A program made the translations under genes and the position numbers. This document shows, one piece after another, positions 1 to 64,000 of a stretch of 64,000 nucleotides of DNA. The notes under the pieces were generated by a model that saw only the letters and a list, made by a program, of their open reading frames with translations, had not been told where the DNA came from and did no database searches. Positions within the stretch are counted from its first letter, which is position 1. Every line of letters begins with the position of its first letter. The DNA is from Burkholderiales bacterium (GTDB lineage Bacteria; Pseudomonadota; Gammaproteobacteria; Burkholderiales; SG8-41), in the NCBI GenBank assembly GCA_030683105.1, contig JAUXMZ010000069.1, positions 11,665 to 75,664 on the forward strand. The letters run 5' to 3'.

Positions 1-3000
1 CGCGCCACACAATTGTATTGCCGCGGCTGCGGTGCGCCGGTGCGGCGCGACTCGCCGCAAAGCATCGTCGACGACGTCGTGCGGCGCGCGCGCGATGCGG
101 ACGATCCGCGCCTTATCATCGCCTTCCCGGTGGAGGTGCCGAAAAACTTCACCCTCGCGGAAATCAAGCAACTGCTCGAGGCCCAGGGCTATACCCGTTT
201 CTTAAGCGAATCACCGCAGCGCTGCGAAGTGATCCAGGACCGGCTGCGCGCCGGCTGCGCGGAGCGCGCGCGGCTGGCCGAAGCAGTGGAAGCGGCGCTT
301 AGGGTCGGACAGGGGCGCATTAACGTGCATGTGGTGAACGAAGCGGCGGACAGCGCCCTACTCATTAACCCTCTCCCCTACCCTCTCCCTTCAAAGGGAG
401 AGGGAGAAACTTTGCGCGCCGGCAGCACCGCGCGCGAAAGCGCCGTTCCGTCTCACGCCTCACGCCTCACGCCTCGCGCTTCACGCATTACCCCTCACTC
501 CTCACTCCTCACTCCTCACGCGCCATGGCGCTACTCCACGGCGCTGCACTGCGCGGACTGCGACATCCATTACCAGGACCCGCTGCCCAGCCTGTTTTCC
601 TTCAACTCGCCGATGGGCGCGTGCGACACCTGCCGCGGTTTCGGCCGCGTGATCGGCGTCGATTTCGGACTGGTGGTGCCCGATGCCGCGCTGACGCTGC
701 GCGGCGGTGCGGTGCGGCCGTGGCAGACGCCGAGCTTCAAGGAGTGCCAGGACGACCTGGTGAAGTACGCGAAAAAGCGCGGCATGCCACTCGACACGCC
801 GTGGCGCGATCTGGATGAAGATGCGCGGCGTTGGGTGCTGGAAGGCGAACCCGAGTGGGTGAACTGGAAGCAGTCGTGGCCCGGCACCTGGTACGGCGTG
901 CGGCGCTTTTTCAAGTGGCTGGAGACCAAGTCCTACAAGATGCACATCCGCGTGCTGCTGTCGAAGTACCGCGCTTACACCGCGTGCACCGACTGCAACG
1001 GTGCACGCCTGAAGCCGGCGGCACTGCTGTGGCGGCTGGGCACGCAGGACAACGCGCGCGATGCGCTGGGAACGCGTCCGCGCTTCAGGCCGCAGGGGGT
1101 AACGTTTTCAGACGAAGTACTGGCGCAACTGCCGGGCCTCAACCTCTATGACCTGATGCTGCTGCCGTTGTCCGAAGTGCGGCGTTTTTTCGATACCTTG
1201 CAACTGCCGCGCCCGCTGGATGAAGCGACCGAACTGCTGGTGGGCGAGATCCGCACCCGGCTCGCCTTTCTCGACCAGGTCGGCCTCGGTTATCTCAACC
1301 TCGACCGCCAGTCGCGCACGCTGTCGGGCGGCGAAGTGCAGCGCATCAACCTCACCACCGCGCTCGGCACCTCGCTGGTCAACACGCTGTTCGTGCTCGA
1401 TGAGCCGTCGATCGGCTTGCATCCGCGCGACATGGGACGCGTGATCGAGGTCATGCAGCGGCTGCGCGACGCCGGCAACACGCTGGTGGTGGTGGAGCAC
1501 GATCCGCAGATCATGCTCGCCGCCGACCGCATCCTCGACATGGGGCCGGGACCGGGCGAACACGGCGGCGAAGTGGTGTTTTTCGGTACACCTAAAACAT
1601 TAATAAAATCAGATACTTCCGTAACAGGCCGCTACCTGGCTGGAGAATTGCACGCGGACCGTGGCACTCGGCCGGTGAAGCCCGCGGCGAACGCGCCTGC
1701 GCTGCATCTGACCGGCGCAACCGAACACAATCTCAAGAACATCGATGTGCGTTTTCCACTGCGCCACATGGTGTGCCTCACCGGCGTGTCGGGTTCGGGC
1801 AAATCGACGCTGGTGCAGGACGTGCTGCACGCGGCGCTGCTGCAGGCCAAGGGCAAGCCCACCGAGGCGCCGGGACGCCATCGCGCATTGCGCGGCCACG
1901 AACATCTCAGTGACGTGGTGCTGGTGGACCAGACGCCGATCGGCCGCACCACGCGCTCCAATCCCGCGAGCTACGTCGGCGCCTTCGACGCGATCCGCAA
2001 CCTGTATATGCGCGCGCCGCTGGCGCGCGAGCGCGCCTACACCACGGGCACCTTCAGTTTCAATTCGGGCAACGGCCGCTGCCCGGCCTGCGGCGGCAAC
2101 GGGTTTGAGCATGTCGAGATGCAGTTCCTGTCCGACGTCTATCTGCGCTGCCCGGATTGCGACGGCCGGCGCTACCGCGCGGAAATCCTCGAAGTCACGC
2201 TGCGCGGCAAATCCATTGCCGACGTGCTCGACCTCACGGTGTCCGAGGCCAGCCGCTTCTTCGCCGACGAACCTTCGGTCATCGCCGCGCTCGCCCCGCT
2301 GTCCGACGTCGGCCTCGATTATCTGAAACTGGGCCAGCCGGTGCCCACGCTGTCGGGCGGCGAAGCGCAGCGCCTCAAGCTCGCCGGCTATCTCGCGGCT
2401 CACGCCGTCACCCTGCGCCCGCGCAAAGGCAAGGCTGCCTCCGCCGCACACACGCTGTTCCTGTTCGACGAGCCCACCACCGGCCTGCACTTCGAGGACG
2501 TGGCGCGGCTGTTGCAGGCGTTACGCCGCCTGATCGCCGCCGGGCATTCGCTGATCATCATCGAGCACAACCTGGACGTGATCCGCGCCAGCGACTGGAT
2601 CATCGACCTCGGCCCCGAGGGGGGTGACGCCGGCGGCGAGATCGTGTGTGTGGGCACGGCGGAAGACGTGATGGCGCATGCCGCCTCGCACACCGGCCGC
2701 GCATTGCGCGAGTATGCCAAGGCGCTGCAACCCGGTGCGGCCGAGGCCAGCGCAGCCGTGGCCGCCATGCCCGCGGTCAAGCGCCACAATGCCATCCGAG
2801 TGCACCACGCGCGCGAGCACAATCTGCGCAACATCGACGTCGACATCCCGCATGGCCGCTTCACGGTAATCACCGGCGTGTCGGGCAGCGGCAAGTCCAC
2901 GCTCGCCTTCGACATCCTGTTCGCGGAAGGGCAGCGCCGCTATCTCGAATCGCTCAACGCCTACGCGCGCCAGTTCGTGCAGTCGGCGGCGCGGCCCGAC

Positions 3001-5469
3001 GTGGACGCCATCTACGGCATCCCGCCCACTGTCGCCATCGAGCAGCGCACCAGCCGCGGCGGGCGCAAAAGCACGGTGGCCACGCTGACCGAGATCTACC
3101 ACTTCCTGCGCCTGCTCTACGTCAAGCTCGGCACCCAGTACTGCCCGGACTGCGATGTCGCCATCGCGCCGCAGAGCTTGGACAGCATCGCCGCGCGCAT
3201 CCTGCGCGACTATGGGAAAAAAGGCGGCGGCAACCATATCGGCGTGCTGGCGCCGCTGGTGGTCAACCGCAAGGGCTATTACACCGATCTCGCCAAGTGG
3301 GCGGCAGCGCGCGGCTACACCCATTTGATGGTGGACGGCGAGTTCATCGAAACCGCGCATTGGCCGCGCCTGTCGCGCTTCCAGGAACACAACATCGAAC
3401 TGCCGGTGGCCGACATCACTGTGAGTCCGGACAACGAGGCCGCGCTGCGCGCAGCGCTCGCCGAGGCCATAGACCACGGCAAGGGTGTGGTGCACGTACT
3501 GGACAATCTGGGCGCGCTGGCGCAGGCCGTGCAGCGCAAGAGCACTGCGCCGGTCCAGCTTACGCGCAGCGTGTTCTCGGTCAAGCGCGCCTGTCCGTCC
3601 TGCAACATGAGCTTCCCGGAACCGGACCCGCGATTGTTTTCCTTCAACTCGCGCCATGGCTGGTGCGCCGCCTGTTTCGGCACCGGGCTCAAGCTCGACG
3701 CCGTGGGCTGGGACGAATCGCGCGAGAAAACCGGCACCGAAGATCACGTGCTCGATTCCTGGCTGCAATGGCTGGAAATCGACGAGCCCTGCCCCGCCTG
3801 CCATGGCCAGCGTCTGAACCGCCAGGCGCTGGCGGTGCGGCTGGAAGACCAGTCCATCTCGGCGCTGACCGCGCATCCGGTGAAGCGACTCGCGCAATTT
3901 TTCAGCAAGCTGAAGCTGGGAGCGCGCGAAGCCGCTATCGCGCGCGACGTGCTGGCCGAACTGCACAGCCGGCTCGGTTTCCTGCAGCAGGTGGGGCTCG
4001 ATTACCTGACGCTGGACCGCGCCGCGCCCACGCTCTCCGGCGGCGAAGCGCAGCGCATCCGGCTCGCTGCCCAGCTGGGCTCCAACCTGCAGGGCGTGTG
4101 CTACATCCTCGACGAGCCCACCATCGGCCTGCATCCGCGCGACAACCGCATCCTGCTCGACACCCTGCAGCAGCTCGAAGCGCGCGGCAACACGCTGGTG
4201 GTGGTGGAGCATGACGAAGACACCATACGCCGCGCCAACCATGTGATCGACCTCGGTCCGGGCGCGGGCAAGCACGGCGGCCTGGTCATCGCCAGCGGCA
4301 CGGCGGCGCAACTGATGCGCCAGCCGCAATCGGTCACCGGCCGCTTTCTCGCCAACCCGCTGCGCCACCCGCTGCATCCACCGCGTGCAGTGGACAGGAA
4401 AACACCGCGGCTTTGCATCGACAACACGACCCTGCATAACCTGAAACATCTTGATGTGCGCCTGCCTCTGCAGCGGCTGGTGGTGATCACCGGCGTCTCC
4501 GGCTCCGGAAAATCGACCCTGGCGCGGGATGTGCTGCACGCCAACCTGGCGCAGCAGGTGGCGGCACGGCGCACCCACAAACAGCCGCCGCTGACCGGCT
4601 GCAAGGCGCTGCGCGGCGGGGACGACATCGGCCGCGTGCTGGAAGTGGACCAGACGCCGATCGGCAAGACGCCGCGCTCCTGCCCCGCGACCTACGTCGG
4701 CTTCTGGGACGCGATCCGGCGCCTCTACGCCGAAACGCCGGAAGCGCGCATGCGCGGCTACAACGCGGGCCGCTTCTCGTTCAATACCGCCGGCGGCCGC
4801 TGCGCGGCCTGCGAGGGCCAGGGCATGAAGAAAATCGAAATGAGCTTCCTGCCCGACGTCAAAGTGCCGTGCGAGGTGTGCGGCGGCGCGCGTTTCGACA
4901 CCGAAACGCTGGCGGTGCGCTTCAAGGACAAATCCATAGGCGACGTGCTCGCCATGAACATAGACGAGGCGGCCGATTTTTTCAGCGCGCACACCGCCAT
5001 CCACCACGCGCTCACGCTGCTGCAGCAGGTAAGCCTGGGCTATCTCACGCTGGGCCAGCAAAGTCCCACGCTGTCCGGCGGCGAAGCGCAGCGCATCAAG
5101 CTCGTAACCGAATTGTCCAAGGTGCGCGCCGACGGCAATGATGCCGCCGCGCGGCCGGGACGCGCGGGCTCTAAAAAACAGTCGCTCTACGTGCTCGACG
5201 AGCCCACGGTCGGCCTGCACATGGCGGACGTCGAGAAACTGATCCGCGTGCTGCACCGCCTGGTCGATGCCGGCAACAGCGTGGTGGTGATCGAGCACAA
5301 TCTCGACATCATCGCCGAAGCCGACTGGATCATCGACCTCGGCCCGGAAGCGGGTGACGCCGGCGGCGAGATCGTGGCTGAAGGCCCGCCCGCCGCATTG
5401 GCCCGATCCAGCCGGCGCTCGCACACCGCGCGCATCCTCACCGAATTCCTGCGCGAACGCACAGCCTGA
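1..5469 (+). CDS. uvrA: Excinuclease ABC subunit A, double-length (tandem UvrA), 5'-truncated by window
   Basis: Frame open from base 1; three visible GVSGSGKST Walker A motifs, four LSGGE signatures, four DEP Walker B motifs, CxxC zinc fingers; in-frame repeat insertion near 349-522. Confidence 0.93.
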   Translation, partial: RATQLYCRGCGAPVRRDSPQSIVDDVVRRARDADDPRLIIAFPVEVPKNFTLAEIKQLLEAQGYTRFLSESPQRCEVIQDRLRAGCAERARLAEAVEAALRVGQGRINVHVVNEAADSALLINPLPYPLPSKGEGETLRAGSTARESAVPSHASRLTPRASRITPHSSLLTPHAPWRYSTALHCADCDIHYQDPLPSLFSFNSPMGACDTCRGFGRVIGVDFGLVVPDAALTLRGGAVRPWQTPSFKECQDDLVKYAKKRGMPLDTPWRDLDEDARRWVLEGEPEWVNWKQSWPGTWYGVRRFFKWLETKSYKMHIRVLLSKYRAYTACTDCNGARLKPAALLWRLGTQDNARDALGTRPRFRPQGVTFSDEVLAQLPGLNLYDLMLLPLSEVRRFFDTLQLPRPLDEATELLVGEIRTRLAFLDQVGLGYLNLDRQSRTLSGGEVQRINLTTALGTSLVNTLFVLDEPSIGLHPRDMGRVIEVMQRLRDAGNTLVVVEHDPQIMLAADRILDMGPGPGEHGGEVVFFGTPKTLIKSDTSVTGRYLAGELHADRGTRPVKPAANAPALHLTGATEHNLKNIDVRFPLRHMVCLTGVSGSGKSTLVQDVLHAALLQAKGKPTEAPGRHRALRGHEHLSDVVLVDQTPIGRTTRSNPASYVGAFDAIRNLYMRAPLARERAYTTGTFSFNSGNGRCPACGGNGFEHVEMQFLSDVYLRCPDCDGRRYRAEILEVTLRGKSIADVLDLTVSEASRFFADEPSVIAALAPLSDVGLDYLKLGQPVPTLSGGEAQRLKLAGYLAAHAVTLRPRKGKAASAAHTLFLFDEPTTGLHFEDVARLLQALRRLIAAGHSLIIIEHNLDVIRASDWIIDLGPEGGDAGGEIVCVGTAEDVMAHAASHTGRALREYAKALQPGAAEASAAVAAMPAVKRHNAIRVHHAREHNLRNIDVDIPHGRFTVITGVSGSGKSTLAFDILFAEGQRRYLESLNAYARQFVQSAARPDVDAIYGIPPTVAIEQRTSRGGRKSTVATLTEIYHFLRLLYVKLGTQYCPDCDVAIAPQSLDSIAARILRDYGKKGGGNHIGVLAPLVVNRKGYYTDLAKWAAARGYTHLMVDGEFIETAHWPRLSRFQEHNIELPVADITVSPDNEAALRAALAEAIDHGKGVVHVLDNLGALAQAVQRKSTAPVQLTRSVFSVKRACPSCNMSFPEPDPRLFSFNSRHGWCAACFGTGLKLDAVGWDESREKTGTEDHVLDSWLQWLEIDEPCPACHGQRLNRQALAVRLEDQSISALTAHPVKRLAQFFSKLKLGAREAAIARDVLAELHSRLGFLQQVGLDYLTLDRAAPTLSGGEAQRIRLAAQLGSNLQGVCYILDEPTIGLHPRDNRILLDTLQQLEARGNTLVVVEHDEDTIRRANHVIDLGPGAGKHGGLVIASGTAAQLMRQPQSVTGRFLANPLRHPLHPPRAVDRKTPRLCIDNTTLHNLKHLDVRLPLQRLVVITGVSGSGKSTLARDVLHANLAQQVAARRTHKQPPLTGCKALRGGDDIGRVLEVDQTPIGKTPRSCPATYVGFWDAIRRLYAETPEARMRGYNAGRFSFNTAGGRCAACEGQGMKKIEMSFLPDVKVPCEVCGGARFDTETLAVRFKDKSIGDVLAMNIDEAADFFSAHTAIHHALTLLQQVSLGYLTLGQQSPTLSGGEAQRIKLVTELSKVRADGNDAAARPGRAGSKKQSLYVLDEPTVGLHMADVEKLIRVLHRLVDAGNSVVVIEHNLDIIAEADWIIDLGPEAGDAGGEIVAEGPPAALARSSRRSHTARILTEFLRERTA
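369..407. repeat. CCCTCTCCC/GGGAGAGGG hairpin repeat inside uvrA
   Basis: ccctctccct-tcaa-agggagaggg perfect stem 381-404, preceded by a second ccctctcccc. Confidence 0.75.
453..522. repeat. Heptamer tandem array (TCACGCC/TCACTCC, 10 units) inside uvrA
   Basis: tcacgcc x3, tcgcgct, tcacgca, ttacccc, tcactcc x3, tcacgcg. Confidence 0.9.
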
Positions 5470-5524
5470 GTCCGCTACCGCGGTTGTGCCGGCGCGCGCA
5501 GGTCGGCGATAATCGGTAATCATC

Positions 5525-6388
5525 ATGCCCGATCTCGCACTGTTCCCCCCGCACATCAGGAGCCTCGACGGCTTCGAGGTGCGCCGGCTGCTACCCGCCC
5601 GCGCACTGCGCATGGTCGGGCCGTTCATTTTTTTTGATCACCTCGGCCCGTCCGATTTGCCGCCGGGCGCGGGCGTGGAGGTGCGGCCCCATCCGCACAT
5701 CGGGCTTGCCACCGTCACTTACCTGTTCGAGGGCGCGCTGATGCACCGCGACAGCCTGGGTTGCGCGCAACGCATCGTGCCCGGCGACGTCAACTGGATG
5801 ACGGCGGGCAGCGGCATCGTGCATTCCGAACGCACGCCCGAGGACTTGCGCGCAAACGGCTCGCGGCTGCACGCCATCCAGTGCTGGGTTGCCCTGCCCG
5901 ATGCAGAGGAAGAGACCGCGCCCGCATTCAGCCATCACCCAGCGGCCACGCTGCCGGAAATCGTGCTTCCCGGCGTAACATTGCGGCTCATCGCCGGCTC
6001 CGCGTTCGGCAAACAGGCGCCGGCGCCCGTGCATTCGCCGCTGTTTTACCTGGCAGCCCACCTGCAACCGGGCGCCTCGCTCGTGCTGCCGGCCGAACAT
6101 GCCGAGCGCGGTCTCTATGTCGTCGAGGGCGGTGTCAGCGTTGACGGCACGGCCATTCCGCCGCTGCATCTGGCGGTGTTGCCGCCGGGAGATGAAGTGA
6201 CGCTGTCCTGCCATGCGGAGGCACGGCTCATGCTGCTGGGCGGCGCAGCGGTCGGCGAACGCCACATCTGGTGGAATTTCGTATCGAGTTCGCGCGAGCG
6301 CATCGAGCAGGCCAGGCAGCGCTGGCGCGACCAGGTGTTCCCGCCGGTGCCCGGCGAAACCGAATTCACGCCGCTGCCGGACCGCTGA
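5525..6388 (+). CDS. Pirin family protein
   Basis: GPFIFFDH, HPHIGLATVTY, WMTAGSGIVHSE cupin motifs. Confidence 0.93.
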   Translation: MPDLALFPPHIRSLDGFEVRRLLPARALRMVGPFIFFDHLGPSDLPPGAGVEVRPHPHIGLATVTYLFEGALMHRDSLGCAQRIVPGDVNWMTAGSGIVHSERTPEDLRANGSRLHAIQCWVALPDAEEETAPAFSHHPAATLPEIVLPGVTLRLIAGSAFGKQAPAPVHSPLFYLAAHLQPGASLVLPAEHAERGLYVVEGGVSVDGTAIPPLHLAVLPPGDEVTLSCHAEARLMLLGGAAVGERHIWWNFVSSSRERIEQARQRWRDQVFPPVPGETEFTPLPDR

Positions 6389-6389
6389 G

Positions 6390-7622
6390 TTGAGCCCGGC
6401 CATTTATCGCGTTCTGCAGGCCCTGCTGGTGCCGGCCTTCATTCTGGGCCTGGCTTACGCCGCCATTACTTTTGGCTCCGCCTTGCCCGATTCGCTGGCC
6501 GGTCTCAGGGTGCACGGTGCTGTTATTGCGCTGACGTTGAGTATCGCGGTCAGCATTGCATTCGGCCGCGGACGCGTAGTGTTTGCCCTGCTGTCGCTGG
6601 CGCTGGCCTATGCCGCCTACCGCCATTTCCCGCTGGCCGATCTCGCCGGGCCGGCTGCGCGCATCGTGTTTGCGGCGCTCTGCCTGTTCGTGCCCGTCAA
6701 CCTGGCGCTGATGGCGCTGCTGCCGGAACGCGGCGCCCTGACCGGCCCCGCCATGCGCCGGCTCGCGCTGATTGCCGCGCAGGCCGCTCTGACGGTTGGG
6801 CTGATCTACATTGGCGGCAACGATGTCGCCACCTGGCTCTACCGGCCGCTCCTGCCCGGCGCGTTAACGATCAACTCGCCCATCCCGCAGGCCGGCCAGG
6901 CGGCGCTGCTGCTGGCCCTGCTCACCTGCACCACGGCCTGGCTCATCACGCGCTCCGCGATCAATCTCGGATTGGCCAGCGCCATCGTCGCGTTCGCGCT
7001 GGCCGCGCACGGCCTGGCCAACCCGGACCAGTTTGCTTTTTTCACCGCCGGCGGCGCGCTGATCCTGATCGTTGCGGTACTGCAGGACACCTTCCGCATG
7101 GCATTCCGGGATGAGCTGACCGGGTTGCCCAGCCGGCGCGCGCTCAACGAAAGCCTGGCCGCCGTGAGCGGGCGCTACGCCATCGCCATGGTGGACGTCG
7201 ATCATTTCAAGAAATTCAACGACACGCATGGCCATGACACCGGGGACCAGGTGCTGAAAATGGTGGCCTCCAGGCTCGCCCACTGCGGCGGCGGCGGCAA
7301 GACTTACCGTTACGGCGGCGAGGAGTTCACGCTGCTGTTTCCGGGGAAAAGCCTGGACCAGGCCCTTCCTTACCTGGAAAGCCTGTGCCAGGACATTGCC
7401 GGTTACCGGATGGCAGTGCGCTCGCCCGACCGGCCGGAGCGCACGGGACCCGGGAAAAAAAATCGCGGCGTAAAACGCGCGGACAAGACGGTTGCGGTGA
7501 CGATCAGCATCGGCGTTGCGGAAAAAAACGGCAAGCTTGCCACGCCCGATGACGTCATACAGGCCGCCGACAAGGCGCTTTACCGCGCCAAAAACAAAGG
7601 CCGCAACCGGGTCTGCCGATAA
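6390..7622 (+). CDS. Membrane-anchored diguanylate cyclase (GGDEF domain)
   Basis: Multiple TM helices, then DELTGL, DVDHFKKFNDTHGH, RYGGEEF, ADKALYRAK; start placed at in-frame TTG just after the pirin stop. Confidence 0.9.
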   Translation: MSPAIYRVLQALLVPAFILGLAYAAITFGSALPDSLAGLRVHGAVIALTLSIAVSIAFGRGRVVFALLSLALAYAAYRHFPLADLAGPAARIVFAALCLFVPVNLALMALLPERGALTGPAMRRLALIAAQAALTVGLIYIGGNDVATWLYRPLLPGALTINSPIPQAGQAALLLALLTCTTAWLITRSAINLGLASAIVAFALAAHGLANPDQFAFFTAGGALILIVAVLQDTFRMAFRDELTGLPSRRALNESLAAVSGRYAIAMVDVDHFKKFNDTHGHDTGDQVLKMVASRLAHCGGGGKTYRYGGEEFTLLFPGKSLDQALPYLESLCQDIAGYRMAVRSPDRPERTGPGKKNRGVKRADKTVAVTISIGVAEKNGKLATPDDVIQAADKALYRAKNKGRNRVCR

Positions 7623-7669
7623 GCATGCCGGCGTTGTTCGCCATCACGGCGATTGCAATGCGCGCGGAT

Positions 7670-7683
7670 TTGACCGGGATCAA
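7670..7683. promoter_or_regulatory. FNR/Anr/Dnr-type box upstream of usp
   Basis: TTGAC-CGGG-ATCAA versus consensus TTGAT-N4-ATCAA. Confidence 0.5.
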
Positions 7684-7775
7684 ATAATAGCAACCTGCCC
7701 GGGAGGAAAATAAACTATTGATTTCATGTTGCACTTGGCCCGGGTGCGGTTGTCATATCACTTAAGGAGGTCATC

Positions 7776-8210
7776 ATGCTCAAAGTGCTAATGCCCGTTG
7801 ACGGCTCCGAGGCCGCGCTGCGCGCCGCAACGCAATTTGCCGCACTGGCGCCTCAACTGCAGGAGGCTGAAGTGCTGCTGCTCAATGTTCAACACCCTAT
7901 CGCCTTGAGCGACAGGGTAATTGACGGCAGGCCCTCCGAACTTCGTCATCTCGAAGCGCCGCTGCGGGAGGCCGCCGAAAAACTGTTTTCTGTCACACGG
8001 AAAGTGCTGGAAGCCGCCGGGATCGCGTACACCACACACGTCGAGTTCGCCGATCCGGCAACGGCCATCGCCGACTACGCACAACGGCATCACTGCGATC
8101 TTATCGTCATGGGAACACGCGGCCTTGGCGCCATTGCGCAAATAACGCTGGGCTCCGTTTCCAACAAGGTCCTGCATCTTACTGCGTTGCCGGTCATGCT
8201 GGTCAAATAG
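7776..8210 (+). CDS. Universal stress protein
   Basis: MPVDGS N-terminus, DLIVMGTRG...LGSVS motif; RBS aaggagg. Confidence 0.92.
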   Translation: MLKVLMPVDGSEAALRAATQFAALAPQLQEAEVLLLNVQHPIALSDRVIDGRPSELRHLEAPLREAAEKLFSVTRKVLEAAGIAYTTHVEFADPATAIADYAQRHHCDLIVMGTRGLGAIAQITLGSVSNKVLHLTALPVMLVK

Positions 8211-8346
8211 CATTCCAGGCCGCTGCCACGCCGGATCGAAGCCTCAGGCAGGATCATTTGCAGCCACAACGAAGTTTTTTTCTCCATTCCGTGAAAATCA
8301 TCGCGGCCGCGATGGCTGCCGGCCCGGTAATGCGCGAAAATAGGCC

Positions 8347-9006
8347 ATGTCCGCATCAGACCATCTTATGAACAATATCGCCGACCTGCGTCAGGAGTAC
8401 ATGCGCGAACGCCTGGACGAGGAAGACGTCACTCGCGATCCCATCAGGCAGTTTACCCGGTGGTTCGACGAAGCCATCAATGCCCGGCTGCCGATGGTGA
8501 ACGCCATGACCCTTGCGAGCGTGTCAGCCGCGGGCCGGCCTTCGGCTCGCATCGTGCTGCTGAAGGAAGTCGATGAGTCCGGTTTCGTGTTTTATACCAA
8601 TTACGAGAGCCGCAAAGGCAGGGAACTCGCGGAAAATCCAAGAGCAGCGCTGCTTTTTTACTGGATAGAACTGGAACGCGAGGTGCGTATTGAAGGCCGG
8701 GTCGTTAAAGTAACGGCGCGGGAGTCGGACGACTATTTCGCCAGCCGTCCGCTTGGCAGCCGTATTGCCGCGAATGCCTCGCCGCAAAGCCGTGTGGTGG
8801 CCGACCGCGCAGTGCTCGAAGCGCGCTACGCTGAAATCGAAAAACGCGACGGAACCCATCCTTCGCGCCCCGTTTGCTGGGGCGGCTATCGCGTGGTTCC
8901 GGAAGTGATCGAGTTCTGGCAGGGGCGCCCCAACCGTCTGCATGACCGGTTGCAGTACAGCCTCCGCACCGACGGGAACTGGGCCATCGAGCGCCTGGCA
9001 CCTTAG
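8347..9006 (+). CDS. pdxH: Pyridoxamine 5'-phosphate oxidase
   Basis: [33 protein letters not shown]; alternative start 8368. Confidence 0.95.
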
Positions 9007-9031
9007 CGTTAAGGCCGGGCCCCTGCCCGGC

Positions 9032-10024
9032 TCAGAAGAAATGCTGGCCCAGCCACCAGGCTATCGCGGAAACGAAGGCCGAGCACGGGATGGTGAATAT
9101 CCACGCCCAGACGATGCCGCCCGCCACCCCCCAGCGCACCGCGGAGAACTTTTGCGCCGAGCCGACGCCGACTATCGAGCCGGTGATGGTATGGGTGGTG
9201 GAAACCGGGATGCCGAAGCCGGTTGCCAGGAACAGCGTTACAGCCCCGCCAGTTTCGGCGCAAAAACCGCCTACCGGCTTGAGCTTGGTGATTTTCTGGC
9301 CCATGGTCTTGACGATACGCCAGCCGCCGAACATCGTGCCGAGCGCGATCGTCGTATAGCACGAAATGATCACCCACGTGGGCACATGGTCTTCGGTGCT
9401 GGACATCCCTGCCGCGATCAGCAGCATCCAAATCAGGCCCGCGGTCTTCTGGGCGTCGTTGCCGCCATGGCCCAGGCTGTACATGCCGGCGGATATCAAT
9501 TGCAGCCGGCGGAACCAGCCATCCACCCGTCGCGGCGATGTTCGAACGCATAGCCATGACACGGCGAGCATCAGCAGGGCGCCGAGCGCAAAACCCAGCA
9601 TCGGGGACAGCACGATAAATACGATGGTTTTTATCAGGCCGCTGGCCACCAGCGAGCCGGTACCGACCTTCGCCACCGCCGCGCCCACCAACCCCCCAAT
9701 CAGGGCGTGCGAGGAACTCGACGGAATGCCATAGACCCAGGTGATGAAATTCCATGCAATGGCGCCGCACAGCGCGCCGAAGACCACGTAATGATCAACG
9801 ATGGTCGGATCGATGATGCCTTTGCCGATGGTGGTTGCGACCTTCGTTTCAAAAACAAAGAACGCCGCAAAGTTGAAAAAAGCCGCCCAGCATACCGCCC
9901 ACAGCGGCTTGAGCACGCCGGTTGATACGACCGTCGCAATGGAGTTGGCGGCATCATGAAACCCGTTCATGAAGTCGAACACGAGCGCAAGGAAGATCAG
10001 GAACACCAGCACTTCGATAGACAT
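9032..10024 (-). CDS. Inorganic phosphate transporter (PiT family)
   Basis: NGFHDAANSIAT, HGGNDAQKT, PVSTTH motifs; start at MSIEVL. Confidence 0.93.
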   Translation of the reverse strand: MSIEVLVFLIFLALVFDFMNGFHDAANSIATVVSTGVLKPLWAVCWAAFFNFAAFFVFETKVATTIGKGIIDPTIVDHYVVFGALCGAIAWNFITWVYGIPSSSSHALIGGLVGAAVAKVGTGSLVASGLIKTIVFIVLSPMLGFALGALLMLAVSWLCVRTSPRRVDGWFRRLQLISAGMYSLGHGGNDAQKTAGLIWMLLIAAGMSSTEDHVPTWVIISCYTTIALGTMFGGWRIVKTMGQKITKLKPVGGFCAETGGAVTLFLATGFGIPVSTTHTITGSIVGVGSAQKFSAVRWGVAGGIVWAWIFTIPCSAFVSAIAWWLGQHFF

Positions 10025-10073
10025 GGGAATCGCTTTTTGTTTTGTATGGTGCGCAGGCGGCACGTGCCGCTGC

Positions 10074-10700
10074 TTAAGAATTCTGGAGCAGGATCCCCTC
10101 AATGATGTTGGCTACGTCTTCGCATTTATCGGTCACCGATTCCATGGTCTGATAGACCGCGCGCAGCTTGATCAACTGACGCACATCCGGTTCGTCACGA
10201 AACAGTTTGGCCATCGCCGCCCGCATCACGTGATCGGCTTCCGACTCGAGCCGGTCGATGTCCTCGCAGATCTTCATGATGGTGGAGGCGTTTTTCATGT
10301 TCGACAGCAGGTTTACCGCCGTCTGGACCTTCTCTCCGCATTCGACACAGATGTCGGCGAGCTTTTTCTCCTCGGCCGTAACGACCCGAAGGTCATAAAT
10401 GAAGATCAACTGCGCCGCATCCTCGAGCAGATCCAGGATGTCGTCCATCTTGGTGATCAGCCGGTGGATGTCATCCCGGTCTATCGGGGTAATGAACGTT
10501 GTATGCAACAACGAGATCGTGGCCTGAGCGATCTTGTCGGCACGTTTCTCGATTGACTCGATGTTGTAGGCATGGCGTTCGGGATCCCCGCCGCTTGAGA
10601 TCATTGCCACGAGTTCGCGGCTGCCCAGCACGATCTGTTCGGCATGTTCATTGAATAAATCGAAAAACCGGCCTTCCCGTGGCATCAAGCGACCAAACAT
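10074..10700 (-). CDS. DUF47 phosphate transport regulator (PhoU-like)
   Basis: TFITPIDRDDI, DKCEDVA motifs; adjacent to PiT. Confidence 0.9.
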   Translation of the reverse strand: MFGRLMPREGRFFDLFNEHAEQIVLGSRELVAMISSGGDPERHAYNIESIEKRADKIAQATISLLHTTFITPIDRDDIHRLITKMDDILDLLEDAAQLIFIYDLRVVTAEEKKLADICVECGEKVQTAVNLLSNMKNASTIMKICEDIDRLESEADHVMRAAMAKLFRDEPDVRQLIKLRAVYQTMESVTDKCEDVANIIEGILLQNS

Positions 10701-10887
10701 TTTGTCCTCTCAGAAAAAGGCAGGGGTAATTTCTGGTGCACTATACGCTCCTGATCCGGCGGGAACTAGCGCGACAATCAATCATTGGGTCATATCTTGA
10801 TATTGATTTTCGATTTTAGACTGTTTCATGCTCAACGCATAATATCCGACCGCGGTATACTCACGTTTTTCCTGTGATCATCTGAGT

Positions 10888-11835
10888 TTGGCTCAAAATA
10901 TATCCGGCCAGCGCTGGCTTGACCCCGTCCTCGCCTGGTATTTCGTCAGCGTCTGGGGTTCGGGATTCATCGCGACCAAAATTGGTCTGCTGCATGCCGC
11001 ACCCTTCACGTTTCTCACGCTCAGGTTCGCATTCGGCATCCTGTGCCTGATACCCATCATCATCATTTACCGGCCCCGCTGGCCCGGCTCACAGGCGGAA
11101 TTCGGCCATGTTGTGGCCGCCGGGCTCTTGATGCATGTAGTACATCTGGGCGGCAGCCATTACACGCAGTATCTCGGCATGTCCGCCGGCATCACCGCGT
11201 TGCTGCTTTCGGCGCAGCCGCTGCTGACCGCATTTATCGCCGCGCGCTGGATGGGAGAGCTGCTTGTGCCCCGGCAGTGGCTGGGAATTCTGATCGGCCT
11301 GGCCGGGGTTACGCTGGTTGTCTGGCACAAGGTGGACATCCACGAGGCGACAGCCGGCAGCCTGATTGCCGTGACGATTTCGCTTGCAGGCGTAACCGCC
11401 GGCACGCTCTATCAACGCACGTTCTGCCCCATGGTGGATCTGCGCTCGGCATCGTTGATACAATTCATTGCAGCCATTGCCGTTCTCGCACCGCTCGCTT
11501 TCATAGTCGAGGACGTGAGTGTGGACTGGTCATGGGCGCTTGCCGGATCCATCGTATTTCTCGTGATCGGAGCGTCAATATTCGCAGTGAGTGCGCTGCA
11601 TACGCTGATGCGCCGCGGCCAGGCGACGCGGGTAACCAGCCTTCTTTACCTCACACCGATATTCGCCGTGCTGCTTGAGCTCATGTTGTTCGGGGTGGTG
11701 CCGACCGCCACAAGCATAGTCGGTATCGTCGTGACCTGTTTCGGGGTTGCGATGGTTGCGTGGAATACCTCCCGCTCCGCGCCTTGCCGTGCACAAAAAA
11801 AACGGCCAGCGCCTTTCAACGCGGGCCGCTCTTGA
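10888..11835 (+). CDS. DMT/EamA family transporter
   Basis: About 10 hydrophobic segments, WGSGFIATK, RVTSLLYLTP. Confidence 0.87.
   Translation: MAQNISGQRWLDPVLAWYFVSVWGSGFIATKIGLLHAAPFTFLTLRFAFGILCLIPIIIIYRPRWPGSQAEFGHVVAAGLLMHVVHLGGSHYTQYLGMSAGITALLLSAQPLLTAFIAARWMGELLVPRQWLGILIGLAGVTLVVWHKVDIHEATAGSLIAVTISLAGVTAGTLYQRTFCPMVDLRSASLIQFIAAIAVLAPLAFIVEDVSVDWSWALAGSIVFLVIGASIFAVSALHTLMRRGQATRVTSLLYLTPIFAVLLELMLFGVVPTATSIVGIVVTCFGVAMVAWNTSRSAPCRAQKKRPAPFNAGRS
11795..11829 (-). terminator. Possible intrinsic terminator of the SWIB gene
   Basis: Imperfect GC stem cggccagcg...cgcgggccg next to an A-run (U-tract on minus strand). Confidence 0.4.
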
Positions 11836-11847
11836 GGTATAAAAATA

Positions 11848-12159
11848 CTAGCTCAGGTGCTTACTGACCAATTTGGTCATCTCGAACATCGACACTTGCT
11901 TCTTACCGCCGAAAATCGGTTTCAGTTTGTCGTCGGCATTAATGTTGCGGCGGTTCTTCGCATCTTGCAGACCGTGTTTCTTGATGTAGGCCCAGATTTT
12001 TTTGGTGACTTCCGTACGCGGCATGGGATTATTCCCTATGACCGCACCCAGATCGGCGCTCACTTTCATTGGTTTCATGAACGCAGCGTTGGGCTTACGC
12101 TTTACGGCGCTCTTCTTTTTTGCAGCAGGTTTCTTGGTGGTCTTTTTCTTCACAGCCAT
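11848..12159 (-). CDS. Stand-alone SWIB/MDM2 domain protein with Lys-rich N-terminus
   Basis: RTEVTKKIWAYIKKHGLQD...INADDKL...VSMFEM; ggaga RBS before MAVKKK. Confidence 0.9.
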   Translation of the reverse strand: MAVKKKTTKKPAAKKKSAVKRKPNAAFMKPMKVSADLGAVIGNNPMPRTEVTKKIWAYIKKHGLQDAKNRRNINADDKLKPIFGGKKQVSMFEMTKLVSKHLS

Positions 12160-12749
12160 TGAATATCTCCCGTTAGTGATGTGATGAACAGTTATGGATG
12201 CGCGGTCGGTTTTCCTTGCCATATCGGATGGCACGGTGACAAGAGGATGCCGAGGAGAAACACTCTTGTCAATCTCTTTCATCATCCCGGTCTCCCGGTA
12301 TTTTGGCTCACCGCCCCTCTGCGAAAGCGCTCCATCAGCACTTCGAGTCCGGATTGTCCGTCCGGTCACCGACGATGCACAGCACCTGCAGTACGAAATG
12401 GCGCAACTTGAGTGGCGACCGCTGCAAACTGCCCGCGCACAAGAGCAACAGAAAATCAAAGGGCTAGTCGCTATAGTTGAGGCGAAGACCGGCTTCCCTA
12501 TCTTGCCCAATGCCAGGGTTGACCCCGTATCCTGCTGCGAAGACCAGCACCGCAATTATTACGCTCGCGCGCACGAAGCCCGGCGCGGCCGGATCGTTGC
12601 AAAATTACCACTGGATTTCCTGGGGAAGGCAGTTATCGGTAACCGCGGCCGCGTGCCAGGGTGGGGTCGTCTGTGTCCGGGCCGTCCATTCCGTTGACTG
12701 CCCGGCATGTTTCAGGCTTGGCGCCCGGCGCAGGATTACCGGACGGGCT

Positions 12750-13310
12750 CTAAACAGTCTTCTTTACCTTGGCCGCGAAGCTTTTGCGAAATTTCAGTAT
12801 TTTGGTTGCCACCACGGCGCGACAGTACGGCTGATACGGATTGCGATCGAAGTACTCCTGGTGATAATCCTCGGCCACGTAGAACGCAGACGCAGGCGTG
12901 ACCTCGGTCACAACCGGATCTTTCCATTGCCCGGCGAGATCGGTAATCACCTGCCCGGCAACCGCCTGTTGCTCCGGTGTATGGTAGAAAATAGCGGATC
13001 GATACTGCGTTCCAACGTCGTTCCCCTGGAAATTCAGCGTAGTCGGATCGTGGATTACGAAAAACACCTCGAGGATTTCACGGAACGTGATTACGCTCTG
13101 ATTGAACGTGATCTGCACGACTTCTGCGTGGCCCGACTCGCCACCGCATACCTGTTCGTATGTGGGATGGGCGTTCTTCCCCCCCATGTAGCCCGATTCG
13201 ACCGACTCGACGCCGTTCAACTCGTCGAATACAGCCTCCAAGCACCAAAAACAGCCTCCGCCCAGCGTCGCGATTTCCCGGCCGTCCTGTGCGCTATCGG
13301 TTTGTTGCAT
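12750..13310 (-). CDS. msrA: Peptide-methionine (S)-S-oxide reductase, cytoplasmic
   Basis: GGCFWC, GHAE, QYRSAIF, AEDYHQ. Confidence 0.95.
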   Translation of the reverse strand: MQQTDSAQDGREIATLGGGCFWCLEAVFDELNGVESVESGYMGGKNAHPTYEQVCGGESGHAEVVQITFNQSVITFREILEVFFVIHDPTTLNFQGNDVGTQYRSAIFYHTPEQQAVAGQVITDLAGQWKDPVVTEVTPASAFYVAEDYHQEYFDRNPYQPYCRAVVATKILKFRKSFAAKVKKTV

Positions 13311-13575
13311 GACATTTATCCTCGGTGAATACTAACAGTCCGGTTTGTCAGTCTGCGCCAACGCGCCCTCCAATGCCGCATATTGGACATATTGGTCGCA
13401 AATTCCTCCGCTGGGTTTATCGGCGTTTTGGAGCGCGAATTATCCGCTATACTGAATCAAGTTGCATCCGGTCAACAACCTCTCAAGCATCCCCGTATGT
13501 AAGTTTCCCCGGAGAACTGCGACCAAGTGGTCGTCAGGGCAGGTTTAGCCCCTGATCTACCAAGGAGATAAAGCG

Positions 13576-14208
13576 ATGCCTACCATCCGCGTCTTGTTGA
13601 TGTATCTTGTGTCGGGCACGTTGTGCCTTGCATTAACCGCACAGGCCCAGACGCCAAACCCGGCATCGGGCAGTGCTGCAAGCGCCAAAGCAATCTTCGC
13701 CGGCGGCTGCTTCTGGTGCGTGGAGGAAGCCTACGACAAAGTGCCCGGGGTCATTTCCACCACGTCCGGATACGTTGGCGGACAAACCAAGAATCCGACT
13801 TATGAGCAAGTCTCGACGGGACGCACCGGTCACGCGGAAGCGGTGCAGGTCGTATACGACCCCGTCAAGGTGAGTTACGAGAAACTGCTCGATGTGTTCT
13901 GGCGCAATATCGATCCTACGCAGCGCGATGCGCAATTTTGCGACCATGGTTCGCCGTACCGCTCCGGCATTTTCTACATCGACGAAACGCAAATGAAGCT
14001 CGCGGTGACGTCAAAGACGGCGCTCGTGAAATCAAAACCGTTCAAGGGCGAGATCGTCACCGAGATCACGAAAGCGACCGAGTTTTACCCCGCTGAAGAC
14101 TATCACCAGGGCTACCACCAGAAGAACCCGATACGCTACAAGTTCTACAAGACTGGATGCGGCCGTGAAGCCCGGCTCAAGGAGTTGTGGGGCAACCCCA
14201 GGGATTAG
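13576..14208 (+). CDS. msrA: Peptide-methionine (S)-S-oxide reductase with signal peptide (exported)
   Basis: N-terminal hydrophobic leader ending AQA; GGCFWC, GHAE, AEDYHQ. Confidence 0.92.
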   Translation: MPTIRVLLMYLVSGTLCLALTAQAQTPNPASGSAASAKAIFAGGCFWCVEEAYDKVPGVISTTSGYVGGQTKNPTYEQVSTGRTGHAEAVQVVYDPVKVSYEKLLDVFWRNIDPTQRDAQFCDHGSPYRSGIFYIDETQMKLAVTSKTALVKSKPFKGEIVTEITKATEFYPAEDYHQGYHQKNPIRYKFYKTGCGREARLKELWGNPRD

Positions 14209-14228
14209 CACCGCCCTCCGACTCTCCC

Positions 14229-15347
14229 GTGAAGCGCTTATTGCTGCTCGGTGGCGGCCACAGCCACGTCGAGGTGATACGCCGGCTCGGCCTGCAGCCT
14301 CCGCGCGATACCCGGATCGTTCTGGCCAGCCCGGATCGTTACACGCCTTATTCCGGCATGCTGCCGGGATTCGTTGCGGGACACTACGATTTTCATGGCT
14401 GCCATATCGATCTTGAACGGCTGTGCAAGACTGCCGGCGTGGAATTTCGCGAATGCCATGCCGTGGGTATAGACCCTGCAGCAAATCGCGTGGACTGCAG
14501 CGATGGCAGCGCGCTCGATTTCGACGTGCTGTCGATCAATATCGGTTCCACCCCCGCAGCACACGACGTTCCCGGCGCTCTGGACCATGCGATCCGCGTT
14601 AAACCGGTTTCGACTTTCATCAACACATGGAACAGCATACTCGAAGCGGGTAAACACGACGGCGCGCCACTGCGCATCGCAGTGGTGGGTGGCGGGGCCG
14701 GCGGCATGGAACTGGCCCTGGCCATGCACTTTCGCATGCTTGCCGGTAACCGGACAGCCGCCATCCATTTATTCACCGACACGCCGACCATATTACCCAG
14801 CCATTCCTCGGGAGTGCGGCGCATATTCGAACGCGTCCTCGAAAAACGCGGCATCGCAGTCCATCCCCGCAGCAAAATCATCAAGATCGAACGTGGCGTA
14901 TTGTTTCCTGAGTCGGGCGAGCCTTTTCACGCCGAGCACATAGTCTGGGCGACAGCAGCGAGCGCCCCCGGATGGATAGCCGCGAGCGGCATCCAGACTG
15001 ACGAGCGCGGATTTGTCGCCGTCAACGACGCCCTGCAGTCACTGTCGCATCCCCGCATCTTCGCCGCGGGGGATATTGCCGGAATGGTAAATCATCCGCG
15101 CCCGAAATCGGGCGTTTATGCCGTGCGCCAGGGGCCGCCGCTGGCTGAAAATCTGCAGAGGGCGCTTTCCGGAAAACCGCTGATTGCATACACACCACAG
15201 AAAATCGCGCTTGCGCTGATCAGCACCGGCGACAAATACGCAGTGGCCGTTTATGGCGTGATCGTGCTGGAAGGAAAATGGGTGTGGCGCTGGAAAGACT
15301 ACATCGATCGTCGTTTTGTGGCGGCGTATCGAGCCGATGCTCGCTGA
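14229..15347 (+). CDS. FAD-dependent pyridine nucleotide-disulfide oxidoreductase (SelD N-terminal-like)
   Basis: LLGGGHSH, YSGMLPG, GGGAGG, PKSGVYAVRQG, WRWKDYIDRRF; GTG start inferred. Confidence 0.85.
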   Translation: MKRLLLLGGGHSHVEVIRRLGLQPPRDTRIVLASPDRYTPYSGMLPGFVAGHYDFHGCHIDLERLCKTAGVEFRECHAVGIDPAANRVDCSDGSALDFDVLSINIGSTPAAHDVPGALDHAIRVKPVSTFINTWNSILEAGKHDGAPLRIAVVGGGAGGMELALAMHFRMLAGNRTAAIHLFTDTPTILPSHSSGVRRIFERVLEKRGIAVHPRSKIIKIERGVLFPESGEPFHAEHIVWATAASAPGWIAASGIQTDERGFVAVNDALQSLSHPRIFAAGDIAGMVNHPRPKSGVYAVRQGPPLAENLQRALSGKPLIAYTPQKIALALISTGDKYAVAVYGVIVLEGKWVWRWKDYIDRRFVAAYRADAR

Positions 15348-15372
15348 GGGGAAAAACCTCACCCCTGCATAA

Positions 15373-16572
15373 TCAGGCGATGGTCACCCGCGCGAATTTG
15401 CGCTTGCCCACCTGCAGCACAAACGGTCCGCCCTTGCCCAATACCAGCGTCCGGTCACCAAGTTTGACGCCGTCGAGCTTGACCCCGCCTTGTTCGATCA
15501 TGCGCAGCGCCTCGGATGTGCTGGCGGTCAAACCCGCCTGTTTGAGCACCTGCGCAATGGCGAGGCCATCGCCATCGGGGCTCAGGCTGACTTCGGGAAT
15601 ATTCTCGGGCACCTCGCCCTGCCGAAAACGCGCCTCGAAATCGGCCAGCGCCGCCAGCGCCGCTGCCTTGCTGTGAAAACGAGTGACGATTTCCTGCGCA
15701 AACGCGACCTTGATGTCACGGGGGTTGCGACCCTGGGCAACCTCCTGACGCCATGTGCGTATGGTTTCCAGGGTTTCAAACGACAGCAGTTCGATATAAC
15801 GCCACATCAGCGTGTCCGAAATCGACATCAGTTTGCCGAACATATCATTGGGCGGCTCATTGATACCGACATAATTGCCCAGTGATTTTGACATTTTGCC
15901 GATACCGTCCAGTCCCTCCAGCAGCGGCATGGTGAGTATGCACTGGGGCGGCTGGCCAAAATGTTTTTGCAGCTCCCGCCCCATCAGCAGATTGAATTTC
16001 TGGTCGGTGCCTCCCAGTTCGATGTCGCTTTTCAGCGCCACCGAATCGTAGCCCTGCACCAGGGGATAGAGAAACTCGTGGATCGCGATCGGCTGGTTTC
16101 CCTTATAGCGTTTGCTGAAGTCGTCGCGCTCGAGCATGCGTGCCACGGTATGAGTGGCCGCAAGCCGGATGGTGTCCGCGGCACTCATCTTGTCCATCCA
16201 GGACGAGTTGAACACGACCTCGGTTTTGTCGCGGTCCAGTATCTTGAACACCTGCTCGGTATAGGTGAGCGCGTTTTTTGCCACTTCTACGCTGGTGAGC
16301 GGCGGCCGCGTCACGTTCTTGCCGGTAGGATCGCCGATCATGCCGGTGAAATCGCCAATCAGGAACAAGACATGATGGCCGAGATCCTGGAACTGTCTGA
16401 GCTTATTGATCAGGACCGTATGTCCGAGATGCAGATCCGGGGCCGTAGGATCAAAACCGGCCTTCACACGCTGCGGCCGCCCCGTTTTGAGTCTGTCCCT
16501 GAGTTCTGTTTCAATCAGCAGTTCGTCGCAACCGCGCTTGATAATCGCGAGTTGAGCGTCTAGCGATGCCAT
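15373..16572 (-). CDS. tyrS: Tyrosine--tRNA ligase
   Basis: [13 protein letters not shown] (HIGH), KMSKS, C-terminal S4-like domain. Confidence 0.97.
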
Positions 16573-16665
16573 GTTTTTATCTGTTTCACAATGTGAAATA
16601 TTGCAGTTTGTCATCGAGGAGGTTTCTGCTAAGCTTGCCCCGTTAAGAAATAACTCAGGGAAATC

Positions 16666-17982
16666 ATGCATCAAGCCCAAAGTGCGATTCTAGCGCAAAA
16701 CCTGTTGCGGCTGGCCTTCACCAAAAAACTTGTCCGGCTGATCGCCGCCGCGGTACTGCCTTTTGTCGGGGTGGTCGCTGCCTTCGGCATTGCGCCCGAT
16801 ACCATCATTGAGCAACCGGCGGTCGTTCAGGTTATCGAACAGGTCACGCTGCCGGTTTTTGCTGCCCACAACAACCCCGAAGAGGCATTCTGGCGCGAAG
16901 AGCCTATTCAGCGCGGCGACACCGTGGCCAGCTTGCTTGCGCGTCTGCAGGTCGATGATCCCGTGGCCATCAAAAGCGTGCGCGGCTCGCGGGAGGCCAA
17001 GGCACTTTACCAACTGATGCCGGGACGCTCCCTCCGCGTCAAGACCACCGCCGACGGCAAGCTCCTCTCGCTGCGCTACCTCAACGGCAACAACCTGTTT
17101 TCCGCTGAGCGTGATGAGAACGGCTATGCGGTCAGCGAACAGCCGGTACAACTCGAACAGCGCACACAGATGGCCTCGGGAACGATCAGAAGTTCGCTGT
17201 TCGCCGCCACCGACGCCGCCAATCTTTCCGACGCGGTCGCAATCCAGATTGCCGACATTTTTTCCACTGATATCGATTTTCACAAAGATTTGCGCAAAGG
17301 CGACCGCTTTACCGTCGTCTATGAAGTGTTCTACCACCTCGGGGACACGGTCAGAACCGGGCGGGTGCTGGCTGCGGAATTTATCAATCAAGGCAAAAGC
17401 TACCAGGCGCTCCATTTCCAGAATGCGGAAGGCAATGGCGGTTATTACACACTCGAGGGGAAAAATATCCGCAAAGCCTTTCTCCGCTCGCCGATAGAAT
17501 TTTCTCGCATCAGCTCGGGTTTCTCCAACGCCCGCTATCACCCGGTTCTGAAGGAGTGGCGCGCGCATAAGGGCGTAGATTATGCCGCGCCCACTGGCAC
17601 CCGCGTCAGAGTCACGGCTGACGGCGTGGTTGAATTTGCCGGAAGGCGGGGCGGCTATGGCAATCTTGTAGCAGTGCGGCATCAGTCCAAATTCACCACC
17701 TGGTACGGCCATCTGTCGGGCTTTGCCAAGGGCCTGCGCAAGGGCAGCCGCGTCAGTCAGAGCGATGTCATCGGATACGTCGGCGCAACCGGCCTGGCGA
17801 CGGGCCCCCATCTGCATTATGAATTTCGCATCAATGACGTGCATCAGAATCCGCTGCGCGTGGTAATGCCCACGGCACCGCCGATAACGGCGGATCAGAA
17901 GCCCGCGTTCGATGCCGTAGCACAGCCCATGGCCCAACGCCTTGCCCTGCTGCGCGGGATCAATACAGCGCGCCTGGACTAG
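16666..17982 (+). CDS. M23 family peptidoglycan DD-metalloendopeptidase
   Basis: HKGVDYAAP and GPHLHYE motifs; between tyrS and anmK. Confidence 0.92.
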
Positions 17983-17991
17983 TTCTGCCCC

Positions 17992-19083
17992 ATGCCCGAA
18001 CTCTATGTCGGGTTGATGTCCGGCACCAGCCTCGACGGGATTGATGCCGCACTTGCTGAGTTGAGCGGCGGGAAGATGCGCCTGCTGCACAGCCACTACC
18101 AGCCCCTCCAGCCGCAATTGCGCGAAAATCTGCTGGCGCTCCAGGACGAGGCGCGAGATGAGTTGCGCCGCGCCGCACTGGCAGCCAACCAGCTCTCGCA
18201 TGCCTACGCGGCGGCAATCCGGACATTGCTCGCCCAGGCGGAAATTCCGCCGGACAAGATCACCGCGATCGGCTGTCACGGGCAGACCGTGCGTCACCAG
18301 CCCGCTTCGGGTTATACCGTGCAACTGGTAAATGGCGCATTACTCGCGGAACTCTCCGGGATTACTGTCGTGTGTGATTTTCGCAGCCGCGATATTGCCG
18401 CCGGCGGTCAGGGTGCGCCGCTGGTCCCCGCTTTCCATCATGAGCTTTTCCACGACGCAAGCCGCCACCGGGTCATCGTCAATATCGGCGGTATCGCGAA
18501 CGTGACCAATTTGTCGCCGGACGGCATAGTTACCGGCTTCGACTGCGGACCCGGCAACCTGCTGCTGGATGCCTGGATCATGGACAATCAGGGAAAGTCC
18601 TTCGACCAGAACGGCATGTGGGCGGCCCAGGGCACGATCCTGCCCGAGTTGCTCGAAGCACTGCTGGCCCACGACTTTTTCAGGCTTCCGCCACCGAAAA
18701 GCACCGGGCGTGAAACCTTCAATCTCGCGTGGCTCAAGCGCACCTGCTCCGGCACCGAAGCTGCCATCGACGTTCAGGCGACGTTGCTTGAGCTGACCGC
18801 AGCCAGCATTTCGCGGGCCATCGCCGCTCATTGCCACGGCGCGGCCGAGATCTTTGTGTGTGGCGGCGGGGCACGCAATCAGGCACTGGTCAGCCGGTTA
18901 CAAGAGCTGTTACCGGGCACAAAGGTTGATGTCACCGATGTGATGGGCGTCGATGCGGAATGGCTGGAAGCACTGGCGTTTGCCTGGCTCGCGCACCAGA
19001 CGATGAATGGCAAACCCGGCAATCTGCCGGCCGCAACCGGCGCCAGGGGCCCACGGGTGCTGGGCGCAATCTACCCGTCGTAA
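17992..19083 (+). CDS. anmK: Anhydro-N-acetylmuramic acid kinase
   Basis: GLMSGTSLDG, HGQTVRH, GGQGAPL, PPKSTGRE. Confidence 0.96.
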   Translation: MPELYVGLMSGTSLDGIDAALAELSGGKMRLLHSHYQPLQPQLRENLLALQDEARDELRRAALAANQLSHAYAAAIRTLLAQAEIPPDKITAIGCHGQTVRHQPASGYTVQLVNGALLAELSGITVVCDFRSRDIAAGGQGAPLVPAFHHELFHDASRHRVIVNIGGIANVTNLSPDGIVTGFDCGPGNLLLDAWIMDNQGKSFDQNGMWAAQGTILPELLEALLAHDFFRLPPPKSTGRETFNLAWLKRTCSGTEAAIDVQATLLELTAASISRAIAAHCHGAAEIFVCGGGARNQALVSRLQELLPGTKVDVTDVMGVDAEWLEALAFAWLAHQTMNGKPGNLPAATGARGPRVLGAIYPS

Positions 19084-19084
19084 G

Positions 19085-19115
19085 AAAAAAAACGGGAGCC
19101 AGGGCTCCCGTCTTT
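19085..19115. terminator. Intrinsic terminator between convergent anmK and erpA
   Basis: A-run + acgggagcc-ag-ggctcccgt stem + ctttc. Confidence 0.75.
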
Positions 19116-19131
19116 CCAGCATAAATCGCGA

Positions 19132-19482
19132 TTAAGAAGAGAACGAAGAGCCGCAGCCGCAGGTGGACGTTGCGTTCGGATTCTTGATCACGAACTGCGC
19201 GCCTTCAATGCCTTCCTGGTAGTCGATTTCAGCACCCGACAGATACTGCAGGCTCATCGGGTCGATCAGCAGCGTAACGCCACTCTTTTGCATCGCAGTG
19301 TCGTCTTCATTGGTGATTTCGTCGAACGTAAATCCATATTGAAATCCTGAGCAGCCGCCACCGGTCACGAACACGCGCAACTTGAGCTCGGTATTGCCTT
19401 CCTCATTGATCAACTGTTTCACTTTGTTCGCCGCGTTGTCCGTGAACACCAGCGGATCCGGCATTTCAGTCACTGCATTCAT
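19132..19482 (-). CDS. erpA: Iron-sulfur cluster insertion protein
   Basis: [16 protein letters not shown]. Confidence 0.95.
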
Positions 19483-19561
19483 TTCATGCTCCTAATACAA
19501 AATATTCGATAGGGTATCCGGCTCAAGGATCCGGATCAGGCCCATTTCCTGTCATCAGCAC

Positions 19562-19969
19562 TCAATCCGCGGCAGCCGGTTTGAGCTTTACGATTTTTTC
19601 CGATTTGGCGTCTTCCTGGTAAACCAGCCGCCCCTGAACCACGGCTCCAAGCTGCATCTCCAGCGTCTTATAGTATACATCGCCTGTGACATTGGCTTTG
19701 GCCTGCAGTTCAACGTATTCGGCCGCATGCACCGGCCCTACGACAGTGCCATTAATAACCACGTGGGAGACGCGGATTTCGCCCTCTATTCGCGCCTGCT
19801 CCGACAGCACCACCGTGCCGGGCTTGGAATCGGCCGACAACACATTGCCGCGCACGTGCCCGTCAACGCGCAAACCACCGACGAAGGCAATATTTCCTTC
19901 AATAACGGTGCCGGTGCCTATCAGGCAGTCGATGCTGTTCTGCGGTTTGGTACTCTTGTTTCCAAACAT
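19562..19969 (-). CDS. Bactofilin (polymer-forming cytoskeletal protein)
   Basis: LIGTGTVIEGNI...GLRVDG beta-helix repeats. Confidence 0.88.
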   Translation of the reverse strand: MFGNKSTKPQNSIDCLIGTGTVIEGNIAFVGGLRVDGHVRGNVLSADSKPGTVVLSEQARIEGEIRVSHVVINGTVVGPVHAAEYVELQAKANVTGDVYYKTLEMQLGAVVQGRLVYQEDAKSEKIVKLKPAAAD

Positions 19970-19981
19970 GATGCTGTCTCC

Positions 19982-20731
19982 TCAGGATATATTCACTGAT
20001 TGCGTTAGTTTAGGCGCATTGCTGCCATTTTCAAAGACCCTGACCTGCATGCCCTTTACCACGGCGTCCGGGGCAATCTTGAAAGTGCCCTCAATCCGCT
20101 GAAAAAACTTGAAATTAAGCTGATATTCCTTGGCGCTCCGATCCTGCTCGAGCGGCAGCGTCAGAACCGCCTTACGGTCGCCCTGCTCTATATTCAGGAT
20201 AAACTGCAGGCTGCCCTGAAACTCTTTCAACCGCTGACCGGTCTGCACCAGCAGCAGCCGGTAACGGTATTCACCGGGCAGCGTATCCTGCTGTAAACGG
20301 AAGCGGTTGATGGTGACCGCGTCGTTCCGACCGCTTGCCGGCATCAACGACTGGAAAAACGCGAGATCTTCCTTGAGCGTCGCGTTCTCGTTCGCGAATG
20401 ATTTCACCTGCTTTTCGAGGTCGCCATAGGTTGCACGCTCAATCTGCATCTGGCGTTCCGCATTCGTCACCCTGGACCGCAGTTCGGCGATCTCGTTCTG
20501 CTGGCTGTTGATCTTTTCCATGAATTTTTCCAACGTGCGATCCGCTTCCCGCTGGCGGAACCCGGCAAAATCCATTCCGTAGTCATAGGTCGAAACGACA
20601 ATGCCGAATAAGAGGCCGCCGACTACGATGAGGCCCAGCCAGCGCAAGTACCACGGCACATGCGTGCGCACCATGACGCGTGGTGCCGAGATGCCAAACT
20701 TGCGCTGAATAAATTTCAGAAATTGCATCAA
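19982..20731 (-). CDS. Conserved membrane-anchored coiled-coil protein (DUF6776-like)
   Basis: TM segment, coiled coil, LKEDLAFF, FKFFQRIEG; typical position between argC and bactofilin. Confidence 0.7.
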   Translation of the reverse strand: MMQFLKFIQRKFGISAPRVMVRTHVPWYLRWLGLIVVGGLLFGIVVSTYDYGMDFAGFRQREADRTLEKFMEKINSQQNEIAELRSRVTNAERQMQIERATYGDLEKQVKSFANENATLKEDLAFFQSLMPASGRNDAVTINRFRLQQDTLPGEYRYRLLLVQTGQRLKEFQGSLQFILNIEQGDRKAVLTLPLEQDRSAKEYQLNFKFFQRIEGTFKIAPDAVVKGMQVRVFENGSNAPKLTQSVNIS

Positions 20732-20737
20732 CCCGGC

Positions 20738-21778
20738 CTAAGGAAGCAGTGCAATCTGCCCCAGCCCCGTTGCTTCCGGCAGGCCGAACATGATGTTCAT
20801 ATTCTGTACCGCCTGCCCGGCCGCGCCCTTCACCAGATTGTCGATCACCGACAGCACAACGGCGGTATCACCATCCTGCGGCCGATGTACCGCAATGCGG
20901 CAGTGATTTGCTCCCCTTACCGAGCGCGTATCGGGGTGGCTGCCGGTGGGCATGACATCGACGAACGCCTCTTGTGCATACCGCTTTTCATAAATGGATT
21001 GCAGATCCACGGGACCGGTCAGCCGCGCATAAAGCGTGGCATGGATGCCCCGGATCATGGGCGTCAGATGCGGCACGAACACGAGCCGGACCGGGGCGGC
21101 GGCAACCTGTGTGAGGCCTTGCGTAATTTCGGGAAGATGGCGGTGTCCCGTCACGCCGTAGGCCTTGAAGTTGTCCGATGCTTCCGCAAACAGCGTGTGG
21201 ACTTCAGCCTTGCGGCCGGCGCCCGACACGCCGGATTTGGCGTCGGCGATCATGTGCCCGAGATCGACCATACCCGACTCGATGAGCGGCAGAAATCCGA
21301 GCTGCACAGCGGTCGGATAGCAGCCGGGATTGGCCACGAGGCGCGCGTCACGGATTTTCTCCCGGTTGATTTCAGGCAATCCGTAAACCGCCTCCGCGAC
21401 CAGTTCGGGGCAGGCGTGTTTCATGCCGTACCATTTTTCCCACAGCGCCACATCCTTGATGCGGAAATCGGCTGCGATATCAATAAGGCGCACTCCGGCA
21501 TCGTAAAGGGCGCGTGCTTCATTCATTGCCACGCCATTGGGCGTCGCAAAAAAAACTACATCACAGGCAGTGAGCGCAGCAGCGGAAGGCTCGGAAAATT
21601 TGAGCGACACCCTGCCACGCAGATTGGAAAACATCTCCGCGACGCCCATACCTGCTTCCTTGCGCGATGTAATCACGCGCATTTCGCAGTCCGGGTGCTG
21701 TGCCAGCAGGCGTAACAACTCGACACCGGTATAACCCGTGCCGCCCACGATACCGACTTTGATGGTTTTCTGTGTCAT
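20738..21778 (-). CDS. argC: N-acetyl-gamma-glutamyl-phosphate reductase
   Basis: [26 protein letters not shown]. Confidence 0.96.
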
Positions 21779-21864
21779 GTCGCCAACTCAAAAAAAACAC
21801 TGCCGAAAAACCGCAAATCAACCCGGCATGCTTCGCCTCAGGATGAATTATAGGCCCAGAAACG

Positions 21865-21892
21865 ACAAAGCCGCCCGCAGGCGGCTTTTGTT
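21865..21892 (-). terminator. Intrinsic terminator after rpsI
   Basis: aaagccgcc-cgca-ggcggcttt stem. Confidence 0.7.
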
Positions 21893-21905
21893 CCGGTCTC
21901 CGGAC

Positions 21906-22298
21906 TTAGCGTTTCGAGAACTGTTTGCGGCGACGTGCCTTGCGCAGACCGACCTTCTTGCGCTCGACTTCGCGTGCATCGCGCGTCACCAACCCGGCTT
22001 TCTTGAGCACCGGTTTCAGCGTTGCATCGTATTCGATCAGCGCGCGCGTGATGCCGTGGCGCACCGCGCCCGCCTGGCCCGACTCGCCGCCGCCATCGAC
22101 GTTGACATTGATGTCGAAGCTGGCCAGATTGTTGGTCAGATTGAGCGGCTGGCGCACGATCATGCGTCCAGTTTCACGCGAAAAGAATTCATCGACCGGC
22201 TTGCCGTTGACCACGATGCTGCCTTTGCCGGGCTTTAAATACACCCGGGCTACCGCGCTCTTGCGCCGGCCGGTTCCGTAATTGCTTTGCACTGCCAT
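21906..22298 (-). CDS. rpsI: 30S ribosomal protein S9
   Basis: GTGRRK...QFSKR. Confidence 0.98.
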
Positions 22299-22307
22299 AG
22301 GTTTGCC

Positions 22308-22736
22308 TTAAATTTCCAGGGTTTGGGGTTGCTGCGCGGCATGCGGATGCGTGGTGCCGGCGTAAACCTTCATTTTGCGCAGCATCGCATAACCGAGCGG
22401 GCCTTTGGGCAGCATGCCCTTGACCGCTTTTTCCAGCACGCGGCTGGGGTGGCGCGCATGCAATTTCTCGAAGTTCGTTGAGTAGATGCCGCCAGGATAG
22501 CCGCTGTGACGATAATAAATCTTGTCTTTGGCCTTGTTGCCGGTCACGTGCAATTTATCGACATTGACCACCACGATATAATCGCCGGTGTCGACATGGG
22601 GCGTAAATTCAGGCTTGTGCTTGCCGCGCAGGCGATGCGCCAGTTCGGCCGCAAGCCGTCCCAGAACCTTGCCGGAAGCATCCACGATAAACCAGCCGTG
22701 TACGACTTCATGCGGCTTGGCGGAAAACGTCTTCAT
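22308..22736 (-). CDS. rplM: 50S ribosomal protein L13
   Basis: [25 protein letters not shown]. Confidence 0.98.
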
Positions 22737-22886
22737 TGGAATTAATCCTGCTATGTTTAAGCGTTGTTGTAGTGAACCGCGAATTTTATTGCAAATCAGG
22801 CGCCTGTGTCAATCGGGGCGACCGCGGCATGATAGTGGCCACGCACCCAGAAGGCGTACAATACACATTATAAAACAGGGGGTTGC

Positions 22887-23645
22887 ATGGAATGGATGGT
22901 GACCAACGCGGTCGCACTGCTGATTCTCCCTCCAGGCATCCTGCTGCTGCTGTCCGCAATCGGCGCACTATTGGCGCTGCGCCACCCGCGTCTGGGCCGA
23001 AGTCTGGTGGGGCTGGCCATGATCGCGCTTTATGTGCTTTCGACGCAGTACGCCGCCGACCGACTGCTGCACACCCTTGAACCCGTGGCAAGCAATCCTC
23101 TGTCCGATCACACCACGCAGGCCATTGTGGTCCTGGGCGGTGGCACCTACTTCGCAGCGCCGGAATACGGCGCAGACACCGTCCAGTCGGAGGTGCTCCC
23201 ACGCCTGCGTTATGCCGCGCATCTGCATCGCGCCTCCAGAAAACCCATACTCGTAACCGGCGGCAACCCGGAAGGCAATTCAACTGCCGAAGCCGTACTG
23301 ATGAAACGCGTGCTTACTCAGGACTTTCAGGTGCCCGTCTTGTGGGTCGAGGACAAATCGGACAACACGCTGCAGAACGCGCGCATGAGCCGGCTGATGC
23401 TCGAGGCTGCCGGGATCCGCCGCGTGCTTCTGGTCACGCACGCCTGGCATATGCCGCGGGCCAAGCTCGCGTTCGAACATGCGGGATTCAGCGTAGTGCC
23501 GGCCGCGACGGGATTTGCAACGAGTTACCAACTGACCCTGTTGCAATTCCTGCCGAGCGCTGGTGCCTTGCGCGACAGCAGCCGGTTTTTTCACGAGGTT
23601 ATCGGGATGGTGTGGTATCGGCTAAAATTCGCGGCCGGGCGGTAG
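22887..23645 (+). CDS. YdcF/ElyC (DUF218) family protein
   Basis: IVVLGGG, VTGG, SDNTLQNA, LVTHAWHMPRA. Confidence 0.88.
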   Translation: MEWMVTNAVALLILPPGILLLLSAIGALLALRHPRLGRSLVGLAMIALYVLSTQYAADRLLHTLEPVASNPLSDHTTQAIVVLGGGTYFAAPEYGADTVQSEVLPRLRYAAHLHRASRKPILVTGGNPEGNSTAEAVLMKRVLTQDFQVPVLWVEDKSDNTLQNARMSRLMLEAAGIRRVLLVTHAWHMPRAKLAFEHAGFSVVPAATGFATSYQLTLLQFLPSAGALRDSSRFFHEVIGMVWYRLKFAAGR

Positions 23646-23711
23646 TCGCTGTGATTGGATCCAAGCGCGCCGGCGTGATCCGCCACAACCGCATCAACGT
23701 AAAGGACGCCC

Positions 23712-24128
23712 ATGAAAGTTCGCATCAAGTTGCATGAAAATGTGTGTTTCATCGCGGAGTCCGAAAGCGGTCACGCCATCGTCATGGACGGCGCGCCGGA
23801 GGGCGGCGGCCGCAACCTGGGGCCGCGGCCCATGGAGACCGTGCTCATGGGCACCGGCGGCTGCACCGCCTATGACGTGATGCATATCCTGCGCAAGGCG
23901 CGGGCCCCGGTCACCGATTGCGTGCTAGAAATCGACGCGGACCGCGCGGCAGAAGACCCGAAAGTCTTTACCAGGATACATTTTCATTTTGTCGTCACGG
24001 GCAGGGGGCTGAAAGCCCAACAGGTCGAGCGCGCAGTTCATCTGTCGGCGGAGAAGTACTGCTCGGCATCGATCATGCTCGGCAAAACCGCCGCCATCAC
24101 GCACGACTTCGAGATCCGGGAAACCTAG
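23712..24128 (+). CDS. OsmC family protein (YhfA-like)
   Basis: GPRPME, GGCTAYDV, EKYCSAS. Confidence 0.92.
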   Translation: MKVRIKLHENVCFIAESESGHAIVMDGAPEGGGRNLGPRPMETVLMGTGGCTAYDVMHILRKARAPVTDCVLEIDADRAAEDPKVFTRIHFHFVVTGRGLKAQQVERAVHLSAEKYCSASIMLGKTAAITHDFEIRET

Positions 24129-24137
24129 GGAACCTTG

Positions 24138-24330
24138 GCCACAGAGAGCACAGAGGACACAGAGATAAAAGAACAGTAAAAAATCTGTCGATCTCGAAAC
24201 CCGCTTCCCTTACGCGCTGCCAAACATCGAGCGCGCTTGAGCAAAAAAACCTTAAGACAGAACACACCAAAATTGAAAACACAACAGAGTTACTCTGCCT
24301 CTCCTCTGTGATCTCTGTGTCCTCTGTGGC
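24138..24330. repeat. Gene-less element with inverted nonamer tandem-repeat arms
   Basis: Left gccacagagagcacagaggacacagaga; right ctctgtgatctctgtgtcctctgtggc; same arms as around the GxxExxY gene. Confidence 0.88.
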
Positions 24331-24345
24331 TTTGTTTTTTGGGTC

Positions 24346-24972
24346 TTAGATCCAGAACGCAGTCTGCGTCATCACTTTCGACGACAGGCGCATCGCCAGT
24401 TTCGCCGGTGGCGGCAATTCCGCTGCACCATGCTGAAGTGCGCTGGTGGCGTGGCGGGCCTCGTCCGTTTTCATCTGCATCAGGATCGCGCGGCTTTTCT
24501 GATCTTCTTCCGGCAACGCCTGCAGATGCCCTTCCAGGTGTTCGACCACTTGTCTTTCAGTTTCGGCCAGAAACCCGAGGTTCCATTTGTCGCCGAGCAG
24601 GCCCGATACCGCGCCGATGGCGAACGAACCGGCATACCACAACGGGTTGAGCACGCTTTTGCGTCCACCCAGTTCCTCGATGCGGCGTTCGGTCCAGGCC
24701 AGATGTTCGGTTTCCTCCTGCGCCGCCTGCTCCAGCGCCTGCCTCGCCGCCGAATCGCGCGCAGTCAGCGCCTGACCGTGATACAGGGCCTGGGCGCAGA
24801 TCTCACCGGTGTGGTTGACGCGCATCAGCGCCGACACCTGTTCGCACTGGGATGCAGACAGTTCAGCCTCTGGCAAATCCTCGCCGGGTATGCGCCGCAG
24901 CGACTGCGCCGGCGCGAACAGCGTGCGCAGGCCTTTGTCGAAGCCGACGATCAGCCGATCAATATCAATCAT
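24346..24972 (-). CDS. coq7: Demethoxyubiquinone hydroxylase
   Basis: [25 protein letters not shown] di-iron motifs. Confidence 0.95.
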
Positions 24973-25025
24973 GCGTCCAGTATAGCGCCGTCCAGGATTT
25001 TGTCAGTCATAGTTCCGACAAAATC

Positions 25026-25841
25026 CTAAATGGGACCCAGTCCGGCAGGCTGCTTTCCGAACAGGCGCTCGAGTTCAATGCCGGGCTCGGTTGCACGCAT
25101 GAACGCTTCGCCGACCAGAAAGCAGTTCACCCGGTTTTCCCGCATGATTTTGACGTCTTCCGGCTGGAGTATTCCGCTCTCGGTGACCACCAGGCGATCC
25201 TGAGGAACGCGTGCAAGAAGATCCAGCGTCGTGGCTAGCCGCGTCTCGAACGTGCGCAAATTGCGGTTATTGATGCCGATGAGCGGCGTCTTGAGGCGCA
25301 ACGCCTGTTCGAGCTCGCCGCCGTCGTGAACCTCGACCAGCACGCCCAGCCCCAGCTCGCGTGCAATCGCTTCAAGTGCCTGCATGCGCTCCAGCTCGAG
25401 TGCGGCCACGATCAGCAGTATGCAGTCCGCCCCCGCCGCGCGCGACTCGTAAATCTGGTACGGCTCGACCATGAAATCCTTGCGCAGCACGGGCAAGCGG
25501 CAGGCGCCGCGCGCATCCTGCAAGTCATTGATTTTGCCTGAGAAAAATTGCCCGTCGGTGAGCACGGACAGGCATGCCGCGCCATGCTGCTCGTAGCTGC
25601 GCGCGATCGATGCCGGCTCGAACTCCTCGCGCAGCACCCCTTTGCTCGGACTGGCTTTCTTGATTTCGGCAATCACCGCGGGCAAACCTGCCGCCACTTT
25701 CGCGCGCAAACTGCCGACGAAATCGCGCGCCGGGGATGCGGCCCTGGCTTCCGCCTGCACCGCCGCCAGCGTTTTGCCGGCTTTGGCGCGCGCCACTTCT
25801 TCCGCCTTGACGGCGAGTATGCGTTTCAGGATGTCAGCCAT
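25026..25841 (-). CDS. trpC: Indole-3-glycerol phosphate synthase
   Basis: [28 protein letters not shown]. Confidence 0.96.
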
Positions 25842-25859
25842 AAAAACTAACCATTGTTC

Positions 25860-26879
25860 TTATACGCTACGCGTGAAAGCAACGAACTGATCGAGCTTGC
25901 TGCGCGCCGCACCGCTCGCAATTGTTGCCAGTGCCTGCTTGACGCCGTCAGCAAGCGTTCCCGCCAGTCCGGCAATGTAGATACTGGCGCCGGCATTGAA
26001 AGCCACGATGTCACGCGCCGCACCGTCCTGGTTTTCCAGCGCCGCCAAGACCATGGCCTTGGACTGCTCGACGCCATCGACGCGGATCGCGGCGTTGTCA
26101 TGGGTCTTGAGACCGACGGCGGCGGGCTGAATCACATATTCGCGCACTTCGCCGTCTTTGAGTTCGCCGACCAGTGTCGGGCCCGCGATCGAAATCTCGT
26201 CCAGCCCTTCCTGGCCGTGAACGATCATCACGCGCCGGCTGCCGAGCCGCTGCAGCACGTGCGCCTGAATGCCAACCAGGTCGGGATGGAACACGCCCAT
26301 CAGCTGCTGCCGCGCGCCGGCCGGATTGGTGAGCGGGCCGAGGATGTTGAACAGCGTCTTGACCCCCAGCTCCTTGCGCACGGGCGCCGCATGCTTCATT
26401 GCGCTGTGATGGTTAGGCGCGAACATGAAGCCGACGCCCACTTCGGAAATGGATTTCGCGACCCGCTCCGGCGTCAGACTGATGTTGGCGCCGAAAGCCT
26501 CGAGCAGGTCGGCGCTGCCCGATTTGCTAGAGACCGAGCGCCCGCCGTGCTTGGCGACCTTGGCGCCCGCCGCCGCGGCAACGAACATCGCCGCGGTCGA
26601 AATGTTGAACGTGTGCGCAGCATCGCCGCCGGTGCCGCAGGTATCCACGAGATGCGGCTCGTCGGGAACCGGCACCTTGGTCGAGAACTCGCGCATCACC
26701 TCCGCCGCCGCGGAGATTTCGCCTATGGTTTCCTTTTTCACGCGCAGTCCGGTGATGATCGCCGCGATCAGCAGCGGCGACATCTCGCCGCTCATGATCT
26801 GGCGCATCAGCGACAGCATTTCCTCGCGGAAGATTTCGCGGTGTTCGATGATGCGCGTCAGCGCGTCCTGGGGTTTCAT
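25860..26879 (-). CDS. trpD: Anthranilate phosphoribosyltransferase
   Basis: [28 protein letters not shown]. Confidence 0.96.
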
Positions 26880-26904
26880 ATTGCCTCCGTCGCACACGTG
26901 TTTA

Positions 26905-27486
26905 TCATCGAGATAGGTTCCTTTTCTCCTCCAGAAAATTCTGCAACAGCTTGTGCCCGTGCTCGGTCAGGATGGACTCCGGATGAAACTGCACGCCTTC
27001 GACCGCAAGCGTCTTGTGGCGCACGCCCATGATCTCGCCGTCGTCGGTCCAGGCAGTGATATCCAGGCATTCCGGCAGGCTCTCGCGCTCTATCACCAGC
27101 GAATGATAGCGGGTCGCCTGGAACGGATCGGGCAGGCCCTTGAACATACCGGTATCGATGTGCCGGATCGCCGACGTCTTGCCGTGCATCAGCTGCCTGG
27201 CATGCACGATTTTTCCGCCAAACGCCTGGCCTATGCTCTGGTGCCCCAGACACACGCCGAGGATGGGAATTTCGCCGGCAAAGCGCTTGATCAGCGGCAC
27301 CGATACGCCCGCCTCGTTGGGCGTGCATGGCCCGGGCGAGACCACGATGCGCGCGGGCTTGAGCCGCGCCACCTCGTCGATCGTGATCTCGTCGTTGCGG
27401 TAGACCACCACCTCTTCGCCCAACTCGCCGAAATACTGCACCAGGTTGTAGGTGAAGGAATCGTAGTTGTCGATCATCAGTAACAT
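26905..27486 (-). CDS. trpG: Anthranilate synthase component II
   Basis: [28 protein letters not shown]. Confidence 0.96.
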
Positions 27487-27496
27487 GGCATCACCC

Positions 27497-28972
27497 TCAA
27501 TCGAGTCTGGTATCGAGCCCGGACTCGGCCATTTCCGCGGCACGCAGCAGCGCCTTTGCCTTGTTCTGGGTTTCCTGCCATTCGGCCTCAGGCTCGGAGT
27601 CCGCGACGATGCCGCCTCCCGCCTGGACATGCAGCATGCCGTCCTTGACCACCGCGGTGCGCAGCGCGATGGCCACATCCATGTTGCCGTGAAAGCCGAG
27701 GTAGCCGACCGCGCCGGCGTAAACGCCGCGCTTGACTGGCTCCAGCTCGTCGATGATTTCCATCGCCCGCACCTTGGGTGCGCCGGAGACCGTGCCGGCG
27801 GGAAATGTCGCGCGCAGCACATCGATCGCAGCAAGCCCGGGTTTGAGTTTCGCCTCGACGTTGGACACGATGTGCATGACATGGGAATAGCGCTCGATCA
27901 CCATCTGCTCGGTGACCTGCACCGTGCCGGTCTGCGCCACGCGCCCGGCATCGTTGCGGCCCAGATCGACCAGCATGATATGTTCGGCACGCTCCTTGGC
28001 ATCGGCCAGCAGTTCGTCGGCGAGTGCTGCGTCTTCCTCCGGTGTTGCGCCGCGCCGGCGCGTGCCGGCGATTGGCCGCACCGTGACCATGTCGCCTTCG
28101 AGCCGGACCAGGATTTCGGGTGAAGCGCCGACCACGTGAAAATCGGAAAAATCGAAATAAAACATGTACGGCGACGGGTTAAGCGTGCGCAGTGCCCGGT
28201 ACAACGCCAGCGGGGTCGCATGAAACCGCTTGGACATGCGCTGGGACGGCACCACCTGCATGATGTCGCCGTCGTAAATGTATTTTTTGGCACGCTCGAC
28301 CGCCGCATGATAAGACTGCTGGCCGAAACCCGACACCGCCGGCTCTGACGCCACAACCGTGTTCCCGGGTATGGCTACGGGCTCGCGCAGCTTCCCCAGC
28401 AGTTCGCTCAGCCGGCGTTTGGCCGCCTGATAGGCGCCGGCACGGCCAGGCTCGGCGTACACCACCAGCGACAGCTTGCCCGACAGGTTGTCGACTATGG
28501 CGATCTCTTCGGAAACCAGCAGCAGAATGTCCGGCACGCCCAGCGGATCGGGCTTGTTCGAACGGGCCAGCCGCTTTTCGATATAGCGCACCGTGTCATA
28601 ACCGAAGTAACCGACCAGACCGCCGCAGAATATGGGCAGCCGCGCATCCTGGGCCACCTTGAAACGTTTGAGGTAAGCATCGACGAATGCAAGCGGATCG
28701 GCCATGTTCGCGCGGCTGATGATCTGATCGCCATCGAGCTCGGTGCACTCCTCGCCGCGCACCTCGATGCGCTTTGTCGCAGCCAGACCGATGAACGAAT
28801 AACGACCAAACCGCTCGCCGCCGACCACCGATTCGAGCAAGTACGAATAAGGCCGGTTGGCCAGCTTGAGATAGATGGAAAGCGGGGTATCCAGATCCGC
28901 AAACGTGTCGAGCACCAGCGGGATGCGGTTGAAGCCCGCTTGCGCGAGCCGGTTGAATTCAGCTTCAGTCAT
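27497..28972 (-). CDS. trpE: Anthranilate synthase component I
   Basis: [32 protein letters not shown]. Confidence 0.96.
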
Positions 28973-29031
28973 GACTCACTCCACGAAACAGCATGCTACG
29001 GAAACGGCGCAAGGGTGCGCCCACGGACGAA

Positions 29032-29106
29032 TTACCGAGGCCCGGGACGCCAATGGCCCCAAGCGAAATTTGTCCGTTTCCGTGTTCCGTAATCCGCAGA
29101 GTACAT
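29032..29106 (-). CDS. Putative trp leader peptide MYSADYGTRKRTNFAWGHWRPGPR
   Basis: 24-aa ORF with two Trp codons ending 60 nt upstream of trpE; complementary segments downstream. Confidence 0.55.
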   Translation of the reverse strand: MYSADYGTRKRTNFAWGHWRPGPR

Positions 29107-29112
29107 TGCCAA

Positions 29113-29793
29113 TTAAACCTTTTGAATCAAGCGGGTGGCGTCAAGAAGCGACGCTACTATAGCATCAATGTCGAGCTCGCGCACATCCCGCCCCTCGTTA
29201 TAGCCGTAGGGAACGCAAAATACCGGGCAGCCTGCTGCGCGCGCCGCCTGCGCATCGTTGAGCGAATCGCCGATCATCAGCATCTCGCGCGGCGCAATGC
29301 CGAACTTTTCACAGGTATGCGTGAGCGGCAGCGGATCGGGTTTCTTGCGCGGCAGGCTGTCCCCCGCCACCACCTCGGAAAAATAGGATGCCAGCTGCAT
29401 GCGCGCGAGCAACGGCAACGTGAAGCTGCCGGCTTTGTTGGTCACACATGCCAGCGGGAATCCCTGTTCGCGCAGCCGGTCCAGCCCTTCTTTCACGCCG
29501 GGATATATCGTAGTTCGGCTGCCATTCACTTCGGCATAAAACCGCTCGAAAACCGGCAACGCCCGCTCGAACAGCGCCGGTTCTACCGCGCCGGTCAGCG
29601 CTCCGGCGAGGGACCGCTCAACCAGGTTGGGTATGCCTTTGCCGACGAAGGTCCGGATCAGGTCCTCATCAAGCGCGGGCCGGCCGAGATCCTCCAGCAT
29701 CAGGTTCGCTGCCGCTGCCAAATCGGGAATGGTGTCGAGCAGCGTGCCGTCGAGATCGATCATCACGGCTTTGACGCGCAGCGGAAATTGCAA
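29113..29793 (-). CDS. gph: Phosphoglycolate phosphatase
   Basis: HAD motifs DLDGTL, KKPDP, MIGDS; rpe-gph-trpE order; TTG start inferred. Confidence 0.93.
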   Translation of the reverse strand: MQFPLRVKAVMIDLDGTLLDTIPDLAAAANLMLEDLGRPALDEDLIRTFVGKGIPNLVERSLAGALTGAVEPALFERALPVFERFYAEVNGSRTTIYPGVKEGLDRLREQGFPLACVTNKAGSFTLPLLARMQLASYFSEVVAGDSLPRKKPDPLPLTHTCEKFGIAPREMLMIGDSLNDAQAARAAGCPVFCVPYGYNEGRDVRELDIDAIVASLLDATRLIQKV

Positions 29794-29795
29794 AC

Positions 29796-30464
29796 TCAAT
29801 TTTTTACTTTGCCCAGCTCGGCGCGCATCTTCGTTATCGTCGCCTTGTAGTCGCCACTGCCGAAGATCGCCGACCCGGCAACGAAGGTGTCGGCGCCGGC
29901 ACGCGCGATTTCGGCGATATTGTCGACCTTGACCCCGCCGTCGATTTCCAGCCAGATATCGCGGCCCGAAGCGGCGATTCTGCTGCGCACCGCGCGCAGC
30001 TTGTCGAGCGCTTCGGGAATGAATTTCTGCCCGCCGAAGCCGGGATTGACCGACATGATCAGCACCAGGTCGATTTTGTCGAGCACGTGGTCCAGGTAAG
30101 TCAGCGGCGTTGCCGGATTGAACACCAGCCCCGCCTTGCAACCCAGCTCCCGGATGAGCCCGAGAGTGCGGTCTATATGCTCGGATGCTTCCGGATGGAA
30201 AGAAATGATGTTGGCGCCGGCCCTGGCAAAATCCGGAATGATGCGATCGACCGGTTTTACCATCAGATGCACGTCGATCAGCGCTTTGGTCAGCGGGCGT
30301 ATCGCCTCACAGACCAGGGGCCCGATCGTCAGATTGGGCACGTAGTGATTGTCCATCACATCGAAGTGCACGAGATCGGCGCCGGCATCGATGACGCCCG
30401 TGACTTCATCGCCGAGTCTGGCAAAATCGGCGGAAAGTATGCTCGGTGCAATTCGGTAGGTCAT
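29796..30464 (-). CDS. rpe: Ribulose-phosphate 3-epimerase
   Basis: [30 protein letters not shown]. Confidence 0.97.
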
Positions 30465-30574
30465 GTGCATGGAAACATCAACGTGGATCCGGGCATTGTA
30501 CCTGCTAACAGGCGCCGCAGACTAGCACGGAATGGCGACTTGCTTACGGTCAAAAAATGGTGTGCAATAGGCCC

Positions 30575-30955
30575 ATGATAGAAAAGAAACATGACGTCAC
30601 GGTTACGACGCGCACCGCATTCATTCCCGACCAGTCCGACGCCGGGAGCGAGCGCTACGTGTTTGCCTACACCATCACCATCACCAACAGCGGCAGTGTC
30701 CCGGTGCAACTGATCAGCCGGCACTGGATCATTACTGATGCCAACAATCAGGTGCAGGAAGTGAAGGGGCTGGGCGTGGTTGGCGAGCAGCCCTATCTGC
30801 GGCCCGATGAGAGCTTCGAATATACCAGCGGCACCGCGATGGCCACCCCGGTCGGCACCATGCGCGGCAGTTACCAGATGATGGCGGAAGGCGGCGTGCC
30901 ATTCGACGCGCCCATCCCGGAATTCACGCTGTCGATGCCGCGCGTGCTGCACTAA
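30575..30955 (+). CDS. apaG: ApaG protein
   Basis: LISRHWII, GLGVVGEQP, GTMRGSY. Confidence 0.95.
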   Translation: MIEKKHDVTVTTRTAFIPDQSDAGSERYVFAYTITITNSGSVPVQLISRHWIITDANNQVQEVKGLGVVGEQPYLRPDESFEYTSGTAMATPVGTMRGSYQMMAEGGVPFDAPIPEFTLSMPRVLH

Positions 30956-30959
30956 GTGC

Positions 30960-31059
30960 AGTTTTAAATGTTGAGTTTTGAGTGCTGAGTTATTTTCTTC
31001 CCGCGGCGCATGCGCCTGCAAACTTCAAACTCAACACTCAGCACTCAGCACTCAGCACT
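30960..31059. repeat. Inverted heptamer tandem-repeat element (AGTGCTG / CACTCAG)
   Basis: Left agtttta aatgttg agttttg agtgctg agt; right aactcaa cactcag x3. Confidence 0.8.
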
Positions 31060-31122
31060 GCGGGAATGCCCAGCCACACCCTCATCGCGCCATTTTATGA
31101 CCCGGTTGCACGCCGCGCTGGA

Positions 31123-31242
31123 TCAGTCCCCTTCGTCGCGTTTATCTTCAGTCTTCTTGCGCGGCCAGGTCCACCACACGATAAAGATGAGCAGCAGCAG
31201 CGCAATGCCGGCTTCGAGCAATAACCAGAGCAGTGATTCCAT
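31123..31242 (-). CDS. Small single-pass membrane protein (39 aa)
   Basis: MESLLWLLLEAGIALLLLIFIVWWTWPRKKTEDKRDEGD: hydrophobic helix followed by charged tail. Confidence 0.55.
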   Translation of the reverse strand: MESLLWLLLEAGIALLLLIFIVWWTWPRKKTEDKRDEGD

Positions 31243-31279
31243 GATAATTAGCGGCGGTACGCTTCGCGTCGTAGGCGGG

Positions 31280-32545
31280 ATGCGGCACTGTAACGAATCG
31301 GCTCCGAAAATCCAACCCGTGTTGCGCTGGCTGGCCCTCAGCGCAGCGCTATGGCTTGCGGGCTGCGAAACGCTCGCCCCTACCCCTGTTCCGCCCGTGC
31401 CGGCCCCACCCCCGGTGGTGAAACCCGCTCCCCCAGTGGTAATTCCGGCCCCGCCAACGGTGGTAACGCCGCCCCCCGCCGCCGGCGTCATGCGCCCGGC
31501 GTCATGGGCCGATCTGCCTGACTGGCGCGAGGACAATCCAGCGCTGGCCTGGGATGCGTTTCTCGTCAGTTGCAGCACGCTCAAAAACCGGGACCACTGG
31601 CGCGACATTTGTACCGTCGCGCTGCAAATCAGCACACCCGACCGCGACGCTGCGCGCCGTTTTTTTGAACTCAACTTCACGCCCTATCAGCTGATCAATC
31701 CCGAAGGCAACGGCGAGGGGCTGATTACCGGCTATTACGAACCCCTGCTGCGCGGCAGCCGCAAGCCCTCGAAAATTTATCGCTATCCGGTCTATGCCGT
31801 GCCCGAAGACCTGCTGGTCGTCGATCTCGCCGAACTGTATCCCGAGCTCAAAGGCATGCGTCTGCGCGGCCGGCTGGAAGGGCGGCGTATCGTGCCCTAC
31901 TTCGACCGCGCGCAAATCGCGGACGGCAAGGCCGCGGTGCGGGGCAAGGAGCTGGTCTGGGTCGACGATCCGATCGATCTGTTCTTCCTGCAAATCCAGG
32001 GCTCGGGCCGTGTCCAGCTCGACAATGGCGACACCCTGCGTCTGGGTTATGCCGATCAAAACGGCCATCCCTACCGGTCCATCGGCCGCTGGCTGGTCGA
32101 GCGCGGGGAACTGCAGCTCGAGAAAGCCTCCATGCAGGGCATCAAGGCGTGGGCACGGCAGAATCCGGCGCAACTCGCCGAGTTGTTGAACCATAACGCG
32201 AGTTATGTCTTTTTTCGCGAATTGCCTGCCGGGTTACCGGGTCCGCTGGGCGCGCTTGGCGTGCCGCTGACCGCGCAACGCAGCGTGGCCATAGACTCGC
32301 GGTATGTGCCGCTGGGCGCGCCGGTGTTCCTCGCGACGACCTGGCCTAATTCGAGCCGCCCGCTTAACCGCCTGATGCTGGCCCAGGACACCGGCGGCGC
32401 CATCCGCGGCGTCGTGCGCGCGGATTTCTTCTGGGGTTTCGGCGAGGAGGCTGCGCGCGAAGCGGGACGCATGAAACAACTCCTGCGCATGTGGGTATTG
32501 CTGCCCAACGCCTATCCGGTTGCCCCTGGGGATGTCGTCCGTTAG
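31280..32545 (+). CDS. mltA: Membrane-bound lytic murein transglycosylase A
   Basis: Lipobox LAGC, TGYYEP, LQIQGSG, AQDTGGAI; start uncertain. Confidence 0.92.
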   Translation: MRHCNESAPKIQPVLRWLALSAALWLAGCETLAPTPVPPVPAPPPVVKPAPPVVIPAPPTVVTPPPAAGVMRPASWADLPDWREDNPALAWDAFLVSCSTLKNRDHWRDICTVALQISTPDRDAARRFFELNFTPYQLINPEGNGEGLITGYYEPLLRGSRKPSKIYRYPVYAVPEDLLVVDLAELYPELKGMRLRGRLEGRRIVPYFDRAQIADGKAAVRGKELVWVDDPIDLFFLQIQGSGRVQLDNGDTLRLGYADQNGHPYRSIGRWLVERGELQLEKASMQGIKAWARQNPAQLAELLNHNASYVFFRELPAGLPGPLGALGVPLTAQRSVAIDSRYVPLGAPVFLATTWPNSSRPLNRLMLAQDTGGAIRGVVRADFFWGFGEEAAREAGRMKQLLRMWVLLPNAYPVAPGDVVR

Positions 32546-33255
32546 GGCCTGCCTTCGGTATCGTCTGGCCGGTAATCGACACTGATCAGCACCCGGCTTT
32601 TCACGGCGCGGCCGTCTTTGCGTGCAGGCGAAAAGCGCGCGTCCGAAAACGCGGTGCGTACCGAATTTTCGAAAAACCGGGCTGACCCGGCCTCGACAAT
32701 CGAGAGCTCGCGCACCCCACCTGTTTCATCGATCAGCACCATCAGCAGCACCCTGCCGCCCGCATAGTCGTAAGCGCCATGTCGCGGATATTCCAGGTTC
32801 ACCGGCTGCACCAGCACGGGGTAAACATCGAGTTGGCGCGCCGGGTAATACTCCGGATCGGAAAGCGGCGGCAGTGCGGAAGCAGGGTTGCGTGCAGCCG
32901 TCATCACCTGCACGGGCGCTGCCGCAGGTAGCGGCAGTGTCGCGGCGGTTTCCCGCTCGTTATCGTCGGCCGGCCGGGTACGGGTCAGTGAATCAGTAAC
33001 ACGCCTGACTATCACCATCGCATCGTCCTGCTGCGGCGGCGGCTCGGCAAGCGAATGCTCCGGGATGTCCAGCCGTGCGGTTATAGTCGACTGACCGCCC
33101 GACGGTGCATGTCCGGTCGTACTCACCGTCACCCCACCGGCAAGCCCCAGATGAATGAGTACGGAAAAGGTAATTGCAACAGCCAGCCTGACCCGATCCC
33201 GCGGCACATACCGTGGCGTTGCGAGTTGTACGGTAAATCCGGGAAAGGCGGCCAT
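32542..33255 (-). CDS. Energy transducer TonB family protein
   Basis: N-terminal TM, Pro/Ala linker, YP...GRVLL.VLIDETG.V, ARFSPA. Confidence 0.75.
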   Translation of the reverse strand: MAAFPGFTVQLATPRYVPRDRVRLAVAITFSVLIHLGLAGGVTVSTTGHAPSGGQSTITARLDIPEHSLAEPPPQQDDAMVIVRRVTDSLTRTRPADDNERETAATLPLPAAAPVQVMTAARNPASALPPLSDPEYYPARQLDVYPVLVQPVNLEYPRHGAYDYAGGRVLLMVLIDETGGVRELSIVEAGSARFFENSVRTAFSDARFSPARKDGRAVKSRVLISVDYRPDDTEGRP

Positions 33256-33311
33256 ACCGCCTGTAACGCCGTACCGCGCGTGCTGTTGACTCCGGGCGCA
33301 GCGCCAAGCGC

Positions 33312-34031
33312 TTACTTCACCGAGTTCAGCGCCTGCTCGATCTTATCCAGGGGCAGATAGCCCCCGATCTGCTGGCCATTGGCAAGATAAATCGCCGGGG
33401 TGCCGCGCACTCCAAACCGCTGCGCGAGCTGAACGGTTTTCTCTATCGGCGTGTCACAGGTCTTGCTCCCGCCGGGCACCACCCCCTTGCTCAGCAAATC
33501 ATCCCATGCCTTGCCGCGGTCCTTGGCACACCACACCGCCTTGGATTTTTCCACCGAGTCCGGCGGAGAAACGATAGGCAGCAGGAAGGTGTAGATGGTG
33601 ACGTTGTTCAGCTTGACGAGTTCCTCCTGCAACTTCTTGCAATAGCCGCAGTTCGGATCCTCGAACGTATAGAGTATGCGCTTGCCGCTGCCCTTGACGC
33701 GCTTGATGGCAAGGTCCTGCGATTTAGCCAGGGTTTGTGTGGCAAGCTGTGCCTCGCGTTCCGCCGTCAGATTGCGCAACTCGGGTGTCTTCGAATCGAA
33801 CAGCACGCCGCGCAACACGTAGTTGACCTTTTCATCGACATAGAAAATCTGGCCCTGGGCCACGACTTCCCAGATGCCCGCAATTGGCGACTTCGCCACG
33901 CTTTCCACGGGCATTTCGGCGAATTTTGACTGGAACGCCTGGCGTATAGCGTTCTCGTTAGCACCGGCAGCCGGGGAAAACACCACCGCGGCAGTCAATA
34001 AGCAGATCGTGAAGATTCGAAACATGGTCAT
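33312..34031 (-). CDS. dsbC: Thiol:disulfide interchange protein DsbC
   Basis: Signal peptide, DPNCGYC, GVRGTP. Confidence 0.9.
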   Translation of the reverse strand: MTMFRIFTICLLTAAVVFSPAAGANENAIRQAFQSKFAEMPVESVAKSPIAGIWEVVAQGQIFYVDEKVNYVLRGVLFDSKTPELRNLTAEREAQLATQTLAKSQDLAIKRVKGSGKRILYTFEDPNCGYCKKLQEELVKLNNVTIYTFLLPIVSPPDSVEKSKAVWCAKDRGKAWDDLLSKGVVPGGSKTCDTPIEKTVQLAQRFGVRGTPAIYLANGQQIGGYLPLDKIEQALNSVK

Positions 34032-34061
34032 CCTTAGGTTAAATAAATAATGTGGAAAATG

Positions 34062-35234
34062 TCACGACACCGCCTGTTGCACTAACAGGCGCTTGAGCTG
34101 CGGTTGACTGTTGACCAACTCAAGCCCCAGATTGCGCGCCCTGGATAACCAGACCGCGTCGTAGTTGAAAAGTTTCTGCAACGCATCGGTAGTAAGTTGC
34201 AGCGTTACGATGTCCTCTTTGCGCGCCCGCTCGTAACGCCGCAGCAGCGCGTAGTCGCCGCAATCGCCTTGCGCCCCGCGCTCGAGCAGGACTGCCGCAA
34301 GCTCGCGCGCATCACGTAAGCCAAGATTGACGCCCTGCCCGGCCAACGGGTGGACATTATGCGCGGCGTCCCCTACCAGCGCAATCCTGGATTTAACAAT
34401 ATTTTCAACGCGTTGCAATCTGAGCGGGAAAGCTGCCGGCGCCGTGATGAGTTCCAGCCTGCCGAGCGCGCCACCGCTTGCGGCTTTAACTTCATCTGCG
34501 AGCGCCGCAGGCGTCAGCGCCAGCAATTCGCGGCCATGCGACTCGGGCGTCGACCACACCATGGATACACGGCGCTCTGGCAGCGGCAGCAGCGCCAGGA
34601 TGCCGTCGCGCAGGAACCACTGATACGCGATGCCGCGATGCGCCAGCTCGGTTGAAAAATTGGCAACCACGCCCAGGTGGCCATAGTCGCGCGGCGTAAT
34701 GTCTATGCCGGCCTGGCTACGCAGCCATGACTCACCGCCATCAGCACCCACGGTCAGTTTTGCGTCCAGTGCCATGCCATCATCAAGCAACAACCGCGCA
34801 CCGCGGTCATCCCATTCGACGGAAGCGCAACGCGCCGGGCTGAATACGTTCACGTGCTCTGCGCGCTGCAGACAGTGCCACAGCGCGATGTGGAGCAGGC
34901 GGTTCTCGGCAATGAACGCCAGTTCGCGCAGGCCGGCATCATATGCACTGAAATCGAGGCGCGAATGCGCGTCATCGCCGCAGACCTGCATAGCCTCGAC
35001 CCGCGTGACGCGATCCTGCGGCACGCCCTGCCATGCGCCGCAACGCTCCAGAAACGCAGCACTGCCGGGGCTGATCGCGTAAACGCGACTGTCCCATGAG
35101 CCATCGTCAGGGACGGACTGCGGCGGGCGCGGTTCGATTACGGCGACGCTCAACCCCGCGGGCTTGAGCGCCAGCGCGAGGCTGGCGCCAACCAGGCCAC
35201 CGCCGACGATGATGACATCGAATGAATGTGACAT
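34062..35234 (-). CDS. UbiH/UbiF/VisC family FAD-dependent hydroxylase
   Basis: GGGLVG, GADG, GDAAHNVHPLAGQGVNLG. Confidence 0.92.
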   Translation of the reverse strand: MSHSFDVIIVGGGLVGASLALALKPAGLSVAVIEPRPPQSVPDDGSWDSRVYAISPGSAAFLERCGAWQGVPQDRVTRVEAMQVCGDDAHSRLDFSAYDAGLRELAFIAENRLLHIALWHCLQRAEHVNVFSPARCASVEWDDRGARLLLDDGMALDAKLTVGADGGESWLRSQAGIDITPRDYGHLGVVANFSTELAHRGIAYQWFLRDGILALLPLPERRVSMVWSTPESHGRELLALTPAALADEVKAASGGALGRLELITAPAAFPLRLQRVENIVKSRIALVGDAAHNVHPLAGQGVNLGLRDARELAAVLLERGAQGDCGDYALLRRYERARKEDIVTLQLTTDALQKLFNYDAVWLSRARNLGLELVNSQPQLKRLLVQQAVS

Positions 35235-35512
35235 GCGGGAATACGATGAATACTGGAAACTGTTGCCGATTATTCGAACCTGTTGGCCAGCGTGCCTATG
35301 CCTGGTGATTCCGGATTTTATGGAACCGGCGTCGAGTTCGAAGCGCAGTCATTTCGCCACCGCTGTTTTCAGCCTTTTTCTGCCTAAGTCTTTATTTCAC
35401 AATGTGATAACATCAGTGTGGGTTGCCATCAAGATAACATTCCCGATCCGGGCGGACAATCACAAACACTGGATTATTAACCTGAATCCGGATAAGACAC
35501 CAGGCGCATGGC

Positions 35513-35541
35513 TTGACAAGAATACCCCTCCTAATTAGACT
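35513..35541 (+). promoter_or_regulatory. Sigma70 promoter of the tRNA gene
   Basis: TTGACA (35513) - 17 nt - TAGACT (35536), followed by GC-rich discriminator. Confidence 0.75.
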
Positions 35542-35555
35542 GCGCCGCTTCCTGT

Positions 35556-35631
35556 GGCGAGTTAGCTCAGCGGTTAGAGCAGCGGAATCATAATCCGTTG
35601 GTCCGGGGTTCAAATCCCTGACTCGCCACCA
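35556..35631 (+). tRNA. tRNA-Met (CAT), probably elongator; Ile2 not excluded
   Basis: GGCGAGT/ACTCGCC acceptor stem, TAGCTCAG D-arm, GCGGA-ATCATAA-TCCGT anticodon arm, TTCAAAT T-loop, CCA end; 76 nt. Confidence 0.92.
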
Positions 35632-35642
35632 CCTCCCATTAT

Positions 35643-35684
35643 TCATTACTATATGGTCAGCGCTCATTACTATATGGTCAGCGC
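35643..35684. repeat. Perfect 21-bp tandem duplication after tRNA
   Basis: tcattactatatggtcagcgc x2. Confidence 0.85.
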
Positions 35685-35756
35685 TACACGGCGACCCGCG
35701 GACTATACTCGGCATAACCATTGAAGTATTTGATTACATTATGTTATCGTGAACCA

Positions 35757-36086
35757 ATGCGAATAGGGATCGCCGCTATTGCTTTGGGTCTGGCGCTGGC
35801 CGCTCCCGGCCACGCCCAGATGTCGCGCGCGTTTCCGGCGAACGGCAAGCTCGGCGAGCTGACGGGCCAGCAACATCCGTTGCCTATGGTACAGATCGAC
35901 CGGGCTGTCGTCCGGCTTGCGCCGGGAGCGCGGATCGTCGATCAGAACAACCGCAGCATAGTGCATGGCGCCCTGCCGGACTACGCCCAGGTGCTGTATG
36001 TGCTCGACATCAGCGGCGATATTTCGCGCATCATCATCCTGACGCCCGAGGAAGTGGCCCGCGTCCAGCAAACCATCCGGCCTTGA
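35757..36086 (+). CDS. Exported hypothetical protein
   Basis: Signal peptide ending GHA; [14 protein letters not shown]; immediately upstream of miaB. Confidence 0.7.
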
Positions 36087-36090
36087 AGCC

Positions 36091-37434
36091 GTGAGCAAGA
36101 AAGTCTATATCAAGACCTTCGGCTGCCAGATGAACGAGTACGACTCGGGCAAGATGGCCGGCGTGTTGCGTTCGGCGCGCGACATGGAAACAACCGAAGA
36201 CCCCGCCGCGGCCGACCTGATCCTGTTCAATACCTGCTCGGTGCGCGAAAAAGCCCAGGAAAAAGTGTTTCATGACCTGGGGCGGATCAGACACCTCAAA
36301 CACGCTAATCCCCGGATGCTGATCGGTGTTGGCGGCTGTGTCGCCAGCCAGGAAGGGGCGGCGATCGTCGCGCGCGCACCGTTCGTCGACCTGGTGTTCG
36401 GACCGCAGACGCTGCACCGCCTGCCGCAGATGATAGAGGCGCGCCTGGCCAGCGGCAAACCGCAGGTCGATATCTCGTTCCCCGAGATTGAAAAGTTCGA
36501 TGCGCTGCCGCCGACGCGCGCCGGCAGCGCCACCGCGGTCATGTCCATCATGGAAGGCTGCAGCAAATACTGCACGTTCTGCGTCGTGCCCTACACCCGC
36601 GGCGAGGAAATATCGCGCCCGTTCGACGACGTTCTGACCGAGGCCGCCGAATTTGCCGAACAGGGCGCGAAGGAAATCACGCTGCTCGGACAAAACGTCA
36701 ATGCCTACCGCGGCGCAATGGCGCAGGGGGAAACCGCTGATTTTGCCCTGCTGCTCGAATACATCGCCGAAATTCCCGGCATCGAGCGCATCCGCTACTC
36801 GACTTCCCACCCCAGGGAATTTACCCAGCGCCTGATCGATGCCCATGACCGTATCCCCAAGCTTGTCGGACACGTGCACCTGCCGGTCCAGTCCGGCTCG
36901 GACCGCATACTGGCGGCGATGAAGCGCGGCTACACGGCACTCGAGTATAAGGCCATCATCCGCCGCCTGCGCGAGAAGCGCCCCGACATCTCGATCACGT
37001 CGGACTTTATCGTCGGCTTCCCGGGAGAAACTGACGCCGATTTCGCCGCAACGATGCGGCTGATCGATGAGATCGGCTTTGACACGAGTTTCAGTTTTCT
37101 TTACAGCCGCCGGCCAGGCACGCCGGCCGCAGAACTCGCCGACGACACCCCGCTCACCGTCAAGCAGGAACGGCTGCAGCGCCTGCAGACGCGCATCAAG
37201 GAACAGGCAGCCGCCATCAGCCGCAACATGGTAAGCACGCGCCAGCGCGCGCTGGTCGATGGCGTGTCGAAAAAAAATGCCGGGGAACTCGCAGGCCGCA
37301 CCGACAATAACCGCGTGGTCAATTTCAGCGGGCCGCACCGGCTCATCGGTCAGTTTGTCGATGTGACGATCACGTCGGCACAGCCGAATTCACTGCGCGG
37401 CGAAGCGCTCATTTTAGAGCCCCAGATCTCATGA
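36091..37434 (+). CDS. miaB: tRNA methylthiotransferase MiaB
   Basis: [11 protein letters not shown], CxxxCxxC (GCSKYCTFC), C-terminal TRAM domain. Confidence 0.96.
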
Positions 37435-38411
37435 AACCGGTCGAAATCGCATTTACGCCGATCGACAACCTGCGCCTTGCCAACCTCTGCGGCGCGCTGG
37501 ACGAGAACCTGCGCCAGATCGAGATCGCTCTCGATGTCAGCATCGCGCGGCACGGCGAGCGCTTTGCGCTGACCGGAAAACCGGAACAGGCGAGAATTGC
37601 CGCCAAGGCATTACAAGGCTTTTATCAGAAGTCAGACAACATCCTGACCCTGGAAGATGTCCAACTCGGCGTGCTTGAGGCGGCCAATCCGCGGCCCGCC
37701 GCGGGAGCAGCCGATACGCCCGTACTCCTCACGCGGCGCCAGGATCTGCACGGCCGCACGCCGCGCCAGGTCCAGTATTTGCACAATATCCAGACTCACG
37801 ACATCACGTTCAGCATCGGTCCGGCCGGCACCGGCAAGACCTATCTTGCGGTCGCCTGCGCCGTCGATGCCCTGGAGCGCGACAGCGTCAAGCGCATCGT
37901 GCTGGTGCGGCCCGCGGTCGAGGCCGGGGAACGCCTGGGCTTCCTGCCCGGAGACATGGCTCAGAAGGTCGATCCCTATCTGCGGCCGCTTTACGATGCA
38001 CTGTATGACCTGATGGGCTTCGACAAGGTCACCAAGATGTTCGAGCGCAGCGCGATAGAGGTTGCACCGCTGGCCTTCATGCGCGGCCGCACGCTCAATC
38101 ATTCGTTCGTGATCCTCGACGAAGCGCAGAACACCACCCCCGAACAGATGAAAATGTTTCTGACCCGCATCGGCTTCGGCAGCAAGGCGGTGATCACCGG
38201 CGATATCACCCAGATTGACCTGCAGCGGGGCCAGAAAAGCGGCCTGATCGAGGCGCGAGAGGTGCTGAGCAAAGTGCGCGGCATCGTCTTCTCTTACTTC
38301 GAAAGCGAGGACGTGGTGCGACACCCGCTGGTGCAGCGCATCGTCAATGCCTACGAAAGCCATGTGTTCAGCGCGCCGAAGACCGCAACCGGCAGAGGGA
38401 AAAAACCGTGA
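37431..38411 (+). CDS. phoH: PhoH family ATPase (YbeZ)
   Basis: [27 protein letters not shown]. Confidence 0.93.
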
Positions 38412-38893
38412 CCGCCGCGAACCAGACCCGCAGCCCGCGGCTTGCGCTCAGCGTGCAGCATGGCATTGCCGCAAGCAATCTGCCCTCGCGCTTCCAGCTG
38501 CGAAAATGGGCGCGCGCAGCACTCGAACATGACGCGAAGATCGCGGTGCGTATTGTGGGCCAGTCCGAAGGCCGGATGCTGAACCGCAGTTATCGCCACA
38601 AGGACTATGCGACCAATGTCCTGACCTTCATATTCCGGGAGACGCCGCCGTTCGAGGGCGACCTTGCGCTGTGCGCGCCGGTGATTACGCGCGAAGCCCG
38701 CGAGCAGGGCAAAAGCGTTGCTGCGCACTACGCGCATCTGGTGGTGCACGGCGTGCTGCATCTGCAGGGCTACGGCCACGAAAAAAAATCCGATGCCCGG
38801 GTCATGGAAAAGCGGGAATCACAGATCATCACCCAATTGGGCTATGCTGATCCTTACGGACGAGAGGCGAGAGGGGTGAGGCGTCAGGCGTAA
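38408..38893 (+). CDS. ybeY: rRNA maturation RNase YbeY
   Basis: TNVLTF, HGVLHLQGYGH. Confidence 0.94.
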   Translation: MTAANQTRSPRLALSVQHGIAASNLPSRFQLRKWARAALEHDAKIAVRIVGQSEGRMLNRSYRHKDYATNVLTFIFRETPPFEGDLALCAPVITREAREQGKSVAAHYAHLVVHGVLHLQGYGHEKKSDARVMEKRESQIITQLGYADPYGREARGVRRQA

Positions 38894-38941
38894 GGCGTGG
38901 ATTGCAGCATTACGCCTCACTCCTCACTCTTCACTCCTCAC
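38861..38941. repeat. Inverted heptamer element overlapping ybeY stop
   Basis: Left cgagagg cgagagg ggtgagg cgtcagg cgtaagg; right ttacgcc tcactcc tcactct tcactcc. Confidence 0.8.
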
Positions 38942-38947
38942 CGATTT

Positions 38948-39778
38948 ATGGACGAACCCAACCACAAACCTTCCCTGCTCGAACGGCTTTCGGCGCTGCT
39001 CATGCGCGAGCCCGAGGACCGCGAACAACTGATCGAGTTGCTGCATTCCTCGTTCGAGCGCAATCTGCTCGACGCCGATGCGCTGGCAATGATCGAGGGC
39101 GTGCTGCAGGTTTCGGAAATGCAGGCGCGCGACATCATGGTGCCGCGCGCGCAGATGGACGTGATCGATATCGGCGAGTCGCCCGACCAGTTCATCCCGT
39201 CGGTGATCCAGACCGCGCACTCGCGTTTTCCCGTCATCAGCGAGAACAAGGACGATGTGATCGGCATCCTGCTCGCCAAGGACCTGCTGCGCTACTACGC
39301 CGGCGAGGAGGAGTTCAATGTGCGGGAGATGCTGCGCCCGGCGGTATTCATCCCCGAATCTAAGCCGCTCAACATCCTGCTCAAGGAATTCCGCAAAAAC
39401 CGCAACCACATCGCCATCGTCGTCGACGAATATGGCGGGGTCGCCGGCCTGGTCACGATAGAGGACGTGCTCGAACAAATCGTCGGCGATATCGAGGACG
39501 AGTACGACTTCGACGACATCGAAGACAATATCATCCCGGAAAAGAACGGCCAGTTCCGGGTCAAGGCGCTGACCGAAATCAGCGACTTCAACGAGGCTTT
39601 CAGCACGCGTTTCAGCGACGAGGAGTTCGATACCATAGGCGGGCTGATATTGAACCGCTTCGGGAAAATGCCGAAACGCGGCGAGCAGATCAGCCTCGAC
39701 AACCTGACTTTCAAGGTCCTGCGTTCCGACAGCCGCCGGCTGCACCTGCTACAGGTAACAAAAAAAACGGCCAAGTAA
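38948..39778 (+). CDS. corC: CorC/YbeX CBS-domain protein
   Basis: HSRFPV, VVDEYGG...TIEDVLEQIVGDIEDE, DTIGG. Confidence 0.92.
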   Translation: MDEPNHKPSLLERLSALLMREPEDREQLIELLHSSFERNLLDADALAMIEGVLQVSEMQARDIMVPRAQMDVIDIGESPDQFIPSVIQTAHSRFPVISENKDDVIGILLAKDLLRYYAGEEEFNVREMLRPAVFIPESKPLNILLKEFRKNRNHIAIVVDEYGGVAGLVTIEDVLEQIVGDIEDEYDFDDIEDNIIPEKNGQFRVKALTEISDFNEAFSTRFSDEEFDTIGGLILNRFGKMPKRGEQISLDNLTFKVLRSDSRRLHLLQVTKKTAK

Positions 39779-39782
39779 AAGG

Positions 39783-41435
39783 ATGGCGAACAAAAAAGCC
39801 GGTCAGGATACCCAAGGGGCTTCATCCTTCATCCTTCATCCTTCGTCCTTCAGAAACACCATCCTCCTTGCTTTTTTCCTGGGCGCGCTCACCGTGGCGG
39901 GGTTTGCACCGTTCTCCCTGTTTCCGCTGCCGGTACTCACGCTGGCGTTGCTGATGCGGCTGTGGACCATGCAGGCGCTGCCGCGCCGCGCCGCCGTTCT
40001 CGGTTTTGCGTTCGGGCTGGGCCTGTTTCTGTGCGGCGTGTCCTGGGTGTATATCAGTCTTCACGACTTCGGCGCCATGCCGGCAGCGCTCGCGGCGGCG
40101 GCGACATTGCTGTTCTGCATCTATCTTGCACTGTTCCCGGCGCTCGCCGGTTATCTGTTTGCGGCAACCGCGCTGCCCGTCGTCTTCCGGCTGACGCTGT
40201 TTCTCCCCGCGGCATGGACTGTGCTCGAGTGGACGCGGGGATGGCTGTTCACCGGGTTCCCATGGCTCGCGATCGGTTACTCCCAAGTCCCGCTGGGCCC
40301 GCTCGCGGGGTACGCGCCAGTGCTGGGCATCTATGGCGTGACGCTGGCCACGGTACTCAGCGCGGGACTGCTGGTCGTGCTGTGGCAGCACTGCACCGCC
40401 AATGCTGAATCCGGAATGATGAATGCGGAACAGCTGTCGCGAAAAGCGCGATTTTTTAAATTCATCGCTCATCGCTCATCGTTCATCATTTTGGCCCTCT
40501 GGCTTACCGGCTGGGCCTTGCAAAAGGTCGAATGGACACACCCCACCGGCGCTCCGTTGCAGGTCAGCCTGCTTCAGGGAAACATTCCGCAGGAACTCAA
40601 ATGGCGCGAAGACCACGTCAGGACCACCCTCGATTATTACCGCAACCTGGTCGAGACCAGCGACAGCCGGCTCATCATTCTTCCGGAAACCGCACTGCCG
40701 CTGTTTTTGCAGCATGTCCCCGCTGACTACCTGGAAACGCTTGCCGCACACGCGAAGAAACACAATGGCGACATCCTGGTCGGCGTTCCCGAAAGACTGA
40801 AAAGCGGCGATTATTACAACAGCGTGCTGTCGTTCGGCACGGCACCCACGCAAAGCTACCGCAAGTCCCATCTGGTGCCATTCGGGGAATACATCCCGCT
40901 GCGCCCCGTGCTCGGCGGAATCGTCGCCGTGCTTGCGATTCCGCTGCAGGACTTTGCGCGCGGCGAGACCACCCAGCAGCCGCTTAACGTCGCCGGGCAG
41001 CGTGTCGCAGTCAACATCTGTTATGAGGACGCGTTCGGGGAAGAAATCATCCGCCAGCTGCCGCAGGCAACGCTGCTCGTCAATGTCAGCAACGTCGCCT
41101 GGTTCGGCCGTTCGGTCGCCCCGCGGCAACATCTTCAGATCTCGCAGGCTCGCGCGCTCGAAACCGGGCGCTACATGCTGCGCGCCACCAATACCGGCGT
41201 CACGGGCGTGATCGATCAGCGCGGTCGCGTGGTACGCAGCGCACCCGAGTTCGCCACGGCCACCGTCACTCATTCTGTCCAGGGTTATCAGGGCGCGACC
41301 CCGTATGTCCGGTGGGGAAATTACGCGGTGCTGGCGCTGGCGCTGTTGCTGATGGCATCCGCCTTCGTGATACGCCATGTGCGCGCATCCAATAAACCAA
41401 CTCAACACCGCAAATTGCCGACTACGGGAACGTAA
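39783..41435 (+). CDS. lnt: Apolipoprotein N-acyltransferase
   Basis: [28 protein letters not shown]; contains repeat-derived in-frame segments. Confidence 0.94.
39821..39852. repeat. Heptamer array TTCATCC in lnt N-terminus
   Basis: ttcatcc x3, ttcgtcc, ttca. Confidence 0.85.
40401..40490. repeat. Inverted heptamer element in frame within lnt
   Basis: Left aatgctg aatccgg aatgatg aatgcgg aa; right t tcatcgc tcatcgc tcatcgt tcatcat t. Confidence 0.75.
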
Positions 41436-41529
41436 TTGCAGTTTTCCACCGCCGCGTTCCGCTACTCCACCAAAGCCTGTAAAATCCGTGCTTTCAAGCA
41501 ACGCACTGTTAAGCCCGACAGGCTGCTAC

Positions 41530-42471
41530 ATGCTCACCTTCCAGCAAGTAATCCTCCGGTTGCAGGACTATTGGGGCCAACAGGGCTGTGCACTGCTGCA
41601 GCCCTACGACATGGAAGTCGGTGCCGGTACCTCGCATACCGCGACCTTCCTGCGCGCCATCGGTCCCGAGCCCTGGCGCGCGGCCTATGTGCAGCCGTCG
41701 CGGCGCCCCAAGGATGGGCGCTATGGGGAAAACCCCAACCGCCTGCAACACTATTACCAGTATCAGGTGGTGCTCAAGCCCTCGCCGCTCGATATTCTGG
41801 AGCTGTATATCGGCTCGCTCGAAGCGCTCGGCATCGATCCCAAGGCGCACGACATCCGCTTCGTCGAGGACGACTGGGAAAACCCGACGCTGGGCGCCTG
41901 GGGCCTGGGCTGGGAGGTGTGGCTCAACGGCATGGAGGTCACGCAGTTCACCTATTTCCAGCAGATCGGCGGCCTGGACTGCAAGCCGATCACCGGCGAG
42001 ATCACCTATGGCATAGAGCGCCTCGCCATGTATCTGCAGGGCGTGGAAAACGTGTTCGACCTGGTGTGGACGCCCGGCGTCACTTACCGCGACGTCTATC
42101 ACCAGAACGAGGTCGAGCAGTCCACCTATAACTTCGAGCAGTCGAACGCCGCGATGCTGTTCGAACACTTCGGCCATTATGAGTCCGAGGCGAAGCGTTT
42201 GATGGAAGTGCAGCTTGCTCTGCCCGCCTACGAAATGGTGCTGAAGTGCGCACACACCTTCAATCTGCTCGATGCAAGGGGCGCGATCTCGGTCACAGAG
42301 CGCGCCGCCTATATCGGGCGCATTCGCAACATTGCGCGCAGCGTATCCCAGGCTTACTTCGACTCCCGGCTGCGCAGCGATTTTCCGATGTGCGCGCCAG
42401 GAGAGTTGCAGCGCCTGGGCATCGACCTTGCGGCGCTGAAAGCCGCGTTGCAGCAGCGGGAAGCGGCATGA
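41530..42471 (+). CDS. glyQ: Glycine--tRNA ligase alpha subunit
   Basis: [27 protein letters not shown]. Confidence 0.97.
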
Positions 42472-44567
42472 GCGCAAACCTGCTGGTCGAACTGTTCACC
42501 GAGGAACTGCCACCGAAAGCGCTCAAGCGTCTGGGCGAGGCGTTCGGCAATGGCATTGCCTCGGGCCTGGTCGCCCGCGGGCTGATTGCGAAAAACCCGG
42601 CAACTACCCTCTACGCCACGCCCCGCCGCCTTGCAGTACATCTTGCCGGCACGCTGGACCGCGCCCCGGATCGCGCCGAGTCCAAAAAACTGATGCCGGC
42701 GAAAGTGGCCTTCGGCGCCGATGGTCAGTCGAGCGCAGCGTTGTTAAAACGCCTGGAAAAAGAAGGTGCGAGCGCCGGGCAACTCGAGCGCCGCACCGAG
42801 GGCGGCGCCGAATACGTGTATCTGAACCAGACGATCCCGGGGCTCACGCTCGCCGCCGGCCTGCAGGCGGCCCTTGAAGAAGCGATCGCCAAGCTTCCCA
42901 TCCCCAAGGTGATGAGCTACCAGCTTGCCGATGGCGCCACCACGGTGCACTTCGTGCGCCCGGTGCACGGGCTGCTCGCACTGCATGGCGACAAGGTGGT
43001 CGATATCGCCATCCTGGGCCTGAAAGCGGGCCGCACCACCCACGGCCATCGCTTCCAGGGTGTGAAAGACATTCCAGTCGCGACCGCGGATGCGTACGAA
43101 GAGGCGCTGGCAGCGCATGGGCAGGTCATTGCCGACTTTGATGCGCGCCGCGCCGAAATCGCGCGCCAGCTCGCCGAAAAAACCGCGATGCTGAAGGCCT
43201 CGCTGGGCGCCGAGACCGGCTATGCACCGCTGCTCGATGAAGTCACTGCGCTGGTCGAATACCCGACGGTTTACATCGGCGCGTTCGAGCCGGAATTCCT
43301 GGCGGTGCCCCAGGAATGCCTGATCCTGACCATGCGCCAGAACCAGAAATATTTCCCGCTGTTCGATGCCGCGGGCAAACTGACCAACCAGTTTCTCATC
43401 GTCAGCAATATGAAGCTGGAGGACCCGAAAAACATCGTTGAAGGCAACCAGCGCGTAATCCGGCCGCGCCTGGCAGACGCGCGCTTTTTCTTCGAAACCG
43501 ACAAGAAAACCCGGCTTGCAGACCGTGTGCCGCAGCTAGGTGCCATCGTCTACCACAACAAGCTCGGCACCCAGCTTGAGCGCATCGGGCGGGTGCGGAA
43601 GCTGGCCCAGGCCATCGCGCAAAAAATCGGCGCCGACCCCGCGCTCGCCGATCGCGCGGCACTGCTCGCCAAGACCGATCTCGTTACCAACATGGTCGGC
43701 GAGTTTCCCGAGCTGCAGGGCGTCATGGGCCGCTACTATGCGCTGGCCGATGGCGAAGATGCGCGCGTGGCGGATGCCATCGAACAACACTACCGGCCGC
43801 GTTTCGCCGGCGATGCGCTGCCGGACAACGCTGTTGCCGTTGCTGTTGCGCTGGCCGACAAGCTGGAAACCCTGGCGGGCATGTTCGGCATCGGGCAGCA
43901 GCCGACCGGCGACAAGGATCCGTTTGCGTTGCGCCGCCACGCACTGGGAGTGATCCGGCTATTGATTGAAGGTAATTTATCGGTATCGCTCTTTGACCTG
44001 GTCGCCCTGGCCTTTTCCGTATTTCCTCCGAAAATGCTCGGTGCCGCCCATACTGATCTCCGAATTTTTATTTTAGAGCGCCTGCGCAGCTATCTTCGCG
44101 ACGGCGGATACAGCGCAAACGAAGTGGAATCCGTGCTGTGCCTGAACCCCATGGCTCTCAATGTGATTCCACGCCAACTCGCGGCGGTACGAGCGTTCGC
44201 TGAATTGCCCGAGGCCCAGAGCCTGGCCGCGGCGAACAAGCGCGTGGTGAATATTCTCAAACAGGCGGCAGCCAAGGGCGAATCCTTTGCCAACGCCGAG
44301 GCGGGCATGCTGCAGGAGACTTCCGAGCGCGGCCTCTTCGATGCGCTGGGAAAAACGTCCCAACAGGCCAATGTGCTGTTCAGACAAGGCGACTATACGG
44401 GCTACCTGAAGGCTTTTGCGGTGCTCAAGGCGCCGGTGGATGCCTTCTTCGACTCCGTCATGGTCATGGTCGACGATCAGAAATTACGCCAGAACCGCCT
44501 GGCGCTCCTCGCCGACCTGCGCCGGGAGATGAACCAGGTGGCCGACATCTCCAAGCTAGCAACATAG
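42468..44567 (+). CDS. glyS: Glycine--tRNA ligase beta subunit
   Basis: [34 protein letters not shown]. Confidence 0.97.
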
Positions 44568-44571
44568 AAGC

Positions 44572-44712
44572 CGTGAATCGTAAATCGTGATTAGTGAATG
44601 GTATAAAACCAATGAGCCCCTTCTTCGTTTCTAGCGATTTACGATTTACCATTCATTCTTTTCAATACCCTCTTGAGGGGTACGATTTACCACTCACTAT
44701 TCACCATTCACG
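44572..44712. repeat. Inverted heptamer element (CGTGAAT / ATTCACG)
   Basis: Left cgtgaat cgtaaat cgtgatt agtgaat; right arms at 44636-44655 and 44681-44712. Confidence 0.82.
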
Positions 44713-45246
44713 ATGAAACTGATAATCCTCGACCGCGACGGTGTCATCAACCACGACAGTGCGTCCTACATCAAGAGCCCGGATGAATGGAAACCTATTC
44801 CCGGCAGTCTGGAAGCGATCGCACGGCTCAACCAGGACGGATATCACGTGGTGGTGGCCACCAACCAGTCCGGCGTGGGCCGCGGGCTGTTCGAAATGGC
44901 CACGCTCAATGCCATACATGACAAGATGCACCGTGCGGTGGGGCAGGCCGGGGGGCGCATAGACGCCGTGTTCTTCTGCCCGCACGCCAATGACGCCGGC
45001 TGCAACTGCCGCAAACCCAAACCCGGCTTGTTCAAGGAGATTGCGAGCCGCTTCAATGTCAATTTGCAGGGCGTGCCCAGTATCGGGGATTCGTCGCGCG
45101 ATCTCGAAGCTTCGGCCGCGGTCGGCGCACAGCCCATACTGGTGCTAACCGGCAAGGGGAAACAAACCCAGCGTGAGAACAGCATGCCGCCGGATACGCA
45201 GGTTTTTGCCGATCTTGCCGAGGCCGCCAAAGCCCTGATCCGATGA
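44713..45246 (+). CDS. gmhB: D-glycero-beta-D-manno-heptose 1,7-bisphosphate phosphatase
   Basis: DRDGVIN, TNQSG, CPH...CNCRKP. Confidence 0.95.
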   Translation: MKLIILDRDGVINHDSASYIKSPDEWKPIPGSLEAIARLNQDGYHVVVATNQSGVGRGLFEMATLNAIHDKMHRAVGQAGGRIDAVFFCPHANDAGCNCRKPKPGLFKEIASRFNVNLQGVPSIGDSSRDLEASAAVGAQPILVLTGKGKQTQRENSMPPDTQVFADLAEAAKALIR

Positions 45247-46001
45247 GCCCGGACATAGTGCTGAGATCCAGCCTGTTTGCTTTGTTCCAGTTCGTCAGCA
45301 CCCTGGTATTCACCGTCATTGCGCTGCTCGCCTTTCCATTCAAGCCGCTGACCCGTTACCGCATCATCTCCTACTGGGCCCGCTCCAATGTCGCGGCGGC
45401 GCGCATCCTGTGCGGCATACGCTACCGGGTAATCGGCAGCGAGCATATTCCACGCGAGCCCTGCATCATTTTGTCCAAGCATCAGTCGGCATGGGAAACC
45501 ATGGCCTACCAGGTCATTTTTCCGCCCCAGGTATGGGTGCTCAAGCGGGAACTGCTGTGGGTGCCGTTCTTTGGCTGGGGGCTGGCGATGCTCTCGCCGA
45601 TCGCCATCGATCGCGGCGCGGCCAGGCGCGCATTGAAACAGACGCTGGACCAGGGCCGCGACCGGCTCGCGCAAGGCTTCTCCATCGTGATATTTCCGGA
45701 AGGCACACGCATCCTGCCCGGCCTGCGCAGCAAGTATCATCCGGGCGGCGCCTGGCTGGCGTTGCAGACCGGAACACCGGTACTGCCGGTGGCCCACAAC
45801 GCGGGTGAATTGTGGCAGCGCAATGCTTTTCTGAAACGGCCCGGCCTGATCACGGTCAGCATCGGCGCACCGATCCTGCCGCAAGAGATGAACGTAGACG
45901 AACTCAACCAGCGGGTTGAGCAGTGGATAGAAGGCGAAATGCACCGCATCAGCACACATGGACAGCCCGATCCTGACTGTGCCCAGTGTTCCGATGAATG
46001 A
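45243..46001 (+). CDS. plsC: 1-acyl-sn-glycerol-3-phosphate acyltransferase
   Basis: KHQSAWET, IDR, FPEGTR. Confidence 0.9.
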   Translation: MSPDIVLRSSLFALFQFVSTLVFTVIALLAFPFKPLTRYRIISYWARSNVAAARILCGIRYRVIGSEHIPREPCIILSKHQSAWETMAYQVIFPPQVWVLKRELLWVPFFGWGLAMLSPIAIDRGAARRALKQTLDQGRDRLAQGFSIVIFPEGTRILPGLRSKYHPGGAWLALQTGTPVLPVAHNAGELWQRNAFLKRPGLITVSIGAPILPQEMNVDELNQRVEQWIEGEMHRISTHGQPDPDCAQCSDE

Positions 46002-46057
46002 AACCAGGTTCGACAGGCTGCTAGTGGAGTACTTCATGCTGTTTGGAACATATCTGG

Positions 46058-46205
46058 CGCGACATTTGCGAAACTCCTCCCCCTTCAAGAGGAAGATTGG
46101 GAGGGGGATGGGCGCGTACGGCGTGTATTTCCAACCCATCCCCACCCTGCCCTCCCCTTGAAGGGGAGGGAATAATGTCGCAGCAATTGCGAAGCACTAC
46201 ACTAG
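46058..46205 (+). repeat. Dispersed hairpin element, copy 1 (CCCTCCCC/GGGGAGGG family)
   Basis: Near-identical to reverse complement of 50708-50877. Confidence 0.88.
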
Positions 46206-46885
46206 GCGACACGCTGATCGACTATACGGTCAAGCGCAGCCGGCGCCGGCGCCGGATCTCCCTCACTGTGGACGAACAAGGCTTGCGCGTAGGCGCCCCC
46301 TTGCTGGCCAGCGACCACGCGATAGCCGCCATGTTGCGCCAGCATGCATCATGGGTGCTTGGGAAACTTGCCGAGTGGCAGGCACGCCGGCCGCCGCCCA
46401 GACACTGGTGCGATGGCGATACGCTGATGCTGCAGGGCCGGGTACTGCGTCTCGCTTTCGAAACCGGCCCGCAGTACATACAGTTGCATCATGACCGGAT
46501 CGCGGTCAGCCCGGGCCTGGCAGGCAACGCCGACGGCATCCGCGCCACCGTTACCGGCTGGCTGCGGCGGCAGGCCATGGCGTGCTTTTATGAACGGGTC
46601 GCGCACTTTCATCCCTTGCTTGGCGTCGCTGCGCCGCTGATCCGCCTCTCCAATGCCCGTACCCGCTGGGGTAGCTGTCATATCTATGGCCGCATCCGGC
46701 TCAACTGGCGCCTGATACAGCTGCCGCAGCATCTTATCGACTACGTGGTCGTGCACGAGCTTGCGCATCTCGTGGAAATGAATCATTCACCCCGATTCTG
46801 GGAGGCGGTTGCCCGCCTGATCCCGGATTACGGTGCGCGCAGATCAGAAATCAGGACCGAGGGTCATCGCTACCTGCTGGTCTAG
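46175..46885 (+). CDS. YgjP/DUF45 (M48-like) metal-dependent hydrolase
   Basis: RWGSC, IDYVVVHELAHL, NHSPRFW; candidate ATG lies inside the repeat. Confidence 0.88.
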   Translation: MSQQLRSTTLGDTLIDYTVKRSRRRRRISLTVDEQGLRVGAPLLASDHAIAAMLRQHASWVLGKLAEWQARRPPPRHWCDGDTLMLQGRVLRLAFETGPQYIQLHHDRIAVSPGLAGNADGIRATVTGWLRRQAMACFYERVAHFHPLLGVAAPLIRLSNARTRWGSCHIYGRIRLNWRLIQLPQHLIDYVVVHELAHLVEMNHSPRFWEAVARLIPDYGARRSEIRTEGHRYLLV

Positions 46886-47025
46886 CAGCCTGTCGAACTT
46901 GGCCCCCACTCACCGGAACAGGTAGTGTTAACGAATCGCCGTACCCGTCAAGCGTACCCGTCAAGCGGGTATTGAAAAGAAGGTATTGAAAAGAATTAAT
47001 CGACGCTTCGGCGACAGGCTGCTTA
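46882..47025. mobile_element. MITE-like element with GCAGCCTGTCG terminal inverted repeats
   Basis: ctagcagcctgtcg ... cgacaggctgctta; internal 13- and 14-bp tandem duplications; related ends at 41509, 46008, 57205. Confidence 0.6.
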
Positions 47026-47064
47026 AGAAAGGTTGTAGGTCGGCAATGCCCCCACGACACGTTA

Positions 47065-47144
47065 AGCCCGCATGCCTCGGGCGCTTGCGCACCCCCGGTG
47101 ATCGCTTTACCCCAAATCCGTGTCAGCCGTGAGACATGCGGGCT
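47065..47144. repeat. 80-bp element with AGCCCGCATG inverted ends
   Basis: agcccgcatg (47065) ... catgcgggct (47135), TAA/TAG at the borders. Confidence 0.5.
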
Positions 47145-47196
47145 AGCGGCTGTGCTAATATTTCATCCATATCATTCACTGCATTTTTCTCACACC

Positions 47197-47361
47197 ATGC
47201 GCCTGATCACGTCTTTCCTGCTCGTCGTCCTGCTTGGCGCATGCGGCTACAAGGGTCCGCTCACCCTGCCCAAGCCCGCACCCCAGGCCCAGCCGGCACC
47301 GGTCGCGCCATCGCCTCAGCCTGCTCAGAATACCGGCAAGCCGGACCCGTACGGCCAGTGA
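47197..47361 (+). CDS. Small lipoprotein (LptM/LppL-like)
   Basis: Lipobox LGAC followed by GYKGPL.LP; overlaps lysA start. Confidence 0.85.
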   Translation: MRLITSFLLVVLLGACGYKGPLTLPKPAPQAQPAPVAPSPQPAQNTGKPDPYGQ

Positions 47362-48602
47362 CGTACTTCGGCTATCAACAGGGCAGGCTGCACGCCGAAG
47401 CCGTACCGCTAGATCGCATCGCCGAGCAGCACGGCACGCCCTGCTTTGTTTATTCGCGCGCCGCGCTAAACGACGCGTGGCGCGCGTACGACGCCGCATT
47501 CAGCGGGCGTGACCACCTGCTGTGTTATGCGGTCAAGGCCAACTCCAACCTCGCCATCCTCAACCTGTTCGCGCGGCTGGGCAGCGGCTTCGACATCGTT
47601 TCGGGAGGCGAACTGCAGCGGGTGCTCGCCGCGGGCGGCGATCCGGGCAAAATCGTGTTTTCGGGCGTGGGCAAAACAGCGGATGAAATGCGCCGCGCGC
47701 TCGCCGCCGGGATTCTGTGCTTCAACGTCGAATCCGAGAGCGAATTGATCCGGCTCGACCGCATCGCGGGCGAACTGGGCAAGACCGCCCCGGTCAGCCT
47801 GCGGGTTAATCCCGACGTCGATGCCAAGACCCACCCCTACATCGCCACCGGACTCAGGCAGAACAAATTCGGCGTCTCTTACCACGAGGCGCCCGCCCTT
47901 TACCGCCGGGCGCGGGACCTCGCGCACCTCAGAATAGAGGGCATCGACTGTCACATCGGGTCACAGCTGACTGAAATCGCCCCTTTTGCGGCCGCACTGG
48001 AAAAAATTCTCGATCTGCTGGACAGGCTGCAGCAGGACGGGATAAAGATCACGCATCTTGACCTGGGCGGCGGGCTTGGAATCTGCTACCGCGACGAAAC
48101 CCCTCCGGCAATCGAGGAGTATGCGCGCGTCCTGACCGGTCTGATCGGCGCGCGTACCCAGAAACTGTTGTTCGAGCCCGGCCGCGCCCTGGTCGGCAAT
48201 GCCGGCGTACTGCTCACCCGCGTCGAATACCTGAAACACGGCGAGGAAAAGAACTTCGCAATCGTCGATGCGGCAATGAACGACCTGATGCGCCCGGCGT
48301 TGTACGATGCCTGGCATCAGGTACTCCCTGTCACTGCCACCGAAGAAGCCGGGCAAGCCTATGAGATCGTCGGTCCGGTATGCGAGAGCGGCGACTTCCT
48401 GGCGCGCGATCGCAGGCTGGCGCTGCGGGAAGGTGATCTGCTTGCCATCATGTCGGCCGGCGCCTATGGCATGAGCATGAGTTCCAACTACAACACCCGT
48501 TCGCGCGCTGCCGAAGTGATGGTCGATGCCAGTGCATCACATCTGATACGGGAACGTGAAACCATCGATGAACTGATCGCGCACGAACACCTGCTGCCTT
48601 GA
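47358..48602 (+). CDS. lysA: Diaminopimelate decarboxylase
   Basis: YAVKAN, HIGSQ, DLGGG, EPGR, GPVCESGD. Confidence 0.96.
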   Translation: MTYFGYQQGRLHAEAVPLDRIAEQHGTPCFVYSRAALNDAWRAYDAAFSGRDHLLCYAVKANSNLAILNLFARLGSGFDIVSGGELQRVLAAGGDPGKIVFSGVGKTADEMRRALAAGILCFNVESESELIRLDRIAGELGKTAPVSLRVNPDVDAKTHPYIATGLRQNKFGVSYHEAPALYRRARDLAHLRIEGIDCHIGSQLTEIAPFAAALEKILDLLDRLQQDGIKITHLDLGGGLGICYRDETPPAIEEYARVLTGLIGARTQKLLFEPGRALVGNAGVLLTRVEYLKHGEEKNFAIVDAAMNDLMRPALYDAWHQVLPVTATEEAGQAYEIVGPVCESGDFLARDRRLALREGDLLAIMSAGAYGMSMSSNYNTRSRAAEVMVDASASHLIRERETIDELIAHEHLLP

Positions 48603-48728
48603 TCGTACGGGTAGTTCCGTACTTTAAAACCGCAGCGGCCGCGTTTTTTGTGGCTTCAATCGACCTCTTTTGATGTTGCGGCAATCACACACGGAATATT
48701 CCATCGTCAAATTATCTTTACAAAGGTG

Positions 48729-48758
48729 TTGCTTTTTTTTTTCACTGTGGATTAGAAT
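48729..48758 (+). promoter_or_regulatory. Candidate sigma70 promoter for microprotein
   Basis: TTGCTT - 18 nt - TAGAAT. Confidence 0.45.
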
Positions 48759-48899
48759 TGGCGCACCAACCACAACTTTTCCGAATTCGTTCGGAAAAAC
48801 GACAAGCAGTAATGTGAGTTGTTCGAGAGTTGTGTGATGGTGGTGCGGAACAAACGCCGCACTTTAACGATGCCTAAGTTAACTTTAAGGAGACTTGTT

Positions 48900-48959
48900 A
48901 TGGCAGCGAAGAAAAAAGCAAAGAAAAAAGTAGCTAAGAAGAAAGCAGCCAAGAAGTAG
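48900..48959 (+). CDS. 19-aa Lys/Ala-rich microprotein MAAKKKAKKKVAKKKAAKK
   Basis: Strong RBS taaggag, ATG...TAG, own terminator downstream. Confidence 0.65.
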   Translation: MAAKKKAKKKVAKKKAAKK

Positions 48960-48973
48960 TTGTAGTTAGTAAG

Positions 48974-49007
48974 TAACAGGGGCCGGGAAACCGGCCCCTG
49001 TTATTTT
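48974..49007 (+). terminator. Intrinsic terminator
   Basis: taacaggggccgg-gaaa-ccggcccctgtta followed by tttt. Confidence 0.85.
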
Positions 49008-49161
49008 GTACTGCATCCTCTGTGATTTATCCGCCATCGCATCCGGCTCCGCGCGCTGTTGTCAATATCCAGTGCCAACTCCCGCAGCGCCTGCACGAAT
49101 AATAAAATTAATTAATATAATCAATGTATTGCAATGTTTCTATGGCGACCGGCGCGATGTT

Positions 49162-49232
49162 GCGTAAGCGGCAAACCGTGAGCCGTGAACAGCTGGTCTT
49201 ACGATCCACGGCTCACGGCTTACCGCTCACGC
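49162..49232. repeat. Inverted heptamer element (CGTGAGC / GCTCACG)
   Basis: gcgtaagcggcaaaccgtgagccgtga ... ccacggctcacggcttaccgctcacgc. Confidence 0.8.
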
Positions 49233-49267
49233 CTTCTAGGTACAGGTGGTAATAGAGGTACGCGATC

Positions 49268-50026
49268 TCAGGGATTGAGCTGCCGATATACCGCAGTGGC
49301 AACGCGCAGCAATTCATCTTTTGCGATCTCGGCTGAAAGCGCGTAGCCGAGTCTGCCGTCAAGCCAGTAAAACACGCCGATTTTATTTTCCCGCGCAAAG
49401 CGAAAAGCGGTCTCGCGCGCATCCTCCGCGTTGGTGCGGACATAGAGCGTGAGTCGCAGGCCTTTTGCGTCCTGGTACATGAATTGCGCGACCGGGCCGG
49501 TGTCGCCGGGTAAAAGGCGCCCGCCAACCAGGGTGTAGCCAAGCTCGCCGAGATGCGGGACCTTGAGTTGGGCGCCAAGCCGTTTCGACAGCCAGTTGAC
49601 GAGATGCGTCTCCTGGTCTGCGCCCACTTCGACCGGATGCCGCACTTCGGGGCTGTAGACGATATGCGCAATCGCCGCCCGCCGCGCAAAAGCGGCGCTG
49701 TTGGTGGACGGCGGATGCTGCATGCCGCTCAATTGCCAGCCGATCACGCCGCCCAGCGTTATCCAGGCCACTACGGCAGCATAGCGCAGCGGAAAAAAGC
49801 GCCGGCGCGCGGCCAGCGGTACCCGCAGACGCTCCGGTACGGGTTCATCGAGCACCGGATCGAACAGCCGATGCAGTTCCTCGTTCTGCCGCCGGTACGC
49901 CTGAACGCGCCCGGCTTCCTGCGGCCGTGCCGCAAGATAGGTCTCGACCTCGGCGCGACGCGCCTGAGGCAGCGCGCCATCGACGTAAGCGTGCAGGTCG
50001 GCTTCGGTAATGGTTAAATTGCTCAT
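49268..50026 (-). CDS. Transmembrane anti-sigma factor
   Basis: LHAYVDG, TM segment, HPVEV, WLSKRLG, GGRLLP; overlaps sigma stop. Confidence 0.9.
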   Translation of the reverse strand: MSNLTITEADLHAYVDGALPQARRAEVETYLAARPQEAGRVQAYRRQNEELHRLFDPVLDEPVPERLRVPLAARRRFFPLRYAAVVAWITLGGVIGWQLSGMQHPPSTNSAAFARRAAIAHIVYSPEVRHPVEVGADQETHLVNWLSKRLGAQLKVPHLGELGYTLVGGRLLPGDTGPVAQFMYQDAKGLRLTLYVRTNAEDARETAFRFARENKIGVFYWLDGRLGYALSAEIAKDELLRVATAVYRQLNP

Positions 50027-50532
50027 TTAATGACCTTCAGCGTTGTGACTTCAGGCGCTCCATCCATGATGCCGCGCAACCGCTCTCGCGCGCGCGACAA
50101 CCGCGACATGACGGTGCCGATAGGGATGCCCAGTGCCTTCGCTGTTTCCTGATACGACATCTGTTCCAGCGCAATCAGCAGCAACACTTCGCGCTGCTCG
50201 TCGGGAAGCCTGGCCAGCGCCGCATCCAGATCGCGGATTTCGAGCCGGTCGGCCTGCGCCATATGCCCGGGGAGTTCCATGATTTCGTCGTTGAGCGGCA
50301 CATCTGCCGCCACTTTGCGCCCCCGCACCTGATTGATGAACACGTTATGCATGATGGTGAAGAGCCAGGCCCGCAGGTCGCTGCCGCGCCGCCACAGATG
50401 CAGCTTGTTGCAGGCGCGCTCCAGCGTATCCTGCACCAGATCGTCCGCGGCAGTGCGCTCCCTGGTCAGCGCCCGCGCGTAGCGGCGCAACCGGGGAATA
50501 TGCGGGACGACCTGCGTGCCGAACTCTTCCAA
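50023..50532 (-). CDS. ECF RNA polymerase sigma factor
   Basis: LRRYARAL, ADDLVQDT, WLFTIMHN, GTVMSRLSRAR. Confidence 0.93.
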   Translation of the reverse strand: MEEFGTQVVPHIPRLRRYARALTRERTAADDLVQDTLERACNKLHLWRRGSDLRAWLFTIMHNVFINQVRGRKVAADVPLNDEIMELPGHMAQADRLEIRDLDAALARLPDEQREVLLLIALEQMSYQETAKALGIPIGTVMSRLSRARERLRGIMDGAPEVTTLKVIK

Positions 50533-50542
50533 TGCCGGTTCC

Positions 50543-50614
50543 TTATTGTTTGACTACGTGCCAGACGCTGTTGAAACCGTCTCCGGTTTTATCGCCGGGC
50601 TTGAATTGGATCAC
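50543..50614 (-). pseudogene. Remnant of COG4315/Lipoprotein_15-type secreted protein
   Basis: Reads (V)IQFKPGDKTGDGFNSVWHVVKQ*, resembling the recalled family C-terminus; aggag RBS upstream. Confidence 0.6.
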
Positions 50615-50661
50615 TTGCTGACTCCTGAAGTTGTAATGCAGGACATCCCTGCATCTGCGTC

Positions 50662-50687
50662 AACAGGGCACAGCGCGAGTCTATTCC
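50662..50687 (-). promoter_or_regulatory. Candidate ECF-dependent promoter
   Basis: Minus strand GGAATA - 17 nt - GTT upstream of the sigma operon. Confidence 0.45.
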
Positions 50688-50707
50688 ACGAATGTACATA
50701 TTAAGCT

Positions 50708-50877
50708 GTGTAGTGCTTCGCAATTGCTGCGCCATTATTCCCTCCCCTTCAAGGGGAGGGCAGGGTGGGGATGGGTTGGCAATACACGCCGTATGCACCC
50801 ATCCCCCTCCCAAGGGCCCCCTCGCGTGCTGCGCAGGCTCTCCCCCTTGAAGGGGGAGGAGTTTCGCAAATGTCGCG
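50708..50877 (-). repeat. Dispersed hairpin element, copy 2
   Basis: Reverse complement of 46058-46202 with an extra internal segment. Confidence 0.88.
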
Positions 50878-50915
50878 GCTAGGTAAGGTATGTCCAAACG
50901 GAATGAAACACCGCA

Positions 50916-52337
50916 CTATTTGCCCGGCTTGGCCGGACGGATTGGCCCACCGAAGACGTGTTCGTCCAACTGCCAGCGCGAAGCAAGTGTTTCGACTGCA
51001 TTCAGGATTTCCTCGGCGCGAGTCGGATGGTTGTAGGCTGCTCCGGCCAGTTTTTTAAGGGCATCGCCGGTACCGAACTCCACGCCCAGAATGTGTATCA
51101 ACTCGGAAGCATCCTTGCCGACGATCTCGGCCCCAAGCAGGCGGCCGCTGTCCATGTCGGCGATCAGGCGCACGAAGCCGCGTGCATCACCCTGCCCGAG
51201 CGCGGCGGGATTGACGCCGAACGCGGTAAAACCGACAGCGGGTTCGATGTCGCGGGCTTCGGCCAAATCCTCGTTTAATCCGATGCGCGCGAGTTCCAGT
51301 GCGGAATAGACGACTTCGGGCACCGCATCGTCATCTCGCTGCCGTGACTGCGGCGCGATGATGTTCGCCACGGCGACTGCCGCCTCCGCCAGCGCGTGAT
51401 TGGAGGTCATCGCCCGGTTTGCCACATCGCCTATGGCATAAACCGATGGGGCGCTCGTCTGCTGGCAGGCATCGACCTTGATGTATCCCTCGCCATCGAT
51501 ATCAACCTCCGCCGCAGCCAGTCCCAGACCGGCCGTGTGCGGCACGCGGCCTGCGCCCAGCAACACCCAGTCGACGGTCTCCCGGGTGCCGTCCGGCAGC
51601 GTCAGTATCACGCCAGCCGCGCCGACCTCGGCCGCCGTCACACGGCTCGCGGTTCGCGGCCGGATACCGAGGGCGGAACACGCTTCCTGCAAAGCCTTGA
51701 GCGCCGGCGCGCTGTAGGCGCTGCGCGACAGCGGTTCCTGTTGCATCAGCCAGACGACGTCGAGCCCGAACATGCTGAGTATGAATGCAAATTCAGCACC
51801 AATCACGCCCGAACCGATCAGCGCGACGCGTTTACCGGCGGGCGGCTCGCGGTCAAACAGGTCATCGGTCGTAAGTATGCGGTCCCGGACGGGCTGAAGG
51901 TTTGAGGGAACGAAAGGTGACGAGCCCGTGGCTACGATCACGTGCGCGGCAGCTACCTGAATTTCATCCCCCACGGCCAGGGTATTGCGATCGAGAAAAC
52001 GCGCGGCGCCCTGCATTGTCCTGACACCGAGTCGGTTCAGATAGTCGGTATAGCTCTCGCGCACTTTGGCCACGACACCGCGCTGATGATGCCAGGCGCC
52101 GGACAGGTCGCCGCGCAGCGCGCCCTCGATCCCGCGCGCATCAAACTCGCGGCTGGCCTCGAGCAGGCGCGCGCTGTGATACCAGTCTTTCTTCGGCACG
52201 CAGCCGCGGTTAAGGCAACAGCCGCCCCACTGGTGTTTTTCGACGATGGCGACCTTGAGCCCGCGCAGCGCGGCCAGCACCGCGGCGCGGTAGCCGCCGG
52301 GCCCGGAACCGATGATGGCAAGGTCAAAGTTGTTCAT
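50916..52337 (-). CDS. Dihydrolipoyl dehydrogenase-like flavoprotein
   Basis: GSGPGG, GGCCLNRGCVPKK disulfide motif, GSGVIG, YAIGD, HPTRAE. Confidence 0.85.
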   Translation of the reverse strand: MNNFDLAIIGSGPGGYRAAVLAALRGLKVAIVEKHQWGGCCLNRGCVPKKDWYHSARLLEASREFDARGIEGALRGDLSGAWHHQRGVVAKVRESYTDYLNRLGVRTMQGAARFLDRNTLAVGDEIQVAAAHVIVATGSSPFVPSNLQPVRDRILTTDDLFDREPPAGKRVALIGSGVIGAEFAFILSMFGLDVVWLMQQEPLSRSAYSAPALKALQEACSALGIRPRTASRVTAAEVGAAGVILTLPDGTRETVDWVLLGAGRVPHTAGLGLAAAEVDIDGEGYIKVDACQQTSAPSVYAIGDVANRAMTSNHALAEAAVAVANIIAPQSRQRDDDAVPEVVYSALELARIGLNEDLAEARDIEPAVGFTAFGVNPAALGQGDARGFVRLIADMDSGRLLGAEIVGKDASELIHILGVEFGTGDALKKLAGAAYNHPTRAEEILNAVETLASRWQLDEHVFGGPIRPAKPGK

Positions 52338-52345
52338 AGAATCTA

Positions 52346-52758
52346 GCCACAGAGATCACAGAGATCACAGAGAAACTCGCTTGATTCCGTGTACGAGTTT
52401 TTCGGCACCAAAATTGATTATCAGGGCTCTCTTCAATCCTGTGACTGTCAGATAGGACAAGACCTGTGCGGTTGCAACTTCAGGAACAGTGCGCAGTGAT
52501 TTTATTTCTACCACAACCTGATTATTTACCAAGAGATCGAGCCGCTGGCCCTGAATGGCACAGTCCTTATATTTGACTTCCACAGCAACTTGCTTTTGAA
52601 AGGGCATGCCCCGAAGTGACACCTCATGGCACAACGCCTCCTGATAAATCGATTCCAGCAAACCCGGGCCAAGAAGCTTGTGCACCTCGACTGCGGCGCC
52701 AATTATCGCTTCGGTGAGATCATCACTCATCGTGGCCTGCCTTTATATACTCTGTGGC
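52346..52758 (-). mobile_element. GxxExxY cassette bounded by inverted nonamer-repeat arms (mobility inferred)
   Basis: gccacagagatcacagagatcacagaga at 52346-52373 and ctctgtggc ending 52758 enclose the ORF. Confidence 0.6.
52365..52730 (-). CDS. GxxExxY protein (PD-(D/E)XK nuclease fold)
   Basis: GPGLLESIY, RLDLLV...VVEIK, AQVLSYL, INFG; visibly AT-richer than neighbours. Confidence 0.93.
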   Translation of the reverse strand: MSDDLTEAIIGAAVEVHKLLGPGLLESIYQEALCHEVSLRGMPFQKQVAVEVKYKDCAIQGQRLDLLVNNQVVVEIKSLRTVPEVATAQVLSYLTVTGLKRALIINFGAEKLVHGIKRVSL

Positions 52759-52782
52759 AAAAAGCCACGTCAACCTTCATTC

Positions 52783-52859
52783 GCCACAGAGAGCGCAGAG
52801 TTCACAAAGAAAACCCCTTTAGTCGGGAAAAACTCTGTGTTCTCTGTGTCCTCTGTGGC
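52783..52859. repeat. Gene-less nonamer inverted element
   Basis: gccacagagagcgcagagttcacaaaga ... ctctgtgttctctgtgtcctctgtggc. Confidence 0.88.
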
Positions 52860-52865
52860 AAAAAA

Positions 52866-54302
52866 CTACACGAGAAAAACGGTAGCCAGTCCCAGGAAAA
52901 TAAAAAACCCCCCGCTATCCGTTATCGCGGTGATCATCACGCTCGCTCCCACCGCCGGATCGCGGCCGAGCTTTTGCATCAGCAACGGGATGGTCACGCC
53001 CATCACCGCGGCCAGCAGCAGATTAAGGACCATCGCGCTGGTCATCACCACGCCCAATTGCCAGCTGTGATAAATCAGGAAGGCGAACAGGCCCACCACG
53101 CTGCCCCAGATCAGGCCGTTTAACGCGCTGACGCCGATTTCCTTGGCAAACAGCTTGCGCGCGCTCGTCGTCGTGATCTGGCCCAGCGCAAGGGCGCGCA
53201 CGATCATGGTGATGGTCTGGTTGCCGGAATTGCCGCCGATGCCGGCAATGATGGGCATCAGCGCCGCCAGGGCCACGATGCTGGCGATCGAGTCCTCGAA
53301 CACCCCGATCACCCGCGATGCGATGAACGCCGTCACCAGGTTGATCGCCAGCCAGGCCCAGCGGTTTTTCACGCTCTTCCATACCGAGGCGAACAGGTCT
53401 TCATCTTCGCGCAGACCGCCGGCGGACAGCATATCGCTGTCGGTTGCTTCACGGATGAAATCGACCACGGCATTGACCGTGACGCGCCCGATCAGGCGGC
53501 CAGCGCCGTCGACGACCGGTGCCGACACCAGATCGTAGCGTTCGAACGCGAGCGCCGCATCCTGGGCCTTTTCATCCGGATGAAAATCAACCAGTTCCCT
53601 GACCATCACCGATTCGACCAGGGTTTCGGGATCGGCAATCAGCAGCCGGTTGGTCGGCAGCAGGCCCTTCAGGTGTTCTTCGCGGTCGACCACGAACAAC
53701 TGGTCGGTATGGTCCGGCATTTCCTCGAACCGCCGCAGGTAACGCAGCACGACCTCCACCGTGACGTCGTCGCGCACGCTGATCACATCGAAGTCCATCA
53801 GCGCACCGACCGAGTCCTCCGGATACGACATCGCCGAGCGCAGCTGCTCGCGTTCCTCGACCGGCAGCGACTTGAACACATCGAGAATAACCTCGCGCGG
53901 CAGGTCGGGCGCAAGATCGGCGATCTCGTCGGTGTCGAGCTGGCCGGTGGCGGCGACCAGTTCGTGCTCGTCCATGTGCGCGATCAGCGTCTCGCGCACC
54001 GCATCGGAGACTTCCAGCAGGATATCGCCGTCGCGCTCCGCCCTGACGAGATCCCAGACGATCAGCCGCTGCTCGACGGGCAGCGCTTCGAGTATGTTCG
54101 CAACGTCGGCGGGATGGAGCTTGTCGAGCAGCTTTTGCAGCTCGACCAGGTGCAGCTTGTGCACCAGCGTCTCGACCAGTTCCTGGCGCGGCCCTTCCTG
54201 GCGGTGGACGAGATTCTCCACCAGCTCGTGCTTGTGCAATAGCGCAGTCACCTGCTCCAGGCTCTCCTGCACGCCAGCACGGATGTCTTCAGGTTCGGTC
54301 AT
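52866..54302 (-). CDS. mgtE: Magnesium transporter MgtE
   Basis: LHPAD, CBS pair, GGNSGNQT, DPA...TAITD. Confidence 0.94.
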   Translation of the reverse strand: MTEPEDIRAGVQESLEQVTALLHKHELVENLVHRQEGPRQELVETLVHKLHLVELQKLLDKLHPADVANILEALPVEQRLIVWDLVRAERDGDILLEVSDAVRETLIAHMDEHELVAATGQLDTDEIADLAPDLPREVILDVFKSLPVEEREQLRSAMSYPEDSVGALMDFDVISVRDDVTVEVVLRYLRRFEEMPDHTDQLFVVDREEHLKGLLPTNRLLIADPETLVESVMVRELVDFHPDEKAQDAALAFERYDLVSAPVVDGAGRLIGRVTVNAVVDFIREATDSDMLSAGGLREDEDLFASVWKSVKNRWAWLAINLVTAFIASRVIGVFEDSIASIVALAALMPIIAGIGGNSGNQTITMIVRALALGQITTTSARKLFAKEIGVSALNGLIWGSVVGLFAFLIYHSWQLGVVMTSAMVLNLLLAAVMGVTIPLLMQKLGRDPAVGASVMITAITDSGGFFIFLGLATVFLV

Positions 54303-54608
54303 TTTATTATTGTGCGTCGTAAATCATATTACGGCGCTCATCCCTCATCCCCGAACCTGCTCCCGGAAAACGCAGGAAATCGCGAGGTGTGTATGGGCTG
54401 TCACCCATTTACATCACAATAATACGAGTGACTGCTGCCGTGAGGTCACATTCTATGAACATCGGGCTGCGGTGTCTAAACTTTTATGGCATTAACAGGC
54501 GGGGCAGGCGAAAGCCGGGGCGTAAAGATGAGACGGATTGTTCGGTCTGATACCGGGCAGCGCTCAGACAAGCTTGATACCGGCGCGGGATTTAAAAATG
54601 CAGGGCGA

Positions 54609-54638
54609 TAAAAAGGGGCGCCGAAGCGCCCCTTTTAT
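54609..54638 (-). terminator. Intrinsic terminator of porin (bidirectional)
   Basis: aaaaggggcgc-cgaa-gcgcccctttt. Confidence 0.85.
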
Positions 54639-54657
54639 ACAGCTGTTACTGAATAGC

Positions 54658-55815
54658 TTAGAACGCGTGCTTCATGCTGACCACAAACGCGCTGGCGCTG
54701 TCACCAAATTTGACGCTGGTCTCACTAGAGTTAAGCGGTGTCAGGTTGTAGAACCCGGCGGAATCGTTGTTCAGACGAACATACGAAACGCCGGCGCTGG
54801 TGCGCTTGGACAGCGCGTGGGTGTAACCGATCTGCCACTGCTTGGCGCCGGTGTTTTCGCCGCCACCACCCGCGACTTTGTACTCACCCGCGCGGGTGTA
54901 ACCGAACAGGATGGAGCCGGGGCCGGTCAGGTTGTACTGCAGCGCCACGTTCCAGGATTTGCGCTTGACGTCACCGCCAATGCCGTCGTCACCCTTGAGG
55001 TCGGTATAGGTCAGGCCGCCTTTGAATTGACCCATGGTGTAGGTGCCGCCGATCAGCCATGCGGTGTCTTTCGAGGTCTTCGTCGAAGCAGCAGCACTGG
55101 CGCGATTCTCATCTTGCTTGGCGTAGGCAGCCGCGAGGGTTATCGGGCCTTGAGTCCAGTCGACACCGATGCCGATCTCACGACCTTTGCCGGCATCCGT
55201 CGAGTCAACCTGCGTCGCCGCGCTGGTGTTGTTAGCGATCTGCATCGCAGCCTTGGTGCTGGTGAACTGTGCGTTGACGGTCGCGCCGCCGAACTTCGGC
55301 GACTGGTAGTTGATGGAATCGCTGTTGCGGTTGGAGAAGCTGAATACTGCGCCGGAGAGCAGCATGTGCTGCGCGCCGAGCCAGCCGGTTTCGTTCACCA
55401 TACGGGTCTTGCCCGACGCTTGCTTGATGGGCGAATCCCAGGTGCCGACGAACACGTTGCCGAAGCCGCCTTTCAGGCCAATCGCGCTGTTGCGATCGCA
55501 GATGGAACCGCTGGTGCGAGCCGAACCGCTCAGAAAGCGCACGTCGGATTCGCACTGGAACCAGGCGCTCATGCCGCCGCCGAGTTTCTCTTCGCCTTTG
55601 AAGCCCAGGTTGGAGGCGCCGGAGCCGAGGCCATCAGCGTTGTCACGGTTTGCACCCGCTAAAAAACCAGGGGTACCCGCGGCAGGTTGCTTGACCTGAA
55701 CACCGTATTCCGCGTTGAACGTGCCGTACAGTTGCACGGTGCTCGCTTGCGCAAACACTACTGCCGGTGCGGCCAGGGCACCTGCAACAGCGACTGCCAT
55801 TAATTTCTTGTTCAT
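54658..55815 (-). CDS. Outer membrane porin (betaproteobacterial general porin)
   Basis: Signal peptide, VQLYG, GFKGEEKLGGG, LSKRT, C-terminal HAF. Confidence 0.93.
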   Translation of the reverse strand: MNKKLMAVAVAGALAAPAVVFAQASTVQLYGTFNAEYGVQVKQPAAGTPGFLAGANRDNADGLGSGASNLGFKGEEKLGGGMSAWFQCESDVRFLSGSARTSGSICDRNSAIGLKGGFGNVFVGTWDSPIKQASGKTRMVNETGWLGAQHMLLSGAVFSFSNRNSDSINYQSPKFGGATVNAQFTSTKAAMQIANNTSAATQVDSTDAGKGREIGIGVDWTQGPITLAAAYAKQDENRASAAASTKTSKDTAWLIGGTYTMGQFKGGLTYTDLKGDDGIGGDVKRKSWNVALQYNLTGPGSILFGYTRAGEYKVAGGGGENTGAKQWQIGYTHALSKRTSAGVSYVRLNNDSAGFYNLTPLNSSETSVKFGDSASAFVVSMKHAF

Positions 55816-56147
55816 TTAGTAAATCTCCTTTTAAGTTTTTCACCGCTGGGGATATCTGTTCGTATTGCGACAACCCCAACTGCTTTCCCCTCCCCAAACG
55901 GTGAGGTCGAGATCATTCTGCCAAACGGCGCCGCCCGACCGCAACAAAAACGTGACTTTTTCTCTGTATTTCCATCGGGTTGTTGCATCAATGCAACATG
56001 ATGAATGAGGTTTGAGGTTTGCTTCCAATTTGGCTGCGATGCCGTCTGCCTGATCGGTGAAATTTTAATTATCTCATTATAATCAATGGCATATGAATAA
56101 AATACCTTAACAGCGCGAGCCGTGAGCGGTAAGCGTCCGTGTGGTCC

Positions 56148-56171
56148 GTAGGGCGGGACGGGATTCCCGCC
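56148..56171 (+). repeat. GTAG-tagged REP-like palindrome
   Basis: GTAG-GGCGGGA-cgggat-TCCCGCC. Confidence 0.5.
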
Positions 56172-56466
56172 GCCAAGCAAGCCCCGAAGGGGGTGCCGCG
56201 AACCAAGCCCGCATCAAGTACATCCTTCAACAGCGTATTAATTGTAATTGCACAGAGAGACGCCATAACTTGCTGTATTTATTCATTATAATTTGTTATT
56301 GATTAAGGGATTTTAACGGTGTTTAGATCGGCGCACCCGTCAGGCGGGTATTGAAATGAATTCATCGGCGGCTGATTGATTTTGTTACGGTCTATACGGA
56401 ACGCCGGGTGGTCTGATCCGACCGCGATACGGCATTTTGCCGGCCGTGAAAAGTGGCAAGCGTTGC

Positions 56467-56495
56467 TTGATTTGATCAAAATGGCCATTTAAAAT
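56467..56495 (+). promoter_or_regulatory. TA operon promoter with palindromic operators
   Basis: TTGATT - 17 nt - TAAAAT overlapped by palindromes tttgatcaaa and aaatggccattt. Confidence 0.65.
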
Positions 56496-56501
56496 ACGGA
56501 A

Positions 56502-56747
56502 ATGGACATTACGGTTACAGAGTTCAAGCACCACTGCCTGAAGATCATCCGCCGCGTGGAAGAAACCGGCAGGCCGGTCGCTATCACGCGCCGCGGCAAG
56601 GTGGTTGCGCGCCTGAATCCTTCGGGAGTGGCTGCGGGGCCCGGCAATCTGGCGCCCTGGGAGCAGTTGCGCGCGCTCGGTGGGCGGCTGCTGGCCAAGC
56701 CGGACGAATCGGTGCTGCGCGACGAGGATTTCGAGGCGTTGCGTTGA
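56502..56747 (+). CDS. Phd/YefM family antitoxin
   Basis: ITVTEFK...V.ITRRGK.VARL. Confidence 0.88.
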   Translation: MDITVTEFKHHCLKIIRRVEETGRPVAITRRGKVVARLNPSGVAAGPGNLAPWEQLRALGGRLLAKPDESVLRDEDFEALR

Positions 56748-57145
56748 GCGTTCTGCTCGACACGCATATCTGGGTGTGGTGGTTAACGCCGGGTTCTCCG
56801 CTATCGCGCGACGAGCGCAATGCGCTCGACACCAAAGCTGTGCGCCGCGAGTTGTTCCTGCCGGCGATCAGCCTCTGGGAAGCCCAGGTGCTGCATGCCA
56901 AGCGGCGGCTCGAACTGCCGCTGCCTTTCGCCGAATGGCTCGCCCGCGCCAGCGACGAGAGGATGATTTCGGTGCTGCCGCTCAGCGTGGAGGTGGTACT
57001 CGCGCTTGACTTGCTGCCGGCGTCGTTTCACGGCGATCCTGCCGACCGGCTCATAGTCGCAACCGCCCGCGCGCATGCACTGCCGCTCGCCACGCACGAC
57101 ACCGCCGTCCGTCGCTCCCGGATCGTGAAACTGTGGAAACCATGA
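56744..57145 (+). CDS. VapC/PIN-domain toxin
   Basis: LLDTH, ISLWE, HGDPADRLIVATA, LATHD. Confidence 0.92.
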   Translation: MSVLLDTHIWVWWLTPGSPLSRDERNALDTKAVRRELFLPAISLWEAQVLHAKRRLELPLPFAEWLARASDERMISVLPLSVEVVLALDLLPASFHGDPADRLIVATARAHALPLATHDTAVRRSRIVKLWKP

Positions 57146-57231
57146 ACGCCACGACGCAATTTACGTCTTTTCAATACGATCCCTCAAATCCCCAGCGCTT
57201 TCATCTAGCAGCCTGTCGGGCTTGGCCCATT

Positions 57232-57531
57232 CTACGCACGGGCGATGTCCGCATGCAGCTTCACGCCTAGGGCGCGTATCACTTTCAGGATGGTGGCAAA
57301 GCTCGGATTTCCCTCGCCGGACAGCGCCTTGTAAAGGCTTTCGCGTCCCAGTCCGGTCTCGCGAGCAAGCTGGCTCATGCCACGGGCACGAGCGATATTA
57401 CCCAGCGCCTTGGCGATGAAGGCCGGATCGTCGCCGGCCTCCTCGAGGCAGGCGTCCAGATACAGCGCGATATCCTCATCGCTGTTCAGATGCTCGGCAC
57501 TATCCCACTTCCGCAGTTTGATTTTTCCCAT
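57232..57531 (-). CDS. Addiction-module antidote (HTH, HI1420-like)
   Basis: WDSAEHL, ARARGMSQLARETGL.RESLYKALS..GNP. Confidence 0.9.
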   Translation of the reverse strand: MGKIKLRKWDSAEHLNSDEDIALYLDACLEEAGDDPAFIAKALGNIARARGMSQLARETGLGRESLYKALSGEGNPSFATILKVIRALGVKLHADIARA

Positions 57532-57533
57532 TT

Positions 57534-57830
57534 TTAACTCTCCAAGTCGCGCGCCACCCTCAGCGCGGTTTTAATGTCGGCCTGCTGCGTGGACTTATCT
57601 CCTCCAGCCAGAAGGATCACCCAATCGCGCCCAAAGCGCTTGAAATACACGCGATAACCCGCCCCATAGTGGACGCGCATTTCGGATACGCCCTTGCCCA
57701 CAGGCCGGCAATCGCCGAAATTTCCTTCCTCCGCGCGGTCGATCCGCGCCTGAATACGCGCCTTTGCTATCCGGTCACGCAACCCCTCGAACCAAGCGTC
57801 AAATATCTCCGTGGTTTGAATCGTGTTCAC
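57534..57830 (-). CDS. RelE/ParE-family addiction-module toxin (HI1419-like)
   Basis: GNFGD, GVSEMR..YGAGYRVY, LL.GGDKSTQQADI. Confidence 0.9.
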   Translation of the reverse strand: MNTIQTTEIFDAWFEGLRDRIAKARIQARIDRAEEGNFGDCRPVGKGVSEMRVHYGAGYRVYFKRFGRDWVILLAGGDKSTQQADIKTALRVARDLES

Positions 57831-57925
57831 AATGCATATTGTATGTTATGGGATACGGTACGTCCAGCCTGCGCAGGATGCGGTTCCTGCGTCACCCAAC
57901 TTGCCATGGCGTAATCGCCTGAACG

Positions 57926-60133
57926 TTACATCGCTGGCTCAACTGCAAAGCTTGCAGGCAGTTCCCCCCGCTGATAACGCTCCCACATCGTCACGTAAGC
58001 CGCCTCGATATGGCGCCGGAACCGGTCGGTGTCGAACAGGGGATAGGTCGTGCGATGGGCGGCCAGCTTGGCTCTGATACCGGCTAACATGTCAGGTGTC
58101 GTGGCAAGTTTGAACGCCAGCGCTTCGTATTCTTCCAGGCCGCGGGTAATCAGTTCTGACAAGCCAACAGCATTGAGCAGACTGGCGGTCACCCGCCCGG
58201 CAAACGCATTTCCCGCGCACCCGAGAACGGGTAAACCCGCCCATAGCGCATCGCTGGCGGTGGTGTGCGCGTTGTACGGCAGCGTGTCCAAAAACAAATC
58301 GGCCAGCCGGTGGCGCGCGAGATGCTCCTCCAGCTTCATGCGGGGGGCAAACACCAGCCGCTGCGGCGCCACACCCCTGCGCTCCGCCTCATGCCGCAGA
58401 TTGCGCGCCGCCACCGCATTGTCTTCCAGCAGCCACAGTACGCTGCCCTTGGCCTGATGCAACAGCCGCATCCAGACCTCGAATGTTTGAGGGGTGATCT
58501 TGTAATTGTTGTTAAAGCAGCAGAATACAAAGCCCGTCTCCGGCAGCCCGCACTCTGCGCGCGTGGGCGTGCGCTCCGCAATGCCGCGCCCGGCATCATT
58601 GACCTGGTAGCTGTCGGGCAGACAGACAATTTTTTCCGTGTAGTACCCGTGATGCGCTGGCGGGACGACATGGCGGTCCGCAAGGATGTAGTCCATATAG
58701 TCCGCAGCCATCGTGCCCGGATAGCCCAGGTAATTGACCTGTATCGGCGCCGGGCGGTGCGCCAGGATGCCGGCGCGGGAGTCAACCGTAAATCCCTTCA
58801 GATCAACCGCAATATCGATTTCCATTTCCCGCAGCAGCTTTGCCACTTCAAGATCGCTTTTGTTACGGCAGTCGATGAAATGCCCGAAGGCGGCGCGCAG
58901 CCTGGCCCGCATGTCATCAGCCGCATCCGGGCCGAATGATATTGCCGTGGTCTCGAACCGATCCTTGTCGTGCGCCTCGAACAGTCCCGCCATCAGATAA
59001 GCGGTCGCGTGATTGTGAAAATCCCCCGACAAATACGCCACGCGTATCCGGTCGTGCCGGTAACGCCGGCCTGTCCACAACGGCGCTGCTGGAGGATATT
59101 TGTCGGCAACATAAGTCCGCGCGCACAGCAACTGATCCGCGGCCGAATCCGAGATGGCGAGAAACGAAAACGGGATATCCACTTTCATCCCCTCTCTCAC
59201 GCCCTGAATAATGCGCGCTGCATCTTGCGCATAGCCCGTCCAATCGCAGCAATACAACTGCGACTGAAACATCAGACCCAGCGCGTAATCCCAGTCAGGC
59301 GCGATCTCGAGCAGCCGTGCGACGCACTTGGCGGCATCTTCATGCCGTTTCAATTCCCGCAACACATTGCCGCGATTATTGAGCGCCGGGAGATGATCCG
59401 GGTGCATCACGAGCACCTTGTCAAAACAGGCCAGCGCCTCCTCGTAGCGTCCCAAATCCTGCAACACATTGCCGCGGTTGTTCAGCGCATCTGCGTAATC
59501 AGGCTCGATAGCCAGCGCCTGGTCGAGACTGGCCAGCGCTTCTTCACAGCGTTTCAGCTCCCGCAGGGTGTTGCCGCGGTTGTTATGCAGCATCGCCACC
59601 TGCGGCATCAGCTTGAGCGCCTGCTCGTAACTCGCCAGCGCCTCGTCGTAGCGCTTCAGATCGTGCAGCGCATTGCCGCGATTGGTCAGCACCTCGGGGC
59701 GGCCCGGAACCTGCGCCAGCACCCGATCGTAACTTGCCACCGCCTCCTCATGCCGCCTAAGCTGGGTAAGCACGTTGCCGCGGCTATAACTCGCCTCGGG
59801 ATAGTTCGGGACCAGCGCCAGCGCCTGACCGTAACTTTGCAAAGCAGCTTCAGGTTGGCCTGCCGCCGCTTGTATGTGCCCCAGATTCAGATGCGCTTCT
59901 GCCGATTGGGGATCGATCTTCACCGCTGCACCGATCAATTCGAGCGCTTCCTCGTACCGCCCCCCCTGCGCCTTGATCATTCCCAGGTAGTGCAGGGCGT
60001 CAAAATTCCGCGCATCCTGGGCCAGCACCTGCCGGTAACACACTTCAGCTTCATCCGGCTTGCCCGCCTGGTGCAATTCCATACCGCGCTTCAGCGCACC
60101 GGCAATATCCTTGGTTGCGGGATTTTGAGGCAT
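57926..60133 (-). CDS. TPR + GT41 O-GlcNAc transferase (SPINDLY-like)
   Basis: NNRGN TPR repeats; RVAYLSGDFHNH, YLGYPGT, CFNNNYKI, DTLPYNAHTT. Confidence 0.9.
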   Translation of the reverse strand: MPQNPATKDIAGALKRGMELHQAGKPDEAEVCYRQVLAQDARNFDALHYLGMIKAQGGRYEEALELIGAAVKIDPQSAEAHLNLGHIQAAAGQPEAALQSYGQALALVPNYPEASYSRGNVLTQLRRHEEAVASYDRVLAQVPGRPEVLTNRGNALHDLKRYDEALASYEQALKLMPQVAMLHNNRGNTLRELKRCEEALASLDQALAIEPDYADALNNRGNVLQDLGRYEEALACFDKVLVMHPDHLPALNNRGNVLRELKRHEDAAKCVARLLEIAPDWDYALGLMFQSQLYCCDWTGYAQDAARIIQGVREGMKVDIPFSFLAISDSAADQLLCARTYVADKYPPAAPLWTGRRYRHDRIRVAYLSGDFHNHATAYLMAGLFEAHDKDRFETTAISFGPDAADDMRARLRAAFGHFIDCRNKSDLEVAKLLREMEIDIAVDLKGFTVDSRAGILAHRPAPIQVNYLGYPGTMAADYMDYILADRHVVPPAHHGYYTEKIVCLPDSYQVNDAGRGIAERTPTRAECGLPETGFVFCCFNNNYKITPQTFEVWMRLLHQAKGSVLWLLEDNAVAARNLRHEAERRGVAPQRLVFAPRMKLEEHLARHRLADLFLDTLPYNAHTTASDALWAGLPVLGCAGNAFAGRVTASLLNAVGLSELITRGLEEYEALAFKLATTPDMLAGIRAKLAAHRTTYPLFDTDRFRRHIEAAYVTMWERYQRGELPASFAVEPAM

Positions 60134-60153
60134 CAAGACTCCTGAAAAGAAAA

Positions 60154-62772
60154 CTACGCTATAACCTCGACCGCAAAACTCTGCGGCGGCTCGCCGCGCT
60201 GATGGCGCTCCCACATCGTGATGTAGGCCGCCTCGATATGGCGGCGGAAACGATCCGTGTCGAACAGGGGATAGGTCGCGCGATGCTCAGCCAGCTTGGC
60301 ACGGATGGCAGCAAGCTTCTCGGTATCCCCGGCCAATTCCAGCGCCAGCGCTTCATAGTCGCGCAGATTTTCAGTGATCAGTTCCGGCAGGCCCACGGCA
60401 TGGAGCAGGCTGCCCGCCATGCGTGATGCAAACGCTTCTCCAGTGCAAGTCAGCACCGGCACGCCGGCCCACAGGGCATCACTGGCCGTTGTGCCCGCAT
60501 TAAAAGGCAATGTGTCCAGAAACAGGTCCGCCAACCGGTAGCGGGCATAGTAATCCCCCAGACTCGACCACTGCGAGAATACCAGCCGTTCCGGAGCAAC
60601 GCCGCGCCGCTCAGCCTCCTGCCGCAAATTGCACGAAGCTACCTCGTAACTTTCAATCAACCACAGCACGCTGCCCTCAACTCGCAGCAGCAACCGCATC
60701 CAGACATCGAAGATCTGCGGTGCGATCTTGTAGGGGTTGTTAAAGCAGCAGAAGACGAACCCGGATCGAGGCAGGCCACATTCCGTGCGGGTGGGCGTGA
60801 GTCCTGCAATGCGGCGCTTGTCATCGTTGACCTGGTAGGTCTCTGGCAAATACACGACCTTTTCGGCGTAATCAGCCCGGTGCTCTGGCGGGATAACGTA
60901 GCGGTCGGCCAAAATGTAGTCGATATAGTCCGCACCCATGGTGCCGGGAAAACCCAGATAGTTGATCTGAATCGGCGCCGGGCGTTGTGCCAATATTCCG
61001 GTGCGGCAGTCGGTGGTGTACCCCATCAGATCCACCGCAATGTCCACCTCCATCTCACGCATCAACGCCGCCACCCCGGAGTCGCTCATCCCGCTGACGT
61101 CCACAAACCGGCCAAATGCCGCGGCAACCCGCCGCCCCATCTCGCTGTCTTCCCGGGGCCGGAACGACAGCGCAATCGTCTCGAAGCGCACCTGGTCATG
61201 TCTCTCAAACAAGCCTGCCATCAAATACGACACCGCGTGCCCCCGGAGATCCCCAGACAAATACGCCACACGTATCCGATGATGCCGATACCGCTCGCCA
61301 GACCACGGTGGCTTGCCTAAGGCAGGATACTTGTCAGCCGCATATGTGCGCGCACACATCAATTGTTCCGCTGCCGAGTCCGATATTGCAAGAAAGTAGA
61401 GCGGGAAGGTGATTTTTTTCCCCTCGTTTATCCCCTGTACGACACGTTGCACATTGTTTTCAAAATCGCCCCAGTCACAGCAGACTATTTTTGCCTCCAT
61501 CATGAGCCCTGCTGCATAGGGCCAATCGGGCGCCAAGCTGACCAAGCGTTCCATAACTTGAGCAGCTCCGTCGTATCGCCTGAGATCACGCAGTACGTTA
61601 CTGAGATTAAAAAGTGCCGCAGTGTTGCCCGGATCAAGCATGAGCGCTTTTTCATAATCTGCCACGCATTCTACGTAGCGGCCAAGGTCCCGCATGACAT
61701 TGCCGCGACTGGTCAGACCGTCGGGCCACCCAGGATCGAGCGCCAGCGCACGCTCCAAACTCACCAGAGCTTCCCCGTATCGCTTCAGACGGCGCAATGC
61801 CTTGCTTCGATTGACCAGGGCTTCCACGCTTACGGGCTCCAGCGCCAGCGCGCGCTCCGCACTTAACAACGCTTCTTCATGCCGGTCCATCTCCATCAGC
61901 GAGATGGCGCGGTTGTTGATGGCCACCACAGCATCGGGCTGCAATGCCAGGATGCGGTCAAAGGCCGTCAACGCCTCGGCATGCCGCCCCAGATCCTGCA
62001 GCACAGTGCTGCGGTTGTTGAGCGTTGCCACATGAGCTGGATAGGATGCGAGCACCCGGTCAAAATCCGCCAGCGCCTCATCGTAGCGCTTCAGATTCCG
62101 CAGCACAGTGCCACGGTTGATCAGCGCATCCGGGTAACCGGGCTTAAGTTCGAGTGCCTGCTCCAGGCTCGCCAGCGCTTCCCCATACCGCCCCAGCTCC
62201 CGCAATGTATTGCCGCGGTTGCTGTGCAGCATCGCCTCCCCCGGCACTAGTGCAAGCGCCCGATCAAAGCTCGCCAGCGCCTCCTCGTAACGACCGAGAC
62301 CATGGAGGACATTGCCACGGTTATTCAGCACCTCAGGCCAGTCCGGCGCCAGTGCCAATGCCCGGTCATAACTCGCCACAGCTTCCTCATGCCGGTCCAG
62401 TTTTCGCAGCGCGATGCCGCGGCCATTCAGGGCTTCGGGATACTGCGGCTTGATCGCCAGTGCCCGGTCATAACTCTGTAGTGCCGCCTCCGGATTGTCC
62501 GAGGCAAGTTGCACGCGTCCGAGGTTGGCATGTGCCTCCGCAGCATCCGGCCGCACGTTTGCGGCAGATTCCAGCCACTTGAGCGCTTCGTTAAAGTCGC
62601 CGCCCTGCGCCCGCGCCAGCCCCAAATGCAGCAGCGCATCGAAATGGCGCGGCTCGCGTGCCAGCACTTGCCGGTATAGCGCTTCCGCCTCCTGCAGATT
62701 CCCTGCCCGGTGCAACTCCAGGCCGCGCCTCAGCGCACAGGCAACATTCCTGGACTCAGTGTTTCGGGACAT
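60154..62772 (-). CDS. TPR + GT41 O-GlcNAc transferase (SPINDLY-like), paralog
   Basis: Longer TPR array; RVAYLSGD, YLGFPGT, CFNNPYKI, DTLPFNAGTT. Confidence 0.9.
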   Translation of the reverse strand: MSRNTESRNVACALRRGLELHRAGNLQEAEALYRQVLAREPRHFDALLHLGLARAQGGDFNEALKWLESAANVRPDAAEAHANLGRVQLASDNPEAALQSYDRALAIKPQYPEALNGRGIALRKLDRHEEAVASYDRALALAPDWPEVLNNRGNVLHGLGRYEEALASFDRALALVPGEAMLHSNRGNTLRELGRYGEALASLEQALELKPGYPDALINRGTVLRNLKRYDEALADFDRVLASYPAHVATLNNRSTVLQDLGRHAEALTAFDRILALQPDAVVAINNRAISLMEMDRHEEALLSAERALALEPVSVEALVNRSKALRRLKRYGEALVSLERALALDPGWPDGLTSRGNVMRDLGRYVECVADYEKALMLDPGNTAALFNLSNVLRDLRRYDGAAQVMERLVSLAPDWPYAAGLMMEAKIVCCDWGDFENNVQRVVQGINEGKKITFPLYFLAISDSAAEQLMCARTYAADKYPALGKPPWSGERYRHHRIRVAYLSGDLRGHAVSYLMAGLFERHDQVRFETIALSFRPREDSEMGRRVAAAFGRFVDVSGMSDSGVAALMREMEVDIAVDLMGYTTDCRTGILAQRPAPIQINYLGFPGTMGADYIDYILADRYVIPPEHRADYAEKVVYLPETYQVNDDKRRIAGLTPTRTECGLPRSGFVFCCFNNPYKIAPQIFDVWMRLLLRVEGSVLWLIESYEVASCNLRQEAERRGVAPERLVFSQWSSLGDYYARYRLADLFLDTLPFNAGTTASDALWAGVPVLTCTGEAFASRMAGSLLHAVGLPELITENLRDYEALALELAGDTEKLAAIRAKLAEHRATYPLFDTDRFRRHIEAAYITMWERHQRGEPPQSFAVEVIA

Positions 62773-63146
62773 GAATATGGATGATGAAATCGTAAATGCT
62801 ATTTTCGATTGCGGGGCTGCTTCGGCGTGCCCGCTTTGCTTTTAGCAACCAAATATTTTATCAAGCCCGACCAGCAAAAAAGTCCGCTCCAGCCGGCGAA
62901 AGAATACAGGGAGCGCGGAAATCCCGAGATGTTTTTTTGAAGCAACCATCCAAACCATCGGACGCGCACTTTGTTCACGCGCCCGCCGGGCAGCGCCCGG
63001 TGCATGGCTGCGCATATCAAACCCATGCGATCATACTCAAGCTTGGCTCAATCGGTGACTTGCCCAGCACATCAAGGAAAAACAACACTACTCCAATCGC
63101 AGGCCTGGATCATTGCCCCGTGATTTTCGCCACTGACGCCACCTTG

Positions 63147-63821
63147 CTAGTTCCCCCACTTTTCGATATACGCACGATATTTCTCAGTCCATTGCGCCGT
63201 ACCGAATGCGCCACTGCTCTGGTGTGTCAGGCAGATCGGCCATGTTCCCAGGCGCAATCCGCATTGTCTTGCGCTACGGCAAAAATCCATGTCGTAGAAA
63301 TGAAAATCAAAACGCGGGTCAAACAACACCCCGTTAGATTTCAGGGCCGATTTCTTGGCGGCCAGGAAAACACCATCCAGGAGTTCGCAAGCAGCAGGGA
63401 CTTTTCCATAATTAGAAATTGAGCCAAACGGCATTTTCCCGTGCGCAACAGACCCGCTGAGGTTGGCTTTGTCATCCCAGGTAAAGCTGGTGTCCAAAAA
63501 TGCCCAAGCAGGTTGGTGTGGGACTTTGTGCTTATTGCCTGCAACGCCAATCACATCATATGTCCGCATTCCTTCGATGATCCGATCTGAAAGAAAATAG
63601 TCGTCAATCCAGACGTCGTCATGAATGAAGACGAGTATGTCATTGCTGTCCCCTGCCGATATGCGTTCATTATAAATCTCGGGCAGGCCACGACGGTTTG
63701 CAAAAGCTACCCGCGGAACCAGCCGATTATCATACTCAAGGCGTCGCAGTGAAATGCCCAGCGCAGATCCGCTCCAGAAATCGCTTTCTGACAATCTTGT
63801 CGCGCTGACGATATCAATCAT
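63147..63821 (-). CDS. GT-A fold glycosyltransferase-like protein
   Basis: VFIHDDV, IGVAG, LLDGVF, FDFHFYDMDFC; AT-richer than the core genes. Confidence 0.75.
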   Translation of the reverse strand: MIDIVSATRLSESDFWSGSALGISLRRLEYDNRLVPRVAFANRRGLPEIYNERISAGDSNDILVFIHDDVWIDDYFLSDRIIEGMRTYDVIGVAGNKHKVPHQPAWAFLDTSFTWDDKANLSGSVAHGKMPFGSISNYGKVPAACELLDGVFLAAKKSALKSNGVLFDPRFDFHFYDMDFCRSARQCGLRLGTWPICLTHQSSGAFGTAQWTEKYRAYIEKWGN

Positions 63822-64000
63822 GAAGGATACCAGTAGGGGGTTGTCAAAAAAATTTTGTTTGCCCGGAATTTCAGGTCACGCCTAGGGGAATACGTTCCCT
63901 GGACTGGATGGCAAACCAATGCAGCGCCGCCTTCCATTCGCCGAGGAACGGCCGCTGATTCCCAACCGGCTTGCAAAGGCTCATGTTAACCGCCTCGTTG

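Follow-up and report, generated by a model that had tools for sequence, protein, structure and literature searches.

The window analyzed here, a 64-kb stretch of the genome of an uncultured soil/groundwater betaproteobacterium, contains 7-base tandem repeats that are wedged between genes and lie inside essential genes. These arrays raise the question of whether they are the arms of a mobile gene cassette, a regulatory module, or simple-sequence DNA that survives where it does no harm. The data comprised the 64 kb of the source genome and one syntenic region of its relatives.

Heptamer arrays form a single family

A period scan (three units, ≤2 mismatches), with 100 first-order Markov shuffles as the control, detected 11 period-7 segments in the window against a shuffle mean of 0.26 and a maximum of 2. 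In the same scan, period 6 showed a modest excess (7 segments versus 3.0 in the shuffles), periods 4 and 5 were at or below the shuffle level, period 9 yielded 2 segments, both of which were nonamer arms, and periods 8 and 10–14 yielded 0. Chains of TCA at exact 7-nt spacing (three or more units) occurred 7 times versus 0.2 in the shuffles, and TCA ranked first among all 64 trinucleotides for chains of four or more units, with 4 in the window. The consensus of 139 units from 31 arrays was TCAYNCY (weights T 91%, C 85%, and A 86%, then Y-N-C-Y), with the TCA core present in 98 of these units. The arrays were also polarized: on the strand of the syntenic genes, 30 were TCA-type, 6 were TGA-type, and 12 were other. 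Four of the six TGA-type arms had a scored complementary downstream arm, and the TGA-type arms of E3 in the window (Table 1) and at 4223 in the related locus L001 had a degenerate or weaker arm as partner. A search of the whole window against Rfam 15 at the gathering score returned no family for the arrays, the sole match being a tRNA-Met (35556–35628).

The earlier note, made from the letters of the window, had claimed heptamer arrays at eight places with the units TCACGCC/TCACTCC, TCAGCAC, TCATCCT, TCATCGC, TCACGAT, and TCACGGC; Tandem Repeats Finder (TRF) and reading of the sequence recovered all eight arrays and every unit. Its proposal that they belong to one family also holds, on the common period, the TCA core, the polarity, the arm architecture, and the presence of like arrays at the same sites in relatives, and the period-7 excess that it suggested checking is present in the window. 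The placement was correct as to position, but three of the eight elements sit within coding sequence and are not intergenic. By their enrichment and copy-number variation, the heptamer arrays are a real family and are members of the heptanucleotide simple-sequence repeats (LSSR/STRR-like).

Table 1. Heptamer elements of the window and their immediate gene context
Feature	Position	Strand	Units and context
E1	448..522	+	Solitary direct array, ~10 units: TCACGCC x3-4, then TCACTCC x3-4
E2 5' arm	30960..30992	+	NNNNTGA type; begins 5 nt past the apaG stop codon
E2 3' arm	31020..31062	+	TCAGCAC units
E3 5' arm	38861..38899	+	ybeY frame enters the arm and stops at TAA 38891-38893
E3 3' arm	38907..38944	+	TCACTCC units; end 2 nt short of the corC ATG at 38947
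E4	39818..39856	+	Solitary TCATCCT array, ~5 units; lnt codons 13-24 (lnt ATG 39783)
E5 5' arm	40401..40432	+	Inside lnt, in frame; stop-poor variant AATGMKG
E5 3' arm	40460..40490	+	Inside lnt; TCATCGC units
E6 5' arm	44572..44600	+	GTGAATC/GTAAATC units; begins 4 nt past the glyS stop codon
E6 proximal 3' arm	44632..44660	+	TTACGAT/TTACCAT/TCATTCT
Small GC hairpin	44667-44681	+	Follows the E6 proximal 3' arm
E6 distal 3' arm	44683..44714	+	TCACTAT/TCACCAT/TCACGAT; last unit overlaps the gmhB ATG at 44713
E7 5' arm	49162..49190	+ (as read)	Gap between convergent genes
E7 3' arm	49204..49234	+	TCACGGC units; 34 nt past the stop of the minus-strand gene 49268..50026
Minor 3-unit array	55999..56019	-	CCTCAAA, TCA-type on the minus strand; porin leader region
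E8	56113..56135	-	Single arm, TCA-type on the minus strand; ~300 nt upstream of the minus-strand porin gene

Inverted arms and stop codons

All five of the inverted arm pairs described earlier (E2, E3, E5, E6, and E7) are present, and in each of them the reverse-complement arm lies upstream. Not all of them fold: RNA folding gave z scores of −5.5, −5.0, −3.2, and −6.1 for four pairs, with 0 of 200 shuffles as good, whereas the pair in lnt (E5) folded no better than shuffles (z −0.3; 68 of 200 as good). E6 (at 44572) moreover has two alternative 3' arms. The solitary arrays E1 and E4 showed no structure on folding. Paired arms were also found in the relatives L001, L002, L010, L019, L054, L058, and L062; in L058, a pair is located 3' of lysA, as with E7. 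Loops were unrelated between elements and only the arms were alike. E8 is similar to the 5' arm of E7, including the AT-rich sequence beside that arm.

Stop triplets were distributed asymmetrically between the arms, at 0.007 per heptad in 3' arms and 0.68 per heptad in intergenic 5' arms, 7 of 12 of which stop all three frames. The 5' arms inside coding sequences carried 0.43 stop triplets per heptad, and none of the five stopped all three frames. In these hairpins, the 5' arm loses TGA and the 3' arm retains TCA despite weaker pairing. In a chimeric-arm test, native stems had a mean of −0.418 kcal/nt versus −0.345 for chimeras, a weak co-variation; 8 of 30 chimeras at ybeY|corC and 5 of 6 at glyS|gmhB matched or beat the worst native stem. 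This difference does not decide the matter, since a purine-rich arm can still pair with a pyrimidine-rich arm made of another unit, and on these sequences the weak co-variation would neither demonstrate nor dismiss selection on the stem. A comparison of sense and antisense strands, meant to separate RNA-level from DNA-level selection, did not favor either strand in stem quality: for 7 of the 14 elements it was the sense RNA that had the greater stability, and the G-U/A-C counts were 38/6 for sense and 37/9 for antisense. An intrinsic terminator was rejected as an identity for the stems, since a terminator scan of 30500–49500 in the window (loops of 3–8 nt only) listed no arm pair and no T-run was seen by eye after the stems of E2, E3, E6, and E7.

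In-frame inserts in Lnt and the UvrA-like protein

E1 is read in frame within a UvrA-like ORF, as part of an insert of ~55 codons (about nt 337–525) that is absent from solved UvrA structures. E4 is likewise in frame and encodes a low-complexity stretch of the lnt product (14 residues), and the whole of E5 corresponds to lnt codons 207–236, an insert found neither in solved Lnt structures nor in outgroup Lnt. In most outgroups, the mid-gene region of lnt encodes 55–56 aa, whereas most members of the clade with arrays have 67–79 aa there (L059 has 61), and no frame change was seen in the Lnt HSPs of any of the 80 related loci. A variable mid-gene insert was present in all 26 aligned Lnt homologues (65–99% identity, picked from 120 listed), and an ILHPSSF-like peptide occurred in 21 of 27 rows of the Lnt alignment. 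In the 99%-identical strain P0002, the Lnt array lengths were equal to those of the window, so this single comparison (n = 1) gave no sign of rapid copy-number change. Across 50 UvrA-like homologues, the insert region spanned 53–113 aa, and 13 of them matched a strict heptamer-derived peptide pattern. The hypervariable SSFILHPSS-, KDEGGRMK-, and TPHASRLTPH-type inserts in these essential proteins are explained as translated heptamer DNA and not as functional domains, and such low-complexity inserts occur across many uncultured Burkholderiales metagenome-assembled genomes (MAGs).

The same sites in relatives

Besides the in-frame sites in Lnt and the UvrA-like protein, the elements occupy a 3' end or, in operons, exactly the space from the stop codon of one gene to the start codon of the next. 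Related uncultured Burkholderiales MAGs carry arrays at these sites too; the units and copy numbers differ, and loss is patchy. At the window junctions, the upstream frame ends inside the 5' arm or 4–5 nt before it; in the window and its relatives, the 3' arms end 0–9 nt before the corC and gmhB starts, with no purine-rich Shine-Dalgarno (SD) sequence between. The corC gene is without an SD sequence in array-free relatives as well, and many close relatives have no heptamer element at glyS|gmhB or ybeY|corC. At the apaG|mltA site, the longest mltA ORF begins at a candidate start within the E2 loop (31010).

In most loci, glyS and gmhB are separated by a gap of 0–7 nt or share an overlapping ATGA, but arrays of 47–148 nt occupy this junction in the window, L001, L054, L062, L068, L013, L067, and L019; copy number ranges from 0 to about 10 units among loci. 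A 47-nt direct array common to three species (L013, L067, and L068) forms a 16-codon relay ORF that runs from one ATGA to the next; it gives an impression of design and not of mere tolerance, but it represents a single event. The junction holds unrelated units across lineages, a GTGAAT-type hairpin versus a CTCCTCA-type direct array, and this recurrent filling could point to repeated targeted insertion rather than evolution in situ. ATGA-like sequence lies on both sides of these inserts, but any viable insertion there needs ATGA anyway. At ybeY|corC, hairpins were found in the window, L001, L002, L010, L019, and L062 (MFE −35 to −71). Here a series can be followed within one 6-row clade, from a single unit before a conserved leader (L009 and L011) through three units (L004) to four or five units plus a 5' arm (L062), indicating copy-number change in situ.

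Over the 80 related loci (1.12 Mb of one syntenic region), 44 period-7 segments were found in 20. The TCA-type arrays were confined to the nearest relatives among these loci, with none in the Nitrosospira, Nitrosomonas, Sulfuriferula, and Methylophilaceae loci. In the Lnt tree, 15 of the 16 array-bearing rows fell in one 25-row clade (support 95), within a tree that requires at least six gains or losses of arrays, and sites were common to species down to about 57–60% Lnt identity. Arms were alike between sites 0.6–1.6 kb apart in one genome and unlike between genomes (L002 and L001); in L002, three sites share an almost identical stop-free 5' arm.

Search for cargo genes and mobile elements

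The earlier note had also suggested a mechanism parallel to that of a nonamer element carrying a GxxExxY gene, with a four-helix-bundle gene elsewhere in the genome as a possible cognate partner. Neither suggestion was borne out in the window and the related loci. In 375,323 nt (the window and 22 loci), arms were compared for complementarity at distances of up to 2.5 kb, and no local heptamer pair (spacers 6–114 nt) enclosed an ORF. Longer-range pairs mostly joined arms of neighboring elements, the intervening sequence being corC or part of lnt; a further pair of 2,035 nt was listed in L067. Family scans covered 64 window ORFs (22 with NCBIfam, 42 more with Pfam) and, with NCBIfam, 57 of the 96 small unassigned ORFs in 17 related loci. 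Among these there was no match to the four-helix-bundle families TIGR02436/PF05635 and no transposase, reverse transcriptase, or HUH gene, and the window contained no RAYT. Because their position is conserved between species in housekeeping operons, the heptamer elements do not behave as cassettes.

One nonamer pair (52337–52868) encloses a GxxExxY gene (TIGR04256, E 4e−38); a second pair in the window is empty, with a 139-nt spacer, and shows no similarity to the first outside the arms. The place upstream of mltA that the heptamer hairpin E2 occupies in the window is taken in L002 by a nonamer array, ~215 nt before the mltA match; the apaG side of this site falls off the contig. No partner arms were found for the nonamer arrays of L002 and L019.

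Literature searches found nothing relevant that tied heptamer repeats to a four-helix bundle or intervening sequence, nothing on flanking repeats of GxxExxY genes as judged from listing entries, and no description of TCA-core heptamer hairpins in Betaproteobacteria. Some comparisons with known motifs were also dropped: TCACCTCC-like units with the 3' end of 16S rRNA, 5' arms with CsrA or SD sites, and 7-bp core sites with integron attC. Many units, TCAGCAC, TCACGAT, and TCACGGC among them, fail to match, and the genes are core genes in conserved order.

Discussion

With moderate confidence, we regard these elements as a lineage-specific family of heptanucleotide microsatellites and hairpins that changes through slippage and concerted evolution and survives where it is harmless. 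Each element would be an array (TCAYNCY)n on the coding strand, often with an upstream reverse complement (RGNRTGA)n that is predicted to give an imperfect stem-loop of ~25–40 bp. The elements would not be gene cassettes, and they bear no apparent mark of transposing copies from one master element; they would instead be vertically inherited at fixed permissive sites, which are probably kept by tolerance rather than benefit. At each site, replication slippage would alter copy number and concerted evolution would turn over the units, alongside exchange with neighboring arrays, decay, and loss, with slippage and gene conversion as the likely engine. Selection would serve as a filter: where ribosomes pass, the stop-free TCA orientation alone would survive on the coding strand, and a whole hairpin in a coding sequence would have its stop-bearing 5'-arm units swapped for stop-free variants and be translated into a linker of low complexity. 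Between genes of an operon, the element would take the place of a closely spaced or overlapping stop and start, with the upstream frame ending in or just before the 5' arm (often with stops in three frames) and the next start following the 3' arm within 0–9 nt. Because the stem would bring stop and start together, coupled translation could persist. Neither slippage nor the translation filter accounts for the invariance of TCA.

The junctions also admit a functional interpretation, which we consider unlikely, namely that the element acts in cis, as an RNA module, on the expression of the operon. Its 3' array, C-rich and free of stops, would serve as a landing site for a factor that binds single-stranded RNA (a cold-shock-domain protein, S1, or Rho are candidates) or as a reinitiation track, with the 5' arm as anti-arm, and upstream translation or cleavage of the stem by RNase III would set the output of the downstream gene. 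The distances from the arms to the corC and gmhB starts with no SD between, the ending of the upstream frame in or near the 5' arm, and the predominance of coding-strand TCA over the six TGA-type arrays, which are members of pairs now or formerly, all agree with this, as do the relay mini-ORF and the two alternative 3' arms of E6, which suggest a switch. The excerpted account of the TAACTGA arrays of Beggiatoaceae likewise places them just upstream of starts and proposes CSP/S1 binding (PMC4679880). However, like arrays also lie in coding sequences (E1, E4, and E5), between convergent genes (E7), and 200–300 nt upstream of a gene (E8), the SD of corC is missing with or without an array, stem quality has no strand asymmetry, and many close relatives manage without an element at the same junction. 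Quite unlikely, in our judgment, is a REP/BIME-like or MITE-like family maintained and spread by an enzyme acting in trans, for example an HUH nuclease of the RAYT or IS200/IS605 type with its gene elsewhere, that recognizes TCA (or TTAC/TCAC) on single-stranded hairpin DNA. The invariance of just three of seven positions across very different units does resemble a recognition site, arms are homogenized over 0.6–1.6 kb within a genome and differ between genomes, REPs also occupy operon junctions, and the unrelated units at glyS|gmhB have (C)ATGA-like flanks as if from a 4–5 bp target duplication. Nevertheless, whatever is inserted or duplicated in tandem at an overlapping stop/start must leave a duplicated ATGA to be viable, the loops are unrelated where the arms match (the nonamer pair and E7/E8), the sites are shared by distant species, and the scanned ORFs contain no transposase or HUH gene.

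It is highly improbable that the elements are empty or decayed copies of IVS-type cassettes whose stems are the heptamer arms and whose cargo is a four-helix-bundle protein. The nonamer arms that flank a GxxExxY gene, the empty second nonamer pair, and the nonamer array near mltA in L002 lend this idea some plausibility, but the local heptamer pairs enclose no ORF, the scans and the literature offer no four-helix-bundle link, and heptamer arrays are often solitary and in some cases translated. A chance or compositional artefact of a GC-rich genome has virtually no probability: short-period self-similarity is common at 60% G+C, but the enrichment of period-7 segments and TCA chains and the recurrence of the same architecture at orthologous sites in other species refute it. 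A more speculative proposal, which we hold to be rather improbable, is that a factor acting in trans recognizes TCA at 7-nt intervals in single-stranded DNA or RNA and is responsible for seeding, copying, or protecting the arrays. If true, factor and arrays would be partners in the manner of REP and RAYT or of a cold-shock-domain protein and its target, with a "three of seven" code; such a partnership would account for the invariant core, the constant period, the polarity on the coding strand, the homogenization within genomes, and the refilling of one stop/start junction by unrelated units. In a weaker version, the arms would be docking stems for IVS-type cassettes with their cargo elsewhere in the genome.

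Returning to the microsatellite–hairpin family, small hairpin repeats at operon junctions are familiar from REP/BIME elements, which are hundreds of species-specific palindrome copies with a cognate RAYT, and palindromic repeats inserted in frame into protein-coding genes are familiar from the Rickettsia palindromic elements (RPE). Both are copies of a conserved consensus, whereas the window has tandem heptamers with just three conserved bases. On the best reading, the closest precedent is the GGGAATC repeats of Xanthomonas with their inverted pairs, which are closer than a new mobile gene cassette. According to the excerpted account (Rehm et al. 2015, PMC4692102), these tandem heptamers are mostly intergenic, number about 180 per genome, include 70–75 inverted pairs able to form stem-loops, and have equal gene context in 83% of cases between two species, with the single or paired type usually kept and copy number differing between species. 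Tandem heptamers, inverted pairs, kept positions, and variable copy number are thus common to both as far as this account extends. The same excerpts describe one G-rich, G-quadruplex-capable unit, whereas the window has many units sharing TCA alone, the C-rich strand as the coding strand, and no regular G3 tracts in its arms; several of its elements are also translated inside genes, and it belongs to another bacterial class.

The TAACTGA direct repeats of marine Beggiatoaceae, some cyanobacteria, and Bacteroidetes (2–6 units) are described in the excerpts as mostly intergenic, directly 5' of start codons, and of fixed orientation, with translational regulation proposed (MacGregor 2015, PMC4679880). 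They resemble the window arrays, as far as described, in a unit containing TGA/TCA and in start-codon-proximal placement. They differ, in the same excerpts, in that the unit is constant, its stop-bearing strand runs forward, and 170 sets include a single inverted pair, whereas in the window it is the stop-free strand that runs forward, and arms often occur in pairs. The cyanobacterial STRR and the heptanucleotide LSSRs of Burkholderia, Xanthomonas, and other bacteria are long simple repeats rich in period 7 with an intergenic bias, and the excerpted accounts (PMC4679880, PMC4692102) describe no TCA core, hairpin pairing, or in-frame coding inserts. Geobacter metallireducens has elements that carry four tandem heptanucleotides (Aklujkar 2009, PMC2700814), with a fixed GC-rich unit in exactly four copies within a longer conserved element, and no unit diversity is reported in the excerpted account.

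For annotation, start codons and gene ends beside heptamer arrays are easily mis-called. The progression at one junction from an ATGA overlap through a direct array to a full hairpin is a natural series that serves the question of whether structured inserts between translationally coupled genes are tolerated or used. The family adds a third well-documented lineage to the unexplained period-7 excess of bacteria, and its invariant trinucleotide constrains any mechanism proposed for period-7 arrays.

Heptamer arrays in the window

The heptamer arrays are real and belong to one single family. Tandem Repeats Finder, followed by inspection of the sequence, showed period-7 arrays at all coordinates named in the earlier note (elements E1–E8; Table). 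When arrays of three units with at most two mismatches were sought identically for all periods, period 7 gave 11 segments in the window, against a mean of 0.26 and a maximum of 2 in 100 Markov shuffles; the remaining periods stayed near chance, with the exception of two nonamer arms. TCA at an exact 7-nt spacing over at least three units occurred 7 times (0.2 expected), and for chains of at least four units TCA ranked first among the 64 trinucleotides. The paired inverted arms described in the same note were likewise borne out: a reverse-complement arm (5′ arm) lay upstream of the downstream array (3′ arm) in five elements, and four arm pairs folded as RNA far beyond shuffles (z = −5.5, −5.0, −3.2, and −6.1). 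The arm pair within lnt folded no better than shuffles (z = −0.3); both solitary arrays lacked RNA structure in the same comparison.

The window consists of betaproteobacterial housekeeping DNA (UvrA-like gene, apaG, mltA, phoH-ybeY-corC-lnt, glyQS-gmhB-plsC, lysA, and porin), and no transposase, reverse transcriptase, or four-helix-bundle gene was found in it. Rfam returned one tRNA and nothing else, and a terminator scan listed none of the arm pairs. The scan did list the E5 spacer, where a small GC stem precedes a T run amid essential coding sequence.

Table. Heptamer elements and other features
Feature	Position	Strand	Remarks
UvrA-like gene	1–5469		double-length, >1,822 aa, open at window edge
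CCCTCTCCC...GGGAGAGGG palindrome	369–406		within in-frame UvrA-like insert, adjoining heptamer array
E1	453		within coding sequence, frame kept; part of ~55-codon UvrA-like insert
Nonamer pair, empty	24138–24330		spacer 139 nt
E2	30960		starts 5 nt past apaG stop codon
tRNA-Met	35556–35631
21-nt direct duplication	35643–35685		perfect; 12 nt past tRNA-Met
E3	38861		ybeY frame enters 5′ arm and stops there; corC ATG 2 nt beyond 3′ arm end
E4	39821		within coding sequence, frame kept; lnt codons 13–24
E5	40401–40432/40460–40490		within coding sequence, frame kept; lnt codons 207–236
E5 spacer stem	40436–40462
E6	44572		begins 4 nt past glyS stop; last unit overlaps gmhB ATG
YgjP-like ORF	46043..46885
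CCCTCTCCC...GGGAGAGGG palindrome	46075–46171		N-terminal part of YgjP-like ORF, ahead of Pfam domain
Tandem duplications	46940–46995		YgjP-like gene to lysA gap; perfect, adjacent; 13 nt ×2.2, then 14 nt ×2
Lysine-rich ORF	48901–48960		19 codons (MAAKKKAKKK...), good Shine-Dalgarno sequence
Terminator-like hairpin	~48980–49007		3′ of lysine-rich ORF
E7	49162		gap of convergent genes
Nonamer pair	52337–52868		encloses GxxExxY gene
GxxExxY gene	52365..52730	minus	121 aa; TIGR04256, E 4e−38
E8	56113		porin leader region, one arm only
Phd-family antitoxin + PIN-domain protein	56502–57145	plus
Gp49-like + HTH antidote-like protein	57232–57830	minus
16-codon ORF arrays	L013:14470–14525, L067:14535–14590, L068:14540–14595		related loci
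Nonamer arrays (CCTCTGCGT)	L002:31–58, L019:11432–11458		related loci

Among the other features, the two toxin-antitoxin-like pairs adjoin one another (56502–57830), and the duplication beside tRNA-Met may be an integration-site scar.

Unit consensus and polarity

A consensus from 139 units in 31 arrays, phased on TCA, had T in 91%, C in 85%, and A in 86% of units, followed by Y, N, a C-rich position, and Y; TCA itself was present in 98 of the 139 units, the usual variants being TTA, GCA, and TCG. Relative to the strand of the syntenic genes, 30 arrays were TCA-type, 6 TGA-type, and 12 of other types. A complementary downstream arm was scored for four of the six TGA-type arms, and the remaining ones (window E3 and 4223 in related locus L001) had a degenerate or weaker arm as partner. 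Both minus-strand arrays of the window lay upstream of a minus-strand gene. Stop triplets per heptad numbered 0.007 in 3′ arms (n = 27), 0.68 in intergenic 5′ arms (stops in all three frames in 7/12), and 0.43 in 5′ arms within coding sequence (0/5), which carried stop-free variants, e.g., GGGCGGA, opposite 3′ partners that were still TCA. In one relative (L002), three neighboring sites carry a near-identical 5′ arm, which suggests that sites of the same genome exchange sequence.

Distribution among relatives and occupancy of gene junctions

A contig search with alignment of Lnt homologues yielded 80 loci (1.12 Mb) from uncultured Burkholderiales/Betaproteobacteria MAGs and from Nitrosospira, Nitrosomonas, Sulfuriferula, Sulfuricella, and Methylophilaceae; because the best match was 78% identical, the source genome is not among them. 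The 44 period-7 segments, about 10 of them of unrelated types, fell in 20 of the 80 loci. TCA-type arrays were restricted to the nearest relatives, with none in the loci of the named nitrifier and methylotroph genera. In an Lnt tree computed without the insert columns and without the partial row L054, a single 25-row clade (support 95) held 15 of the 16 array-bearing rows, and array presence required at least six changes.

In most loci the glyS stop either overlaps the gmhB start or is separated from it by no more than 7 nt, as ...GCATGAAAC..., and arrays stood exactly between them in eight sources. These were hairpins of GTGAAT-type units resembling the junction heptamer itself in the window, L001, and L054, and direct arrays in L062 and L019. 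In L013, L067, and L068, a direct CTCCTCA-type array of 47 nt constitutes a 16-codon ORF running from one ATGA to the next, its ATG overlapping the glyS stop and its terminal TGA the gmhB start; this ORF is a possible relay for coupled translation. At ybeY|corC, hairpins of differing units occurred in the window, L001, L002, L010, L019, and L062 (MFE −35 to −71 kcal/mol), and many relatives of equal closeness had none; inside one small clade, the 3′ array ranged from one unit (L009, L011) through three (L004) to four or five plus a 5′ arm (L062). The elements are thus long established at their sites, whereas their sequence changes readily.

Translated arrays in Lnt and UvrA-like proteins

None of the 80 lnt matches had a frame change, and the mid-gene region comprised 55–56 residues in most outgroups versus 67–79 in most of the array-bearing clade. 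The E5 insert amounts to about 18 residues or more relative to solved Lnt. In a protein alignment of 27 rows with 26 homologues from 120 listed matches (65–99% identity), all 26 had a hypervariable insert at this site; an ILHPSSF-like peptide, corresponding to TCATCCT translated in three frames, was present in 21 of the 27 rows, and a complementary KDEGGRMK-type peptide lay upstream in many. The UvrA-like insert bearing E1 is absent from solved UvrA structures. Across 50 UvrA-like homologues this region spanned 53–113 residues, with a strict heptamer-derived pattern directly before the conserved W-R/K-Y/F-S in 13. The UvrA-like protein has two full UvrA-like halves, and homologues are ~1,850–2,100 aa long. 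The CCCTCTCCC...GGGAGAGGG palindromes constitute a second small repeat family, and PHPHPNPPLEGEG-type peptides matching them occur at the same site in UvrA-like homologues.

Origin and maintenance of the arrays

The earlier note had proposed that the heptamer arrays arise by a mechanism parallel to the nonamer/GxxExxY element, and that their cognate gene may be a four-helix-bundle gene elsewhere in the genome. Nonamer arms (CACAGAGAN / NCTCTGTG) do enclose a GxxExxY gene, and likeness to the second, empty nonamer pair was confined to the arms. Local complementary heptamer pairs, with spacers of 6–114 nt, enclosed no ORF in the 375,323 nt scanned; longer-range matches were mostly arms of adjacent elements, apart from one 2,035-nt pair in L067. 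A search of the window and of 57 of the 96 small unassigned ORFs in 17 related loci gave no match to the four-helix-bundle family. The cassette reading is therefore unsupported across the window and the scanned related loci, and on present evidence the arrays are not four-helix-bundle cassettes. Related nonamer arrays in L002 and L019 had no detectable partner arm; the former lies ~215 nt upstream of an mltA match, a place taken in the window by the heptamer hairpin E2.

The nearest described system is the GGGAATC repeat of Xanthomonas, with ~180 arrays per genome, 70–75 as inverted pairs, and position conserved between two species in 83% (PMC4692102). Also described are TAACTGA arrays of Beggiatoaceae in a single orientation just 5′ of start codons (PMC4679880) and heptanucleotide elements of Geobacter metallireducens both inside and between genes (PMC2700814). 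In Haemophilus, repeats of 7 bp are reported to act in phase variation of hmw, and in Nostoc, heptamer repeats are reported close to rec genes. Heptameric repeats and inverted pairs are thus a known kind, of which the window's family is a variant; in the literature searched, neither TCA-core arrays with a variety of units nor the translation of such arrays within genes was described for Betaproteobacteria.

The data are compatible with a heptanucleotide microsatellite that would grow, shrink, and swap its unit via slippage and conversion, and that may at times be duplicated in inverted orientation. Retention would be limited to sites where the array does no harm, a filter that would account for the polarity on the coding strand, for the lack of stops in the 3′ arm, and for their scarcity in 5′ arms within genes. 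No clear sign of selection on the stem emerged, chimeric arms folding just slightly worse than native ones; across 14 elements, neither stability (sense better in 7) nor G-U versus A-C oppositions differed between sense and antisense. The invariant TCA and the period of 7, for which this model gives no account, are the chief grounds for considering a trans-acting factor as well. At the gene junctions, a microsatellite stem would set the upstream stop beside the downstream start, and coupled translation, formerly via the ATGA overlap, could then persist.

Follow-up and report, generated by a model that had tools for sequence, protein, structure and literature searches.

Small genes accompanied by short repeats, and paired arrays of short repeats, have been described in several settings. 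In the REPIN-RAYT system, as laid out in the text of Bertels and Rainey (2011; PMC3116915), a small nuclease-type gene carries its cognate repeats, inverted, on either side, hundreds of gene-less inverted doublets form intergenic hairpins, and the repeat "flavours" differ by gene paralog, a diversity that suggests gene-repeat co-evolution. The intervening sequence (IVS) of the Coxiella 23S rRNA is described as selfish; its terminal inverted repeats form a stem of 28 bp, and three GACAGAT heptamers in tandem precede the S23p ORF, with RNase III cleavage at the first repeat (PMC4990558). In Geobacter metallireducens, paired tandem arrays of octa- or heptanucleotides (GTTGCTYN, MTYCTGA) have been read as regulator sites (PMC2700814). 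MITEs share their terminal inverted repeats with autonomous transposons, such that a few gene-bearing copies are accompanied by many internally deleted ones, with presence/absence polymorphism between related genomes. Cyanobacterial STRR are heptamer arrays as well, akin to paired tandem arrays.

The locus described here, a GxxExxY gene between inverted arrays of a short repeat, resembles each of the first four systems in part. It shares with REPIN-RAYT (PMC3116915) the inverted cognate repeats around a small nuclease-type gene, the hundreds of gene-less inverted doublets and the pairing of paralogs with their own repeat flavours, but the product is a predicted PD-(D/E)XK nuclease of about 120 aa, not an IS200/IS605-like HUH Y1 tyrosine transposase, and each arm consists of 2-5 tandem non-palindromic units of 8-10 bp with free spacers, whereas REP is an imperfect palindrome of about 20 bp; furthermore, the close relatives of GxxExxY span phyla, several paralogs can occur in one genome, and arrays of this type are found also in gene-less genomes. 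In common with the 23S rRNA IVS (PMC4990558), there is a small ORF between terminal inverted repeats that hold tandem short repeats, so that the arm architecture is already known in the rRNA IVS setting, where a nuclease is not required; unlike the IVS, the cassette lies between mgtE and lpd rather than in helix 25 or 45 of 23S rRNA, its cargo is a nuclease rather than a helical bundle, its units span 8-10 bp rather than 7, and GxxExxY cassettes have hundreds of gene-less copies. The relationship between few gene-bearing and many internally deleted copies, and the polymorphism between related genomes, are those of MITEs and autonomous transposons, but the cassette encodes no DDE, serine or tyrosine transposase, its arms are repeat arrays, the interiors of the gene-less copies are mostly unrelated (93/136 singletons), and no target-site duplication is detectable in the one pair compared, the flanks of which are about 80% identical. 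The Geobacter arrays likewise comprise 4-5 tandem units of 7-8 bp in opposite-strand pairs at a variable distance, with many intergenic copies; their unit sequences are different, and their description in PMC2700814 mentions no gene association.

The locus lies in a 64,000-nt stretch of DNA from a Burkholderiales bacterium (hereafter, the window), on contig C20 of an assembly of 4.12 Mb in 78 contigs (G000). The features are, in the coordinates of the window:

50916..52337, minus strand: gene for an Lpd-like pyridine-nucleotide-disulphide (FAD/NAD) oxidoreductase, downstream neighbour (ORF and profile match)
52346..52374: arm at the 3' end of the GxxExxY gene, GCC followed by three copies of CACAGAGNN on the plus strand (sequence, Tandem Repeats Finder)
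52365..52730, minus strand: GxxExxY / PDDEXK_3 gene, 121 aa (ORF and profile matches, low GC)
52750..52758: inverted partner arm of one unit, CTCTGTGGC on the plus strand, that is, GCCACAGAG on the coding strand (sequence, RNA fold)
52754..52768: small hairpin GTGGC-AAAAA-GCCAC, overlapping the outer end of the single-unit arm (read from the sequence)
52783..52859: adjacent gene-less miniature element with arms at 52783-52809 and 52833-52859 and an interior of 23 nt (sequence, fold)
52866..54302, minus strand: mgtE, upstream neighbour (ORF and profile match)
24138..24330: second gene-less element of the CACAGAG family, with arms at 24138-24166 and 24303-24330 and an interior of about 137 nt (repeats)

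An earlier note on this DNA had described a 121-aa GxxExxY ORF with PD-(D/E)XK-like residues, located between mgtE and an Lpd-like gene, co-oriented with both and AT-richer than either, and all of this holds. The protein matches the profiles PF13366 (PDDEXK_3; E-value 8.3e-38, 129.8 bits against a cut-off of 22) and TIGR04256 (GxxExxY; 4e-38, 130.4 bits against a cut-off of 35); ORF and Pfam calls place the three genes in this order, all on the minus strand; and the GC content of the GxxExxY gene is 0.486 compared with 0.643 and 0.624 for the two neighbours, with GC3 of 0.51 compared with 0.74 and 0.82. The GxxExxY motif reads G23-L-L-E26-S-I-Y29, and the nuclease signature is intact, namely, E26, D65 (in RLDLLV) and E75-x-K77 (in VEIK); in an alignment of 102 relatives, E26 and Y29 never vary, and conservation is 90% or higher at D65, E75 and K77. 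The cassette contains this single ORF, with PF13366 as its sole Pfam match, and ORF calling together with Pfam yielded no DDE, serine, tyrosine or HUH transposase within it. The packing is tight on both sides: the mgtE stop codon touches the T-run and GCC end of the adjacent gene-less element, and the lpd ATG starts 8 nt past the 3' array. A search of the locus against Rfam produced sub-threshold chance rows alone (mir-156, at 24 bits against the 62 needed, and isrG), which were rejected.

The plus strand at 52346-52372 reads GCC-CACAGAG-AT-CACAGAG-AT-CACAGAG (2.9 copies at 100% match in Tandem Repeats Finder), and this array supplies the last two codons and the stop of the gene (TCT CTG TGA on the minus strand), so the stop codon, at 52365-52367, indeed lies inside the repeat array, as had been proposed. 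The opposite arm, for which a degenerate inverted array just upstream of the ATG had been claimed, is present, 19 nt 5' of the ATG, but consists of one intact unit (ctctgtggc, 52750-52758) rather than a degenerate array; the predicted RNA fold has it base-paired to the outermost unit of the 3' arm. The claim that the same arms occur twice without a gene is correct for both elements, 24138-24330, which sits between convergent ORFs, and 52783-52859. Overall, the window contains 17 CACAGAG heptamers compared with the expectation of 5.76, a count reached in none of 100 shuffles.

Across the G000 genome, the heptamers form 443 clusters, 210 of which consist of exactly three units, and these yield 145 plus/minus inverted arm pairs. 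In 141 of the pairs, the interior is 4-175 bp long and gene-less; the interiors of the remaining four are 367, 377, 510 and 1823 bp. The 377-bp interior is the window's own GxxExxY gene, the 367-bp interior (contig C27) is a GxxExxY gene with 62% identity to the window protein, and the 510-bp interior (C73) is another, with 39% identity; the 1823-bp pair probably arose by chance because one of its sides is a single heptamer. A further paralog (C40, 34% identity) is bounded by degenerate arms of the CACGAAG and CACAAGG types, so that all four GxxExxY paralogs of this genome are arm-flanked. The consensus of 278 element ends, aAAA..aAAAa..tTTA-GCC-ACAGAG-rn-CACAGAG-ww-CACAGAG-rAAAa, combines nearly invariant cores, the conservation of which is partly due to the search method, with variable spacers. 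Among 136 gene-less interiors, 37 belong to one family of about 60 bp and 93 are singletons. Comparison of the gene-less interiors with the four GxxExxY genes of G000 detected no gene remnants, the sole match being a shared hairpin module of about 30 nt. The same genome contains additional arm families, namely, 172 arms of the CGC[AC]GAT type, 47 CGCCAAG, 48 CGC[AG]AAG, 32 ACAGGAT, 30 CACGAAG and 23 CACGGAG, with only the four GxxExxY genes among them all; the 172 CGC[AC]GAT-type arms have no cognate gene.

The association between gene and arms extends far beyond this genome. TIGR04256 is present in 18 of 41 relatives, and in 30 loci from these relatives, inverted tandem arrays flank nearly every gene, with a repeat unit that varies by gene subfamily: CACAGAG, CGCAGAG, CGCCAAG, CGCAAAG, CGCGAAG, CACGGAG, CGCAGAT(A), CGCCGAT and ACAGGATT. 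A wider scan, with the pattern LGPGLLES[AIV]Y derived from a six-sequence alignment and one genome per species, added 80 loci from Acidobacteriota, Planctomycetota, Chloroflexota, Verrucomicrobiota, Bacteroidota, Chlamydiota, Thermodesulfobacteriota, Nitrospirota, Actinomycetota, Spirochaetota, a Methanothrix and others; because the pattern covers part of the family, these loci should not be taken as a random draw from all GxxExxY genes. Among 105 loci drawn from 15 or more phyla, 98 have at least three copies of one CRCNNA[GT] heptamer in their flanks, compared with 10 of 193 shifted controls, which, together with the four G000 paralogs, bears out the expectation of the earlier note that flank arrays are enriched at GxxExxY genes elsewhere. 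By another measure, in which the two 220-bp flanks of a gene were compared for their best ungapped inverted repeat, 64 of 78 loci exceeded the 95th percentile of shifted controls, and a score of at least 14.5 was reached by 58 of 78 loci compared with 1 of 293 controls. The array period across the loci is 8-10 bp. Two loci (L002 and L019) come from an unpublished genome (G013) and are included in the locus counts, with no claim hanging on them alone.

The usual layout is a gene within one arm pair. At four loci (L032, L037, L054 and L065), the gene lies between two complete small elements, and at two others (L084 and L110), it lies between outward-facing arms. An annotated plasmid of a cultured bacterium, Bacteroides finegoldii, carries the order radA - GxxExxY - FAD-dependent protein, with the inverted arms present and unannotated. 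Among 72,556 plasmid records, 7 contain a GxxExxY match, all typed as non-mobilizable, and a phage collection contained none, which leaves the cassettes with no obvious vehicle.

Arm type and protein clade go together. When arm types were mapped as labels onto a quick maximum-likelihood tree (IQ-TREE, 105 proteins), they required 43 changes compared with a shuffled mean of 56.1, and none of 200 shuffles was as low. Well-supported clades share one arm type, as seen for CGC[AC]GAT (with a 10-bp period), for CGCCAAG and for the window's own clade, in which 11 of 11 rows have GCC-capped CACAGAG arms with a 9-bp period. The latter clade unites betaproteobacterial relatives of G000 with Planctomycetota, Acidobacteriota and Hydrogenedentota, and it is in these three phyla that the closest relatives of the window protein, at 61-68% identity and with the same GCC-capped 9-bp arms, are found; taken together with the low GC of the gene, such a cross-phylum clade indicates horizontal transfer. 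The match between arm and clade is loose because closely related proteins often differ in arm type, for example, CACAGAG vs CACGAAG, mainly at core positions 4-5.

The earlier note had also suggested correlating array copy number with gene presence, and the outcome is in its favour, with exceptions. Within the order, there are 551 copies of CACAGAGNNCACAGAG in G000, between 104 and 220 in each of three congeners and none in most genomes; a congener without a GxxExxY gene (G004) has a single copy, so that the range within one genus is 1 to 551. A reversed control pattern had no match in any of the 41 genomes searched. Of 251 genomes sampled evenly from the class, 36 are gene-bearing. Triple arrays of the general core (at least 10 hits) were present in 17 of these 36 and in 17 of the remaining 215, which gives an odds ratio of 10.4 (Fisher p 5e-8, uncorrected for kinship); at 50 hits or more, the corresponding numbers were 13 of 36 and 6 of 215. 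Thus, the arrays are enriched where the gene is present, but half of the array-rich genomes (17/34) have no GxxExxY match. The clearest case is G058, a single contig, 100% complete, with 98 array hits and no GxxExxY gene; G117 has 201 array hits and no match, and in G008, there are 196 CACAGAGNNCACAGAG double units, all in short pairs, with no GxxExxY gene detected in an assembly whose contigs break at such repeats. Conversely, 19 of the 36 gene-bearing genomes have fewer than 10 arrays by a pattern that excludes the 10-bp and ACAGGATT types. These array-rich gene-less genomes, the orphan CGC[AC]GAT arms and the four-helix-bundle genes with the same architecture and heptamer arms (see below) count against a strict dependence of the arrays on the gene.

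Comparison of the mgtE-lpd junction among relatives provides evidence of mobility. The empty site that had been sought at this junction was found in the congener G004, where the mgtE TGA is directly followed by the lpd ATG. A CACAGAG cassette occupies the junction in G000 and G003, in a member of another genus (G012) and, as a 5'-deleted pseudogene, in G005; in two congeners (G001 and G002), the same junction contains a cassette of the CGCCGAT type, the gene of which is decayed and belongs to the other clade; in other genera of the family, mgtE and lpd are not adjacent. The presence of two cassette families and an empty site at one junction argues for insertion or replacement at the DNA level. 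Occupancy of this junction is shared across genera, so copies can be old, and the synteny of the junctions across genera (mgtE-lpd; ispD-ispF) indicates that many copies are old and vertically inherited. Sequencing reads show a near-identical strain that keeps the gene in place (an 878-nt contig spans 51976-52862). A candidate empty allele in the reads was rejected when its joints were traced to gene-less copies elsewhere. In the one filled/empty pair that was aligned, no target-site duplication is definable and the element ends cannot be placed because the flanks are only about 80% identical.

The origin of gene-less copies can be traced in two cases. A gene-less element at the mgtE-lpd junction of G003 retains the first 13 codons of a GxxExxY ORF. 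In a Parachlamydiales MAG, the gene has terminal repeats of about 46 nt, with distinctive spacers and an inner part outside the array, and the dominant gene-less family consists of the same two terminal repeats joined by about 15 nt; these copies are bordered by a T-run and, at the opposite end, by an A-run, which extend the inverted repeat and form no direct repeat. Joined terminal repeats and a 5' gene remnant identify the gene-less copies as internal-deletion derivatives.

An AlphaFold2 model built from 102 sequences (pLDDT 94.3, pTM 0.88) has the element order H-H-E-E-E-H-E, and in this model, the window protein has a restriction-endonuclease-like alpha/beta fold. The best structural neighbours are all PD-(D/E)XK nucleases: Cas4 SSO0001 (Z 7.9), BpuSI (7.8), CinB (7.7), BglII (7.4) and Hjc (6.9); with all Z scores below 8, the fold class alone is established and no specific relative. 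Foldseek retrieved nothing from the PDB at E-values up to 0.001, and no PDB relative was found by sequence profile. PD-(D/E)XK enzymes hydrolyse DNA and do not join it, and therefore, the complete chemistry of transposition is missing from the cassette. The family is large: among 1.84 billion cluster representatives, there are 16,587 matches at E-values up to 0.001 and 4,239 at up to 1e-10. About 20 of the top 150 representatives are, by the gene calls as given, twice as long and match twice, which hints at a dimeric unit. A 2012 survey of the PD-(D/E)XK superfamily gave the function of PF13366 as unknown.

It is very likely that the gene and its arms are a single mobile unit from which the gene-less copies derive, and the proposal of the earlier note, that they make up an element of a little-described mobile system, is strongly supported by the arm-flanked paralogs, the flank arrays across phyla, the tracking of arm type by clade, the enrichment of arrays in gene-bearing genomes and the empty site. 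More specifically, we assign a probability of about 0.6 to the reading that the locus is a horizontally mobile cassette, that is, a nuclease gene in its own repeat arrays, with MITE- or REPIN-like derivatives. Under this reading, a minimal PD-(D/E)XK nuclease gene bracketed by inverted arrays of CACAGAG with a 2-nt spacer and a GCC cap would have been inserted at the exact boundary between the stop codon of mgtE and the start codon of lpd, and the approximately 141 gene-less pairs in G000 would be miniature derivatives, in which terminal repeats are joined by a short loop, in a relation of the MITE or REPIN kind. The nuclease, probably oligomeric, would bind the cores of both arms and cut at the array boundary, after which host replication or repair would complete excision or copying. 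That the nuclease is the agent that binds the heptamer cores and cuts is a tentative part of the scheme, to which we give somewhat less than even odds. In a transcript of the host operon, the arms could pair into a long stem, comparable to the 23S rRNA intervening sequences excised by RNase III, and the cassette would then be tolerated inside operons at a low cost.

The main rival account of the same facts, which we consider unlikely, is that the arm pairs are independent palindromic repeats and GxxExxY is a selfish endonuclease of the homing type, copied into them by repair with the arms serving as homology. Such an invader would explain why arrays are plentiful without a GxxExxY gene, in half of the array-rich genomes including the complete G058, why G000 contains array families without a cognate gene and the gene itself resides in just 3-4 of about 145 pairs, how genes come to lie between two complete small elements, and how two different cassettes came to occupy the same junction in congeners. 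It does not readily explain why gene-less copies match the long terminal repeats of the gene-bearing element, inner non-array part included, or why one of them retains a 5' gene remnant, which again points to derivation from gene-bearing copies; furthermore, the arrays are patchy (34/251 genomes) and co-occur with the gene, a distribution that is hard to reconcile with an independent host feature, and no other mover of the arrays was identified.

Less probable still, as the sole function, is a module that acts at the RNA level in the manner of an IVS, the arms forming a double-stranded stem that RNase III cuts to free the cassette, with the protein unrelated to the arms and the spread proceeding by an unknown route. 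The Coxiella 23S IVS, with its 28-bp stem, tandem heptamers and RNase III cut, is the precedent (PMC4990558). In the window, the adjacent gene-less element, folded over 52778-52864, forms a hairpin of -44.5 kcal/mol (z -8.0), a simple scan of the DNA separating mgtE from the GxxExxY gene detected nothing promoter-like, and the cassettes occupy tight gene junctions, all as expected of such a module. The whole gene-bearing element, however, folds no better than shuffles (z -1.25), even though the outermost units pair, and the spacer dinucleotides agree no better between the arms of a single element than between arms of different elements (identity of 2.55/6 vs 2.69/6, permutation p 0.90), so that perfect arm pairing is not selected. 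None of 40 related loci lies in or beside rRNA or any Rfam family at the gathering score, and co-orientation with the neighbours (77/101 and 69/99) is at about the level usual for adjacent bacterial genes. An RNA-level module accounts for tolerance, but neither for spread nor for the co-variation of arms with protein clade. An IVS-like role of the RNA is nevertheless compatible with the mobile cassette and may explain the presence of cassettes between tightly linked genes.

That the units are domesticated sites for a nucleoid or regulatory protein, with GxxExxY a host factor that is merely adjacent, is very improbable: cores are conserved and spacers free, and opposite-strand array pairs in G. 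metallireducens are annotated as putative IHF/HU "global regulator binding sites" (PMC2700814), but the gene is of foreign composition, the distribution is patchy across phyla with horizontal transfer, congeners contain pseudogenes and empty sites, and copy number varies from 1 to 551 within one genus.

The literature searched, with most subscription journals and supplements outside the search, contained no link of GxxExxY/PDDEXK_3 (PF13366, IPR026350, TIGR04256) to such repeats and no description of a mobile element composed of a GxxExxY gene and its arms. With the mobile cassette as the working model, a large family without an assigned function gains a testable role, the binding or cutting of its own arrays, and a class of abundant, assembly-breaking intergenic repeats previously taken for regulator sites finds an explanation. 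If the nuclease moves the arrays, the two would constitute a second, independent partnership of the REPIN/RAYT kind, based on a different enzyme fold, and, because the core heptamer shifts with the protein clade, a candidate source of compact, sequence-programmable DNA-recognition modules.

A still broader possibility, which we raise with reserve and consider doubtful, is a pan-bacterial class of cassettes in which each kind of tiny gene recognises a repeat unit of its own and gives rise to hundreds of gene-less copies, with units of 8-10 bp for GxxExxY and 7 bp for S23p/Avd-like proteins. Were this the case, 23S rRNA IVS, the paired arrays of Geobacter and perhaps the cyanobacterial STRR would be faces of one system, and GxxExxY would be a new kind of element-mobilising nuclease, with a chemistry unlike that of known transposases. 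The parallel with S23p and the rRNA IVS also bears on the long-open nature of those elements. In G000, all seven genes of TIGR02436 ("23S rRNA IVS protein", a four-helix bundle) have tandem heptamer arrays next to them, and the heptamer differs from paralog to paralog; four-helix-bundle genes thus have analogous heptamer arms, and a nuclease is not needed for the architecture. Gene-less heptamer elements are present in the window as well, for example, at 38861-38941. By eye, the arms are inverted in five of the seven, and those of a tandem pair on contig C38 are direct.

Tandem heptamer arrays adjoin all seven genes for four-helix-bundle proteins (TIGR02436, "23S rRNA IVS protein") in the source genome, G000, which are located as follows (contig and position):

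C2:29186, TIGR02436 gene (locus L156)
C72:60469, TIGR02436 gene (L157)
C72:59169, TIGR02436 gene (L158)
C58:59, TIGR02436 gene (L159)
C11:5689, TIGR02436 gene (L160)
C38:44876, TIGR02436 gene (L161)
C38:45237, TIGR02436 gene (L162)

The heptamer differs from one paralog to another (GAGTGAR, AGTGATT, GTGAAGG, GTTCCAG, AATCGTG, and CACCAAT); judged by eye, the arrays are inverted at five of the seven genes and direct at the tandem pair on C38. Heptamer arrays are also present in the window, where they are probably the counterpart, in heptamers, of the nonamer elements:

452-521, tandem array of ten CTCACGC units
31029-31059, heptamer tandem array
38861-38941, palindromic element that carries no gene and lies between two genes; its arms resemble GGTGAGG and CCTCACT
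39820-39852, heptamer tandem array
40462-40487, heptamer tandem array
44685-44711, heptamer tandem array

Across the whole G000 genome, several families of gene-less arms have no cognate gene, namely those with the cores CGC[AC]GAT (172 arms), CGC[AG]AAG (48), CGCCAAG (47), ACAGGAT (32), CACGAAG (30), and CACGGAG (23); in addition, the heptamers AACCTTG and CACCAAT form 7-bp arrays in this genome, with 34 and 59 arms, respectively. One further arrangement encloses a 217-aa ORF between the arm and a lone heptamer:

C11:136093-137941, arm of three GAGACACAGAGGA-type units, with the lone heptamer 1.8 kb away

Nested in arms of differing core types, between the repeat units, is a hairpin module of about 30 nt that consists of ACCCGCTTGACGGGT or GTACCCCTCAAGGGGGTAT followed by a TTGAAAAGAA-like tail and has the appearance of a further insertion element, smaller in size, that uses the arrays as its target. 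Its occurrences include:

C40:29085-29115 of G000, hairpin module
several gene-less elements of G000, hairpin module
loci L113 (G005), L114 (G002), and L011 (G007) in other genomes, hairpin module

An ORF beginning with MRIGQGFD comes directly after the CGCCAAG-type cassette at four loci from as many genomes (L002 in G013, L003 in G006, L020 in G003, and L025 in G007). As read off the sequences, this would be a putative ispD-ispF junction, and its sharing by several genera suggests long vertical retention within an essential operon. The window's own GxxExxY gene lies between mgtE and lpd. Downstream of lpd, the window contains:

49268-50532, ECF sigma factor and anti-sigma-like ORF

In other genera (L119 in G015 and L121 in G010), the sigma-factor gene directly follows mgtE, which suggests that the g1 and g7 lineages acquired lpd itself by insertion. 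Inside mgtE (53163-53324), the depth of sequencing contigs rises sharply, up to about 385 in the read set X1 and to 1251 for one contig, which suggests a repeat or a short stretch in common with abundant other organisms.

Among the top 150 cluster representatives matching the window's GxxExxY protein, about 20 (including P0001-P0003, P0007, and P0008) have lengths of 240-295 aa and give two matches each to the query; these appear to be candidate tandem double GxxExxY proteins, either fusions or merged gene calls.
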